Shown in pieces: positions 1-44,428 of a DNA stretch of 44,428 bases. Under the pieces are notes generated by a model. The model was not told where the DNA came from and made no database searches. It was given only the letters and a program-made list of their open reading frames with translations. Origin of the DNA: Candidatus Binataceae bacterium (lineage in GTDB: Bacteria > Desulfobacterota > Binatia > Binatales > Binataceae); NCBI GenBank assembly GCA_030037595.1, contig JASHQJ010000212.1, forward strand, positions 1 through 44,428, read 5' to 3'. Each line of letters starts with the position of its first letter. The first letter of the stretch is position 1. A program made the position numbers and the translations under genes.

Positions 1-294
1 GCGGCGGGCCTCGATTATCCCGGCGTCGGCCCCGAGCACGCGTATCTGAAAGACAGCGGCCGCGCCGAATATCACGCCGTTACCGACGCGGAGGCGCTCG
101 AGGCGTTGAAGCTGCTCTCGGAGACGGAGGGAATCATTCCCGCGCTCGAGAGCTCGCACGCGCTGGCGCACGCATTCAAGCTCGCGCCGACGCTCAGCAA
201 GGAGCAGATAATGATCATCAACCTCTCGGGCCGCGGCGATAAAGACATGCAATCGGTCGCGAGCGCGCTCGGCGTTGAGCTCAAGGCATCATGA
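1..294 (+). CDS. trpB: Tryptophan synthase beta chain, C-terminal part (5' end outside window)
   Basis: Frame 1 is open from base 1: [24 protein letters not shown]...[12 protein letters not shown]...NLSGRGDKD, the canonical TrpB C-terminal motifs; ATGA overlap with trpA. Confidence 0.97.
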
Positions 295-1139
295 AGAGCA
301 CGAATCGAGTCGCAAGGAAGTTCGCCGAGCTATACTCCCGCAACGAAGCTGCGCTGATTCCGTTTATCGTCGCCGGCGACCCGGACCTCGACTCGACACG
401 CCGTCTCGTGTTGGAGCTCGAAGCGCGAGGCGCCGACCTGATCGAGCTCGGCGTCCCGTTCTCAGATCCGATGGCCGATGGACCCGCGAATCAGCGCGCG
501 CTCGCACGCGGCCTCGGCGCCGGCGCGTCGCTCGCCGCGATTCTTTCGATGGTGAGCGAGCTTCGGCGCGAGACTCAGATACCGCTCGTCTTGTTCGGCT
601 ACTACAACCCGATTTTCCACTACGGCGTCGAGCAGCTCACGGCGGACGCCTCGAAGGCGGGAATCGACGCGCTGCTGGTCGTCGATCTGCCGCCCGAAGA
701 AGCAGGAGAGCTGAAGCGGCCGGCGCGCGCCAACGGCCTCGACGTGATCCTGTTGCTGGCGCCGACCACGCCGATCGAACGTGCGCAAAAGATCGCGCGC
801 GCGGCCTCGGGCTTCATCTACTATGTCTCCGTCGCGGGCGTGACGGGCGCGCGCTCCAGCCTGCCAACCGATCTTCGCGAGCATATAACAGAGTTGCGCG
901 CAGTCACCGATATTCCGCTCGGTGTGGGATTCGGAATCTCCACCCCCGAGCAGGCGGGCGAAGTCGCGTCATTTGCCGACGCGGTCGTGGTCGGGAGCGC
1001 GATTTCTCTGCTAATCGAGAAGCATGACAAAACTCCGGGCATGGCTGGCGCAGTGGGCGATTTGGTCGCGGCCATGAAGTCCGCGATGCGCTCGGCGCGC
1101 AACGGACATCCGCAACATCTGGAGCCGAGCGATGGCTGA
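291..1139 (+). CDS. trpA: Tryptophan synthase alpha chain
   Basis: [37 protein letters not shown] motifs; follows trpB. Confidence 0.97.
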
Positions 1140-1998
1140 GCGACAAGTCGAGCGCGCGCCGCAGACCGGCGGCGACGATATCTGGTCGAAGTGCCCCGGC
1201 TGCCGCGAGATCGCGTTTCGCAAGGAAGTCGAGCGCAATCTCAACGTCTGCCCGAAGTGCGGCTATCACTTCCGGCTCACCGTGAGCCAGCGCCTCTCGA
1301 TAACCGTCGATCGCGGCTCGTGGCGCGAAATGCTCGAGGACCTTGCCGTGGGCGATCCGCTCGAGTTCGTCGACAGCAGGCCATATCCGGTCAGGATCGC
1401 GCAGGCCCGCGCCCAGAATGGACGCAACGATGCGGTGGTTGTGGGGCTCGCGAAAATCGAGGACCGGCCGCTGGCTCTGGCGGTGATGGATTTCGAGTTC
1501 ATGGGCGGCAGCATGGGCGTGATCGTCGGCGAGAAGCTGGCGCGGCTCTTTGATATCGCGACGCGCAAGCGCCTGCCGCTCGTTATCTTCACTTCGTCGG
1601 GCGGCGCGCGGATGCAGGAGGGGATGCTTTCGCTGATGCAGATGGCGAAAGTGTCGGCGGCAATCGCACGCCTTCGTGACGCGCGGCTGCCGTATATCGC
1701 GGTGCTCTGCGACCCGACATCAGGAGGAGTGGCGGCGTCGTTCGCGATGCTCGGTGATCTGAATATCGCGGAGCCTGGGGCGCTGATCGCTTTCGCCGGT
1801 CGGCGCGTGATCGAGCAGACCACCAATCAGCAGTTGCCCGACGACTTTCAGCGTGCGGAGTTCCTGCTCGCGCACGGCATGCTCGACGCAATCGTGCCAC
1901 GTCATCAGATGAGGTTCACGCTCGCGCGTCTGCTCGCGATGCTTTCGCGCAAGCGGGCGGCCGCGCGCGCCGGCAACGGCAAACGTCCGCGCAAGTGA
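1132..1998 (+). CDS. accD: Acetyl-CoA carboxylase carboxyltransferase beta subunit
   Basis: WSKCPGC...VCPKC zinc finger, FMGGSMG, SGGARMQEG, FAGRRVIEQT, FQRAEFL; conserved trpBA-accD-folC order. Confidence 0.97.
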   Translation: MAERQVERAPQTGGDDIWSKCPGCREIAFRKEVERNLNVCPKCGYHFRLTVSQRLSITVDRGSWREMLEDLAVGDPLEFVDSRPYPVRIAQARAQNGRNDAVVVGLAKIEDRPLALAVMDFEFMGGSMGVIVGEKLARLFDIATRKRLPLVIFTSSGGARMQEGMLSLMQMAKVSAAIARLRDARLPYIAVLCDPTSGGVAASFAMLGDLNIAEPGALIAFAGRRVIEQTTNQQLPDDFQRAEFLLAHGMLDAIVPRHQMRFTLARLLAMLSRKRAAARAGNGKRPRK

Positions 1999-2049
1999 CT
2001 CGCTGCGCCGATGAGAGCAGAAAAGCTCGCGGCGCGTTCTAAGTAGCCT

Positions 2050-2073
2050 CGCCCGTGGCTGACGCCGCGGGCG
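2050..2073. repeat. GC-rich hairpin, REP-like
   Basis: CGCCCGTGGC-TGAC-GCCGCGGGCG, 10-bp stem with one G-T pair, preceded by GTAG at 2043-2046. Confidence 0.4.
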
Positions 2074-2122
2074 GAAGCCGCACATCGGGAGAGGCTGCTC
2101 AAATAATTTTTTTCTAGTGGTG

Positions 2123-2145
2123 GCGGGCGTCCCCGCCCGCTTTGT
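2123..2145 (+). terminator. Possible intrinsic terminator or REP-like hairpin
   Basis: GCGGGCG-TCCC-CGCCCGC perfect 7-bp stem followed by TTTGT, between accD and folC. Confidence 0.45.
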
Positions 2146-2228
2146 CTGGCAAGTGAAATCGACGCCGGATGAGGACGCGACCCGTATTCTTTCTTGACGC
2201 GCACTCGCCCGTTAGACTTTGTTCCCGC

Positions 2229-3539
2229 ATGGAGCGGCTGCAAAAGACTCTTGACTGGCTCTACTCGCTCGAAGCACGCGGCGAGATTTACAAGCTCGAG
2301 CGGATGGATCGCGCGCTCGAACTGATCGGCAATCCGCATCGAAACCTGCGCGCCGTCCATATTGCCGGGACCAAGGGCAAGGGCTCGGTGGCCGCGATGC
2401 TCGACAGCGTGCTCCGCGCAGCGGGTCTCAAGGTGGGGCTCTACACCAAGCCGCACCTGGTGAACCTATCGGAGCGCACGCGGATTGACGGTGTGGAAAT
2501 TCCCGCGGCGCGCATGCTCGACTACATCGAGCGGCTCCGGGTGCTTTACGATCGCGCCGGCCTCGCGCTCACGTTCTTCGAATTCACCGTTGCGATGATG
2601 TTTCTCTACTTCGGCGACGAGAAAGTCGACCTCGCCGTAATCGAGACCGGCCTCGGCGGTCGCCTCGATTCGACCAACGTCGTGACGCCGATTCTGAGCG
2701 TGATCACGCCGATCGGATTCGATCACATGGAGTATCTCGGGTACACGATTCCCAAGATCGCAGCCGAGAAGGGTGGAATCATCAAACCCGATGTCCCCGT
2801 TGTGATCGGCGCGCGCGACGAGGAAGCGCGTACCACGTTACTTGGAATTGCCGCGCAACGGCGCTCAGCAGTGCTACTGAACGATCGCGACTTCAGCTTC
2901 GTTTCGCACGCACCCGCACATCGAATTGACTATCAGGGCCTCGGTCTCAGGCTGAACGATGTAGAGCTCGCGCTCGCAGGTCCGTTCCAACACGAGAATG
3001 CCGCGATCGCTATCGCGACCATCGAAGCGCTGGGCGCGCAGGGCTATCGAATCGAGGAGGATCAGATTCGCTCCGGACTCCGCGACCTTTCCTGGCCGGG
3101 ACGTTTCGATATCGTTTCGCGCCAGCCGCTCGTGATTCTCGATTGCGCGCACAACGAGATGAGTATCGCGGCGCTGCTCGAGACGCTCGCGGTTGAATTC
3201 GGCGCTGATGAAAAGCCGCGGCTCGTGTTCGGATGCCTGGCCGACAAGGAATGGCAGCGGATGGCGGCGATGCTCGCGCCTCGCGTGCGCGACGTGACGC
3301 TCACGCGCGTCAAGCCTAAGCGCCCGCTCGATCCGGAAAACCTGGTGCCCGAATTCGCGCGACACGTTCCCGTCCGCGTGATACGCGAGCCGCTGCAGGC
3401 GGTCGCGCGCGTGATGGAGGAAATCGGTCCCGACGACGTAGCGCTTGTGACGGGTTCCGTGTATCTTATCGGCGAAGTTTATCCTTACTTTCTGGCCCGG
3501 GCGGGCAGAGGCGGGTTGTTTCCTGATCGTCACGCGTAA
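2229..3539 (+). CDS. folC: Folylpolyglutamate synthase / dihydrofolate synthase
   Basis: HIAGTKGKGS, GLYTKPHL, IETGLGGRLDSTN, WPGRF, LDCAHN, VTGSVYLIG; start moved to ATG 2229 (MERLQKTLDWLYSL). Confidence 0.95.
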   Translation: MERLQKTLDWLYSLEARGEIYKLERMDRALELIGNPHRNLRAVHIAGTKGKGSVAAMLDSVLRAAGLKVGLYTKPHLVNLSERTRIDGVEIPAARMLDYIERLRVLYDRAGLALTFFEFTVAMMFLYFGDEKVDLAVIETGLGGRLDSTNVVTPILSVITPIGFDHMEYLGYTIPKIAAEKGGIIKPDVPVVIGARDEEARTTLLGIAAQRRSAVLLNDRDFSFVSHAPAHRIDYQGLGLRLNDVELALAGPFQHENAAIAIATIEALGAQGYRIEEDQIRSGLRDLSWPGRFDIVSRQPLVILDCAHNEMSIAALLETLAVEFGADEKPRLVFGCLADKEWQRMAAMLAPRVRDVTLTRVKPKRPLDPENLVPEFARHVPVRVIREPLQAVARVMEEIGPDDVALVTGSVYLIGEVYPYFLARAGRGGLFPDRHA

Positions 3540-6075
3540 AACACTCTGGATCGTTACAATCGCGGCCACGCTCGCGTGTTGGCCGACGCTCGCCGCTGCT
3601 CAGTTCACGCCGGGTAATCGCCCGAAAACCAAGAAGGTCGCTGGACCGCCGCCGCAGGTCAAAGAAGAACACGGCGAGCCGGTCAACGTCACCGGCCAGG
3701 AAACTATCTTCGACTCCCGCAACGACGTTTTCACCGTCAAAGGTGACGCCGTCATGACACAGGGCGGCAGCGTCCTGAAGGCGGATCAAATCGACGTCTA
3801 TCGGCGCCAACGCCAGGCGCGCGCGACCGGCAATGTTCATCTTATCGACCCCGACGTTGAGATGTGGGCGACCGAGGCGACTATCGATCTGAATCGCGAG
3901 GCCCTCGTTCTTTACAATGCCAAGGTCTATGCGCGGCACGACACGTATCACCTGGCGGGCGAGAAGATCGAAAAACTCGAAGGTCCGAACTACGAGATCA
4001 CCAAGGGGTTCTTCACGACCTGCGGATGCCGTAAGAATGCTCCCGACTGGGCGATCGCGGCCGACCAGATGGATGTAACCGTCGGCGGCAAGGGGACCGC
4101 GAACAACGCCTCGTTTAACGTGCTCGGCTATCCGGTTGCGAAGTTGCCATTTGCGGTTTTTCCGGCCGACAGCCAGCGCCAGAGCGGATTCCTGTCGAGC
4201 CGCGAAGGCGAATCGAGCATCCGCGGATTTCAGTATCTGCAACCTTATTACTGGGCGATTAACAAAAGCTCTGACGCTACCTTCGCCCTCGACGTCGAAA
4301 CCTCGCAGCGAATCGGCGGGATGGGCGAGTACCGGCTGACCAACGGCGCCGACGATTATTTCTGGGCCGACGCGGCGTACTACAACGAAGCGATTCGCTC
4401 CGACCAGAACCGCGAAAACGATATCGTTGACAACCAGATTGCCGATACCACGATTCCCGAGAACCGCTGGGACGGGATCGCGATGATGCGGCAGCATCTG
4501 ACCGACAGTATCACCCTCTACGGCGACGCGATGACCGTCAGCGATTCGCTCCTGTTGCGCGAGGTCAACACCTGGACGCTGTCGAGCGGCTTCGGCAACG
4601 ATTTCGCCTCGCTGCGCAATGCGATCTCAAATTTCGGCCTGCTCGATTCCTTCGAGAATGGCTTCGCGCGTATCCAGGGGACTTACAATCAGGACCTGAT
4701 TCAGCCGCAGACTTTCGCGCTCCAGCGCCTGCCCGAAGCGCTGCTGAGCGGCCGCCAGGGTATGGGCTCGTTCGGATTCCTCGATTACGACGCGAGCGCG
4801 ACGAACTTCTACCGCGACGAAGGGCTCAGCGGATGGCGCTTCGATGCCAACCCGCAATACACCCTGCCGTTCCGCCTCGGCGACTACGCGACCGCTTACG
4901 GCAGGGTGGGTGCCCTGACGAACGTGTGGGGAACGTCGGGCAATCAGCTCAATATCATTCCGGTTGGAACCGACCACTTGGTTTACAACAACGGCATATC
5001 GCTCGGGCCGGGGACACACACCGAATGGAAGGGCAACGCCATTCCCTATGTGCAGACGGGGATATCGACGATTCTTGATCGGGTCTTCGACGTCAACGGC
5101 ACCTCGATCGAGAAGCTCAAGAACTCGATCGAACCGTTCGTGAATTACTCTTACGTTCCGCGCATCTCGCAGGGCAACGATCCGCTGTTCGATCAATACG
5201 ATCGCATGGAGTCGCGGAGCCTCGTAACGTATGGTTTCACGACGCGGCTCTTCGCCCGCGTCAAGAATCCGCCCCAGACCGAGAGCAACGAAGAAGCGCC
5301 CGATCAGATGCCCGACGGTGGAGGCAGCTCCACGACGATGCAGAGCGAGAACTCTGCGACCGGAGTTTCAGCGATCAACGGCCAGCAGAGTCCATGGCGC
5401 CTGCTCGCGCCGAACGCGGGCCAGATGATCAAGAACGGCGACCATATCGACGAGCTCGGCCAGCTGACGATCCAGCAAGCCTACGACGTCTCGCATGATA
5501 TCTCGGCTGACGCCTCGCACATCTCCGACCTTCAAGGATTGCTGAGTATCTACCCGACTTCGCTCGTGTCACTCGGCTCAGAGCTTGACTACAATCCGCG
5601 CGGCCACGCGGGTATCACATACACCAACTTCTTCCTAAACCTGCAGCCGCCTCCGAGCTGGCAAAGGCAGCCCAAGCTGTACATGGGCAATGCCGTCGAA
5701 GGAACCTTCATGGAGCTCTCATACAGCTACGTGAGTCCGCAGGACACTGTTATCAAGAGCACTGCCAAAAACGGCAGCCAATTAGCGACCTTGCGCGCAT
5801 ATTCAGATCTATATGACTACCTCGGCGTCTATATCGCGCCGAGCTATGACTTCGCTGCCGGCCGCCTGCTCGCTGCCGAGTATGGCGCCCGGCTCAAGTC
5901 ACCGTGCGATTGCTGGGCTTTCGACGCGGGCATGACGCAATCCTACAACCCGAACGAAGTATCGTTCCAGTTCCAGCTCACCCTTGGCGGACTCGGCTCG
6001 CTTGGTCAGAGTCCATTCGGCCGCAATCCATTCCAAATCATGAACGGACCCACGAGCATCATCCCCGGCTTCTGA
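3523..6075 (+). CDS. lptD: LPS-assembly outer membrane protein LptD
   Basis: OstA-like N-terminus (LKADQI, ATGNVHL), FTTC, RQSGFL, PYYWAIN, C-terminal CDCWAF and FQFQLTL. Frame is open from 3451 and encodes a signal peptide; start placed tentatively at CTG 3523 (first ATG is 3754). Confidence 0.85.
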   Translation: MIVTRKTLWIVTIAATLACWPTLAAAQFTPGNRPKTKKVAGPPPQVKEEHGEPVNVTGQETIFDSRNDVFTVKGDAVMTQGGSVLKADQIDVYRRQRQARATGNVHLIDPDVEMWATEATIDLNREALVLYNAKVYARHDTYHLAGEKIEKLEGPNYEITKGFFTTCGCRKNAPDWAIAADQMDVTVGGKGTANNASFNVLGYPVAKLPFAVFPADSQRQSGFLSSREGESSIRGFQYLQPYYWAINKSSDATFALDVETSQRIGGMGEYRLTNGADDYFWADAAYYNEAIRSDQNRENDIVDNQIADTTIPENRWDGIAMMRQHLTDSITLYGDAMTVSDSLLLREVNTWTLSSGFGNDFASLRNAISNFGLLDSFENGFARIQGTYNQDLIQPQTFALQRLPEALLSGRQGMGSFGFLDYDASATNFYRDEGLSGWRFDANPQYTLPFRLGDYATAYGRVGALTNVWGTSGNQLNIIPVGTDHLVYNNGISLGPGTHTEWKGNAIPYVQTGISTILDRVFDVNGTSIEKLKNSIEPFVNYSYVPRISQGNDPLFDQYDRMESRSLVTYGFTTRLFARVKNPPQTESNEEAPDQMPDGGGSSTTMQSENSATGVSAINGQQSPWRLLAPNAGQMIKNGDHIDELGQLTIQQAYDVSHDISADASHISDLQGLLSIYPTSLVSLGSELDYNPRGHAGITYTNFFLNLQPPPSWQRQPKLYMGNAVEGTFMELSYSYVSPQDTVIKSTAKNGSQLATLRAYSDLYDYLGVYIAPSYDFAAGRLLAAEYGARLKSPCDCWAFDAGMTQSYNPNEVSFQFQLTLGGLGSLGQSPFGRNPFQIMNGPTSIIPGF

Positions 6076-6087
6076 GGCCGCTTCTAT

Positions 6088-6990
6088 CTAGAAATACAGA
6101 AGCGCGATATCGGCGAGCAGCCAGAGTGCGACCGAGATTAGCAGCGGGGTGTCGCTGAGCAGCAGCAGCGCCGGATCGCCGCCCTCGTTGCGCTCGGCGA
6201 TCAAGTACAGGTAGCGCAGGATCCCGAACGCCACGAAAGGCACGGTGAGGTACAAATGGCGGGTGCCGAGCTTGCTCTCGACCTCGCTCGACGCAGTGTA
6301 AATCATGTAGCCGACCATGGTTGCGCCCGCGACAATCGAGATCATCTGATCAATCAATCGCACGCTGTAGTATTGGAGCGCGCCACGATGCGCGGTCGCC
6401 GCGTCGCCTAGCGCGATCAGCTCGTGTCGGCGCCGTCCCAATACCAGCAGCAGCGCCAGCGCAAACGTGATGAACGCGAGCCATGGCGAGACTTCGGCGT
6501 TTATCGCTGCACCTCCCGCAAACGCGCGCATCACGAAGCCGATCGCGACCGCAATTATGTCGACCACCATCACGCGCTTGGCCCAGAAGGAGTAGGCGCC
6601 CTGCAGCACGGCGTAAAGCACGGCAATTTCAACGAAGGCCCATCCGAGCAGGATGCTCAAAACGAGCGCGATCGCGCCCAGAGCCATTGCCAGACGCTGC
6701 GCCGCTTCAACGGTGATGTCACCGCGCGCGAGCGGGCGGTCACGCTTTTCGGGATTCAGCCGGTCGGCGTCGCGATCGACGATATCGTTGACGACGTAGG
6801 CGGTGCTCGAGAGCGCGCAGAACGCGACGAACGCGGTGAGCGCAAGGATCAGATCATGAAACACGAACAGGCGCTTGGCGAACACCAACGCCGCCAGCAC
6901 CAGCAGGTTCTTGATCCACTGATGCGGGCGCATCAGGCGGATTATTGTCGCGCGGCTGGGCGCGATCTCAGCCGCTACTGCTAATGCCAT
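6088..6990 (-). CDS. UbiA-family prenyltransferase (decaprenyl-phosphate phosphoribosyltransferase-like)
   Basis: RPHQWIKNLLV, YVVNDIVDRDADRLNPEKRDRPLARG, RRRHEL, GILRYLYL; multiple TM segments. Confidence 0.88.
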   Translation of the reverse strand: MALAVAAEIAPSRATIIRLMRPHQWIKNLLVLAALVFAKRLFVFHDLILALTAFVAFCALSSTAYVVNDIVDRDADRLNPEKRDRPLARGDITVEAAQRLAMALGAIALVLSILLGWAFVEIAVLYAVLQGAYSFWAKRVMVVDIIAVAIGFVMRAFAGGAAINAEVSPWLAFITFALALLLVLGRRRHELIALGDAATAHRGALQYYSVRLIDQMISIVAGATMVGYMIYTASSEVESKLGTRHLYLTVPFVAFGILRYLYLIAERNEGGDPALLLLSDTPLLISVALWLLADIALLYF

Positions 6991-7045
6991 CGTAGATGGT
7001 TGTATTAGCGCCGGCCTAGCCGCGCAAGATAAGCACGGCTTGATT

Positions 7046-7072
7046 TTGACTTCTTACGTAGGGCGTAATAAT
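7046..7072 (+). promoter_or_regulatory. higBA promoter with inverted-repeat operator
   Basis: TTGACT (7046-7051), TAATAAT (7066-7072), and the palindrome TTACG-taggg-CGTAA (7054-7068) just upstream of GTG 7077. Confidence 0.55.
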
Positions 7073-7076
7073 CTCA

Positions 7077-7355
7077 GTGCTAAGGACGTTTCGATGCAAG
7101 GATACCGAGGCGCTCTTTTCCCGTAATCGACGTCCCCGCTTCAGGAACATCGAGAGCCTCGCCCGTCGTAAGCTCGTCATGTTGAACAGCGCGGAATCAC
7201 TGCAGGACCTGCGTGCTGTTCCCGGCAATCGGCTGGAGCAGCTTTACGGAGATCGTCTCGGTTGGCACAGCATTCGAATCAACGACCAATGGCGGCTCTG
7301 TTTAATCTGGCGAGGCCGCGACGGCTACGACGTTGAGATTGACGATTATCACTGA
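7077..7355 (+). CDS. higB: HigB-type (RelE/ParE superfamily) toxin
   Basis: ARRKLVML, DLRAVPGNRLEQL, HSIRINDQWRLC, C-terminal EIDDYH. Confidence 0.93.
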   Translation: MLRTFRCKDTEALFSRNRRPRFRNIESLARRKLVMLNSAESLQDLRAVPGNRLEQLYGDRLGWHSIRINDQWRLCLIWRGRDGYDVEIDDYH

Positions 7356-7364
7356 GGAGTTGCA

Positions 7365-7676
7365 ATGATTAACCGGCCTAAGAAGCTTCCGCCGATCCAT
7401 CCTGGCGAGATATTGCGTGAAGAATTTTTGAGGCCCTTGGGCATGAACATGAACAACCTCGCCATAGAATTGCACGTTCCGGCGAACCGGATCACTCAAA
7501 TTGTGGAGGGGCGGCGAAGCGTCACTGGCGAGACCGCGCTCAGGCTTGCGCGCTACTTTGGTACCTCTGCGGAGTTCTGGCTGAGTATACAAAAGGATTA
7601 CGATTTAGAGATCGCGCGTGACGAGTTCGAAACAGAGGTCAAGCGCCAGGTGCGGCCCCGGGACAAAGCCGCCTGA
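7365..7676 (+). CDS. higA: HigA antitoxin (Xre HTH)
   Basis: HPGEILREEFL, TALRLARYFGTSAEFWL..Q..YDL; GAGGAG RBS; directly after the toxin. Confidence 0.95.
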   Translation: MINRPKKLPPIHPGEILREEFLRPLGMNMNNLAIELHVPANRITQIVEGRRSVTGETALRLARYFGTSAEFWLSIQKDYDLEIARDEFETEVKRQVRPRDKAA

Positions 7677-7811
7677 TCTATATAGCCGCGGCCGCGCTCG
7701 ACCGACCGCCATCTACGACAGCGGCTTGCGGCTCCGTTCGTTAAGTTGCGACGGTACCTGACGAGATAGCGCTCTTGACCGGACCCGCGAAAGCCGTGAA
7801 TTGTACGCTCA

Positions 7812-8873
7812 ATGAGTACTGACACCCAGGAAAAAACCGGTCCTTCGGCCACGATTGATCTCGCCGGCCTCAAACGATTTGTCGACGAGCGCAAGCTCGG
7901 CTCGACCCACGATCTCCGCTCGGAGAACATCTCGTTCGGCCATTCGAACGAGGTTCACCTCGTGCACTTCGATGGCAACTCGTGGGCGCTGAGGCGCCCG
8001 CCGCGCGGCCCGCTGCTTCCAACCGCGCACGACGTGATGCGCGAGTATCGCGTGCTGAAGGCGCTGCAGGATACTCCCGTGCCCGTGCCGCGGGTCTACG
8101 CCGGCACCGATGATACGTCTTATATCGGGGCGCCGTTCTACCTCATGGAGTACATGAAGGGCGAGGTGGTCCGCGCCGATGGCAAGAGCTTCGCGCGCAC
8201 GCCCGAAATTCGTCACCGCATCAGCGAAGGAATGGTTGACACGCTAGTCGCGCTGCAGGAAGTCGATTGGCGCGCCGTCGGCCTCGAAGGATTCGGCCGC
8301 CCCGACGGCTACCTCGAGCGCCAGCTTCGCCGCTGGACCGATCAGCTCGAACGCACGCTTCCGCATACGCGGCCATTGCCGGTAATGGACAAGGTCAAGG
8401 AATGGCTGCGCGCGCGGATCCCGGAGTCGCCCGCGCCAACGATCGTCCACGGCGACTACAAGCTCGACAACGTGATGTTCGATCGGGCAACCGTCAAAGT
8501 GATCGCGGTGTTCGACTGGGAGATGTCAACGATTGGCGATCCGCTCGCCGATCTCGGCTGGATGCTGAGTTACTGGAGCGATCCGAAAGAGTCGGCAACG
8601 GCGGGCACCGTTATATCGAGCATGGCGGCAGAGTCGGGATGGATGTCGCGCGCCGAAATAATCGAGCGCTACGAAAAGCGCACTGGGCGCGTGCTGCGCG
8701 ACTTTCCATTCTACCAAGCGTTCGCGATTTTCAAGCTCGCGATCATCCTTGAGGGCAGTTACGCGCGGTTCCTGCGCGGCCAGGCCGACGATCCGCTCTT
8801 TGCGGGTTTCACCGAGCGCGTGCCGGCACTAGCCGATGCCGCGTGGGCGGTGTGCCAGTCGGCGACTCACTAG
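7812..8873 (+). CDS. Phosphotransferase (APH/kinase-like) family protein, type often linked to acyl-CoA metabolism
   Basis: LRRPP, AHDVMREYRVL, HGDYKLDNV, FDWEMSTIGDPLADLG. Confidence 0.88.
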   Translation: MSTDTQEKTGPSATIDLAGLKRFVDERKLGSTHDLRSENISFGHSNEVHLVHFDGNSWALRRPPRGPLLPTAHDVMREYRVLKALQDTPVPVPRVYAGTDDTSYIGAPFYLMEYMKGEVVRADGKSFARTPEIRHRISEGMVDTLVALQEVDWRAVGLEGFGRPDGYLERQLRRWTDQLERTLPHTRPLPVMDKVKEWLRARIPESPAPTIVHGDYKLDNVMFDRATVKVIAVFDWEMSTIGDPLADLGWMLSYWSDPKESATAGTVISSMAAESGWMSRAEIIERYEKRTGRVLRDFPFYQAFAIFKLAIILEGSYARFLRGQADDPLFAGFTERVPALADAAWAVCQSATH

Positions 8874-8897
8874 GCCGCGTGGCATGGAGGCCATACC

Positions 8898-9734
8898 ATG
8901 AGCGACTACAAGTTTATCGTCGTCGAGGATGCCACTCCGGCGGTGCGGCGCATCGCGCTCAACCGCCCGGAGAAGCGCAACGCCCTCTCCAATGCGCTCC
9001 GCGGTGAGTTGTTCGACGCGCTGCGCCAGGCCGACCTCGATCAGTCGATCGGCGCGATCATTATCAAGGGCAACGGCAAGTGCTTCAGCGCGGGTTACGA
9101 TCTTTCGCAAGCGCCGGGAGAGCCGCTGCCGCGCCACGTATCGCCCGGCGAGGGAATCTGGCCGCGGCATCTGGTGGACGGATGGTTCGAGATGTGGGAC
9201 ATGGCGACTCCCGTGATCGCGCAGGTGCACGGCTACTGCCTCGCAGGCGGCAGCGAGCTCGCAACCGCGTGCGACCTGGTTTACTGCGCCGAGGATGCGC
9301 AGATCGGCTACCCGCCCGTGCGCGCGATGTCCACGCCCGATTGTGCCTATCATCCGTGGGTGATGGGCATGCGGCACGCGATGGAGATGATGCTGACGGG
9401 CGACTCGATCAGCGGAATGGAAGCCGCGCAATACGGCTACGCCAACCGCGCGTTTCCTGCCGAGCGGCTGGAAGCCGAGGTGCTAACGATCGCGGAGCGG
9501 GTTGCCAAGATCCCGCGCGATCTGCAGGCGCTCAACAAGCGCGTCGTACATCGCGCGATGGAAGTGATGGGCGCGCGCGCGGCGATCCGCTCGGCGACGG
9601 AGATCCAGGCGCTCTGCTTCCATCAGCAGTCGTCACGCGATTACATGAAGAAGATGCGCGAGAGTGTGACCAAGGCGCTCGACGAGCGCGACTCGAAGTT
9701 TGCCGACTATCGAACCGCCGCGAAGAAAAAGTAG
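8898..9734 (+). CDS. Enoyl-CoA hydratase/isomerase family protein
   Basis: LNRPEKRNAL, FSAGYDL, IAQVHGYCLAGGSEL; GGAGG RBS. Confidence 0.92.
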   Translation: MSDYKFIVVEDATPAVRRIALNRPEKRNALSNALRGELFDALRQADLDQSIGAIIIKGNGKCFSAGYDLSQAPGEPLPRHVSPGEGIWPRHLVDGWFEMWDMATPVIAQVHGYCLAGGSELATACDLVYCAEDAQIGYPPVRAMSTPDCAYHPWVMGMRHAMEMMLTGDSISGMEAAQYGYANRAFPAERLEAEVLTIAERVAKIPRDLQALNKRVVHRAMEVMGARAAIRSATEIQALCFHQQSSRDYMKKMRESVTKALDERDSKFADYRTAAKKK

Positions 9735-9764
9735 CGCGCATCCGCGACGGCAATAGGCTGCGAT

Positions 9765-9935
9765 ATGGTGCTGCACGCTATCATCTTTGTGATTCTCGGC
9801 CTGATCGCGGCTGTGATCATGACGGCCGTAACCCTGGCGGCAATCACCATCGTCATCTTCGTGATCGCTTCGATCGGCAATCTCTTCAGCCGGCCGGCGC
9901 GCGTCCCCGACTCACTCAGCCAGCCGCCGAATTAA
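9765..9935 (+). CDS. Small hydrophobic membrane protein (56 aa), absent from the ORF track
   Basis: MVLHAIIFVILGLIAAVIMTAVTLAAITIVIFVIASIGNLFSRPARVPDSLSQPPN*; fills the gap between two genes; TAGGCT 5 nt before the ATG. Confidence 0.6.
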   Translation: MVLHAIIFVILGLIAAVIMTAVTLAAITIVIFVIASIGNLFSRPARVPDSLSQPPN

Positions 9936-9947
9936 AGGACTTGCGCG

Positions 9948-10805
9948 TCAGCGCGTCGTTCGCCCGAAAATCGAGCGGAGCCATCCGAAAACTTCCGGAT
10001 AGAGGGCGAGATCGAGCACGAATTCCTGGCCGATCGGCACGGTCCGAAGACGCAGCGCGTCGCCGCGCCGGCGCCATCGCTTGCGGTCACTGTGGCGGGA
10101 AAGGGCAGCGCGCCCGTTCGGATAGAACCATCGGGGCAGCTTCCAGAGCGATCGTCCGCCGCCTGGATCGTTCGCCGTTAAGCATAGTTCGGGACGAAAG
10201 TGCGAAAAGGCCCCCGCACCCGGCAGCACAAGGCCGAGCGAATCCAGCTTCGAACTCGCGACGAAGATAGTATTCCTCTTGTAGCGTGCCGTATCTGACA
10301 GATGGGGATGATACGCTGCCCACGGTTTCGTGCGTGCCGTGTCATGGCTCACCTCGACGACCTCGCCAACCTGCATCCAGCCGTAGATCACATGCAGGTC
10401 GGGTGCGCCGCTGACGAAGTTAACTCCGCGTACGGACTCCTCGGCGCGGCGGAACCATCCGAAGAATAGGAACAAGTCCCCGGCACCAACGTGATGCCGT
10501 GCGAGGTGCGCGGCCGCCGCTCCCGCCTGGCCAAAGATGGGCCGCCAGCCGCGCCGCCGCAGGAGCGCCTCGCGGCGTAAATCGGGATCGAGATGCGCGC
10601 GATCGGCCGCGCCTATGCGGCCGCGCGTGAGTTGCTCGACAACCCGCGCGATCGATTTGCCTAGGCGATCGCGGATGTCGCCATAGCTGATGGGCGACGC
10701 GGCATCAGGAATCGGCAGCGGGCAGAGCGTGCCGTCTTCGAAAATCGGACTCGCGCATCCGCCGTTGCTCGCGTCGAACCCCTTGCGGCTAAGGATAAGT
10801 TTCAC
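9948..10805 (-). CDS. Nucleotide modification-associated domain 3 (Nmad3)-like protein
   Basis: GTG start gives MKLILSRKGFD..GG..SPIF.DG.L..LPIP, then HLDPDL, FGQ, GDLFLFFGWF, HVIYGWMQV, HPH, GQEFV, as recalled for this family. Confidence 0.72.
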   Translation of the reverse strand: MKLILSRKGFDASNGGCASPIFEDGTLCPLPIPDAASPISYGDIRDRLGKSIARVVEQLTRGRIGAADRAHLDPDLRREALLRRRGWRPIFGQAGAAAAHLARHHVGAGDLFLFFGWFRRAEESVRGVNFVSGAPDLHVIYGWMQVGEVVEVSHDTARTKPWAAYHPHLSDTARYKRNTIFVASSKLDSLGLVLPGAGAFSHFRPELCLTANDPGGGRSLWKLPRWFYPNGRAALSRHSDRKRWRRRGDALRLRTVPIGQEFVLDLALYPEVFGWLRSIFGRTTR

Positions 10806-10869
10806 GTGTGCGCCGACGCCTATGTTATAGTTGCGCGGACGGTGTGCCGCACCTGGCGCGTGATCTGCG

Positions 10870-11526
10870 ATGTCCAAACCGCAGTTGCTTAACGAACTGG
10901 CCCGCTTCATCGAACGAGTCGCGGCGACTGCTCGCACCGGGCTTGCTTTCAAACCCGACGGCTTCGACGCCGAACGCTACGAGCAGTTGCTGCACGAGGC
11001 GGCGCGCCTGCAGGCGCTTGTGAGCGGCGCGAGCGAGGAAGAGGCGGAGGAGCTGCGCGCCCGATGGCGGAGCGAGGTCGTGGCCGGTTATCACGGCTAC
11101 GTGACAGCCGCGGTCGGCGTCGGAATCATCGCGTTCAACGAGCGCGACGAGGTGCTGATGATCCGGCGTCCCACCGGCAAGTGGTGGTATCCGACCGGTT
11201 TCTGCGACGTTGGAATCTCGCCCGCCGAGAATGTGGTCAAGGAAGCGCGCGAAGAGACCGGGCTCATCGTTTTCCCCGAGCGAGTCATGGCGATAATCGA
11301 CAGCTTCAAAGTCGGCTCGCCCGCGCGACACGTGTACGCGATACTTTTTTACTGCCGCATCGTCGGCGGCACGCTCAATCCAAATCCGCTCGAGGCGCTG
11401 GAGGCGGGGTTCTTCCATCTGGATCGCCTGCCGGAGCCGCTGCACGGACTCGACCGCAAATGGATCGAGATCGCGCGCGCGTTCCATTTCAAGGGTCGCG
11501 TCGATCCGTACTTCGATCCCGTGTGA
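10870..11526 (+). CDS. Nudix hydrolase with N-terminal Nudix_N-like domain
   Basis: ARTGLAF...FDAERYEQL N-terminal segment; GYVT; Nudix box GFCDVGISPAENVVKEAREETG. Confidence 0.9.
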   Translation: MSKPQLLNELARFIERVAATARTGLAFKPDGFDAERYEQLLHEAARLQALVSGASEEEAEELRARWRSEVVAGYHGYVTAAVGVGIIAFNERDEVLMIRRPTGKWWYPTGFCDVGISPAENVVKEAREETGLIVFPERVMAIIDSFKVGSPARHVYAILFYCRIVGGTLNPNPLEALEAGFFHLDRLPEPLHGLDRKWIEIARAFHFKGRVDPYFDPV

Positions 11527-11531
11527 AAGGG

Positions 11532-12317
11532 TCAGGCTGCGGAGGCGCGCCGCGCAACGCGCGTTGCGAGTAGAAACGCAAAGAGCGCGAACGCGATCGT
11601 GATTGCGACCGAACTCATCATCGGCGCGGCCGATCCAATCGCACTCGGCTCTGCCAGGTAGAGTCCGCGCCGGAGCGCCGCCATCGCGTAGGTGAGCGGA
11701 TTGAGGCGCATCGTCCACGCTAGCCATCCAGGCGCGCCGTTCACTGGAAAGAACGCCCCTGACAGAAGCCAGATCGGAATCAGGATCAGGTTCATGATCG
11801 CGTGGAAGCCCTGCGTTGACTCGATACGCCACGCGATCACGAGTCCGATGCTGGTAAGGGCGAACGCGATCACCGCCATCATCAGCGACGCGGCGATGAT
11901 CGCGCCGACGCTCAGGTGGATGCCGGCGAGCGGTGCGAGTACGAGGAAGATGATTCCCTGAATCAGGGCGAGCGTCGTGCCGCCGAGAGCTTGTCCGAAC
12001 ACGACAGTGGCGCGCGAGATCGGCGCAACTAATACCCCTTGGAGGAAGCCTTGCTTGCGATCCTCAACGGTCGAGATTGTCGCGAAGATCGCGGTGAACA
12101 GCAGCACCAGCACGATCACGCCGGGATAGAAGTACTCCGCATAGCTCATCGCCGCGGGCATCCCACTCGGCCGGAACGATGCGTTCAGTCCCGCGCCGAG
12201 AAGCGCCCAGAACACAAGAGGTTGCAGGATCGCGCCGAACAGGCGGCTCCGCTGGCGCACGAAGCGCGTGATCTCGCGCGTCCAGAGAGTGCCGGCCTGC
12301 AGCATCATCCCGCGCAT
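11532..12317 (-). CDS. ABC-2 type exporter permease
   Basis: REITRFVRQ, PGVIVL, EDRKQGFLQGVLVAP, LSGAFFP, NPLTY. Confidence 0.9.
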   Translation of the reverse strand: MRGMMLQAGTLWTREITRFVRQRSRLFGAILQPLVFWALLGAGLNASFRPSGMPAAMSYAEYFYPGVIVLVLLFTAIFATISTVEDRKQGFLQGVLVAPISRATVVFGQALGGTTLALIQGIIFLVLAPLAGIHLSVGAIIAASLMMAVIAFALTSIGLVIAWRIESTQGFHAIMNLILIPIWLLSGAFFPVNGAPGWLAWTMRLNPLTYAMAALRRGLYLAEPSAIGSAAPMMSSVAITIAFALFAFLLATRVARRASAA

Positions 12318-12320
12318 CGG

Positions 12321-13325
12321 TCACTCGCGCTCCGCGGCGCCCTTCGCATCGGTGAAAAACTGATGCCCGGTAAGATGAACGAAGACGTCCTCGAGCGTCG
12401 GTTTTCCGAATGACACCGACTCGAGCTCGTTGCCGAACGCGTCAACCACGTCGCGCACGAACTCGTGGCCGCGCGGCCGCTCGATGCGAATCACGCCGCC
12501 GACGATTTGTCCTTTCACCTTGAAGCGCTGCTGAATCTTGCGCTCGAGCATCTCCGGCGCGGCGCACTGGATTGCGACCACGTCGCCGCCGACCTCCGCC
12601 TTTAACGCCATCGGGCGATCGATCGCTGCCATCGCGCCTTCGTGCAGGATCGCAATTCGATCGCATCGCTCAGCTTCTTCCATGTAGTGCGTCGTCAGGA
12701 CGATGGTGACGCCTTCACTCTCGCGCAGATGCGCGAGGTAGTTCGAGAACTCGCGCCGCGCGGCAGGATCAAGGCCGGTGCTGGGCTCGTCGAGCAGCAA
12801 GAGTTGCGGTTCGTGCAAAAGGGCTTTGGCGAGCTCGACACGGCGCTGCATACCGCCGGAGAGAGTTTCGACGACGTCATCCGCGCGATCTTCAAGCGCG
12901 AGCCGATTCAGCATCGCGGCCGCGCGATCTTTCAGCCGGCGCCCTGTGATGCCGTAAAGATGACCGTGGTGGCGCAGGTTCTCGGCGACCGTCAACTTGC
13001 CGTCGAGGCTCGGCCGCTGAAACACGACGCCGAGCGCGCGCCGGACGGCAATCGTGTCGCCGCGCAAATCGCGGCCAAGCATCCGCGCCATTCCCGATTG
13101 CATCGGCACGAGCGTCGAGAGAATCTTGAACAGCGTGGTCTTGCCCCCGCCGTTCGGACCGAGAAAGCCGAAGATCTCACCACGCCCGATCGAAAACGTG
13201 ATATCGCGCAACGCCTCGCGTTCCTCATAGCGAAATCCGAGCGCGGCGCACTCAACGGCGAATCCCGCCGCGGTAGCTTCGGCAGCGGCCGCCACCGCGG
13301 AGCCAAGAATTGCTGAACCACTCAT
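12321..13325 (-). CDS. ABC exporter ATP-binding protein (DrrA-like)
   Basis: GPNGGGKTT, LSGGM, LLLDEP, TTHYMEEAE, PTLEDVF; start moved to ATG 13325. Confidence 0.9.
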   Translation of the reverse strand: MSGSAILGSAVAAAAEATAAGFAVECAALGFRYEEREALRDITFSIGRGEIFGFLGPNGGGKTTLFKILSTLVPMQSGMARMLGRDLRGDTIAVRRALGVVFQRPSLDGKLTVAENLRHHGHLYGITGRRLKDRAAAMLNRLALEDRADDVVETLSGGMQRRVELAKALLHEPQLLLLDEPSTGLDPAARREFSNYLAHLRESEGVTIVLTTHYMEEAERCDRIAILHEGAMAAIDRPMALKAEVGGDVVAIQCAAPEMLERKIQQRFKVKGQIVGGVIRIERPRGHEFVRDVVDAFGNELESVSFGKPTLEDVFVHLTGHQFFTDAKGAAERE

Positions 13326-13384
13326 CGATCGAGAATTAGCCCTGATTATCGCGCTCAGCGCCGCCGCAGGCAATCTTCCTGCGC

Positions 13385-14105
13385 TCAGGGCTCGCCAAGA
13401 CCGGCGGCGGACTCGACGTCCGGTTCGCCAAGACCGCGCGCCGCGCGATGCCATCCGTCTTCGAACGCCGATGCGCGCTCCGCTCCGCTGCCATGCCTGC
13501 CATCGCCGCCAGTGAAATCGTCGCCCGTCATTTGGTAGTAAGCGGTTACCTCGGTCGGATCGAAGCGGCGAATACCGAGACGCTTGAGCGAGTAGCCGGC
13601 GAAGCGATCGGCACTGAGCTCGCGTTCGCGCGCTGGCCTTGTGCCAGGCGTGGTGTCACCGTGCAGTTCATGTCCGATCTCGTGCGCGAAGTGCGCGTAG
13701 AGCATCGGGCGCAGCGCCGCGGGATCCTGCACCTGCATCCAGCGCTCGAAGAGCATTGCGAGATACTTGCAATTGTAGAAGATGCATCCGCGCCCTGCTC
13801 GCATGCAGCGAATCAACGGCGACGGAGTCGTACACGTGGACATCGGCACCCCAGAGCTGATTCAGTTGCTTAACGATTGAGGCGTAAGGTTCGCCCGCGG
13901 CATGCGCCGGTTCGCCGCAAACAACAAATGCGGATGAGCTGGACTGCTGATGCTATGTTGCGCTGGTTTCGGCGGCGGGCGCCTGATTCATCGAGCCGCG
14001 CTCGACGATATGCCAGTCGTCCTGCGCCGATGATGCTGACGTTCCAACCGCCGCGAGCGCGGTCATAGCCATCGCCGCGGCGACCCCCCTTGAAAAGTTT
14101 CGCAC
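13385..14105 (-). pseudogene. Secreted HExxH zinc-metallopeptidase-like gene with an in-frame stop and a frameshift
   Basis: GTG 14105 gives a signal-like MRNFSRGVAAAMAMTALAAVGTSASSAQ; TAG at 13953-13955; frame continues to ...WGADVHVYDSVAVDSLHASR; +1 shift near 13790 joins GCIFYN...AHEIGH...ELSADRFAG...HGSGAERASAFEDG. Confidence 0.65.
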
Positions 14106-14120
14106 CCCCTCCGGCGAAAT

Positions 14121-15821
14121 CTAGCTGGTCACCGCGCCTCCCGCGCTTGTTACTGCGCCGCGCGATGACGACGACACCTGCTGCGCATACTTCGCCATCA
14201 CGCCCGACGCATAATGAGGCGTCGGCACCTTCCAATCCTTAAGCCGCTTCGCGATTTCCGCGTCGCTCAACTCGACGTCGAGTCGGCGCTTCGCAACATC
14301 AAACTTGATGATGTCGCCGTCGCGCAGCGCCGCGATCGGACCGCCGACCGCAGCCTCGGGCGCGACGTGCCCAGCCATCAGGCCGTGCGTGGCGCCTGAG
14401 AATCGTCCATCGGTCATGAGCGCGACCGATTCGCCCAGCCCCTCGCCGACCAGCGCCGCGGTAACTCCGAGCATTTCCGGCATGCCGGGCGCGCCTTTAG
14501 GACCTTCGTAGCGAATCACTACGACGTCGCCTGCTTTGATTTGCCGCTGCGACACGGCCTTGAACGCGTCGTCCTCGGAATTGAAGACGCGCGCCGGTCC
14601 GCGATGATCCATCCGCTCGTGGCCCGCGACTTTCACCACGCATCCCTCGGGCGCGAGGTTGCCCTTGAGGATAACGAGGCCGCCGGTTGCCTTGAGCGGC
14701 GCACCGACCGCGTGCACAACTTCCTGTCCCTTGGTTTCTGCTGCCGCATCGGCTTCCTGGCCGATCGTGCGGCCAGTGACCGTCATCGCGTCGCCCTGCA
14801 GCAGGCCTGCCTGCTTGAGGCGCTTCGCAACCAGTGGAATTCCGCCGGCTTTGTGCATATCCACGGCGGTGAAGCGGCCGCCGGGCTTCAGGTCAGCGAG
14901 CAGCGGAGTGCGCGCGCTGATGCGATCGAAATCGTTGATGTCGAGGGCGATTCCGGCTTCATGCGCGATCGCGAGGAAGTGCAGCACGGCATTGGTCGAG
15001 CCGCCGGTCATCGCTACGGATGCAATCGCGTTTTCGATTGATTGCTTGGTGACGATCTGGCGCGGCTTGAGACCGCGCTTAAGTATATCGACCGCGAGCT
15101 CGCCGACCCGCCGCGCGCATTCGGCCTTCTTCGGATCTGTCGCGGGTATGCTGTTCGCGCCCAGCGGTGAGATCCCGAGCAGCTCGCATGCCGTGGCCAT
15201 CGTGTTGGCGGTGTATTGCCCGCCGCATGCGCCTACTCCCGGGCAGGCGACGTCTTCCAGACGCTTTAGATCTTCGAGGCTCATCTTGCCGGCTGAATGC
15301 GCGCCGACGGCCTCAAACACATCCTGGATCGTCACGTCCTGATCACCGAAACGTCCCGGCTGGATCGATCCGCCGTAGAGCATGACGGACGGCAAGTCGA
15401 GCCGAATCAGCGCCATCACGGTCGCGGGTATCGTCTTGTCGCATCCGGAAAGGGCGACGATACCGTCGAACAGATGGCCGCGCGCGGTAAGTTCAATCGA
15501 ATCCGCGATCACCTCGCGGCTGATCAGCGACGCGCGCATCCCGGACGTGCCCATCGAGATTCCGTCGCACACTGCGATCGTGTTGAACTCGATCGGCGTC
15601 GCACCCGCCGCTCGAATCCCGGCCTTTACGTTTCCGGCGAGCTGCCTCAAGTGCGCGGTGCAGGGCATGATCTCGATCCACGTATGCGCTACGCCGATAA
15701 GCGGCTTGCTCAAGTCCTCATCGGTGAAGCCCACCGCCTTCAGCATCGCGCGCGCGGGCGCTCGCGAGGGTCCATCGACGAGGACGTTGCTATGAGCGCG
15801 GAGATTTTTGTTGTCTGCCAT
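14121..15821 (-). CDS. ilvD: Dihydroxy-acid dehydratase
   Basis: [62 protein letters not shown]. Confidence 0.97.
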
Positions 15822-16033
15822 TTTTCACCTACGATTCTCGCTGGCGGCTCGCACGGCCGCGCGCGATCGATACTTCTACCGCACCGCGCTGAGCGGCAAA
15901 ACCCCACGAGCCGCACGGAGGTTTCCAATCTCAAGCGTCTGCAGAACGGAATTCAATGGCGTCAACTTGGGGGCGCGCTAGAATTGATTGTGGAGCGTGG
16001 CGAAGAACTCCACGCGCACCGTGGTCACTTCCG

Positions 16034-16555
16034 ATGGAACGGCAACCGAGGTCGGTGTCGAAGCGCTCCGCGCCGAAGCGCACCCCTGAGATTTACTGGT
16101 TGGGACTCGGCGGACTACTCGCCTTCTGCCTGGTTGCCGCCGGAGTGAGCGTGCTGTTCAGCACAGCGGCACTCAAGTATTGGTATCCGGGGCTAGCCAA
16201 GCCTCCCTTCGTACCGCCGGCTTGGATGTTTGCGCCGGTATGGACGACGCTCGATGTCCTAGCCGCGGTGGGGGCATGGCGGGTATGGGTCGCGCGCGCC
16301 GCTCCGACGCGTCGTCCGGCGATGGTGCTCTTCGCGATTCAGTTGCTGCTCAGCATCGTCTGGCCGATGGCGATGTTTACGGTCAGGCTTCCGGCTGCGG
16401 CCGCGATCGAGATCGGAGTGCTGTGGATTGCGGTGCTCGCCACGACGACCGCGTTCTTCGAAGTCTCGCGCATCGCCGCGCTGCTGATGACGCCGACTCT
16501 GCTCTGGACGACATTCGTCGGGGTCCTGAGTATCGAGATCTGGCGCCTCAATTGA
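16034..16555 (+). CDS. tspO: TspO/MBR tryptophan-rich sensory protein
   Basis: WYPGLAKPPFVPPAWMFAPVWT, AAL.M.P.L.W; about 5 TM segments; start moved to ATG 16034. Confidence 0.85.
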   Translation: MERQPRSVSKRSAPKRTPEIYWLGLGGLLAFCLVAAGVSVLFSTAALKYWYPGLAKPPFVPPAWMFAPVWTTLDVLAAVGAWRVWVARAAPTRRPAMVLFAIQLLLSIVWPMAMFTVRLPAAAAIEIGVLWIAVLATTTAFFEVSRIAALLMTPTLLWTTFVGVLSIEIWRLN

Positions 16556-16578
16556 AGGCACGACACACCGATGTGCGC

Positions 16579-17727
16579 CTAAACGCCGATCGCCAGTCCA
16601 ACCACTCGACCGATTGCGAATGTTACCCCCGCTGCTGCGAGGCCAATCACCAACTGACGCAGCCCGGCCGATAGCAGATTGCGTCCAGTGAAAAGCGTGG
16701 TGCCCGCGCCGACCAGGAAAAGCACCAACGCGCACAGCACGAGGCTTGCCACGATCGCCTCGGCCCCCGAGAGAAGGAAGAACGGCAGCACCGGGAAAAG
16801 CGCTCCGATCGCGAACAGCAGAAACGATGAAGCTGCGGCGATCCATGCGGAGCGGCGCAGCCGAAACGAATCGACGCGCGTTGCCTCCTTGTTTTGGGGA
16901 GCGACGCGCGAGTGCTGGGAGATCATGCGGTCCGCCATTGCAGCCGCGGCATCTTCGGTAAGTCCCTTCGCACGATATATGCGCGCGAGCTGCTCGCGTT
17001 CGTCCGTGGTCATTTGGGAAATCTCTTCAGCTCGGACCTCGATCTCATTCAAGTAGGATTCCATCGAGGTGCTCACCGACAGCCACTCTCCCATCGCCAT
17101 TGCACATCCACCGGCAACGAGGCCGGCGAGCCCGGTGACCAGGATTGCGTGCGGGTTCATCGCTGCCCCTGCAACTCCCATGACGAGGCTCAGATTCGAG
17201 ACCAGACCGTCGTTGGCACCCAGCACCGCGGCGCGAAGCGCGGTAGCCGTTCCCGTCTGATGCCGCCCCTCGAGGCGAGTCAGCGCTGCGATCGACAGAG
17301 TGGGCGCGGGCGCAGCCAAAGCTTCGATCATTCGGGCGTGAGAGCGCTCGGCGGCGGGCAGGCCGCCGGCCGCAGCCTCGGGCTGCGTATCGTAGTCGCC
17401 GCTGCCGCCGCGCTCGAGACTGGTCGCGATTGGCAGCACAAACCCCGGTCCAAACCGCCGCGCGAACCAGATTAGCGTGCGCGTGCGCCAGCGTGTCCGC
17501 AGTTCCGGTATGGGATGTCCGATCGCGGATAGGCGTTTTTTCCAGAATTCGGCATGGTCCTGCTCGAGCTCCGCCAGCCGGCGGTAAACGCTGGAAACCT
17601 CCGGTTTGGCTTCGAGTTGGGCCAATCCCTGGTAAAGCGCGATGCTGTCCACCTCGCCCTGAAGATTCGTCAGGTATCGCCTGAGGCTCTCCTCGTCCTC
17701 AAGATTGGCTTCATTCCCGCGTCTCAT
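16579..17727 (-). CDS. Ferritin/rubrerythrin-like domain fused to a VIT1/CCC1 Fe/Mn transporter
   Basis: N-terminal E..H motifs (EQDH, ERSH); RAAVLGANDGLVSNLSLVMGVAGA, MAMGEWLSV, GALFPVLPF. Confidence 0.88.
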   Translation of the reverse strand: MRRGNEANLEDEESLRRYLTNLQGEVDSIALYQGLAQLEAKPEVSSVYRRLAELEQDHAEFWKKRLSAIGHPIPELRTRWRTRTLIWFARRFGPGFVLPIATSLERGGSGDYDTQPEAAAGGLPAAERSHARMIEALAAPAPTLSIAALTRLEGRHQTGTATALRAAVLGANDGLVSNLSLVMGVAGAAMNPHAILVTGLAGLVAGGCAMAMGEWLSVSTSMESYLNEIEVRAEEISQMTTDEREQLARIYRAKGLTEDAAAAMADRMISQHSRVAPQNKEATRVDSFRLRRSAWIAAASSFLLFAIGALFPVLPFFLLSGAEAIVASLVLCALVLFLVGAGTTLFTGRNLLSAGLRQLVIGLAAAGVTFAIGRVVGLAIGV

Positions 17728-17767
17728 AGTTAGCTAGCCTTAATACGGCGCCGATTGATCCATCGCT

Positions 17768-17783
17768 ATGAGACTGCTCTCAT
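17768..17783. promoter_or_regulatory. Palindromic candidate operator between divergent genes
   Basis: ATGAGA-CTGC-TCTCAT, perfect 6-4-6 palindrome in the 97-bp gap. Confidence 0.45.
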
Positions 17784-17824
17784 CTCGGGATTAATTCGAC
17801 CCGCGCCGCGGATGGCGGAGAAGA

Positions 17825-19561
17825 ATGGAGCAACATGCCGAGGTACTGATCGGAGGAACGTGGCCTCAGCGCGTTCCCGGTTGGCGCGACCTCATCGCCA
17901 TCGCGCTAGTGATGGCGATCGTGGTCCTGCTCGGCTCGGGCGCGCGCCAGATGGTCGCGCCGCTGGTCGCGGCTCGTGGCGCGACGATCTCCCTTTCGCC
18001 CGCGGTTCTGCCCAATTATGCGCTCCGCACCACGCTGCGGATGTTGGCCGCGCTGATCGCCTCATTGATCTTCACGTTTGTCTACGCAACCCCTGCCGCC
18101 AAGAGCCGGCGCGCCGAGACTCTTCTGATACCTCTGCTGGACGTTCTGCAGTCGGTCCCGGTGCTCGGTTATCTGTCGTTCACCGTGGTCTTCTTCGTGT
18201 CGTTGTTTCCAGGCTCATGGTTGGGACCGGAACTCGCGGCGATCTTCGCTATCTTCACCTCCCAAGCCTGGAATATGACCTTCAGCTTTTATCAGTCGTT
18301 GATAACCACTCCGACCGATCTCGTCGAGGCGAGCCGGAGCTTTCGCTTCAGCGGCTGGCAACGATTCTGGCGCCTCGAAGTGCCATTCGCGATGCCCGGC
18401 CTGATTTGGAACATGATGATGTCGATGTCGGGCGGCTGGTTTTTTGTCGTCGCTTCTGAAGCTATTTCAGTCGGCGCATTTCAGATGGCGCTGCCCGGCG
18501 TAGGGTCTTACGTCGCGCTCGCAATCCAGCAGCGCTCACTCGCCGCAGTCGGCTGGGCGATCATGGCGATGACCCTGACGATCCTGGTCTACGATCAGCT
18601 GCTGTTTCGGCCGCTCGTGGCATGGGCCGACAAGTTCCGATTCGAGCAGACTGCAGCCCAGGTTGTACCACGGAGTTGGGTGCTGGACCTTTTTCGGCAG
18701 GCGACCTTGACGAAGTACGTCACAGCGTCGGTAGCGAGCGGTGTGCAGAGTGTGGCGCGCGCGCGACTGGCTTTGCCGCACAGACCTGCCTGGCTTGAGC
18801 AATTGATTCCCTCACGGCCGATCGTGGATACCGCGTGGTACGGAGCGATCGCCGGCCTGATCGCCTATGCCACGGCGAAGTTGGTGCAATTTGCGCGGCC
18901 TGAGCTCAGCTGGAGCGATGTCACGATCGCAACGGGCAATGGCTTATTGACGCTCGCGCGCGTCGTAATCCTGATCATACTCGCGACGCTGGTTTGGGTG
19001 CCGATAGGCGTGGCGGTCGGTTTGCGGCCGCGGATCGCTTCGAAGGTGCAGCCAGTCGCGCAGTTTCTCGCGGCCTTTCCCGCCAATCTGCTCTTCCCGA
19101 TCGCTGTGTACGTGGTCGTGAGATTTCAACTCGCGCCCAAAATCTGGCTCAGTCCGCTCATGATCCTCGGTACGCAGTGGTACATCCTGTTCAACGTTAT
19201 CGCCGGTGCGAGCGCCTTTCCGAGCGACTTTCGCGAAGCCGCGGCGAGCTTCCGTATCCGCGGATGGCGCTGGTGGCGCGAGGTGATGCTGCCGGGGATT
19301 TTCCCCTATTACGTGACCGGTGCGATTACTGCGTCCGGCGGCGCCTGGAACGCAAGCATCGTTGCGGAATTGGTTTACTGGGGATCAACCAGCATCAATG
19401 GCGGTGGGCTTGGCGCCTATATCGCGCAGATGACCCTGGCAGGCGACTACCCCCGTATCGCCCTAGGCATCGCCGTCATGTCGGGTTTCGTTATCTCGAT
19501 GAACCGGCTTATATGGAGACCGCTGTATGCCTTCGCAGAACGCCGAACGCGGCTTGATTGA
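17825..19561 (+). CDS. ABC permease, nitrate/sulfonate family, duplicated TM domain
   Basis: Two repeats with EAA-like loops (DLVEASRSF, DFREAAASF); LDVLQSVPVLG, SQAWN, WYILFNVIAG. Confidence 0.9.
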   Translation: MEQHAEVLIGGTWPQRVPGWRDLIAIALVMAIVVLLGSGARQMVAPLVAARGATISLSPAVLPNYALRTTLRMLAALIASLIFTFVYATPAAKSRRAETLLIPLLDVLQSVPVLGYLSFTVVFFVSLFPGSWLGPELAAIFAIFTSQAWNMTFSFYQSLITTPTDLVEASRSFRFSGWQRFWRLEVPFAMPGLIWNMMMSMSGGWFFVVASEAISVGAFQMALPGVGSYVALAIQQRSLAAVGWAIMAMTLTILVYDQLLFRPLVAWADKFRFEQTAAQVVPRSWVLDLFRQATLTKYVTASVASGVQSVARARLALPHRPAWLEQLIPSRPIVDTAWYGAIAGLIAYATAKLVQFARPELSWSDVTIATGNGLLTLARVVILIILATLVWVPIGVAVGLRPRIASKVQPVAQFLAAFPANLLFPIAVYVVVRFQLAPKIWLSPLMILGTQWYILFNVIAGASAFPSDFREAAASFRIRGWRWWREVMLPGIFPYYVTGAITASGGAWNASIVAELVYWGSTSINGGGLGAYIAQMTLAGDYPRIALGIAVMSGFVISMNRLIWRPLYAFAERRTRLD

Positions 19562-20891
19562 GAAAACGCCGCTGGCGGCGCCGGACGGCCATCGCGTCCT
19601 CGAGATGCGCCGAGTCTTCAAGGCCTTCGCCAAGCCGTCCGGCGAACCGCTGCCGGTGCTGGCCGATATCAACCTGGCGATCGGAGAGGGGGAAATCCTC
19701 GGCTTGCTCGGGCGTTCGGGCTCGGGCAAATCGACGCTGCTGCGCATCGCCGGCGGCCTTATCAGGCCCTCTTCCGGTACGGTGCTCTATGGCGGAGAGC
19801 CGCTCCTGGAGCCGGCCGCAGGCATCGCGGTCGTGTTTCAGAGCTTCGCACTGTTTCCGTGGCTTACGGTCGAAGAGAATGTCGAGGCGGGCCTCGATGC
19901 GATCGGGCTGGCAAAACCCGAAGCTCGCCGCCGGTCGCAATCCGCCATCGAATTAATCGGCCTCGACGGTTTCCAGTCCGCTTATCCGCGCGAGCTTTCG
20001 GGTGGGATGCGTCAGCGAGTTGGATTCGCGCGCGCAATGGTGGTCGAGCCGGTTCTGCTCCTGATGGACGAGCCGTTTTCCGCCCTGGACGTGCTCACGG
20101 CGGAATCCTTGCGGACAGATTTCATGGACCTCTGGATCGAGCGACAGCTTCCGACCAAATCGGTCTTGATCGTGACGCACAATATCGATGAGGCGGTCAC
20201 GATGTGCGATCGCATCCTGGTGCTGTCGTCGAATCCGGGACGAATCGCGGCTGAGATACCGGTCTCGCTGGCGCATCCGCGCGATCGGCTGGATGGTGAG
20301 TTTCGCAGTATCGTCGATGAAATCTATTCGATCCTGACCTCACGCACGACCGAGTCGCTCGGCGCCGGCAACCATGTACGCGGAGCATTCGCGCATCCAC
20401 TACCGTTGGTCACGGTCAACCGTTTGATGGGGTTTATCGATACGCTCGCAGCATCGCCCTACAACGGACAGGCCGAGCTTGCCGAAATCGCCGGCACGCT
20501 CTCCCTGGATGTCGCCGCGCTGTTCATGATCGCGGAAGCGCTTCACATGCTGGAATTTGCCGAGCTCAAGGAAAGCGCGATCAAGCTCACTGCCGCTGGC
20601 CGTCTGCTCACGCAGAGCGACACGGAAGAACGTAAGCGATTGTTCCGCGAGCATCTGCTGCGCTTCGTTCCGTTTGCGGCGCACATTCATCACATCCTCA
20701 GCGAGCGCGAAGACCATCGTGCGCCGCGAGAGCGGTTCGAACTTGAACTCGAGGATCACCTCAATCAGGGTGATGCGGAGAATTCTCTGCGTGCAGTAAT
20801 CGGATGGGGCCGCTACGCCGAGCTTTTCGAGTATGACGACGACGCCCGGATCTTTGCGGCGCCCGTTAGCAACGGTGAATCAGCTCTTTGA
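19527..20891 (+). CDS. ABC ATPase, nitrate/sulfonate family, with C-terminal AAA-associated domain (start uncertain)
   Basis: GRSGSGKST, LSGGMRQRVGFAR, LMDEPFSALD, VTHNIDEAV; C-terminal IGWGRYAELFEYD. Confidence 0.9.
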   Translation: MPSQNAERGLIEKTPLAAPDGHRVLEMRRVFKAFAKPSGEPLPVLADINLAIGEGEILGLLGRSGSGKSTLLRIAGGLIRPSSGTVLYGGEPLLEPAAGIAVVFQSFALFPWLTVEENVEAGLDAIGLAKPEARRRSQSAIELIGLDGFQSAYPRELSGGMRQRVGFARAMVVEPVLLLMDEPFSALDVLTAESLRTDFMDLWIERQLPTKSVLIVTHNIDEAVTMCDRILVLSSNPGRIAAEIPVSLAHPRDRLDGEFRSIVDEIYSILTSRTTESLGAGNHVRGAFAHPLPLVTVNRLMGFIDTLAASPYNGQAELAEIAGTLSLDVAALFMIAEALHMLEFAELKESAIKLTAAGRLLTQSDTEERKRLFREHLLRFVPFAAHIHHILSEREDHRAPRERFELELEDHLNQGDAENSLRAVIGWGRYAELFEYDDDARIFAAPVSNGESAL

Positions 20892-20939
20892 TACTCTTGG
20901 TCGAATGCAACCGCATAGCCCGACATCCAGGAGACAACC

Positions 20940-21586
20940 ATGCTGGAGGGAATAACACGTATTCCGCCAGTCGACGTCGAGACCCGCCCCGACAGACTTG
21001 GGCGAAGCACTTGAGGAACAGCGCAAGCGCTTCGGCGCTCCTCTCCATCCATATCTCTTCTATGCGCGCAACCCGGCATATTCCGCGCCGCGCAGGCGAT
21101 GTGGACTGCAGTAGAGCAAGCCCCAGAGCAAGTACCCGGTACGCTTAGAGGGCTGCTCAACGGTCGCGTTGCCCGGTGGAATGGCTGTGAGTTCTGAATG
21201 GACTCCAACGCTGTCGTTGGCAGCAGACTTGGCGTCCAAACGAAAGGATCGAGGCTCTCAACGACTATGTGAAGAGTCCCCTCTTCACAGACACGGAGAA
21301 AGTGGCGCTCAAACACGCGGATGCGATCACCGATACCCGACGCGACGTCGAAGACAAACTATTCGCGCGTCTACAAAAGCACTATGACGATGACACTATC
21401 GCAGAGTTGACGATAATCATCGCGTGGGAGAACTTCTCCTCGAGCCTCAACCGGGCATTCCGGATACCATCGCAGTGCTTCTGGAAGCCGCGACCGACCG
21501 GCACGCTTGATGCTACGCACGATTCAACCGCGTATGCCTGCCGGTTCCGAATACAACCAGTGCCTCCAGGATATCGCTGCGCGTGA
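20940..21586 (+). pseudogene. AhpD/CMD-like redox protein with CxxU motif; three frameshifts
   Basis: AGGAG RBS + ATG 20940. Stitched: MLEGITRIPPVDVET/APTDLGEALEEQRKRFGAPLHPYLFYARNPA/FRAAQAMW...RVARWNGCEF*MDSNAVVGSRLGV/NERIEALNDYVKSPLFTDTEKVALKHADAIT...IAWENFSSSLNRAFRIPSQ; shifts near 20985, 21080 and 21238. Confidence 0.8.
21195..21238 (+). promoter_or_regulatory. In-frame UGA plus bacterial SECIS-like hairpin
   Basis: TGA 21195-21197; TGGAC/GTCCA, CCAA/TTGG and GCTGTC/GGCAGC stems with a G-initial apical loop (GTT) 18 nt after the UGA. Confidence 0.65.
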
Positions 21587-22019
21587 CGATACCGACGGCA
21601 CGGCCACCATCGGTGATCGGCACTGATCCGATTCGCTGCAGACGCATCACCTCGGCGGCGTTGATCAAGGTGCTGTGCGGAGCGAGGGCGATCGCCGGAT
21701 GGGTCATCACCGATCCGACCAGGGTCTTTCCGTTGACCTTAGCTGCATCCGTTGCGGGGATAGGCGCGCCAGCTGCGGTTAATCCAGGACCTCGAAGGTC
21801 CCGATCGGTTACAATGCCAACCAGCTTGCCCTCGCTGATCACCGGCAGCTGATTGATTCGATGTGTGCGTAACAGCGCGCGAGCCTGATCGACCGAGTCA
21901 TTCGGACCGACCGTGTAAAGCTTAGAAGTCATCCAGTCTTCGCAAGTAAGGAAAGTGATGTTTTTTCGTGTCGATTCCTGATGCTTCGAGTCTTTGTGCG
22001 CCGCGTCGGATGCAACCAT
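21513..22019 (-). CDS. CBS-pair domain protein (start uncertain)
   Basis: DWMT..L.TV.P, INQLPV..GKLVGIVTDRDL, IGSVPI..VGIVTRSDIL. Confidence 0.88.
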   Translation of the reverse strand: MVASDAAHKDSKHQESTRKNITFLTCEDWMTSKLYTVGPNDSVDQARALLRTHRINQLPVISEGKLVGIVTDRDLRGPGLTAAGAPIPATDAAKVNGKTLVGSVMTHPAIALAPHSTLINAAEVMRLQRIGSVPITDGGRAVGIVTRSDILEALVVFGTGRHTRLNRA

Positions 22020-22072
22020 GACACTTTCCTCGCCAAGACTAATTGCGCCGGTCGGACCTTTGGCGTCTGTAC

Positions 22073-22486
22073 TTACTTTGCTTGCAGGCTCTCGACGTAG
22101 GTCACGATCGCGTCGATTCTTTTCTTCACGGCGGCGTCACTCGCAGGATTGAATCCTTCGCCGGGATTCTGAAGCTTGACCGCGAAAAACGGCATCTCTA
22201 GCCGCTCATGAGAAGGGATTGCCTTGCGGCCATCCACGATGTCAACGACTTCATCGAACGGAAACTTGCCGCCGTGCAATGCCGCAAGCAGGGTTATGTC
22301 TGCCGGCTTCGTGGACATGCCGATCGTTTTATTCGCAGGACCATTACCCTTGCCGTCGGCACCGTGACAGTCGGCGCAGTAGGTATCATAGTCCTGCTTG
22401 CCGGATTGCGCCGCCGCAATTGAGAAGGAAGCTGCGATGACGGTCGCCAGGAGTGCCCCGCCGACGAGGTATCTTCGACGGTTCAT
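22073..22486 (-). CDS. Monoheme c-type cytochrome
   Basis: Signal peptide MNRRRYLVGG...AAAQ; CADCH; distal EMP; GAGGAGG RBS; ATGA overlap with the upstream gene. Confidence 0.88.
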   Translation of the reverse strand: MNRRRYLVGGALLATVIAASFSIAAAQSGKQDYDTYCADCHGADGKGNGPANKTIGMSTKPADITLLAALHGGKFPFDEVVDIVDGRKAIPSHERLEMPFFAVKLQNPGEGFNPASDAAVKKRIDAIVTYVESLQAK

Positions 22487-22869
22487 CCCTCCTCGTCTCC
22501 ACCGGTAATTTCTTCTTCGCCGCCCGCCGGCCCTCTCGGCGCACGCGACTTCACGTCGCGGCGAAGTTCGCGCAGATGGTCCTCGAGGCGCCGCCGCGCA
22601 GCGTCGAATGCCTCTCTGATCGCCACCGGGAGGTCTTCCGCGTGTTGCTTGTTGATCGATATTTCTGCCTGGGGCGTTCGGAGATCGATGCGGACTTTGA
22701 ACGGACCGCCGCGGCGATGATGATGAACCGCCGGCGCTTCGAGCACCACGTGGCACCCGGTGAGCCGTCCGAAGTATTGTTCCAGGGCTGCGGCATGTTG
22801 CTCGATCGTTGTGCGAATCGCGTCCGTCAACTCGAAGTCGCGCGAAGTAATTTGAAGAGGTCGTTGCAT
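22483..22869 (-). CDS. HPF/RaiA family ribosome-associated protein (short form)
   Basis: MQRPLQITSRDF, LTGCHVVLEAP..HHRRG..F.VRIDL, EDL.VAIREAFD.ARRRLED. Confidence 0.85.
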   Translation of the reverse strand: MQRPLQITSRDFELTDAIRTTIEQHAAALEQYFGRLTGCHVVLEAPAVHHHRRGGPFKVRIDLRTPQAEISINKQHAEDLPVAIREAFDAARRRLEDHLRELRRDVKSRAPRGPAGGEEEITGGDEEG

Positions 22870-22898
22870 TTTTGGTTCCTTCTGCCAGGTACTTCTAT

Positions 22899-23078
22899 CT
22901 AGTGCGTCATCTTCCACAAGATCTCGGCTTCAGCCTGCAGCCAATCCTGCGTCTCGTCTCCCGGGCCGCCATGTCGTGCCAGGTACAATTCGTAGGCGCG
23001 CTTGCGAATCTCTTCGTGACAGCCCGAGGCGATGCCGGCCTTGGTCGATTTTTCCGCGGGGATTTTGTCGTCTTCCAT
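22899..23078 (-). CDS. DUF2934-like small protein (59 aa), absent from the ORF track
   Basis: MEDDKIPAEKSTKAGIASGCHEEIRKRAYELYLARHGGPGDETQDWLQAEAEILWKMTH*; I..RAYELY..R.....DWLQAE.EI signature. Confidence 0.82.
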   Translation of the reverse strand: MEDDKIPAEKSTKAGIASGCHEEIRKRAYELYLARHGGPGDETQDWLQAEAEILWKMTH

Positions 23079-23167
23079 TTGATTACCCCATTTGCATCTG
23101 ACTTTGTCGCCGCTTGGCGGGCGGGTGCTTCGGCTAAAGCATCCGCCCGCTGCCGGGAGTCGGAGGC

Positions 23168-23683
23168 TTAAGCGGCGCTTTTCTTCTCGGCGTTGCCTTT
23201 CGGCGCTTCGACTTGGATCTTCACTTCCTTCGGAATAGCTTCCTTGGGCATCGGCGCCGTAAGTTCGAGCACGCCGTCATGATAGGTGGCCTTCAGATCA
23301 TCAGCTTTGATGCCCTCAGGCAACGAGATTGAGCGTTCGAAAGAACCATAGCGGATCTCGCGCCGCAGGTAGTCAGCCTTCTTGGTCTCGCTCTTTTCCT
23401 CGCGTGAACCTTTGATCGTCAGCATGTCGCCCACGACCTTGATATCGACGTTCTTGGGATCGATACCCGGCAGGTCGGTGCGGACGATCAACTTGCCGTC
23501 CTCGACGCGCGATTCGATCGCGGGGCGCATCGTGCCACCGGTTTGCCAATCGGCGAACAGGTCGCGGCCCGGGAAGCGGCCGAACCAGTCGCGATCAAAG
23601 CCGAAGCGCTCCAGCAGTTCGTCAAACTCATTCCGAAATCGATCCAGCTCCCTTGCCGGTCTCCACTTTTCAAGCAATCCCAT
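23168..23683 (-). CDS. Hsp20 / alpha-crystallin small heat-shock protein
   Basis: DLPGIDPKNVDI, LTIKGSR, EIRYGSFERSISLP, ATYHDGVLEL..P; AGGAGG RBS before ATG 23683. Confidence 0.93.
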   Translation of the reverse strand: MGLLEKWRPARELDRFRNEFDELLERFGFDRDWFGRFPGRDLFADWQTGGTMRPAIESRVEDGKLIVRTDLPGIDPKNVDIKVVGDMLTIKGSREEKSETKKADYLRREIRYGSFERSISLPEGIKADDLKATYHDGVLELTAPMPKEAIPKEVKIQVEAPKGNAEKKSAA

Positions 23684-23787
23684 TGTCGTTTGCCTCCTAC
23701 TGCTTTCTATTTTCCGCCCGCACGGAATACGTGGCGGTGTTTGTTGCACTTAAGATTCCCGATACTTAAAGCCCATTGAATTCGGGG

Positions 23788-24009
23788 TTACGCGCCCGGA
23801 GTATGAACACGCCCCGCGCTTCGTGGACCCTCGGACCTTTCGTTGATTCCGAGCCATTCGCTCAACGCCAACCAGAATCCGTGTCGAGATCGCTCGAGAC
23901 GTTTCGTTCGCAACACTTTCATGCGATCGCGGCGGTAGATTTCTTCTTCCGCGGCCGAGCGCAAAGCTCGGCGTGCGCGGGCGGCTTCGATTGAGATGCA
24001 TTTACCCAT
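23788..24009 (-). CDS. Small hypothetical protein (73 aa)
   Basis: MGKCISIEAARARR...GFWLALSEWLG; GGAGG upstream; overlaps the DUF2267 stop; its 5' part recurs at 24563. Confidence 0.5.
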   Translation of the reverse strand: MGKCISIEAARARRALRSAAEEEIYRRDRMKVLRTKRLERSRHGFWLALSEWLGINERSEGPRSAGRVHTPGA

Positions 24010-24451
24010 TGTCGTTGAACCTCCCCACCTCCTGGGTAAACTCCTCATCTGCTGCGGCCAGCCATAGCTCTCTCAATTTGGAGGGTAACTGGCTAAAGAC
24101 ATGACGAGCTTTGCCTTCGAGTCCAGTAGGACTGCTGAGCGCTTCCTGGAGCAGGCGAAAAACGCAAACTACCGCATCCTCGGCGTGGCGCAGATCCTCA
24201 AGCCCAACCATACGCTGAACCTCTTCGAGGAGCTGGCAGCCAGTTACAGAGCTAGCTCCGCGCCCGGGACAATAAAATGACATCCAGAGCATCTTCAGCG
24301 ACGTGGGCAACTGGGCGGCTACGTCCGCTGCTTCAGCCGGCGTCAGACGATCGCGCAACTCCTGCAATACGGCGAAGATAAGAATCTCGGCCCTGCGTTC
24401 GTCACACCCGAATCGTTCAGCAACTTCCTGCACGAATGCCCCGTCTTTCAT
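24002..24451 (-). CDS. DUF2267-like protein, copy 1
   Basis: FVQEVAER...AVLQELRDRLTPAEAADVAAQLP...VFRLLQEAL...HVFSQLPSKLRELW; internally repeated helical motif. Confidence 0.82.
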   Translation of the reverse strand: MKDGAFVQEVAERFGCDERRAEILIFAVLQELRDRLTPAEAADVAAQLPTSLKMLWMSFYCPGRGASSVTGCQLLEEVQRMVGLEDLRHAEDAVVCVFRLLQEALSSPTGLEGKARHVFSQLPSKLRELWLAAADEEFTQEVGRFNDNG

Positions 24452-24563
24452 CGAGCTTCTCCATTGAAACCTGAAGGTCACAGCACCAATGACTTGCCTC
24501 CGCTGCAGGCGAGCGAAATGCGTGGCGTGCGGGGGCCCGCGTTTCGATTGAGATGCACCCCAT
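24417..24563 (-). pseudogene. Truncated duplicate of the 23788-24009 small ORF
   Basis: MGCISIETRAPARHAFRSPAAE matches MGKCISIEAARARRALRSAAEE, then diverges and runs into copy 1. Confidence 0.45.
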
Positions 24564-24585
24564 CGTCGTTGAACCTCCGCGCCGC

Positions 24586-25005
24586 TTAAGCGAGGTCCTC
24601 GTCTGCTGCGGCCAGCCAGAGTTCCTTGAGGTCGGAGGGCAACTGGCTGAATACGTGGCGAGCTTCGCCTTCGAGTCCGGTCGGACTGCTGAGCGCTTCC
24701 TGGAGGACGCGAAAAACGCAAACCACGGCAGTTTCCGCGTCGCGCAGATCCTCAAGCCCAACCATACGCTGGACCTCCTCGAGGAATTGGTAGCCATCCA
24801 CACGTTTAACGCCGCGGCCGGGATAATCAAAGGACTTCCAGAGCATCTTCAATGAGGTCGGCAACTGGGCCGCAGCGTCCGCTGCTTCCGTTGGTGTCAG
24901 ACGATCTCGCAACTCCTGCAGTACGGCGAAGATCAGAATTTCGGCCCTGCGTTCATCACATCCGAATCGTTCAGCCACTTCTCTCACGAATACTTTGTCT
25001 TTCAT
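24586..25005 (-). CDS. DUF2267-like protein, copy 2
   Basis: Paralog of 24002-24451; TAA at the codon that is CAG in copy 1 makes it 10 aa shorter. Confidence 0.82.
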   Translation of the reverse strand: MKDKVFVREVAERFGCDERRAEILIFAVLQELRDRLTPTEAADAAAQLPTSLKMLWKSFDYPGRGVKRVDGYQFLEEVQRMVGLEDLRDAETAVVCVFRVLQEALSSPTGLEGEARHVFSQLPSDLKELWLAAADEDLA

Positions 25006-25163
25006 CGATCTTCTCCACTAAAGCGACGCGCCAGAGACTTTGCCTGCTGAGCCTGGAATTGAGTCCATGCGAGCAGCCAGGGAATCGAACCCGCGAAAAT
25101 CCGAAGTGTGAAGAGCATGTTCATGACCTCACCCCTGATGGATTGGGCTCGGCTTGCCTGTGC

Positions 25164-25550
25164 TCAGGCCGCCAACTTTTGAGCTCCCGCGGTGGGGAGA
25201 ACCCGGTAGCGCTTCAGGTAAGAGCTGCGCGCATCGAGAGACTTGAGACCTTTCAGCAGCTTGCCCGAATCGATTCCCAGCAGATCACATACGTTCTGGA
25301 AGTCGAACAGAGCGCGCGCTGATTGAGCAGGCTCGAACCAATCACGCACCTCCTCGAACTTTCTGCGCTGTGCCGCATTCGAACAGCTGCGATTCGCGAC
25401 GTAGGTTCTGATCGCGTCCTCAAGGACGGCCCACAGCAGGCGATATTCACCCTCGGGAATTGAGGAGCGGCGCCTGACCAGATCGTCGTACTGGCAGGGA
25501 AGAATCGCGTCGGTGAGGTCTTCGTTTGCGAGTTCGATTCGGCTCTTCAT
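25164..25550 (-). CDS. Hypothetical helical protein (128 aa)
   Basis: MKSRIELANEDLTDAILPCQY...EGEYRLLWAVLEDAI...EEVRDWF...FDFQNVCDLLGID; first gene after a sigma54 promoter; the long upstream extension in the ORF track is judged spurious. Confidence 0.75.
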   Translation of the reverse strand: MKSRIELANEDLTDAILPCQYDDLVRRRSSIPEGEYRLLWAVLEDAIRTYVANRSCSNAAQRRKFEEVRDWFEPAQSARALFDFQNVCDLLGIDSGKLLKGLKSLDARSSYLKRYRVLPTAGAQKLAA

Positions 25551-25618
25551 CTCGGTCTTCCCGTTTCGCTTTGTTTGCCTTGCGTTGGCTGTTTTGTTCG
25601 TTCGCAGAGCAGCCCATG

Positions 25619-25634
25619 TGCACGGCGCGTGCCA
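25619..25634 (-). promoter_or_regulatory. Sigma54 -24/-12 promoter of the leftward operon
   Basis: Minus strand TGGCACGCGCCGTGCA, exact GG-N10-GC, about 70 nt before ATG 25550. Confidence 0.75.
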
Positions 25635-25751
25635 TCGACATTTCCTTGCAACTGCGATGATGATCGTTAGGAAACTGGGGCATCCGCGCCCCACCCTGCG
25701 GCTATGGTTCCACAGGCGGAGCTGGAGGAATCGATCCGCCGGATGACCTCC

Positions 25752-25771
25752 ATTCCCGCACCAATGGGAAT
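25752..25771. promoter_or_regulatory. Candidate upstream activator site
   Basis: ATTCCC-N8-GGGAAT palindrome between two divergent sigma54-like promoters. Confidence 0.4.
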
Positions 25772-25831
25772 AAAGCAAAATTTGAACGGACTTCGATGCT
25801 GGCTGCGCGGTTACGTTTAACCCCCCGGACG

Positions 25832-25847
25832 CGGCACGGATTGTGAA
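25832..25847 (+). promoter_or_regulatory. Possible sigma54 promoter with -12 GA variant
   Basis: CGGCACGGATTGTGAA (GG-N10-GA), just upstream of the AGGAG RBS and GTG 25873. Confidence 0.45.
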
Positions 25848-25872
25848 TTGGTCCACCGTGGCAGGAGTTCCG

Positions 25873-26328
25873 GTGAACCAATCGACCAAAACGATCCTCG
25901 ACAACAATGGTGTCGTCCAGCCGGCACTCCGGGAGGCGCCGACTTTGGCCCATATACTATTAATCGTTGACGATGAAACAGAAGTCGCAGACACGTGCGC
26001 GCGCGTCCTGAAAAGAGCCGGCTTCGATTGCGTCGTCGCCAATGACGCACCGGCAGCGTTCGAGCTGTTTGATACGACGCACCCGGTGCTGGTCCTTTCG
26101 GACATCAACCTTCCCAATGGCAGTGGCTTCGAGATCGCGCGCTACGTTCGCGGCCGATCCCCGATCACGCCCGTGATTCTCATGACCGCGCAGCACACCG
26201 GCCAGGTCGCCGATCAGGCGGCGCGCGCGGGAGCTTCGCGTTACCTGCGCAAGCCATTTTCCAACGCTGATCTGACGGCCATCGTTAAATCCCTGCTGGA
26301 AGTCGATCCCGGAGCAGGAATCGTTTGA
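25873..26328 (+). CDS. Single-domain response regulator (receiver)
   Basis: LIVDDE, VLSDINLP..SGF, ILMTA, YLRKPF; start moved to GTG 25873 with AGGAG RBS. Confidence 0.87.
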   Translation: MNQSTKTILDNNGVVQPALREAPTLAHILLIVDDETEVADTCARVLKRAGFDCVVANDAPAAFELFDTTHPVLVLSDINLPNGSGFEIARYVRGRSPITPVILMTAQHTGQVADQAARAGASRYLRKPFSNADLTAIVKSLLEVDPGAGIV

Positions 26329-26349
26329 CCGGGCGGGGCTCAGGCGCCG

Positions 26350-27489
26350 ATGAAACAGATCTTCACACTCGCCTACAAGCTTCTGGTTAGCGACCGGGGC
26401 AAATACATGGCGCTCCTGGTGGGAACAACCTTCTCGGTTTTTCTCATCGTTCAAATGACATCGTCCTTCGCCGGCATCCTCACTAAGGCATCCGCCACCG
26501 TGATCAACGTCGGTGCGAAGGTCTGGGTAATGGACCCAGCCGCGACCAATACCGTGTTCGGCAGCATTCCTATGCCTGATTACGTGCTGGACGCGGTGCG
26601 AAGCATCAACGGTGTCAAATATGCAGTCCCGCTCTCCGTCAATTCGGCGATGTTGAGGCTACACGATGGCGCCTATCAGGCGGCCACGGTAATCGGTCTA
26701 GATGACACCAGTTTGCTCGGGAGACCGAAGCTATTGCAGGGTGACATCGACGATATCTTCGCCGAAAATGGATTCATAGCGGTGAAAGACGAGGAATTTC
26801 CCAAGCTCGGGAACCCAACGGTCGGAACCGAATTCGAACTGAACGATTATCGCGGCAAAATCGTAGGCATTGCCACGGTACCCACCGGCGCCCTTTTTGG
26901 TACTCCGACGCTCTACACCACTTACTACCGGTCGATCACTTATATACCCTCAATGCGCTTTACCATTTCCTATATTCTGGTTGAGCCCAAGGCTAACTCA
27001 GATATCCCGTACATCAAGCGCCAAGTCGCGGCACTTGGTTACCTCGCCATGACAAACCGGGAATTCCAAACCGGAATTTCCAACTATCTCAAATACAGGA
27101 CCAGCATCGGCACCAACACGCTCTTGATGACCGTCATAAGCTTTCTCGTGGGCCTCTCAATAACCGGCCAGACCTTTTACACGTTCATTCTCGAAAACCT
27201 CGAACACTTCGGGGCGCTTAAAGCAATGGGCGCCAAGGGCCGTGAGTTGGTCTACGTGATCATCTTCCAGGCGGGATTTACCGCACTCGTCGGCTATGGT
27301 CTCGGAATTGGCCTCGCGACGCTGCTGATAACCGCCGCGAAGCTCAGGTTGCCGGAATACGCGTCGCGCGTGACCTTCACCAATCTGGGCCTGGCCTTTG
27401 TTCTGGTTGTGATAATCGCGAGTGCCTCCGGTTATGCCGGCGTGCGTAGGGTACTGAAGATCGAACCATTCGATATTTTCCGGGGATGA
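26350..27489 (+). CDS. ABC exporter permease (MacB/FtsX/DevC-like)
   Basis: TM1 + large periplasmic loop + 3 TM; GQTFY.F..ENL..FGALKAMGA, IEPFDIFRG. Confidence 0.88.
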   Translation: MKQIFTLAYKLLVSDRGKYMALLVGTTFSVFLIVQMTSSFAGILTKASATVINVGAKVWVMDPAATNTVFGSIPMPDYVLDAVRSINGVKYAVPLSVNSAMLRLHDGAYQAATVIGLDDTSLLGRPKLLQGDIDDIFAENGFIAVKDEEFPKLGNPTVGTEFELNDYRGKIVGIATVPTGALFGTPTLYTTYYRSITYIPSMRFTISYILVEPKANSDIPYIKRQVAALGYLAMTNREFQTGISNYLKYRTSIGTNTLLMTVISFLVGLSITGQTFYTFILENLEHFGALKAMGAKGRELVYVIIFQAGFTALVGYGLGIGLATLLITAAKLRLPEYASRVTFTNLGLAFVLVVIIASASGYAGVRRVLKIEPFDIFRG

Positions 27490-27490
27490 C

Positions 27491-28195
27491 ATGCCGCAGG
27501 CGGCAATCATGGCCAATAAGCTCACTAAGTGGTTTGGGCAAGGAGAAGCCCGGACCTACGCGGTAAGAGAAGCGAGCTTCGAGGCAAACTGGGGCGAGAT
27601 GCTCTACATCGTGGGGCCGTCGGGCAGCGGCAAGACAACTCTCCTCAGCATGATTTCCGGAATCCTCCGGCCAAACTCCGGTTCAGTTACCATAGATGGA
27701 CGCGATCTGTGGAGCTTGTCGGACGACAATATCGCGGACTTCCGCCTCAACACCATAGGTTTCGTGTTTCAGGACTATCACCTCTTTCCGCGACTCACGA
27801 CCGCGGAGAATGTGGCAGTTCCATTGATTCTGCAGAAACGGAGCTGGGCAGAGGCTCTGCGCGCCGCCGCCAGCTGCCTTGAGATCGTCGGCCTGGCGGA
27901 TAAAGGCACGCTTCCGCCGACCAGACTCAGTGGCGGTGAACAGCAACGCGTCGCGATCGCGCGCGCGATCGTTCATCGGCCCGAAATTCTGATCTTTGAC
28001 GAGCCGACGGCGTCTCTCGATGGAGAAACCGGACGCAAGATCGTGTCGTTCGTAAAGACCGAGATTCTGACGGCCGAGCGATGCATCATCATCGTTACTC
28101 ACGATAGCCGAATCTTCGAGTTCAGTAACCGAATTATGGAAATGGAAGACGGCCGCATAACCGGCTTCGAGCAAGGAGTTGCTTGTGAAGCCTAG
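27491..28195 (+). CDS. ABC exporter ATP-binding protein (LolD/MacB-like)
   Basis: GPSGSGKTT, IGFVFQ, LSGGEQQRVAIARA, DEPTASLD, VTHD. Confidence 0.92.
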   Translation: MPQAAIMANKLTKWFGQGEARTYAVREASFEANWGEMLYIVGPSGSGKTTLLSMISGILRPNSGSVTIDGRDLWSLSDDNIADFRLNTIGFVFQDYHLFPRLTTAENVAVPLILQKRSWAEALRAAASCLEIVGLADKGTLPPTRLSGGEQQRVAIARAIVHRPEILIFDEPTASLDGETGRKIVSFVKTEILTAERCIIIVTHDSRIFEFSNRIMEMEDGRITGFEQGVACEA

Positions 28196-29117
28196 GGTAG
28201 AACTGGTTCTGGCCAGCCTCGGACTTATTGTCGGTCTGTTTGGCGCCTACATTTATGGCCTTCATGCGGCGCCTCAAACGCCTGCGTTCAATCCTGCGGC
28301 CAATCCTTACGCCAAGGGAATTTACGCTGAGGGTATCATCGAAAGCCATCAAAACAACGGCGCGAACATCAATATCTATCCGAACATATCCGGTACCATC
28401 ATCGAAATCCCGGTACACGAGGGTCAATTGGTCCAGAAGGGAACGGTCCTGATGCGCTTCGACGAGTCAGTCCAACGAGCCACCATGGAGGCTGCGAAGG
28501 CTCAAATCACGTATGCGCGGGCGCAACTCAAGAATGTCCGGGACGAACTCGCTAAGGATGAAGCTTCGTATCGGTTCGATCCTAAATCGATAAGCACGTA
28601 CACACTCGACGACGCGCGAAACGCCGTCAAAGTGGCGGCGGGCAACCTCGAAGTCAATGAGAGAAATTACGTTTCAGCCAAGACCCTGCTTGCGTGGTAT
28701 ACGATCAAGGCGCCGACCGACGGCAGGGTGCTAGCGATTAACTCTGCACTTGGCAGTTACGTAACTGCGAACCAGGGCACCTACGATACGTATACCCAGG
28801 GCTTCGACCCCGTGGTGGTGATGGGGCCATCGGAGGAGTACCTCAATGTACGTTGTTACATCGATGAGATACTGATTCACAGGCTCCAGCTAGGACCTAA
28901 AATGCAGGCACGGATGTTCATCCGCGGAACCGACATCAGCGTTCCACTGGAATTCGTAAGGGTACAACCGTACGTCTCTCCGAAGATCGAACTTTCTGAC
29001 GAGCGTCTCGAGCGGGTCGATGTAAGGGTATTGCCCGTCATTTTCCGATTCGCACAGAATGAGAAGCTGCCGGTCTATCCGGGTCAGTTGGTAGATGTAT
29101 ACGTCGCGGGAAAATAA
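28185..29117 (+). CDS. Membrane fusion protein (HlyD / periplasmic adaptor)
   Basis: N-terminal TM, lipoyl halves (SGTI..IPV.EGQ.V.KG; IKAPTDGRV), ERVDVRVLPV, PGQLVDVY; AAGGAG RBS before GTG 28185. Confidence 0.88.
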   Translation: MKPRVELVLASLGLIVGLFGAYIYGLHAAPQTPAFNPAANPYAKGIYAEGIIESHQNNGANINIYPNISGTIIEIPVHEGQLVQKGTVLMRFDESVQRATMEAAKAQITYARAQLKNVRDELAKDEASYRFDPKSISTYTLDDARNAVKVAAGNLEVNERNYVSAKTLLAWYTIKAPTDGRVLAINSALGSYVTANQGTYDTYTQGFDPVVVMGPSEEYLNVRCYIDEILIHRLQLGPKMQARMFIRGTDISVPLEFVRVQPYVSPKIELSDERLERVDVRVLPVIFRFAQNEKLPVYPGQLVDVYVAGK

Positions 29118-30621
29118 TCGCGCGCGCCGCCTGACTGGTAGCGGTAAGTCCGAACTGTTCGGCATGCTCGTGCTTTCTTGCTTCATTGCCGGATGCGCAG
29201 TTGGGCCCGATTTCGTCCGTCCCGCCGCTCCCACAACGCAGCGCTACGACAGTGGCGAGCAGCCGGCGAGCACCATCGCGACCGTCGGCGGCGCCCAGCG
29301 CTTCGAATACAGAGTGGAGGTCGCATCGGACTGGTGGAAACTGTTCGGCTGCCCCAAGCTCGACGGCTTGATTCTGCAAGCCACCGCAAACAGTCCGACG
29401 CTGCAATCCGCAGAGGCTGCACTGAAACAAAGCGAAGACAATCTGCGCGCCGGCTATGGAATCTTCTTTCCTCAACTGAGCGCCAGTTTCCAGCCTACGC
29501 GCCAGCAGTTCTCGCCGGTTCGTTTTGGTGAAAATGTATCGCCGAGCATCTTCAGCCTCTACACGCTCTCCACCACGGTTTCTTACACGCTCGATGTCTT
29601 TGGCGGAGAGCGACGCACGGTGGAAAGCCTGAGCGCGCAGGCCGATGTGCAGTATTACAACGCGATCGGCGCTTATCTGACCTTGTCCGGTAATGTGGTC
29701 AACGCGATTGTGGCGGAGGCCTCCTATCAAGCTGAAATCGATTCGACCGAACACCTCATCGGATATCTTCAGGAGCAGGAGAGGATCACCGCTGCTCAAG
29801 CCAAGGCCGGGATAGTGCCTTACTCAAATCTGTTGAGCATCCAGACTCAGCTGGGAACGACCGAGGCAACCCTGCCGCCGCTTCGTCAGCAACTCGCCCA
29901 TACGCGTCATTTGCTCACGACGCTTGCGGGCAGATCTCCTGGAGAAGACTGGGCGCCGCCGCGGGTCTCGTTTGCCGAACTCACGCTTCCGAATCAGATT
30001 CCGGTCAGCCTGCCCTCCGATTTGGTCCGTCAGCGTCCGGATATCCAGGTCGCCGAAGCTCAACTGCACAGCGCGAGCGCGCAGATCGGCGTCGCGACTG
30101 CCGCGATGCTGCCGAGTTTCACGCTCAACGCCAACTATGGCTTGAACAGCACATCGCTTTCCAGCTTGTTCGGAAGCAGCGCTGAGTTTTGGACCTTGGG
30201 CGCGGGCCTTGCGACGCCACTGATCCAGGGACCTACGCTCTGGTATCAGCGCAAGGCGGCGATCGACGCCTACCAACAGGCGCTCGCAAACTACAGGCAG
30301 ACCGTACTCGCGGCTCTCGCCCAGGTGGCCGACGCGCTCGACGCCCTCCAGCACGATGCTGAGGCTGTCAAGGCAGAATCCGAGGCGCTCAATAGCTCAG
30401 CGGAGAACTTACACCTTATCGATGCAAACTACCGGGCAGGGACGGTCAACTACCTGCAAGTCTTGATTGCCGACTATCAATACGAGCAATCGCAGATTGG
30501 CTATATCCAGGCCTTGGGACAGCGCTATCAAGATACTGCGGCGCTATTCGTCGCCCTGGGCGGTGGTTGGTGGGCAGCTCCACAAAATGGCAGCAGCTCG
30601 ACGCTGCCAGTCAGCTACTAA
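29095..30621 (+). CDS. Outer membrane efflux lipoprotein (NodT/OprM/TolC family); start uncertain
   Basis: Lipobox IAGC-AVGPDF, WW..F, SLPSDLVRQRPDI..AE..L, ALGGGWW. Confidence 0.92.
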   Translation: MYTSRENNRARRLTGSGKSELFGMLVLSCFIAGCAVGPDFVRPAAPTTQRYDSGEQPASTIATVGGAQRFEYRVEVASDWWKLFGCPKLDGLILQATANSPTLQSAEAALKQSEDNLRAGYGIFFPQLSASFQPTRQQFSPVRFGENVSPSIFSLYTLSTTVSYTLDVFGGERRTVESLSAQADVQYYNAIGAYLTLSGNVVNAIVAEASYQAEIDSTEHLIGYLQEQERITAAQAKAGIVPYSNLLSIQTQLGTTEATLPPLRQQLAHTRHLLTTLAGRSPGEDWAPPRVSFAELTLPNQIPVSLPSDLVRQRPDIQVAEAQLHSASAQIGVATAAMLPSFTLNANYGLNSTSLSSLFGSSAEFWTLGAGLATPLIQGPTLWYQRKAAIDAYQQALANYRQTVLAALAQVADALDALQHDAEAVKAESEALNSSAENLHLIDANYRAGTVNYLQVLIADYQYEQSQIGYIQALGQRYQDTAALFVALGGGWWAAPQNGSSSTLPVSY

Positions 30622-32009
30622 CGAAGCCCGTGTTTGTTGAGCAGGCGATGCAGCGTCTTGCGGTCGACGCCCGCTTTGCGCGCAGCCTCTGATACGTTGC
30701 CACCCTCGCGCTTCAAGAGGTCTGCGACGTAGGCCGCCTCGAGCTCACCGATCCATCGTTCTTTGGCTTCTTTCAAGGTCAGCTTGCTGGCTGATTCCGC
30801 ATCGATCGGAGCCGCGCTCGCCGGCTGCTGGACCGGCGCTCTCAGCTGCTGCGGCAGCTCTGCGAGAGTAATCATCTCGCCGTCGGCAAGAGCGCATGCC
30901 CGCTCGACCACGTTTTGCAGTTCGCGCACGTTGCCGGGCCACGAGTACGACTCGAGCGCCGCCATAGCCTCAGGCTCGAATCCCCTTACCGACGCCTCGC
31001 CGCTTTTGCCATACTTCCGCAAAAAGTTAATCGCGAGCAGCTCGACGTCGCCGGCGCGTTCGCGTAGCGGCGGCAGTGCAACATCGATCACGTTTACGCG
31101 GAAGTATAAGTCCTCGCGAAATTTGCCGGCTGTGACGAGCGCACGCAAATCGCGATTCGTGGCAGAAACGATGCGCACGTCGATATCGATCTGCCGCGTA
31201 CCACCGATGTGCCGGATCTGCCGCTCCTGGAGTGCGCGCAGCAGTTTGGCCTGCAATCCGATCGGGAGCTCGCCGAGTTCGTCAAGAAACAACGTGCCGT
31301 GATGGGCGGATTCCATCAGCCCTTGCTTCGCATTGATCGCACCGGTGAAGGCGCCTTTTTCATGTCCGAATAATTCGGATTCGAGCAGGTTTTCCGGCAG
31401 CGATGCGCAATCGACGGGCACGAAGGGCTGCGCGGCGCGCGGGCTGTTGGCGTGAATCGCACGAGCGATTAGCTCCTTGCCCGTGCCCGACTCGCCGAGG
31501 ATCAGGATGTTGGCCTCGCTGCGCGCCGCCTTGCGGACCAGCTCGAGCACCTGCTGTAACGCGGCGCTCTGGCCGACGATGTTTTCGAAACCGAAAATGC
31601 CCTGGAGTTGCTCGCGCAAATTCAGATTTTCGAGTTCGAGGCGACGCTTGGTGAGCGCTCGCGCGACAGTAAGCCTCAACTCATCGTTGGTGAAGGACTT
31701 GGACAGGAAATCGAACGCGCCAGCCTTTACCGCCGCCACTGCGGATTCAAGCGAGGCGTGACCGGTCAGCATAATGACCGGCATCTGCGGATCGATCTTC
31801 CGCGACCGCTTGAGCATCTCCATGCCATCGAGTTGGGGCATGCGAAGATCCGTCAGAAGCAAATCGGGATGCTCGGATTCGAGCAGGTGCAGGGCTTCCT
31901 CAGGCTCGGTGGTCGAGAGACATCGATAGCCGGCGGTTTCCAGGATGCGCACCCAACTCCTGGCGACATCTGGATCATCATCGAGAATAAGAATTCGTTC
32001 AGTTGCCAT
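30618..32009 (-). CDS. Sigma54-dependent response regulator (NtrC family: REC-AAA-HTH)
   Basis: LTDLRMP, GESGTGKE, ESELFGHEKGAFTGA, FLDE, REDLYFR, WPGNVREL, Fis-type HTH; start ATG 32009. Confidence 0.95.
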   Translation of the reverse strand: MATERILILDDDPDVARSWVRILETAGYRCLSTTEPEEALHLLESEHPDLLLTDLRMPQLDGMEMLKRSRKIDPQMPVIMLTGHASLESAVAAVKAGAFDFLSKSFTNDELRLTVARALTKRRLELENLNLREQLQGIFGFENIVGQSAALQQVLELVRKAARSEANILILGESGTGKELIARAIHANSPRAAQPFVPVDCASLPENLLESELFGHEKGAFTGAINAKQGLMESAHHGTLFLDELGELPIGLQAKLLRALQERQIRHIGGTRQIDIDVRIVSATNRDLRALVTAGKFREDLYFRVNVIDVALPPLRERAGDVELLAINFLRKYGKSGEASVRGFEPEAMAALESYSWPGNVRELQNVVERACALADGEMITLAELPQQLRAPVQQPASAAPIDAESASKLTLKEAKERWIGELEAAYVADLLKREGGNVSEAARKAGVDRKTLHRLLNKHGLR

Positions 32010-32037
32010 CGCGACCCTGCCGCTCAACTTTACGAAG

Positions 32038-33105
32038 CTAGTCCGACGCTCCGGCCGCGGGCAACTTGATGGTGAAAGTCGTGCCTCTTCCGAGTTCCGA
32101 CTGCACCTCAATTCTGCCGTTGTGCTCCTGAATGATGCGGCGGCTCATCCAGAGCCCGAGGCCGGTGCCGCTCTGTTTGGTCGTGTAGAGGAGGTCGAAT
32201 ATTCTTTTCAGCGCGTCGGGTGAGATCCCGGGTCCTGTGTCGGCGATAGTTAGATGTAGCCATCCGGGGGAGTCGCTCGGTTCGCGGCTCACAATCGTCA
32301 CCGCGCCTCCCTGCGGCATGGCGTCACGGGCATTGCTCAGCAGGTTGATCAACACGCGTTCAAGCGCCGTTGCATCTCCCATGATTTGTGCAACACCGCC
32401 GTCCAACTCGGTTCGGACGGCGATGCCCGTCTTGCGCATCTGCTCACCAATCAACAGCAGCGTGTTTTCCACCAGCTGATTGATATCGAGCGGCGCGACG
32501 GCTTTCTCGCGCTGCCGCGAAAGTTCGAGAAATCCCTCGATTATGCGGCTCGCCCGTTCCGCCTGCCGATGGATAGTGGCGAGATCTTCATTCAGTTCGC
32601 ATGCAGGCGTCGAAGGCGGCGATTCCAGAACCAATTCCGAGCGCGAACGAATCACCTGCAGAGGGTTGTTGAGGTCGTGCGCGATACCGGCAGCGAACGT
32701 GCCGAGCGTGATCACCGTCTCGGCCCTTCGCGCCTCAGTTTCCAGCGCGAGGCGTTGGCTGATGTCAGTGACTGCAGCCACCACCAGGTGGCCGCGCGAG
32801 GTGCCGCGCGCATATGTCAAGCCGATCTCGATTGGAAACTCGCTGCCGTCCTTGCGCCGTCCCGCGAGGCTGAGGCCGATGCCCATGGCACGGGTGCGGG
32901 GCGCCGCGAAGTAATCCTCGACATGTTTGCGATGACGCTCGCGGAGTGCGGTCGGTAAGAGCAGCTCGATCGGTTCGCCCACCAGTTCTTTCGGTGAATA
33001 ACCAAAGAGCCGTTCGACCTGGCGGTTCACTTCCAGAATCGATCCGCCGCGGTCAACAACTATCAGGCCTTCACTGGCAGCTTCGAAATACTCCTTGTAC
33101 GGCAC
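32038..33105 (-). CDS. Cytoplasmic PAS sensor histidine kinase (FixL-like PAS)
   Basis: LLP..LRERH...GRRKDGSEFPIEI PAS; AHDLNNPL H-box; NLLSNARDAM, DTGPGI, GTGLGL; no TM segment. Confidence 0.92.
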   Translation of the reverse strand: MPYKEYFEAASEGLIVVDRGGSILEVNRQVERLFGYSPKELVGEPIELLLPTALRERHRKHVEDYFAAPRTRAMGIGLSLAGRRKDGSEFPIEIGLTYARGTSRGHLVVAAVTDISQRLALETEARRAETVITLGTFAAGIAHDLNNPLQVIRSRSELVLESPPSTPACELNEDLATIHRQAERASRIIEGFLELSRQREKAVAPLDINQLVENTLLLIGEQMRKTGIAVRTELDGGVAQIMGDATALERVLINLLSNARDAMPQGGAVTIVSREPSDSPGWLHLTIADTGPGISPDALKRIFDLLYTTKQSGTGLGLWMSRRIIQEHNGRIEVQSELGRGTTFTIKLPAAGASD

Positions 33106-33151
33106 GGATCGACGCTTTCGATAACCGACAGATTCCTATTTACAGGGAGTT

Positions 33152-33160
33152 AGTATAGCA
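33152..33160 (-). promoter_or_regulatory. Extended -10 element (sigma70-type) for the kinase-regulator pair
   Basis: Minus strand TGCTATACT about 47 nt before GTG 33105. Confidence 0.4.
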
Positions 33161-33286
33161 ATCCAGGGCACAATATTTCCATGATTCGCCCATAGAAAGT
33201 GGCAGATGGACCGGGCGTTCACACTGAAGCCGACGATTGGTTTCGTTAACCGAATGGACTGCTAGCTGTTATACAGTCTTAACTTT

Positions 33287-33302
33287 TGGCTAGAATCACG
33301 CA
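33287..33302 (+). promoter_or_regulatory. Possible sigma54 promoter of the M50 peptidase gene
   Basis: TGGCTAGAATCACGCA, exact GG-N10-GC but weak elsewhere; 45 nt before ATG 33348. Confidence 0.4.
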
Positions 33303-33347
33303 TCAATTATTGATATCCGAGGGCGCGGAAGCAAGCGGTGAGAGACT

Positions 33348-34487
33348 ATGGCGGCGATACCGAGAAGCGCAATCCGGCTCGTCAAGATTGCCGGAATCCA
33401 AATCGACATCGACTATTCGTGGCTGATTGTATTTGGGCTCGTCCTGTGGAGTCTGGCGGCCGGTTATTTTCCGCAGGCTTACCCCGGATACGCCGCTTCG
33501 CAGTACTGGATTATTGGACTGGTCGCGGCCGTGCTCTTTTTCTCGTCGGTTCTGTTTCACGAGCTCTGTCACGCTATGGTCGGCAATCGCCTCGGCGAGA
33601 GCATCGACCGCATCACACTCTTCATCTTCGGCGGTATGGCGCATCTGAAAGGCGAGCCGAGATGTGCTGAGGACGAACTCAAAATCGCGGCGGCCGGACC
33701 GCTCAGCAGTATCGTGCTCGGCGTGTTCTTCTGGCTGGTGGCAAACGCGACCGCGATCGCCGGTCAATTCTCGCTCTGGACCGCAGTCTTCCGATACCTT
33801 GCGTTCATCAACGTGGCGCTCGCCATCTTCAACCTGTTGCCGGGCTATCCACTCGACGGCGGGCGGCTGCTCCGGGCCGCACTCTGGAAGCGATGGGGCA
33901 GTATCGAGCGCGCAACTGCGCGCGCTGCGGATTGGGGTAGAACGCTCGCTTGGGGCTTGATGGCGCTCGGCATACTCGAAATCTTTGGCGGCGCGCTGGT
34001 CGGCGGGCTCTGGTTAATCTTCATCGGACTTTTTCTGCGCGGTGCCGCTGCCAGCGGCTACCAGGGAACGATTGTCGAGCAAACTCTGCAACGCATTCGT
34101 GTCGGCGACATCATGACGGCCCGGCCCATTACGCTCGACGCCGAGATCGCAATCCCTGATGCAGTCGAGAACTATTTTCTCAAACTTGGGCACGGCGGAT
34201 TTCCGGTCACCGCCGAGGGGCGAGTGGTAGGAATCTTGTCTCTGCAACTGATTAGCAGGTGCCCGGTTGAAGAGCGCCCACACAAACGGGCTCGCGATCT
34301 CATGCGCCCGCTGGATGCGAGCATTGAGATTGGTCCCTCTGAGAGCGGTCTCGCCGCGATGCAACAGATGAACGATGTCAACTCGGGCCGCTTGATCGTG
34401 ATTGACAACGGACAATTCGTCGGCCTCATCACACTCAGCGGCATCACGCGCTTCGTTCAGATGAAGACCCAACTCGCCGCAGCCTAG
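33348..34487 (+). CDS. Site-2 protease (M50) with C-terminal CBS pair
   Basis: HELCH, LFIFGG, IAAAGP, FNLLPGYPLDGGR; CBS repeats (VGDIMT, GRVVGIL, FVGLIT). Confidence 0.93.
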   Translation: MAAIPRSAIRLVKIAGIQIDIDYSWLIVFGLVLWSLAAGYFPQAYPGYAASQYWIIGLVAAVLFFSSVLFHELCHAMVGNRLGESIDRITLFIFGGMAHLKGEPRCAEDELKIAAAGPLSSIVLGVFFWLVANATAIAGQFSLWTAVFRYLAFINVALAIFNLLPGYPLDGGRLLRAALWKRWGSIERATARAADWGRTLAWGLMALGILEIFGGALVGGLWLIFIGLFLRGAAASGYQGTIVEQTLQRIRVGDIMTARPITLDAEIAIPDAVENYFLKLGHGGFPVTAEGRVVGILSLQLISRCPVEERPHKRARDLMRPLDASIEIGPSESGLAAMQQMNDVNSGRLIVIDNGQFVGLITLSGITRFVQMKTQLAAA

Positions 34488-34682
34488 ACCGCCGCTCACG
34501 ACGACTAGCAAATCAACCCTCCATATCAGTTGTGCCTAGCATCGATTGGATCGAAGTTGGCGCAAACCATCGCGGCGCCACGGCTGGTTCGATTCGATAC
34601 AGTTGGCCAAAGTTTGTTTCTCTTCGTAACACTGGGGGCTTTGGTCATTCCGAATCGTGCCCTTAGTTCTGCTTGATTTTTT

Positions 34683-34698
34683 TGGCACACCACGTGCT
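34683..34698 (+). promoter_or_regulatory. Sigma54 -24/-12 promoter of the cox operon
   Basis: TGGCACACCACGTGCT, exact GG-N10-GC, 22 nt before ATG 34721, with an AT-rich stretch upstream. Confidence 0.75.
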
Positions 34699-34720
34699 CT
34701 TCGTCACGGGCTTTTGAGAT

Positions 34721-35401
34721 ATGGTTGCTGGTCTTCTTCCAGAAAATGTCACGTCCTTTGGCGGCCAGATAGATTGGGTCTTTACACTGATTTTCTATGT
34801 GGTCGGATTCTTCTTCGTTGTAGCCGAAATTCTGCTCGTCTACTTCGCCCTGCATTATCGGCGAGGTCGCGTGAAGCATGCGATCTACAGCCGCGGCGCC
34901 AAGCTTCGCGAAGCCGCATGGGTCCTTATTCCCGCGGCAGTGGTGCTGATCTTCGACCTGGCAATCGATGCTGCTGGGCATCGCGCCTGGGCGCTGGTCA
35001 AGGAAAATCCGCCGCAGGCCGAGCTCGAGGTCAAAGTCACGGCCAAGCAGTTCAACTGGAACTTCACGTATCCGGGGAAGGACGGAAAGCTTGGTGGCGC
35101 AAATGATTTGACATTTGAAAACGAGCTTCACGTTCCAGTCGGCAAGGTTGTTCGCGTTGTTCTGAACTCAGAGGACGTCATCCATAGTTTTTGGGTGCCG
35201 AACTTCAGGCTTAAACAGGACGTTGTTCCAGGCCGCAGAATCGTGGCGTGGTTCAAGGCAACAAAGACGGGCTCTTATGAGATCGCGTGCTCGGAGCTCT
35301 GCGGCTTTGGTCACTACTCGATGCGGGGCGTCGTGATCGTTCAATCCGAATCCGACTATGCGCGGTGGCGCGCAGAAGCTTTAGCGGGCGGAGCCAAATA
35401 G
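34721..35401 (+). CDS. coxB: Cytochrome c oxidase subunit II (CuA; no fused cytochrome c)
   Basis: 2 TM, QFNW.F.YP, DVIHSFWVP, CSELCGFGHYSM. Confidence 0.95.
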   Translation: MVAGLLPENVTSFGGQIDWVFTLIFYVVGFFFVVAEILLVYFALHYRRGRVKHAIYSRGAKLREAAWVLIPAAVVLIFDLAIDAAGHRAWALVKENPPQAELEVKVTAKQFNWNFTYPGKDGKLGGANDLTFENELHVPVGKVVRVVLNSEDVIHSFWVPNFRLKQDVVPGRRIVAWFKATKTGSYEIACSELCGFGHYSMRGVVIVQSESDYARWRAEALAGGAK

Positions 35402-35417
35402 GTATCTGGGTGAGGGT

Positions 35418-37154
35418 ATGTCAACTGCTGTTGCCGTCAGTTCCGTAGATCATGACGCGCGTGCGCACGAACATGAATTGGGCTTTGTGCGGCGCTACAT
35501 TTTCTCGGCCGATCACAAAGTAATCGCCAAGCAGTACATGACCTTGTCGGCGCTGATGGCGCTTATCGGCGGTGGATCGAGCTACCTGATTCGATGGCAG
35601 CTTGCATGGCCCGAAACGTCGATCCCTGGGTGGGGGCCGATAGGGCCGGACGACTATAACGCGCTCATCACCATGCATGGGACGATCATGGTGTTCTTTG
35701 TCGCGATGCCGCTGTTGCTTGGTGCGTTCGGCAACTACCTGATCCCGCTGATGGTCGGCGCTGACGATATGGCTTTCCCTCGCTTGAACGCGTTGTCCTT
35801 CTGGACCCTGTTTACGGCTTCCAGCGTGCTAATCGCCTCGTTCTTCGTGCCTAACGGCCCCGCGGCCGCGGGGTGGACTGGATACGTACCGCTGTCAGAT
35901 AAGGCGGTCTATACCGGAGTTACCTGGGGCCAGAATCTCTGGATCATCGCACTGGCGCTCGAATTTGCGTCGTTTCTCATGGGCGGCGTCAACTTCCTTG
36001 TTACCGGCCTCAACCTGCGCACGCGCGGAATGACCTTGATGCGCCTGCCGCTTCTGGTCTGGATGGAGTTGACCGCGGCTGTGGTTTTTCTACTCTCGGT
36101 CGGGCCGCTGGTGGCGGGAGCTATTATGCTCCTCCTCGACCGCACGATGGGCACGGGATTTTATCAGCCCGATCGTGGCGGCGACCCTCTCCTCTGGGAG
36201 CATCTCTTCTGGTTCTTTGGCCATCCGGAGGTTTACGTCGTGGCTCTGCCAGGATTCGGAATCATGCTAGAGGTGATTCCCGCCTTCGCGCGCAAGCCGA
36301 TCTTCGGCTACCGAATGATGGTCTATTCGACGATCGGCGCCGGTCTGCTGAGCTTCATCGTCTGGGCGCATCACATGTTTGTCTCTGGGATGGATCCGCG
36401 CCTGGCCAGCCCTTTCAGCGTCACGACGATTATGATTTCGGTGCCGTTCGCAATCATCCTCTTCGCGATGATCGCAACGTTGTGGGGCGGATCAATTCGT
36501 TTGGCTTCGCCGATGCTATTCGCGCTTGGCGGCGTCGCAACCTTCCTCATTGGCGGCGTGACTGGAATTTTCCTGGGTTCGGCAGCGGTCGATATCGTAA
36601 TGCACGGAACTTATTTCGTTGTCGCGCACTTTCACTACACCCTGTTCCCGGTAGTGTTCTTCGGCGGCTTTGCCGGCATCTACTTCTGGTTCCCGAAGAT
36701 GTTCGGCCGAATGATGAACGAAGCCCTGGCTCAGATCCATTTCTGGATTACGTTCGTGTCCTTCAACGTCGTATTCATTCCATTGTTCCTAGTGGGTCTG
36801 GGCGGGAGTCCGCGGCGAATCTACGAGCTATCGTCCTATGACTCGTTGAAGCACCTGCAGCCGTTGCACGTTGTTGCTACTATCGGAGCAATCGTTCTGT
36901 TGCTTGCCCAGGTGCCGTTCATCATCAACTTCTTCTATTCGCTCGCGCGTGGACCGCGAGCGGAGCGAAATCCCTGGCATGCTAACACGCTCGAATGGAC
37001 CGTAGATTCGCCACCTCACCATCCGAACTTCGCTCGGCCTCCGCGAGTGTATCGTGACCCTTACGAGTACAGCGTGCCGGGCGCGCTCCATGACTTCATA
37101 CCCCAGGATGTCGCGCCGGACGAACCAGTCGATGTTAAGGCGGTGGCAGATTGA
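35418..37154 (+). CDS. coxA: Heme-copper oxidase subunit I, A1-type motif
   Basis: DHKVI, TMHGT, DMAFPRLN, WFFGHPEVY, WAHHMF, VVAHFHY, PRRIY. Confidence 0.97.
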   Translation: MSTAVAVSSVDHDARAHEHELGFVRRYIFSADHKVIAKQYMTLSALMALIGGGSSYLIRWQLAWPETSIPGWGPIGPDDYNALITMHGTIMVFFVAMPLLLGAFGNYLIPLMVGADDMAFPRLNALSFWTLFTASSVLIASFFVPNGPAAAGWTGYVPLSDKAVYTGVTWGQNLWIIALALEFASFLMGGVNFLVTGLNLRTRGMTLMRLPLLVWMELTAAVVFLLSVGPLVAGAIMLLLDRTMGTGFYQPDRGGDPLLWEHLFWFFGHPEVYVVALPGFGIMLEVIPAFARKPIFGYRMMVYSTIGAGLLSFIVWAHHMFVSGMDPRLASPFSVTTIMISVPFAIILFAMIATLWGGSIRLASPMLFALGGVATFLIGGVTGIFLGSAAVDIVMHGTYFVVAHFHYTLFPVVFFGGFAGIYFWFPKMFGRMMNEALAQIHFWITFVSFNVVFIPLFLVGLGGSPRRIYELSSYDSLKHLQPLHVVATIGAIVLLLAQVPFIINFFYSLARGPRAERNPWHANTLEWTVDSPPHHPNFARPPRVYRDPYEYSVPGALHDFIPQDVAPDEPVDVKAVAD

Positions 37155-37190
37155 GGTCGCAACACAACCCCGGCGTGCGGTGAATGGAAG

Positions 37191-37796
37191 ATGGGTGCAG
37201 GCATTCAGACTATCGTTCAGCGGGACGAATACGACGATACGATTCGTCGTATTCCGCCCGGCAAGATGGCGATTTGGTGGTTTCTTGCCTCCGAAATCAT
37301 GTTATTCGGCGGGCTGATTACGGCGTTCGTGCTGTTTTCGTTCGCCTCCCACGGTGCATTTGCTGCAGATGCAAAGCACGTGCAATGGCGGCTCGGAGCT
37401 GTCAACACACTGGTTCTGGTGACGTCCAGCCTTACGATGATTCTGGCGTTAGGTTACGCGCGCGCGCACAATCTGGCACGCACTCGTCTATTCTTGTTGA
37501 TAACAGTACTTCTAGGACTGACCTTCCTCGGTATCAAGTCAATCGAATATACAACCGAGATTCGTGAAGGGTTCACGCCGGGCACAAGTCTTTTCTGGTC
37601 ATTCTACTTTGGGATGACTGGGTTACACGCCTTGCACATGATCGCGGGCATCATCATCAACTCATTCCTTCTCGTGGCAGCGCTCAGAAAAAAACCGTGG
37701 GACTTTCTTGAGCGAAGACTAGAGTTAGGCGGACTCTATTGGCACTTCGTTGACGTTGTCTGGATATTCCTGTTTCCACTGCTGTACCTGACCTGA
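37191..37796 (+). CDS. coxC: Cytochrome c oxidase subunit III (short form)
   Basis: FLASEIMLFGGL, NTLVLVTSS, TGLHALH, YWHFVDVVWIFLFPLLYL. Confidence 0.93.
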   Translation: MGAGIQTIVQRDEYDDTIRRIPPGKMAIWWFLASEIMLFGGLITAFVLFSFASHGAFAADAKHVQWRLGAVNTLVLVTSSLTMILALGYARAHNLARTRLFLLITVLLGLTFLGIKSIEYTTEIREGFTPGTSLFWSFYFGMTGLHALHMIAGIIINSFLLVAALRKKPWDFLERRLELGGLYWHFVDVVWIFLFPLLYLT

Positions 37797-37806
37797 CAGA
37801 AAGAAG

Positions 37807-38115
37807 ATGACTAACACTCCGAGTACGGATACATCAGAACGTAGTGAGAATTCTCTCTACTTTATCGTATGGGTCTGGCTGGTTGTACTGCTTGCAGTCG
37901 GTCTGTCTTTGTTTGGTCTGCCGATCCCGCGTCAAGTGGCAGTCGCGTTGATCTTTTCGGTAGCGGCGATCAAGGCGGCCCTTGTCCTTCGAAATTACAT
38001 GCACCTCAAGCACGAGCACTTTCTGATCTATCTGATAGTCCTAGTACCGCTGCTTTTCTTTCTGGGTTTCGCGTTGGCCCTCGTGCCCGATCTCGTATTC
38101 CGGCACGCGATGTAG
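37807..38115 (+). CDS. Cytochrome c oxidase subunit IV family protein
   Basis: Y..VW..L, IKAALV...YMHLKHE; 3 TM; follows subunit III. Confidence 0.88.
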   Translation: MTNTPSTDTSERSENSLYFIVWVWLVVLLAVGLSLFGLPIPRQVAVALIFSVAAIKAALVLRNYMHLKHEHFLIYLIVLVPLLFFLGFALALVPDLVFRHAM

Positions 38116-38117
38116 CG

Positions 38118-38360
38118 ATGGCAGCGTCATTAAACCGTATTGGTGCATGGTGCATTGCGTTCACGGCGATCGTTTTGGCGCCGCGCTTCGCCTACGCCTG
38201 TGCGAGCTGTTTTGCTGCATCGAGCAGCGCGGGTCTGCGAGCATATTACCTGAGCACCGTAATATTGACGTTGATGCCTTTCGTACTGATCGCGGCGATC
38301 GGCCTCGTGGCTTACAAATCGAGGCAGCGAGGATCGACCGCGAAAAGTTGTCCCGACTGA
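38118..38360 (+). CDS. Small membrane protein with signal peptide, CxxC and one TM (80 aa)
   Basis: MAASLNRIGAWCIAFTAIVLAPRFAYA-CASCF...YYLSTVILTLMPFVLIAAIGLVAY; starts 2 nt after the subunit IV stop. Confidence 0.7.
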   Translation: MAASLNRIGAWCIAFTAIVLAPRFAYACASCFAASSSAGLRAYYLSTVILTLMPFVLIAAIGLVAYKSRQRGSTAKSCPD

Positions 38361-38443
38361 ATTGCGAGGACCGCCGAAGAGTTTTAAAGCCGATTCGGCA
38401 GCAGTACACTGCGTCGTCGCAAGAACAATTAGAGACGCAGAAA

Positions 38444-38857
38444 ATGTCCAACCGAACTTCGATGCTCATCGCATCGGTGCTGCTCCTCTCGCTGGCCGGT
38501 CGTGGATTCGCTGCCCAACCGTCCGGCGCGCAAGAATTCACGACGTTCTGCGCTCGATGTCACGGGTCGGACGCTACCGGCAATGGGCCGGATGCCGGCG
38601 AGAAGCAAGGCTACTGGCCTGCGAATCTGACACTGATCGCCAGGAGCCATGGCGGCAAATTCCCCCGGCAGGAGATCTACGACATAATCGACGGTGGAAA
38701 GCGCTTGCCCGGCCACTACAATTTCGACAGTCCCATGCCGCTCTGGGGATTGAGCTTTCAGCTCAAAGGCAAGGAATATAGCGAGCAGAGCGAAGCGGCG
38801 GTACGCGCCAGAATAGAGGCACTCGTGGACTATCTCGAATCGATTCAGAAGAAGTAG
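38444..38857 (+). CDS. Monoheme c-type cytochrome
   Basis: Signal peptide, CARCH, PANLT, HGGKFP, PMP.WG; start ATG 38444. Confidence 0.88.
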   Translation: MSNRTSMLIASVLLLSLAGRGFAAQPSGAQEFTTFCARCHGSDATGNGPDAGEKQGYWPANLTLIARSHGGKFPRQEIYDIIDGGKRLPGHYNFDSPMPLWGLSFQLKGKEYSEQSEAAVRARIEALVDYLESIQKK

Positions 38858-38905
38858 CTTATGGGCCGACGCTTTCTAGTCCGACGTTCAGCCGAAACAT
38901 TGCTA

Positions 38906-39517
38906 CTACTCTTGCATGATCGGCGCGGTCGGAAAGTTCTGGTCGAGGACGAGGTTTAGTTCCAGTACATTTACCCGCGGCTCGCCAAAGAGCCCGAGGT
39001 CGCGGCCGGTCACATGTTTAGCGATCAGCTCTGTCAACTTCTTAACCGAGATTCCTCGAGCGGCAGCGACGCGCGGAGCCTGGATCAAAGCGTTCGCGAC
39101 CGTAATATCGGGATCGAGTCCGGAAGCCGAAGTCGTAAGCATGTCAGCCGGAAGTTTCTGGACCCTTAGCTTTGGCTGCGCGAGGTCAAGTCTCTCGCGA
39201 TCAGTCGATAGACGCTGCCATAGCTCTTTGCTTGTCGGTCCGAGATTCGAGCCGCCGGAGGACGAGGCATTGTAAGGTTTGGCCGGCGTCGCGGACGGTC
39301 GGCCATGAAACCATTGCGGCCCGCTCCAATTCTGTCCGACGAGGGCCGATCCAATCACGACGCCGTCTGAATTTCTAATAAGGCTGCCGTTCGCGCGAAA
39401 CGGGAACAGGGCCTGGGCAAGTGCGGTAGCGGCCAGTGGATAAATGATGCCGCACAGTACCCAACTGACCAGCGAGAAGCGAATCGATCCCGCGATGATT
39501 TCTCGAATTGGTTTCAT
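38906..39517 (-). CDS. kdpC: K+-transporting ATPase subunit C
   Basis: ANGSL, GSALVGQ, FHGRPSA, SGGSNLGP, TSASGLDPDI, EPRVNVLELNL. Confidence 0.95.
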   Translation of the reverse strand: MKPIREIIAGSIRFSLVSWVLCGIIYPLAATALAQALFPFRANGSLIRNSDGVVIGSALVGQNWSGPQWFHGRPSATPAKPYNASSSGGSNLGPTSKELWQRLSTDRERLDLAQPKLRVQKLPADMLTTSASGLDPDITVANALIQAPRVAAARGISVKKLTELIAKHVTGRDLGLFGEPRVNVLELNLVLDQNFPTAPIMQE

Positions 39518-41655
39518 CCAAGGAAAGTAGTCAGCAAAACGTCAATTATCTTGATACCCACGAAAGGCGCGATTAATCCGCCTACGCCGTAAACCATCAG
39601 ATTCCTGTAGAACGTCGCTTCGGCGCTGATGGCTCGAAACCGAACGCCGCGTAGAGCCAGCGGGATCAAACTCGGAATAATCAGTGCGTTGAAAATCAGC
39701 GCTGAAAGCACCGCGGTCTGCGGAGTGGCCAGATGCATTACGTTGAGCGCTGACAGACCCGGCAACGCGACGATGAACATGCCTGGGATAATTGCAAAGT
39801 ATTTCGCGACATCGTTTGCGATCGAAAAAGTGGTGAGCGCGCCGCGCGTTATCAGCATCTGCTTGCCGAGTGCGACGAGATCGATCAGCTTTGTTGGGTC
39901 CGAGTCGAGATCGATAAGATTGGCTGCCTCCTTGGCCGCCATGGTTCCGGAATGCATCGCTAGTCCGACGTCCGCTTGGGCCAGTGCCGGCGCGTCATTC
40001 GTTCCATCGCCGGTCATAGCCACGAGGCGCCCCCGACCTTGCTCCTCACGAATTATGCGGAGCTTGTCCTCCGGCTTTGCCTCCGCGATAAACCCGTCGA
40101 GCCCACCTTCCCTGGCGATGGCGCGGGCGGTCAGCGGATTGTCGCCCGTTATCATCACGCTACGGATTCCGATATTGCGTAGTTGTGCAAGGCGCTCTCG
40201 GATGCCCGGCTTCAACACGTCGGCCAACCGCACGATGCCAAGGATTTCGCCGTCCATCGAAACCGCGAGCGGAGTGGCTCCATCTTGAGCGATCACGCCA
40301 ACAGTTCCCTCGAGATCGCGAGGCGGGACTGCATTGAATCTTTCAGCGACGTGCTTTACGACCGCTTCGACCGCACCTTTGCGCACGACATGTCCGTCGG
40401 GCAGGTCAACTCCGCTCATGCGCGTTTGCGACGAAAAATCAAAACGCTGCGCGCGTTCGAGTTGACCGTCAGATCGCGCGCCCAATTTCTCGGCTGACGC
40501 GACGATAGTCTTGCCCTCCGGAGTTGTGTCGAAGGCGGACGCCAAGTACGCGGCTTGAACAAGCTTATGTGCCGGAACTCCGGCGAGTGGAATGAACTCT
40601 GTCGCCTCACGATTCCCAACGGTAATGGTGCCGGTTTTATCGAGCAGGATGGTCTGAATATCGCCCGCCGCTTCGACTGCCTTGCCGGACATCGCGATGA
40701 CGTTGAAACGCGCTGTGCGATCGATGCCGGCGATACCAATTGCCGAGAGCAGCGCGCCGATAGTGGTCGGAATCAGCGCAACCAGGAGTGCGATCAGATC
40801 CGCGATGTTGATCCTGGCGTGCAGATAGAAGGCCACCGGCGCCATCGCCGCGACTACGATCACGAAGATCAGCGTCAGTATCGAGAGCAGAACCGTGAGT
40901 GCGATCTCGTTAGGTGTCTTCTGGCGTCGCGCGCCTTCGACCAGGTGAATCATGCGATCAAGAAAGCTCTCACCCGGATTAGCGCTGACCTTTATTAACA
41001 ACTGGTCGGAGATTATGCGGGTCCCGGCCGTTACCGACGAAAAGATATCGGTGCCAGGCTCTTTAAGCACCGGTGCAGCTTCTCCGGTGATCGAGGATTC
41101 ATCGACATAAGCGGTGCCATCCATCACTTCTCCGTCTGAGGGAATGACATCGCCGCGATCGATGCGAATCAAATCACCCTTGCGCAAAGCATTCGCGGGA
41201 ACTTCCTCCACGTTACCCGTCCGCATAGCGAGGGCGCTTGAAAACATCCCGTCGCCGCTGATGCTGATGCGCCGCGCCTTGAGTTCGGTCTTGGTTTGGC
41301 GGAGCGTGGCGGCTTTTGCTTTGCCGCGGCCTTCCGCGATGGCCTCGGCAATATTTGCGAACCACACCGTCAGCAACAAAATGATCGTGACGGCGGCGTT
41401 GTATCCGACCGAAGCGTCGGATGGACCGAACAGCGCTGGGTCCAAAGTAAGCGCGGCCGTGACAATTGCCCCGAGAAATACAACGAACATGACGGGGTTG
41501 CGAACCTGCAGGCGCGGATCGAATTTTTTCAACGATTCCAGCAAAGCCTCGAATACCAGAGCTCGGCTGTAAGGACTCTCCGCAATCGGCCGCATGAGTT
41601 CGTGCGCAGACATCGTGCGTCGGCCCAGTTCTCGACTCTCCATCGCCATGCGCAT
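39514..41655 (-). CDS. kdpB: K+-transporting ATPase subunit B (P-type)
   Basis: NPVMF, LIPTTIG, DKTGT, KGA, TGDN, MTGDGTNDAPAL, TFSIANDVAKYFAI. Confidence 0.97.
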   Translation of the reverse strand: MRMAMESRELGRRTMSAHELMRPIAESPYSRALVFEALLESLKKFDPRLQVRNPVMFVVFLGAIVTAALTLDPALFGPSDASVGYNAAVTIILLLTVWFANIAEAIAEGRGKAKAATLRQTKTELKARRISISGDGMFSSALAMRTGNVEEVPANALRKGDLIRIDRGDVIPSDGEVMDGTAYVDESSITGEAAPVLKEPGTDIFSSVTAGTRIISDQLLIKVSANPGESFLDRMIHLVEGARRQKTPNEIALTVLLSILTLIFVIVVAAMAPVAFYLHARINIADLIALLVALIPTTIGALLSAIGIAGIDRTARFNVIAMSGKAVEAAGDIQTILLDKTGTITVGNREATEFIPLAGVPAHKLVQAAYLASAFDTTPEGKTIVASAEKLGARSDGQLERAQRFDFSSQTRMSGVDLPDGHVVRKGAVEAVVKHVAERFNAVPPRDLEGTVGVIAQDGATPLAVSMDGEILGIVRLADVLKPGIRERLAQLRNIGIRSVMITGDNPLTARAIAREGGLDGFIAEAKPEDKLRIIREEQGRGRLVAMTGDGTNDAPALAQADVGLAMHSGTMAAKEAANLIDLDSDPTKLIDLVALGKQMLITRGALTTFSIANDVAKYFAIIPGMFIVALPGLSALNVMHLATPQTAVLSALIFNALIIPSLIPLALRGVRFRAISAEATFYRNLMVYGVGGLIAPFVGIKIIDVLLTTFLG

Positions 41656-41667
41656 CGAGCCTGCTGA

Positions 41668-43398
41668 TCAGAAGAGAAGCCCCCGTCGCATCGCCAAGAA
41701 CTCGGAGATCGGACCGAGAATGAGCGCGGGAAAGAACGCGAGCGCGCCGACGATCAGAATCACCGCCAGCCAGAAGATCCCGAATTGCAGCGTATCGGTA
41801 CGTAAGCTGCCAACGCTGGGAGGCGAGGTCGGTTTGGCAGCCACCGAGCCTGCCACCCCCATCATGAAAATTATCGGTGGATAGCGTCCAATCAGGATTA
41901 CGATACCGAGCGCGAGGTTGTACCAGATGGTGTTGCTGTTCAACCCGGCGAACGCCGACCCGTTGTTAGCTGCGGTTGACACGAATGCATACAAGACTTC
42001 CGAATAACCGTGCATCGCGGCGTTTCCAAGGGAGGAGACGCCGAAGGGCATCACCATTGAGAACGAGGAGGGCGCCAGCACTATCAAAGGATGAATCAGC
42101 AAGGTGAGCGAAACCAGAATGATTTCAGCTCGCTCGATCTTCTTACCCAGGAATTCCGGCGTCCGCCCAACCATCAATCCGGCGACGAAGACCGCAATGA
42201 GTCCGTAAACAAGTGCATTGAGAAAGCCAACGCCCTTACCGCCGAACACACACTGCAGCATCATCCCGAACAGGGTCGGAATACTGCCGAGGGGAGTAAG
42301 GCTGTCATGCATCGTGTTGACGCTTCCAGTGGTGAAGGTCGTTGTGACGGTTGCAAAGAGACTGCTCGAAGCAATTCCGAAACGAACTTCCTTTCCTTCC
42401 ATGTTGCCGCCGGGCTGTGTCGGCGTTGCCGCAGTTTCGATGCCGGCGCGAGTAAGCGTAGTCGTACCCGACTGCTCAGGAATCACCGCCAGCGGCAGCA
42501 TCGCGAGCAACATCGCACTCATAACGGCGTAGAGCACCCACGCCTGGCGGCGATTTGAAATCATCTCGCCAAATGCGATAACGATGGCGGCGGGCAGGCT
42601 CATCATCAGCACCGTCAACAGCACGTTGGTCGCCGGCGTGGGGTTCTCGAACGGATGCGCAGCGTTGGCGTTGAAGAAGCCCCCGCCGTTGGTGCCCAGA
42701 TGTTTGATCGATTCGAAGGCCGCCACGGGACCCATGCTGATCGTTTGCAGGCCGCCCTGGATCGTGTGCGCCACCACACTGGTGGTGAGAGTTTGCGGGG
42801 CGCCTTGCCACACCAGGAACAGTGCGAGCAGAAACGTCGGTGGGAGTAGAACGCGGGTCAGAAGGCGCGTCATGTCGCGATAGAAATTGCCGAGATTGGC
42901 GCCGCCGTCGGTCACCACGAAGGCCCGGATAAACGCCATCGCGACCACGAATCCCGTCGCGGCTGAGGTGAACATCGGAAACGTGATCGCCGCCATCTGG
43001 CTCAGGTTCGAAAGCGATGTTTCGCCGCCATAGCTCTGCCAATCCGTATTCGTCATGAAGCTGATCGCGGTGTTGAATGCGAGCATCGGCTCCATGCCAG
43101 CAAAATGGCGCGGATTGAGTGGCAAATGACCCTGCGCGACGAGAATCAGGAAAACGATCAAGAGCATTACGAGGTTGGTGGCGAGCACGTGCAGGGTGTA
43201 GGTTTTCCAGTTCATCGGCATCGCGGCCAGCTCGCGGCCAGTGAGCCGATAAATCAGGTTGTCAATGGGGTCGAAGATCGGGTCAAAGAGGGTCTTTCGA
43301 TCCATGAACACGCGGCCGAGGTAGCGCCCCGCCGGTACGCTGACGAAAAAAGCAATCGCCAGGGTTGCGGCGATTTGCAGCCAGCTCTGCGCGGTCAT
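41668..43398 (-). CDS. kdpA: K+-transporting ATPase subunit A
   Basis: SFMTNTDWQSY, LGTNGGGFF, MEGKEVRFG, GLMVGRTPE, ANNGSAF; start moved to ATG 43398 (ATGA overlap). Confidence 0.96.
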   Translation of the reverse strand: MTAQSWLQIAATLAIAFFVSVPAGRYLGRVFMDRKTLFDPIFDPIDNLIYRLTGRELAAMPMNWKTYTLHVLATNLVMLLIVFLILVAQGHLPLNPRHFAGMEPMLAFNTAISFMTNTDWQSYGGETSLSNLSQMAAITFPMFTSAATGFVVAMAFIRAFVVTDGGANLGNFYRDMTRLLTRVLLPPTFLLALFLVWQGAPQTLTTSVVAHTIQGGLQTISMGPVAAFESIKHLGTNGGGFFNANAAHPFENPTPATNVLLTVLMMSLPAAIVIAFGEMISNRRQAWVLYAVMSAMLLAMLPLAVIPEQSGTTTLTRAGIETAATPTQPGGNMEGKEVRFGIASSSLFATVTTTFTTGSVNTMHDSLTPLGSIPTLFGMMLQCVFGGKGVGFLNALVYGLIAVFVAGLMVGRTPEFLGKKIERAEIILVSLTLLIHPLIVLAPSSFSMVMPFGVSSLGNAAMHGYSEVLYAFVSTAANNGSAFAGLNSNTIWYNLALGIVILIGRYPPIIFMMGVAGSVAAKPTSPPSVGSLRTDTLQFGIFWLAVILIVGALAFFPALILGPISEFLAMRRGLLF

Positions 43399-44428
43399 CC
43401 TTTCACGCTCGAGGCTGTGGATATCGGCCGCACTATCAGGCGGCCGATGCGGCTGCGATTGACCTCGGCAACCTGGAAATCCCAATCGCCCCAGACGAAC
43501 CGTTCCCCAGGCTGCGGCAAATGGCTAAAGCTAGAGAGTGCGAAGCCGCCCAGCGTAACGAAGTCTCCCGGCGGCGGCGATGCAGCCCGCAATATTTTGA
43601 GGACCTCGTCCATTGGTGTTGCCGCATCGAGCACCATTGAACCATCGTCATGGCGGATAACTTTGGCCACCGAATCGCCTTCTACCTTTGGCAGGTCGCC
43701 TGCGACCGCTTCGAGCAAATCGGTACGTGTCACGATCCCCTGGATACTGCCAAATTCGTCGACGACCAGCGCTTCGTTGACGGGGGTGCCGCGAAAGAGA
43801 TCAAGTGCCCTCAAGATGGAGGTTCGCTCCGGAACCACCAGGGGAGGGCGTACGACTTGCTCGAGGTTTGTCTCCTGCCCACGCAGGACTTGATCGAGCA
43901 AATCCTGCTTGCGCACGATCCCAACCACCTCGTCGATCGAGCCGCGGCTTGCCAGCAGCTGAGCATAAGGACAGCCTCCGATCTTGTTCAGAATCACGTC
44001 GCGCGAGTCTTCGAGGTCGATCCAGATCACTTGCGGCCGGGGGGTCATAATAGATCGCACCGGCGCGTCCTCCAGCTCGAGAACGCCCTCGATCATGTCG
44101 CGCTCGATAGGATGGATGACGCCGAGTTTGGCGCCCTCGGCGATTATGCTATGGATGTCTTCCTCAGTGACGGTCCGCTGAATTCCGGTCCGCAGACCAA
44201 TGCGCCCCAGCACGAAGTTGGTCGAATGGTCCAATAACCAGATGATCGGTACACACGCACGAGCGAGTAACGAAAGCGCAGGCGCTAATCTAGCAGCGAT
44301 CTCTTCAGGAAACTGGAGCGCTAGCTGCTTTGGCACGAGCTCGCCGAGAACAAGCGAAAGATAGGTCGTCGCGCCGGCTACGATAACAATCGCTACCGGC
44401 GTGGCGTAGGGCGCAACTCCTGAGTACT
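43395..44428 (-). CDS. Hemolysin-family CNNM(DUF21)-CBS-CorC protein (5' end outside window)
   Basis: Frame open to the window edge: LSLVLGELVPKQLA, IMTPR, VVDEFGSIQGIVTRTDLLEAVAGD, TLGGF. Confidence 0.92.
   Translation of the reverse strand, partial: YSGVAPYATPVAIVIVAGATTYLSLVLGELVPKQLALQFPEEIAARLAPALSLLARACVPIIWLLDHSTNFVLGRIGLRTGIQRTVTEEDIHSIIAEGAKLGVIHPIERDMIEGVLELEDAPVRSIMTPRPQVIWIDLEDSRDVILNKIGGCPYAQLLASRGSIDEVVGIVRKQDLLDQVLRGQETNLEQVVRPPLVVPERTSILRALDLFRGTPVNEALVVDEFGSIQGIVTRTDLLEAVAGDLPKVEGDSVAKVIRHDDGSMVLDAATPMDEVLKILRAASPPPGDFVTLGGFALSSFSHLPQPGERFVWGDWDFQVAEVNRSRIGRLIVRPISTASSVKG

Follow-up and report, generated by a model that had tools for sequence, protein, structure and literature searches.

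A conserved candidate enhancer and supported sigma-54 promoters around a FixL-like kinase locus in Candidatus Binataceae

We analyzed a stretch of 44,428 nucleotides (the window) from an uncultured soil-type bacterium of Candidatus Binataceae, in which a kinase, a sigma-54 activator and the surrounding operons occupy positions 21513..38857. These genes appear to be part of a genuine sigma-54 regulon that is neither self-contained nor single-tier, and the kinase, which resembles oxygen sensors, and the activator, EBP1, seem to use a conserved enhancer to turn on a set of dormancy-type genes. The reading that we consider reasonably probable from sequence comparison is a kinase-EBP1 two-component system with a stress operon driven by this candidate enhancer, UAS1, and with an oxidase operon, probably under a second activator, EBP2, as the second tier of a cascade that we infer.

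Results

Two of four proposed sigma-54 promoters are supported

Four sigma-54 promoters had been proposed in this region. A string check of the window located all four motifs, each of which indeed precedes the first gene of an operon (hyp128, RR151, M50-CBS and CoxB). We took as indicative of a promoter GG and GC dinucleotides 10 nt apart in a TGGCAC-N5-TTGCW-like context. These features are present in the motifs at 25619..25634 on the minus strand (TGGCACGCGCCGTGCA) and at 34683..34698 on the plus strand (TGGCACACCACGTGCT), which are supported as putative promoters of the hyp128 and oxidase operons, respectively. The motif at 33287-33302 possesses the dinucleotides formally, with poor flanks, and the one at 25832-25847 has GA at -12. 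The two supported promoters are the only exact matches to TGGCAC-N5-KTGC in the window, where 0.17 are expected; two such matches were reached in 2 of 100 shuffled windows. Just 16 matches to TGGCAC-N5-[GT]TGC exist across the 5.18 Mb genome, and 18 of the best 33 genome consensus matches are located in the ~13% of the sequence that a crude gene call defines as non-coding. The genome also encodes rpoN (DNA-binding domain on contig C357, 212.8 bits), on whose presence the original prediction depended.

The two promoters are conserved at orthologous loci. The -24 and -12 blocks of the hyp128 promoter are invariant in two genomes of the same genus (G038 and G013) while the spacer varies, and a sigma-54-like sequence, CGGCAY-N5-ATGCK, is present upstream of the hyp128 homologues in L013, L015 and L016. 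The oxidase promoter, located 22 nt before the start of CoxB and leaving a leader of merely ~12 nt, forms an island of identity within otherwise unalignable DNA in G013, and sigma-54-like motifs are found upstream of 7 of the 11 closer CoxB orthologues. These results bear on the possibility that the motifs are chance strings or sites of other proteins, and that the operons are read from sigma-70-type promoters. Genome-wide, consensus matches scoring at least 6 are not enriched (303 versus 466 in a reversed-sequence control), as might be expected in that case. However, the matches lie between genes in the correct orientation, their -24/-12 blocks are conserved in spite of variable spacers, and they are found at a fixed distance from a conserved palindrome, whose reversed pattern has no match in 121 genomes; we therefore regard this explanation as very improbable.

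The element at 25832..25847 on the plus strand (CGGCACGGATTGTGAA), located 25 nt upstream of the start of RR151, is -24-like with a non-canonical -12, having GA in place of the near-invariant GC. It is the same in L003, the closest relative, and in L009 save for one spacer base, and its -24 half (GCGGCACGGAT) is the sole string of at least 10 nt shared with L009, which belongs to a different genus. Canonical sigma-54 motifs are present at the equivalent position in L008, L010 and L011. We consider it a candidate element only, with a conserved -24 half. RR151 (25873-26328, plus strand) is a stand-alone receiver, for which comparison with L003 indicates a GTG start after AGGAG. Together with the genes of an FtsX/ABC/adaptor/outer-membrane exporter it spans 25873..30621 on the plus strand (Pfam and NCBIfam); the exporter is found 3' of RR151 in the same genus only.

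The fourth motif, at 33287..33302 on the plus strand (TGGCTAGAATCACGCA), was rejected as a sigma-54 promoter: its TGGCTA is replaced by CAGATA in L003, with loss of the GG, whereas the overlapping -10-like TAGAAT/TAAAAT box is kept there. The proposed sigma-54 control of the downstream gene, which encodes a CBS-pair-containing M50 site-2 protease (33348..34487, plus strand; profile match; MjS2P 3B4R, E 1.7e-22), is therefore not supported.

The hyp128 operon encodes stress and dormancy-type proteins

The first gene of the operon behind promoter 25619-25634 is hyp128 (25164..25550, minus strand, as are all genes in this paragraph), encoding an orphan helical protein of 128 aa. Its 56 homologues are all annotated as "hypothetical", and it matched no Pfam or NCBIfam family. 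The AF2 model has four helices (pLDDT 68.7), and fold comparison gave no informative match. A C-terminal L/M/I/V-A-A is kept in 24 of 29 aligned sequences; the protein studied here ends in LAA. Next come a conserved small hydrophobic ORF of 35 aa (25020..25127; tblastn identities of 70.6% in L003 and 64.5% in G013), two DUF2267 genes (24586-25005 and 24002 to ~24580; PF10025, E 4e-22 and 1e-20), and hyp83 (23750-24001), which abuts the gene for the small heat-shock protein HSP20 (23168-23749; PF00011, E 1.7e-23). The longest ORF of the second DUF2267 gene extends to 24721. Further downstream are genes for a DUF2934 protein (22899-23078; PF11154, E 5.8e-12) and an S30AE/HPF-family ribosome hibernation factor (22483-22869; PF02482, E 4.4e-17), both of which were absent from the first gene map. 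The genes for a cytochrome c (22073 to ~22480; PF13442/PF00034) and a CBS-pair protein (21513-22019; PF00571) may form the tail of the operon, judging from their orientation and the short gaps. The dormancy flavour ascribed to the cargo is borne out by HSP20, the hibernation factor, the CBS-pair protein and the M50-CBS protease.

A candidate enhancer is located at a fixed distance from the promoter

UAS1 (25676..25702) consists of three alternating half-sites and ends 41 nt before the TGGCAC of the hyp128 promoter. In the direction of hyp128 it reads GCCGCA-ggg-TGGGGC-gcggat-GCCCCA, and we described it by the composite palindrome pattern GYCCCA-N2/3-TGGGGC-N6-GYCCCA. The perfect TGGGGC-N6-GCCCCA has a single occurrence in the genome, namely at UAS1. 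Allowing at most one mismatch, the genome contains 16 palindromes, 3 of which have a sigma-54 motif (score at least 6) at 40-41 nt, against a chance expectation of ~0.003 derived from the 303 genome motifs of that score. In total, the UAS1 unit was found 40-41 nt from the -24 element in eight promoters, a distance unusually short for an NtrC-type activator.

Across 121 genomes of the family, the composite pattern has 12 matches, distributed over 9 of them; its reversed control has none. The genes 3' of these matches are hyp128 (3), EBP2 (4), PRTase-DLH (1), DUF2267 (1) and HSP20 (1, with hyp128-kinase divergent); for the remaining 2 of the 12 (L144, whose sequence is that of L005, and L146) the downstream genes were not matched by the queries used. 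The most constant target is hyp128. UAS1 is located within or adjoining the EBP1 locus in L003, L005, L006, L008, L009, L013, L015 and L016. We propose UAS1, which was new to this analysis, as a candidate enhancer that marks the regulon.

The original prediction was that a single local sensor and activator directly drive all four operons (stress, RR151-exporter, M50-CBS and oxidase). The four motifs ahead of first genes and the central placement of activator and kinase favour this, and UAS1, which separates the divergently oriented promoters of hyp128 and RR151 and is 138 nt from the latter, could serve both. However, among the promoters of this locus UAS1 was found only at hyp128: the M50 promoter lacks it and its motif is unconserved, and the oxidase promoter contains neither UAS1, even with up to two mismatches, nor a shared palindrome. 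The oxidase operon, moreover, is not adjacent to the EBP1 locus in L003 or G013. Finally, the UAS1-promoter unit is also present on two other contigs, C177, where it precedes an operon encoding EBP2, and C272, where it precedes a cluster for a phosphoribosyltransferase/hydrolase fusion, PolX, an Fe-S protein and an oxidoreductase, and the genome has 19 strong Sigma54_activat matches, i.e. ~19 sigma-54 activators. A self-contained regulon under one activator is, in our judgement, quite unlikely. The genome is a MAG (completeness 88.7%, contamination 7.4%), and C177 and C272 could be mis-binned, yet the split arrangement is also present in G038.

The kinase resembles haem-PAS sensors and EBP1 is an intact NtrC-type activator

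The kinase (32038..33105, minus strand) has a PAS-HisKA-HATPase layout. It is 355 aa long and its PAS domain begins at residue 6, which leaves no room for a membrane anchor and agrees with the soluble kinase that had been predicted. All 14 best solved relatives of the PAS domain are FixL/DosP-type haem sensors (E 2e-13 to 2e-8). The alignment with FixL haem domains is ungapped and places RERH opposite the RSRH/HEH of solved FixL domains, so that the proximal haem-ligand His of the F-alpha helix is retained. The distal Arg of FixL (GIGR/GIDR), which contacts bound O2, was not found in the kinase PAS; the aligned residue is Leu (GIGL), so that O2 is only a candidate ligand. The earlier view of the kinase as a gas/redox sensor is reasonable given this homology, and we infer a haem-PAS sensor of that type.

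EBP1 (30618..32009, minus strand; likely start MATER at 32009) has the full NtrC-family set of domains: a receiver (PF00072), an AAA+ domain (PF00158, E 4e-71) and a C-terminal Fis-type HTH (HTH_8, PF02954). The receiver Asp, the Walker A GESGTGKE and GAFTGA are all readable, confirming the intact activator seen earlier in the middle of the region. A sigma-70-like sequence, TGGAAA-18-TATACT (33152..33181, minus strand), is a candidate promoter for the kinase-activator operon; this block is conserved in L003, and the whole consensus scan that detected it performed no better on the DNA than on its shuffles.

EBP2 is a candidate activator of the oxidase operon

The oxidase operon (34721..38857, plus strand) encodes CoxB, CtaD, CtaE, subunit IV and a cytochrome c. 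CoxB scores above the TIGR02866 cut-off (165.3 versus 147.7) and CtaD slightly below its own (628.8 versus 670.75), and the best solved relatives of subunit I are actinobacterial and Rhodobacter aa3 enzymes (E 5e-128). Subunits I, II with CuA, III and IV are all present. Rather than the "unusual" enzyme first supposed, the oxidase is a common aa3-type member of the A family.

In four of the nine oxidase neighbourhoods fetched (L116, L117, L118 and L120), a full-length EBP2 orthologue is encoded beside the oxidase, which suggests a cascade. A search for a shared enhancer among nine oxidase promoters found none, so the link from EBP2 to the oxidase is one of gene neighbourhood. The C-terminal 70 aa of EBP1 and EBP2 gave no local alignment, and the two proteins probably differ in DNA binding.

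An alternative is that EBP2, and not EBP1, binds UAS1, thereby autoregulating its own gene and driving hyp128, DUF2267, HSP20 and the PRTase cluster, with EBP1 acting elsewhere, for example at the RR151 or oxidase promoter. UAS1 is located immediately upstream of the EBP2 gene in G000, G038, G043 and G072, in G043 and G072 a single operon contains EBP2 followed by hyp128, and EBP2 orthologues accompany EBP1 in four of the five UAS1 genomes tested, all of which would fit. On the other hand, UAS1 is present in the EBP1 locus of L003, L005, L006, L013, L015 and L016, with no EBP2 in the fetched DNA, and G123, the genome of L005 (completeness not given), has no full-length EBP2 orthologue, its best match covering residues 213-525 only. 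We consider EBP2 an unlikely binder of UAS1, and EBP1 the more probable candidate.

Discussion

The system combines features of several known ones. FixL/FixJ of rhizobia shares the soluble PAS-HisKA-HATPase layout and a PAS domain that aligns ungapped and in register at the proximal His (E 2.3e-13), and the kinase matches NCBIfam FixL below cut-off (E 5e-48). In contrast to FixL/FixJ, the kinase is partnered by a sigma-54 activator of the NtrC type and not by a LuxR-type FixJ, Leu replaces the distal Arg, and over its full length the kinase matches AtoS best among NCBIfam families (E 6e-70, likewise under the cut-off). With the NtrC/AtoC class it shares the domains of EBP1 (receiver, AAA+ with GAFTGA, HTH_8) and a dyad-symmetric upstream site of several half-sites, but EBP1 is below every equivalog cut-off (AtoC, 491.7 versus 714), the cargo is of the stress/dormancy type instead of nitrogen or acetoacetate genes, and the enhancer is fixed at 40-41 nt from the -24 element, whereas classic NtrC sites are farther from the promoter. 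NtrY/NtrX likewise pairs a haem-PAS redox-sensing kinase with an NtrC-family regulator; NtrY, however, is membrane-bound, and the NCBIfam match to NtrX is below cut-off here (408 versus 600). In B. abortus, NtrY binds haem via its PAS domain (PMC7240162).

A parallel in cargo is offered by DosS/DosT-DosR (DevR) of Mycobacterium tuberculosis, which also has haem-based gas/redox kinases, as we presume here. The DosR regulon includes HspX, an HSP20 protein, the CBS protein hrp1 and an HPF-like member, and its gene content overlaps that found here at the level of annotation. The system differs from it in having a sigma-54 activator instead of a NarL/LuxR-type DosR, a PAS instead of a GAF-haem sensor domain, and an M50-CBS gene without a supported sigma-54 promoter. 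The phosphoribosyltransferase Rv0571c, the putative zinc metalloprotease Rv2625c and hrp1 (Rv2626c) are named as DosR-related genes in PMC7753917.

In the mechanism that we propose, the soluble kinase with its FixL/DosP-like PAS pairs with EBP1 as a two-component system, both genes probably being transcribed from their own sigma-70-type promoter. Phosphorylated EBP1 would bind UAS1, whose centre is ~75 nt upstream of the predicted start site, and open promoter 25619-25634. This would drive the tightly packed operon of hyp128, the small peptide, the two DUF2267 genes, hyp83 and HSP20, which probably extends into the genes for DUF2934, the hibernation factor, cytochrome c and the CBS-pair protein. 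UAS1-promoter units would also act on the unlinked EBP2 (C177) and PRTase/PolX (C272) operons that they precede. The oxidase operon, with its own conserved sigma-54 promoter, would most likely respond to another activator, for which EBP2 is the leading candidate, giving a two-tier cascade. Among the products that would be induced, two are candidate feedback devices: RR151, as a stand-alone receiver, and hyp128, which carries the LAA tail.

As a broader and more tentative possibility, Binataceae may possess a two-tier sigma-54 cascade akin to the mycobacterial DosR programme, in which a FixL-like haem-PAS kinase would act through EBP1 and a fixed-position enhancer on hibernation and chaperone genes and on EBP2, EBP2 would in turn induce an additional, dedicated aa3 oxidase along with more stress genes, and hyp128, with its ssrA-like LAA tail, and the induced receiver would provide fast negative feedback.

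Conservation of the four predicted promoter motifs

The original prediction had placed four sigma-54 promoters under one local sensor and activator. Its four motif strings are all present in the window: motif 1 at 25619-25634 (-) before the gene for the orphan protein hyp128, motif 2 at 34683-34698 (+) before CoxB, motif 3 at 25832-25847 (+) before the stand-alone receiver RR151, and motif 4 at 33287-33302 (+) before the M50-CBS protease gene. The window is contig C379 of the MAG G000 (5.18 Mb, 563 contigs, completeness 88.7%, contamination 7.4%), whose closest relatives carry the label Candidatus Binataceae. The genome encodes RpoN, whose DNA-binding domain was detected on contig C357 with 212.8 bits, and the sigma-54 activator domain was matched strongly 19 times. 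No exact TGGCAC-N5-KTGC match occurs in the window besides motifs 1 and 2; 0.17 would be expected, and 2 of 100 shuffles reached two. In the whole genome, exact TGGCAC-N5 matches are limited to nine of the TTGC type and seven of the GTGC type.

The motifs differ in their conservation. In the same-genus genomes G038 (locus L003) and G013, the TGGCAC and GTGC of motif 1 are invariant and three spacer bases differ, and in the more distant orthologous loci L013, L015 and L016 a CGGCAY-N5-ATGCK motif is located ~75 nt before the hyp128 homologue. Motif 2 is also kept: the G013 oxidase lies in another neighbourhood, and its upstream DNA cannot be aligned except for TGGCA[CT]A.C.CGTGCTCT. A sigma-54-like motif (score >=5, within 330 nt) was found in 10 of the 22 CoxB upstream regions examined, among them those of 7 of the 11 closer CoxB orthologues (>=53% identity); in G043, TGGCACATTACGTGCA is located 633 nt upstream.

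Motif 3 is conserved in a deviant form. L003 and L009, the latter from another genus, both have the version CGGCACGGAT[TC]GTGAA before RR151, and the -24 half of this version is the only string of >=10 nt in common with L009, which argues that the element is functional. Because its -12 dinucleotide in the window is GA, it is only a candidate as a sigma-54 promoter. At the same place, L008, L010 and L011 have canonical GC motifs. Motif 4 was ruled out as a sigma-54 site, because its GG has become AG in L003 while the embedded TAGAAT/TAAAAT box stays; the upstream TTA-rich hexamer is retained as well, and the motif is read as a sigma-70-type -10 box. Two of the four motifs are solid sigma-54 promoters, one is a candidate and one is rejected.

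Genome-wide scans did not reveal an enrichment of consensus-like matches (303 with a score >=6, versus 466 in the reversed-sequence control). These words are rarer than in the control in all score classes >=1, which may reflect avoidance of spurious sites within coding DNA. Of 33 matches scoring >=7, 18 fall within the ~13% of the sequence that is non-coding according to a crude gene caller, which mis-called several genes in the window and served only for this rough split; motif 1 was scored as coding solely through an over-extended ORF. A looser pattern, YGG[CT]A[CT]-N5-[GA]TGC[TA], gave 50 matches, and a Pfam run on 19 naively chosen downstream ORFs left the majority without a family, since the first-ORF rule often picks wrong frames; only P-II, amidohydrolase, GFA and FBPase were named, and no regulon could be drawn. 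An Rfam search of positions 20500-39500 returned no family, and counts from a sigma-70 promoter and terminator scan were not above those of shuffles.

A candidate enhancer at fixed spacing occurs on three contigs

Upstream of motif 1 lies a candidate enhancer of alternating half-sites, UAS1 (25676-25702). It contains the palindrome TGGGGC-N6-GCCCCA (25676-25693), 41 nt upstream of the motif and identical in L003 and L016. In orthologous loci the palindrome is embedded in an alternating array, G[CT]CCCA-N2/3-TGGGGC-N6-G[CT]CCCA, and in eight promoters 40-41 nt separate its last half-site from TGGCAC.

The palindrome itself is not unusually frequent: the genome contains one perfect copy and 15 with one mismatch, numbers comparable with those for other spacings (4-12 copies) and for the reversed control (7). 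Three of these 16 copies have a sigma-54 motif scoring >=6 at 40-41 nt, where ~0.003 would be expected from the genome motif density. The two further sites lie on C177 (7717-7734, before TGGCACAACACATGCT) and on C272 (6476-6493, before TGGCATGACGCGTGCT). The regulon is therefore not self-contained, as had been proposed, but reaches other contigs and probably takes in a second activator, EBP2, encoded on C177.

Across 121 family genomes, the composite UAS1 pattern gave 12 matches in nine genomes and 5 of 30 genera, and none when read backwards. The genes behind these matches include those for hyp128, EBP2, DUF2267, HSP20 and a PRTase fusion; the oxidase was never among them. In one of the family loci (L116, G034:C2, 12300-14500), DUF2267 and HSP20 are transcribed in divergent directions from two sigma-54-like promoters, and halfway between these lies a single ATGCCCCA-GG-TGCCGC element; additional CBS genes, EBP2 and the oxidase are no more than 8 kb away.

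Genes downstream of the promoters

The minus-strand genes, in order away from motif 1, encode hyp128 (25164-25550), a 35-aa ORF (25020-25127), two DUF2267 proteins (24586-25005, and 24002 to about 24580, with the longest ORF reaching 24721), hyp83 (23750-24001), HSP20 (23168-23749), DUF2934 (22899-23078), an S30AE/HPF ribosome hibernation factor (22483-22869), a cytochrome c (22073 to about 22480) and a CBS-pair protein (21513-22019). The DUF2934 and hibernation factor genes (22483-23078) fill an apparent 411-nt gap and had been masked by a cytochrome c ORF call that was longer and overlapped them. Antisense to the CBS-pair gene and overlapping its stop codon, CGGCACGCTTGATGCT at 21499-21514 (+) scores 6 of 8 as a sigma-54-like motif, a fair match. 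The hyp128 leader between promoter and start codon (25551-25618, -) contains the blocks GGGCTGCTCTGCGA and ACAAAACAGCCAACGCAAG, which L003 has unchanged and G013 almost unchanged. They may form a structured leader or serve as a second protein site, and they matched no Rfam family.

On the plus strand, RR151 (25873-26328) is followed by an FtsX/ABC/adaptor/outer-membrane exporter (to 30621). The activator EBP1 (30618-32009, -) and its PAS kinase (32038-33105, -) precede the M50-CBS protease gene (33348-34487, +) and the oxidase operon CoxB/CtaD/CtaE/IV/cytochrome c (34721-38857, +). Directly downstream and convergent lies a kdp potassium-pump cluster (38906-43485, -), in which KdpC and KdpB were identified.

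The oxidase and the second activator

The oxidase had been described as unusual; it is an ordinary A-family enzyme, and its CoxB is one of three paralogues in the genome. With up to two mismatches allowed, its promoter contains no UAS1; the promoter also shares no palindrome with the hyp128 region, and a search for a second enhancer across nine oxidase promoters found no palindrome or 8-mer common to more than three. With the regulon-defining enhancer absent at the oxidase, and motif 4 not a supported sigma-54 site, a single local regulator for all operons is not supported: on proximity alone, the oxidase and the protease, and possibly also the exporter, were wrongly placed under one regulator.

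EBP2 is a 529-aa activator with a 200-residue N-terminal domain without a family. An archease gene lies immediately upstream of its promoter. On the same contig (locus L122), 3 kb from EBP2, the divergent sigma-54-like motifs TGGCATGGCGCATGCT at 12632-12647 (-) and TGGCATGGACGATGCT at 12817-12832 (+) precede genes for triose-phosphate isomerase and class V fructose-1,6-bisphosphatase. The C272 genes encode a hydrolase/phosphoribosyltransferase fusion, a PolX polymerase, a 4Fe-4S protein, a cNMP-binding protein and an NAD-binding oxidoreductase.

Full-length EBP2 orthologues (50-58% identity) adjoin the oxidase in four of the nine neighbourhoods fetched (G034, G033, G052 and G018), and in G043 and G072 the orthologue lies directly behind a UAS1 promoter, adjoining EBP1. 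EBP1 and EBP2 have unrelated DNA-binding ends. Taken together, these results suggest a cascade in which EBP1 would activate EBP2, and EBP2 the oxidase. Four of five genomes checked have both EBP1 and EBP2, so their joint presence does not decide between them as the binder of UAS1.

The sensor kinase and hyp128

Residues 1-129 of the kinase match 19 solved sequences, and every one of the top 14 is FixL, DosP/EcDOS or a related haem-PAS kinase. The PAS domain aligns with FixL without gaps, including a match at the His of RSRH/HEH, and on these grounds a haem-based gas or redox sensor is a reasonable reading. The Arg of FixL GIGR/GIDR is Leu in the kinase, and O2 specificity would not be a reasonable reading.

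None of the 56 hyp128 homologues is named. The gene shares an operon with those for the kinase and RR151 in L013-L016, and with the EBP2 gene in L009. At the C-terminus (window 25164-25166; alignment A4), 24 of 29 aligned homologues end in L/M/I/V-Ala-Ala. The ssrA degradation tag has a similar terminus, and this resemblance suggests rapid turnover and is a hint of a built-in instability. A four-helix unit is predicted; a Foldseek search of the PDB found no match with E <=0.001, and the best VIA-align wide Z of 5.6 represents generic helical similarity only. Pfam matches among 29 members (HTH_8 in three, best E 0.12; Sigma70_ECF in two) are a hint of a helix-turn-helix, nothing more.

Discussion

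The predicted sigma-54 system is real, with corrections to the number of promoters, to the oxidase, which lacks the enhancer, and to its reach, which goes beyond the window. Its working mode is that of an NtrC-class two-component system, here coupled to a FixL-like sensor. NtrYX likewise pairs a haem-PAS kinase with an NtrC-family regulator (PMC7240162). The system belongs to neither FixLJ nor DosRS, each of which has a regulator of another class. Its cargo overlaps a DosR-related gene list (PMC7753917) that includes the phosphoribosyltransferase Rv0571c, the zinc metalloprotease Rv2625c and hrp1. Literature searches found no paper on Binatota together with sigma-54 in the library searched and, by title or abstract, nothing relevant on a sigma-54 hypoxia or dormancy regulon.

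The corrected picture is a guard against over-reading from gene proximity. For the Binatota, which are uncultured and widespread, the result is a testable regulatory unit of sensor, activator, fixed-spacing enhancer sequence and promoter, connecting a FixL-like sensor to genes for ribosome hibernation, small heat-shock, CBS and DUF2267 proteins. If true, a DosR-like dormancy-type gene set, which is under a NarL-type regulator in the DosR case, would have been wired independently to sigma-54, and three orphan families, namely hyp128, DUF2267 and the EBP2 N-terminal domain, would gain functions.

Follow-up and report, generated by a model that had tools for sequence, protein, structure and literature searches.

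The window analysed here (the whole stretch of DNA, 44,428 nucleotides from a soil bacterium, Candidatus Binataceae bacterium) carries an intact coxBACD operon with an open coxA frame, in which a subunit I of the A family of haem-copper oxidases has hydrophobic residues in place of the K-channel Lys and its polar neighbors. We consider it probable that the product is a functional, accessory cytochrome c:O2 oxidoreductase of the aa3-like kind, that it belongs to a separate A-family clade from which the canonical K pathway has been lost, and that it draws its protons via the D channel; the explanation covers coxB, coxA, coxC and coxD as well as a c-type cytochrome and a small CxxC membrane protein. 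It has long been asked what makes two proton inputs necessary in A-family oxidases and what prevents the D channel of the model enzymes from serving the reductive half-cycle, and the work so far has relied mostly on crippled point mutants. The clade described here is a natural and strongly conserved enzyme in which the full A1 pumping apparatus is kept and the Lys pathway has been erased in both subunits.

Catalytic core and proton channels

CoxA matches Pfam COX1 (PF00115) with 488.1 bits (cut-off 34.8) and PDB chains down to E 4.5e-128 (1m56_A, subunit I of R. sphaeroides, at E 5.8e-126), and ba3 chains of the B family match it only at E 1.6e-16; against the NCBIfam equivalog model for CtaD_CoxA (TIGR02891) it scores 628.8 bits, below the cut-off of 670.75. 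The HMMER alignment of CoxA residues 290-430 to positions 305-445 of 1m56_A is gap-free with an offset of +15 and spans helices VII-X, which rules out misalignment as the reason for the absent Lys. An earlier note on this DNA had read T359>F, K362>I, S365>A and S299>L (R. sphaeroides numbering) from the span 36220-36490, which runs from helix VI to helix VIII of CoxA, and a change of the Mg-site HD to HG; the alignment bears out both (table). The helix VIII sequence VPFAIILFAMIATLWGG occupies CoxA residues 342-358 (nt 36441-36491). The A-type K channel is described in PMC3084760 as Lys354, Thr351, Ser291 and Tyr280 (P. denitrificans numbering); it is absent from CoxA, which has I347, F344 and L284 at the Lys, Thr and Ser and keeps the Tyr alone.

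The residues of the active site are intact, as the same note had stated. All six His ligands of CuB and of the low-spin and high-spin haems are present (H87, H269, H318, H319, H404 and H406), and their columns are each invariant across the clade save the H333 column (130/131); residue frequencies here and below are alignment-column counts over the clade (n=131), a sister Lys-less clade (n=39) and two Lys-bearing groups (n=107 and n=79). The Tyr at position 288 and the Glu at position 286, which belong to the motif HPEVY (CoxA residues 269-273, nt 36222-36236), are likewise found in 131/131 members, the Tyr being assigned as the cross-linked one by its position since a covalent link lies beyond sequence. 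This Glu at the top of the D channel is the mark of the A1 subtype, and the A2 mark, a helix VI that has lost the Glu and carries a Tyr(-Ser) motif instead, is absent from CoxA. Some Lys-bearing relatives have Ala at the E286 column (22/107 and 10/79), a state found in no member of the Lys-less clade. At the D412 column the clade has Gly in 113 and Asp in 18 of 131 members.

The D channel, which had been called intact, is so at its entry, with N121, D132, N139, S142 and N207 each conserved in 131/131 members, but not in its upper part, where E182 stands at S197 and F186 at S201. S197 of R. sphaeroides is named among the D-channel residues in PMC10341450; its column holds Glu or Asp in 130/131 clade members, and the S201 column holds Phe in 125/131. 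Across the alignment, an acid at the S197 column is found in 138/228 Lys-less rows versus 0/186 Lys-bearing rows. The B-family pattern, in which the D channel is missing and an alternative K channel has Thr, Ser and Tyr at those same sites, is absent, the D channel being present and the K positions hydrophobic.

Subunit II is of the usual kind, with two transmembrane helices, a CuA cupredoxin domain and no fused cytochrome c; it exceeds the cut-off of TIGR02866 (165.3 versus 147.7 bits), matches Pfam COX2 and aligns to 1m56_B. The CuA motif, C-x3-C-x3-H-x2-M, occurs in every clade CoxB found. At the K-channel entrance, where CoxB and 1m56_B align as '...klreaaw' and '...spl-eiaw', the window protein retains the Glu, as do six other clade operons. 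This is the minority state: the E101(II) column has Gln in 18, Glu in 7 and other residues in 2 of 27 clade operons, and Glu in 23/23 Lys-bearing sister operons.

Table. Positions in the window of the oxidase genes and of their functional residues; residues of CoxA and CoxB are followed, after the equals sign, by those of R. sphaeroides, except in the Mg-site row, where R. sphaeroides comes first.
Feature	Position	Strand	Basis
coxB, subunit II, 226 aa	34721..35401	+	TIGR02866, Pfam COX2
CoxB E64 = E101(II), K-channel entrance Glu	34910..34912	+	alignment to 1m56_B
CoxB CuA motif CSELCGFGHYSM	35288..35323	+	read from translation
coxA, subunit I, 578 aa, A-family, Glu-bearing (A1-like)	35418..37154	+	Pfam COX1, PDB matches
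D channel: N106=N121, D117=D132, N124=N139, S127=S142, N192=N207	35733..35993	+	residue mapping
Helix IV LEFASF, remodelled: E182=S197, S185=S200, F186=S201	35958-35975	+	residue mapping
Helix VI: H269 (CuB ligand), E271=E286, Y273=Y288 (cross-link Tyr), L284=S299, E285=H300	36222..36272	+	
Helix VII: S312=G327 (K-channel-lining), H318 and H319 (CuB ligands)	36351..36374	+	alignment to 1m56_A
Helix VIII: T336=A351, T337=T352, S341=A356, F344=T359, I347=K362, A350=S365, M351=W366	36423..36491	+	ungapped alignment to 1m56_A
Mg-site pair H411-D412 = H396-G397	36603..36608	+	alignment to 1m56_A
coxC, short subunit III, 201 aa	37191..37796	+	Pfam COX3
coxD, subunit IV, 102 aa	37807..38115	+	Pfam COX4_pro 36.0 bits, cut-off 28.9
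Small ORF, 80 aa	38118..38360	+	no Pfam or NCBIfam match
Mono-haem c-type cytochrome, 137 aa, CARCH	38444..38857	+	Pfam Cytochrom_C 21.8 bits, cut-off 21.3

Conservation and phylogeny of the clade

The orthologues, whose comparison the earlier note had proposed, share the substitutions: all 16 Binataceae orthologous loci retrieved carry the same changes in helix VIII, and 119/119 aligned representatives of the nearest protein clusters (69-92% identity) have Phe at 359, Ile, Leu or Met at 362 and Glu at 197. Within the clade the K362 column holds Ile in 50, Leu in 44 and Met in 35 of 131 members, and the three commonest residues of the S299 column are Leu (114), Met (9) and Phe (2).

The Lys-less clade (support 100) sits within a Lys-bearing superclade (support 99), and its loss of the Lys is therefore secondary. 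The union of the two Lys-less sister clades is supported at 87 in FastTree, but the IQ-TREE quick tree gives it just 55, and we do not claim one shared loss for both. The trees were built without named Acidithiobacillus-type or Fe(II)-oxidiser sequences and do not fix their position relative to the clade. The closest Lys-bearing relatives of CoxA (45-56% identity) belong to the same superclade, have 'VPSAIKTFNW' in helix VIII and share N- and C-terminal features with it; they come from Bacteroidota, Acidobacteriota, Planctomycetota and Verrucomicrobiota and include a paralogue in the same genome, on C496. Unlike CoxA, these sisters keep S299, S359, K362 and N365; their subunit II Glu is retained in 23/23 operons, and they have an acid at S197 in 0/107 sequences and the small CxxC ORF at 0/69 loci.

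Absence of the Lys is not confined to this clade. It is missing at the K362 column in 57/150 of the nearest 50%-identity A-family representatives and in 73/212 rows of the tree set, both sets having been picked for nearness to the query, so that neither fraction can stand for the A family at large, and the trait requires at least 8 changes on the 212-row tree; given these figures and the published precedents below, the rarity that the earlier note implied was overstated. In environmental data the Lys-less sister clades are abundant, the largest of their protein clusters counting 861 members, which indicates that Lys-less oxidases are no mere acidophile curiosity; among the 120 clusters returned, no cultured carrier of the sister Lys-less clade is named. 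Ten other Lys-less representatives have, where named, only MAGs as cluster members (Euryarchaeota, Hydrothermarchaeota and Anaerolineae).

Possible routes for protons without the Lys

Loss of Lys362 in the model enzyme nearly abolishes turnover, so that compensation of some kind must exist in the clade, the nature of which we infer. The best PDB match of the helix VII-X segment is the R. sphaeroides K362M mutant (3om3, E 1.3e-41), owing to the hydrophobic residue at 362 in both; the mutant enzyme is nearly inactive and carries a single engineered change, whereas the window enzyme has coordinated changes in two subunits and is under purifying selection. As read from the residues, an enzyme that uses the D channel only, one of the options raised in the earlier note, would be the most economical reading. 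Electrons would enter via CuA of subunit II, O2 would be reduced at an ordinary haem-CuB-Tyr site, and substrate and pumped protons would all pass through the D channel, with the lower K path and the subunit II entrance abandoned; Gln in place of the entrance Glu in most clade operons fits such an abandoned entrance. E182, which is placed relative to E271 by homology with R. sphaeroides S197 and not from inspected coordinates, would be a second carboxylate adjoining that gating Glu, and may supply, as an added relay or reservoir, the two reductive-phase protons that normally come from Lys362. The new hydroxyls of S312, T336 and S341 may retain a water cluster below the cross-linked Tyr.

We tentatively hypothesize a 'two-glutamate' A1 oxidase with a single input channel, in which the acid gained at S197, beside E286, enables the D channel to take over from Lys362 the supply of reductive-phase protons, and in which the small, clade-specific membrane protein, with its N-terminal CxxC on the periplasmic side, is a new subunit or a metal-insertion factor; as a whole we hold this to be possible but doubtful. 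The sister Lys-less clade has Leu and no acid at the S197 column (38/39), and the extra Glu must hence be dispensable for Lys-less life. If the hypothesis holds, one gain-of-function residue would explain an A-family pump that does without a second channel, and the design would be widespread in soil phyla. The candidate compensating changes, S197E with S201F and G327S, A351T and A356S, could be transplanted to R. sphaeroides or P. denitrificans.

It is unlikely, in our judgment, that the K pathway has been rebuilt from waters, S312, T336, S341, E285 and residues lower down, or from a partner subunit, so as to bring the reductive-phase protons from the cytoplasm to the Tyr, with two input channels kept. 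Such a rebuilt path would account for the hydroxyls gained in or beside the upper K-channel wall in both Lys-less sister clades, namely Ser at the G327 column (131/131 and 39/39; G54/S46/A7 of 107 and G61/S17 of 79 in the two Lys-bearing groups), Ser at the A356 column (131/131 and 39/39) and Thr at the A351 column (128/131 and 39/39), G327 and A356 being named among the K-channel-lining residues in PMC10341450. It would also be consistent with Glu at the H300 column (127/131 and 39/39), with the subunit II Glu retained in the window and with a subclade (L013, L014, L097 and P0121) that has a Glu one residue ahead of the Lys position. However, S299, T359, K362 and S365, which are polar in the channels of the A, B and C families, are here Leu, Phe, Ile/Leu/Met and Ala; the Lys column drifts freely among Ile, Leu and Met, as expected of a lipid-like filler; the entrance Glu has given way to Gln in 18/27 clade operons; and in the lower half of the path a clade-specific scan returned no conserved polar residue.

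Altered chemistry or energetics, to which the earlier note had also pointed, is still less probable than a rebuilt path: the enzyme could then scavenge O2 slowly, reduce peroxide or NO, or work as an oxidase with part of its chemical protons drawn from the periplasm and so with less energy conserved. Loss of the K path blocks the reductive half-cycle in model enzymes, and the K362M enzyme can still react after it has been reduced and retains an activity of the peroxidase type, both of which would suit such a role, as would the change of the Mg-site Asp to Gly in most of the clade and the presence of three canonical oxidases, next to which the gene is an accessory paralogue. NO reductases have, moreover, arisen repeatedly from O2 reductases (PMC11214002). 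The active site, though, is of the O2-reductase type and lends the proposal no support: the marks of NO reductases, loss of the Tyr and/or an FeB-type Glu, are absent, the Tyr and the three CuB His being invariant. The full conservation of D132, N139, N121 and E286 favors cytoplasmic proton uptake and pumping, and cNOR and qNOR are described in PMC11214002 as being without conserved cytoplasmic channels, with the named NOR families stemming from the B and C families and not from A.

A decaying or non-functional copy, for which one might cite the loss of four supposedly near-essential residues from a genome with other oxidases, is refuted as a pseudogene reading, in agreement with the earlier note, by the open frame and intact operon, by the recurrence of the pattern at all the loci and nearest clusters compared, down to 69% identity, and by the invariant catalytic and D-channel residues and consistently hydrophobic K positions, and has next to no probability.

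Known Lys-less oxidases and genome context

In fold, length, the six His, the cross-link Tyr, E286, the D-channel entry, the CuA subunit II and subunits III and IV, the window enzyme resembles the canonical A1-type aa3 oxidases (1m56; P. denitrificans 1ar1/1qle). It differs from them in having Leu, Phe, Ile and Ala for S299, T359, K362 and S365, Glu and Phe for S197 and S201, Ser, Thr and Ser for G327, A351 and A356, and Gly, Met and Phe for D412, W366 and H472, and its operon adds the small CxxC protein.

Lys-less A-family oxidases are known in print from acidophilic Fe(II) oxidisers, Thioclava and a Gallionellaceae strain (10.1101/2020.03.01.968255; 10.64898/2026.01.22.701106), and the novelty of the window clade is limited to that extent, since Lys loss is already known in iron oxidisers. 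The preprint 10.1101/2020.03.01.968255 reports Ile at the Lys position in COX1 of acidophilic Fe(II) oxidisers and calls the Lys-less COX A2-type and the deepest branch of the A family; the portion of that preprint at hand does not name the phyla of the window clade. In A. ferrooxidans the aa3 enzyme serves as terminal oxidase when Fe(II) is oxidised, and this oxidase has been reconstituted in vitro (PMC2754497). With the enzymes of the Acidithiobacillus rus operon (CoxBACD), Thioclava and Ferrigenium straubiae the window enzyme shares the hydrophobic Lys replacement and the kept D channel, as far as the published descriptions at hand go. The published Lys-less enzymes have, however, a substituted entrance Glu in subunit II (E78 in P. 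denitrificans), whereas the window keeps E64 within a clade that mostly has Gln (18/27), and they are described as A2-type and deepest-branching, whereas the window enzyme keeps E286 and nests within the Lys-bearing superclade. The literature searched holds no mention of the window clade and no biochemistry on it, and does not supply the prior characterization that the earlier note had named as a refutation; the supplementary lists of Lys-less sequences (Figs S9-S11 of the 2020 preprint; PMC8239418 Fig. S7) were outside this search and may include relatives. For Binatota genomes, PMC8262859 says only that complex IV and ACIII are present.

Downstream of coxA, CoxC matches the NCBIfam models QoxC, CtaE and CyoC, all under their cut-offs. 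The protein of the small ORF has a hydrophobic N-terminus, an invariant A-C-x-x-C-[FYW], one transmembrane helix and a basic tail (21 homologues aligned). Where 2200 nt or more of sequence follow coxA, this ORF was found at 4/7 clade loci and 15/23 loci of the sister Lys-less clade, at 0/69 and 0/5 Lys-bearing loci and at 0/7 loci of other Lys-less groups, which makes it specific to the two Lys-less sister clades; it is present at 14/16 Binataceae loci. The small c-type cytochrome is a candidate electron donor; no cytochrome c gene was seen just 3' of coxD in the 85% relative L011, in a rough ORF listing that is unreliable in GC-rich DNA.

Besides a gene for haem A synthase, the genome has three A-family oxidases that bear the Lys and one more that, like CoxA, lacks it. 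This oxidase type occurs in only 16/60 other Binataceae genomes, which marks it as an accessory isoenzyme. No RNA sequencing run was found, the six runs listed being DNA from two studies. Public annotation labels these proteins 'cbb3-type' and the NCBIfam equivalog model misses them, so surveys of respiratory capacity may misclassify such oxidases.

Subunit I substitutions and their conservation

Full-length window CoxA matched solved subunit I chains with E values down to 4.5e-128, and segment searches aligned its residues 95–300 to positions 110–313 of R. sphaeroides subunit I and, free of gaps, its residues 290–430 to positions 305–445 of the chain 1m56_A. These alignments bear out the substitutions, and their coordinates, proposed in an earlier note (T359>F, K362>I, S365>A and S299>L): in helix VIII, F344, I347, A350, M351, S341 and T336 correspond to T359, K362, S365, W366, A356 and A351, and the same gap-free segment equates S312 with G327, T408 with V423 and G397 with D412, the last confirming that HG replaces HD at the Mg site. 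The alignment of residues 95–300 pairs L284 with S299, E285 with H300, E182 with S197, S185 with S200 and F186 with S201. The top solved match for the helix VII–X segment is 3om3, the entry of a K362M mutant. The His ligands, the cross-link Tyr (Y273, equivalent to Y288), the helix VI Glu atop the D channel (E271, equivalent to E286) and the D-channel entry residues are retained; the D channel, previously described as intact, is so at its entry, but higher up a Glu has appeared at S197 and the Ser at S201 is gone.

These features extend well beyond the window. The best 120 clusters from a search of 5.8 billion proteins share 69–92% identity with the query, and among the 119 aligned (at least 500 aa) the T359 column is invariably Phe and the S197 column invariably Glu, with hydrophobic residues at K362 (Leu 45, Ile 43, Met 31), and S299 (Leu 110, Met 7, Cys 1, Phe 1), S365 (Ala 91, Ser 24, Cys 4) and D412 (Gly 110, Asp 9) replaced in most. 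When 414 aligned sequences were sorted by helix VIII, the group of window CoxA (herein the window clade) comprised 131 rows, in which the haem and CuB ligands are universal (H333 excepted, at 130/131), as are Y288, E286, N121, D132, N139, S142 and N207; G327S and A356S occur in all 131 rows, V423T in 130, H472F in 129 and A351T in 128. The sole row lacking an acid at S197 is P0166, an archaeal protein swept in by the grouping rule. This joint invariance of catalytic and D-channel positions and conservation of the substitutions indicates, at the level of sequence, purifying selection on a working enzyme, and the near-invariance of the ligands, Y288, E286 and the D-channel entry upholds the earlier view that the gene is not decaying.

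The gene belongs to a compact oxidase cluster (see table); an M50/CBS peptidase gene lies upstream on the opposite strand, beyond the histidine kinase and regulator pair. With the TIGR02891 equivalog model (NCBIfam CtaD_CoxA), window CoxA reaches 628.8 bits, short of the cut-off of 670.75, and its closest named relatives are MAG proteins from Binataceae and Binatia. Near relatives appear in public records as "cbb3-type cytochrome c oxidase subunit I", yet they are A-family proteins.

Positions of the oxidase cluster and other features in the window
Feature	Position	Strand	Remarks
VIT1 iron-transporter domain	16579-17727	-	N-terminal rubrerythrin-like match weak
Separate c-type cytochrome	22073-22756	-	227 aa
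Sigma-54 response regulator and PAS histidine kinase	30618-33105	-	just upstream of the oxidase cluster
coxB	34721-35401	+	TIGR02866 CoxB 165.3 bits, above cut-off
CuA motif with CSELCG	35288-35323		Mg site
coxA	35418-37154	+	578 aa; second gene of the cluster; Pfam COX1 488.1 bits
HG pair	36603-36608		Mg site
coxC	37191-37796	+	subunit III, Pfam COX3
coxD	37807-38115	+	subunit IV, Pfam COX4_pro
80-aa ORF	38118-38360	+	directly after coxD
Mono-haem cytochrome c	38444-38857	+	137 aa; last gene of the cluster
kdpCBA	38906-43485	-	just downstream of the oxidase cluster

Secondary loss of the lysine and the partner subunit

Searching 1.84 billion representatives clustered at 50% identity returned 20,339 hits (E <= 0.001). 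Of the best 150, 90 have Lys in the K362 column, 57 have a different residue and 3 are gapped there, and a FastTree phylogeny of 212 rows (139 with Lys, 73 without) has nine state changes, at least eight of them forced by well-supported branches, although both samples were picked for nearness to the query and their fractions are not family-wide frequencies. Window CoxA falls inside a clade of 24 rows that all lack the Lys (support 100), adjoined by a second such clade (16 rows, helix VIII IPSVIIL; herein the sister clade) from MAGs of Verrucomicrobiota, Acidobacteriota, Planctomycetota and others. Both lie within a 116-row group (support 99) whose remaining members bear the Lys (VPSAIKTFNW; herein the Lys-bearing sisters). 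An IQ-TREE quick tree of 63 rows, its root set by eight distant Lys-bearing sequences, agrees with this nesting, with supports of 100 for each Lys-less clade and 99 for the superclade; the two Lys-less clades share S327, T351, S356, F472 and the small ORF, but their union receives only 55. Because it is nested within a Lys-bearing group, the window clade's lack of the Lys is, on these trees, a secondary loss. A subclade of Gemmatimonadaceae and Polyangiales MAGs (L013, L014, L097, P0121) reads VPIAE[LM] in helix VIII, and this Glu, one residue ahead of the lost Lys, may be a different solution.

In subunit II, window CoxB E64 aligns to the Glu of the spl-E-iaw stretch in 1m56_B, and 6ci0_B has Ala there; the position, with a His five residues before it, agrees with the published list of H96, L100 and E101 (PMC10341450). 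The E101 column holds Glu in all 23 operons of the Lys-bearing sisters; of the 27 window-clade operons, 18 have Gln there, 7 have Glu and 2 have other residues, and window CoxB belongs to the minority retaining Glu. That the entrance residue has relaxed in subunit II lends independent support to the reading that the K pathway, or at least its Lys-type form, has been abandoned. The Mg-site carboxylates of the clade are either/or, with HG (once HA) accompanying C[ST]ELCG, as in the window, or HD accompanying CSQLCG; each of the 16 fetched loci (L173–L188) lacks one of the two acidic ligands.

Proposed proton route and a small companion protein

Judged by sequence, the window enzyme has an O2-reductase active site and a CuA entry for electrons. 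The D-channel entry residues and E286 are conserved throughout the clade, window CoxA has a polar side chain at no canonical K-channel position, and the clade's subunit II entrance is relaxed. We hypothesize that all protons would be carried by the D channel, for which the clade-specific carboxylate at S197 is a plausible extra relay; by homology it lies near E286, a single helical turn away from S201. An acid occupies this column in 138 of 228 Lys-less rows (the majority of the 138 from one lineage) versus none of 186 Lys-bearing rows; however, the sister clade copes with Leu there (38/39), and the Glu therefore cannot be the whole answer to life without the Lys. In P0234, an unrelated 527-aa Lys-less representative, the E286 column holds Ala and the S197 column Glu, which hints that position 197 could host a proton-shuttling acid.

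The new hydroxyl side chains at G327, A351 and A356 sit in or next to the wall of the upper K cavity, where they might hold water beneath the Tyr; the main rival reading is that they may instead belong to a rebuilt proton route. An altered reaction or lower coupling would be a further alternative, but the active site shows no sign of either.

Alongside the proposed D-channel-only enzyme, the 80-aa ORF encodes a hydrophobic N-terminus, a single TM helix and a basic tail, with an A-C-x-x-C-[FYW] motif invariant across 21 aligned homologues. It matched none of the Pfam or NCBIfam models, and the Atlas clusters nearest to it are labelled "hypothetical proteins" and come from Myxococcota, Verrucomicrobiota and Binatota. 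Where a locus extends 2200 nt or more past coxA, the ORF occurs in 4/7 loci of the window clade and 15/23 of the sister clade, and is absent from Lys-bearing loci (0/69 and 0/5) and from other Lys-less groups (0/7). An extra subunit and a periplasmic metal-handling factor are candidate roles.

Published Lys-less oxidases and distribution in Binataceae

The standard definition of A-type enzymes includes a Lys/Thr/Ser K channel (PMC3084760), and the window enzyme departs from it in that respect only. Loss of the Lys is already known as a phenomenon. In COX1 of acidophilic Fe(II) oxidisers, Ile is reported to take the place of the Lys and the subunit II Glu to be substituted; relatives are reported from Thioclava and from MAGs of Actinobacteria and Chloroflexi, with a classification as A2 and as the deepest A-family branch (Degli Esposti and colleagues, 10.1101/2020.03.01.968255). 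The journal version describes seven independent K-channel losses in archaeal enzymes (PMC8239418), the A. ferrooxidans enzyme functions as the terminal oxidase in iron oxidation (PMC2754497), and a 2026 preprint leaves open the meaning of a Ferrigenium straubiae COX without a K channel (10.64898/2026.01.22.701106). Unlike this published group, the window clade has E286, sits within Lys-bearing enzymes and stems from soil-type, non-acidophile phyla; the extra Glu and its CxxC companion protein also set it apart. We found no mention of it in the main texts of the literature searched, including the Binatota genome paper (PMC8262859); it is an undescribed variant, and one that offers specific, testable compensating features.

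Of 60 other genomes of the family, 16 have a match to window CoxA with 63% identity or more (three of the 60, G010, G027 and G028, are unpublished and counted in this denominator only). All 16 fetched matches have a Lys-less helix VIII and Glu or Asp at S197, and 14 are followed by the small CxxC ORF. The genome to which the window belongs (88.7% complete, 7.4% contamination) encodes a second Lys-less subunit I, 64% identical, on contig C190 (locus L004, 1159-2880, +), and three Lys-bearing A-family subunit I genes, one on C267, one on C496 with an adjoining haem A synthase gene, and a I+III fusion that we read as divided between C80 and C99. Given these other A-family oxidases and the match in only 16 of the 60 family genomes, the Lys-less enzyme of the window is an accessory isoenzyme. 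The C190 paralogue reads IPFALMLFAT in helix VIII, has Asp in the S197 column and keeps the HD pair, and the CoxB of its operon has Gln in the E101 column and the CuA motif CSQLCG.
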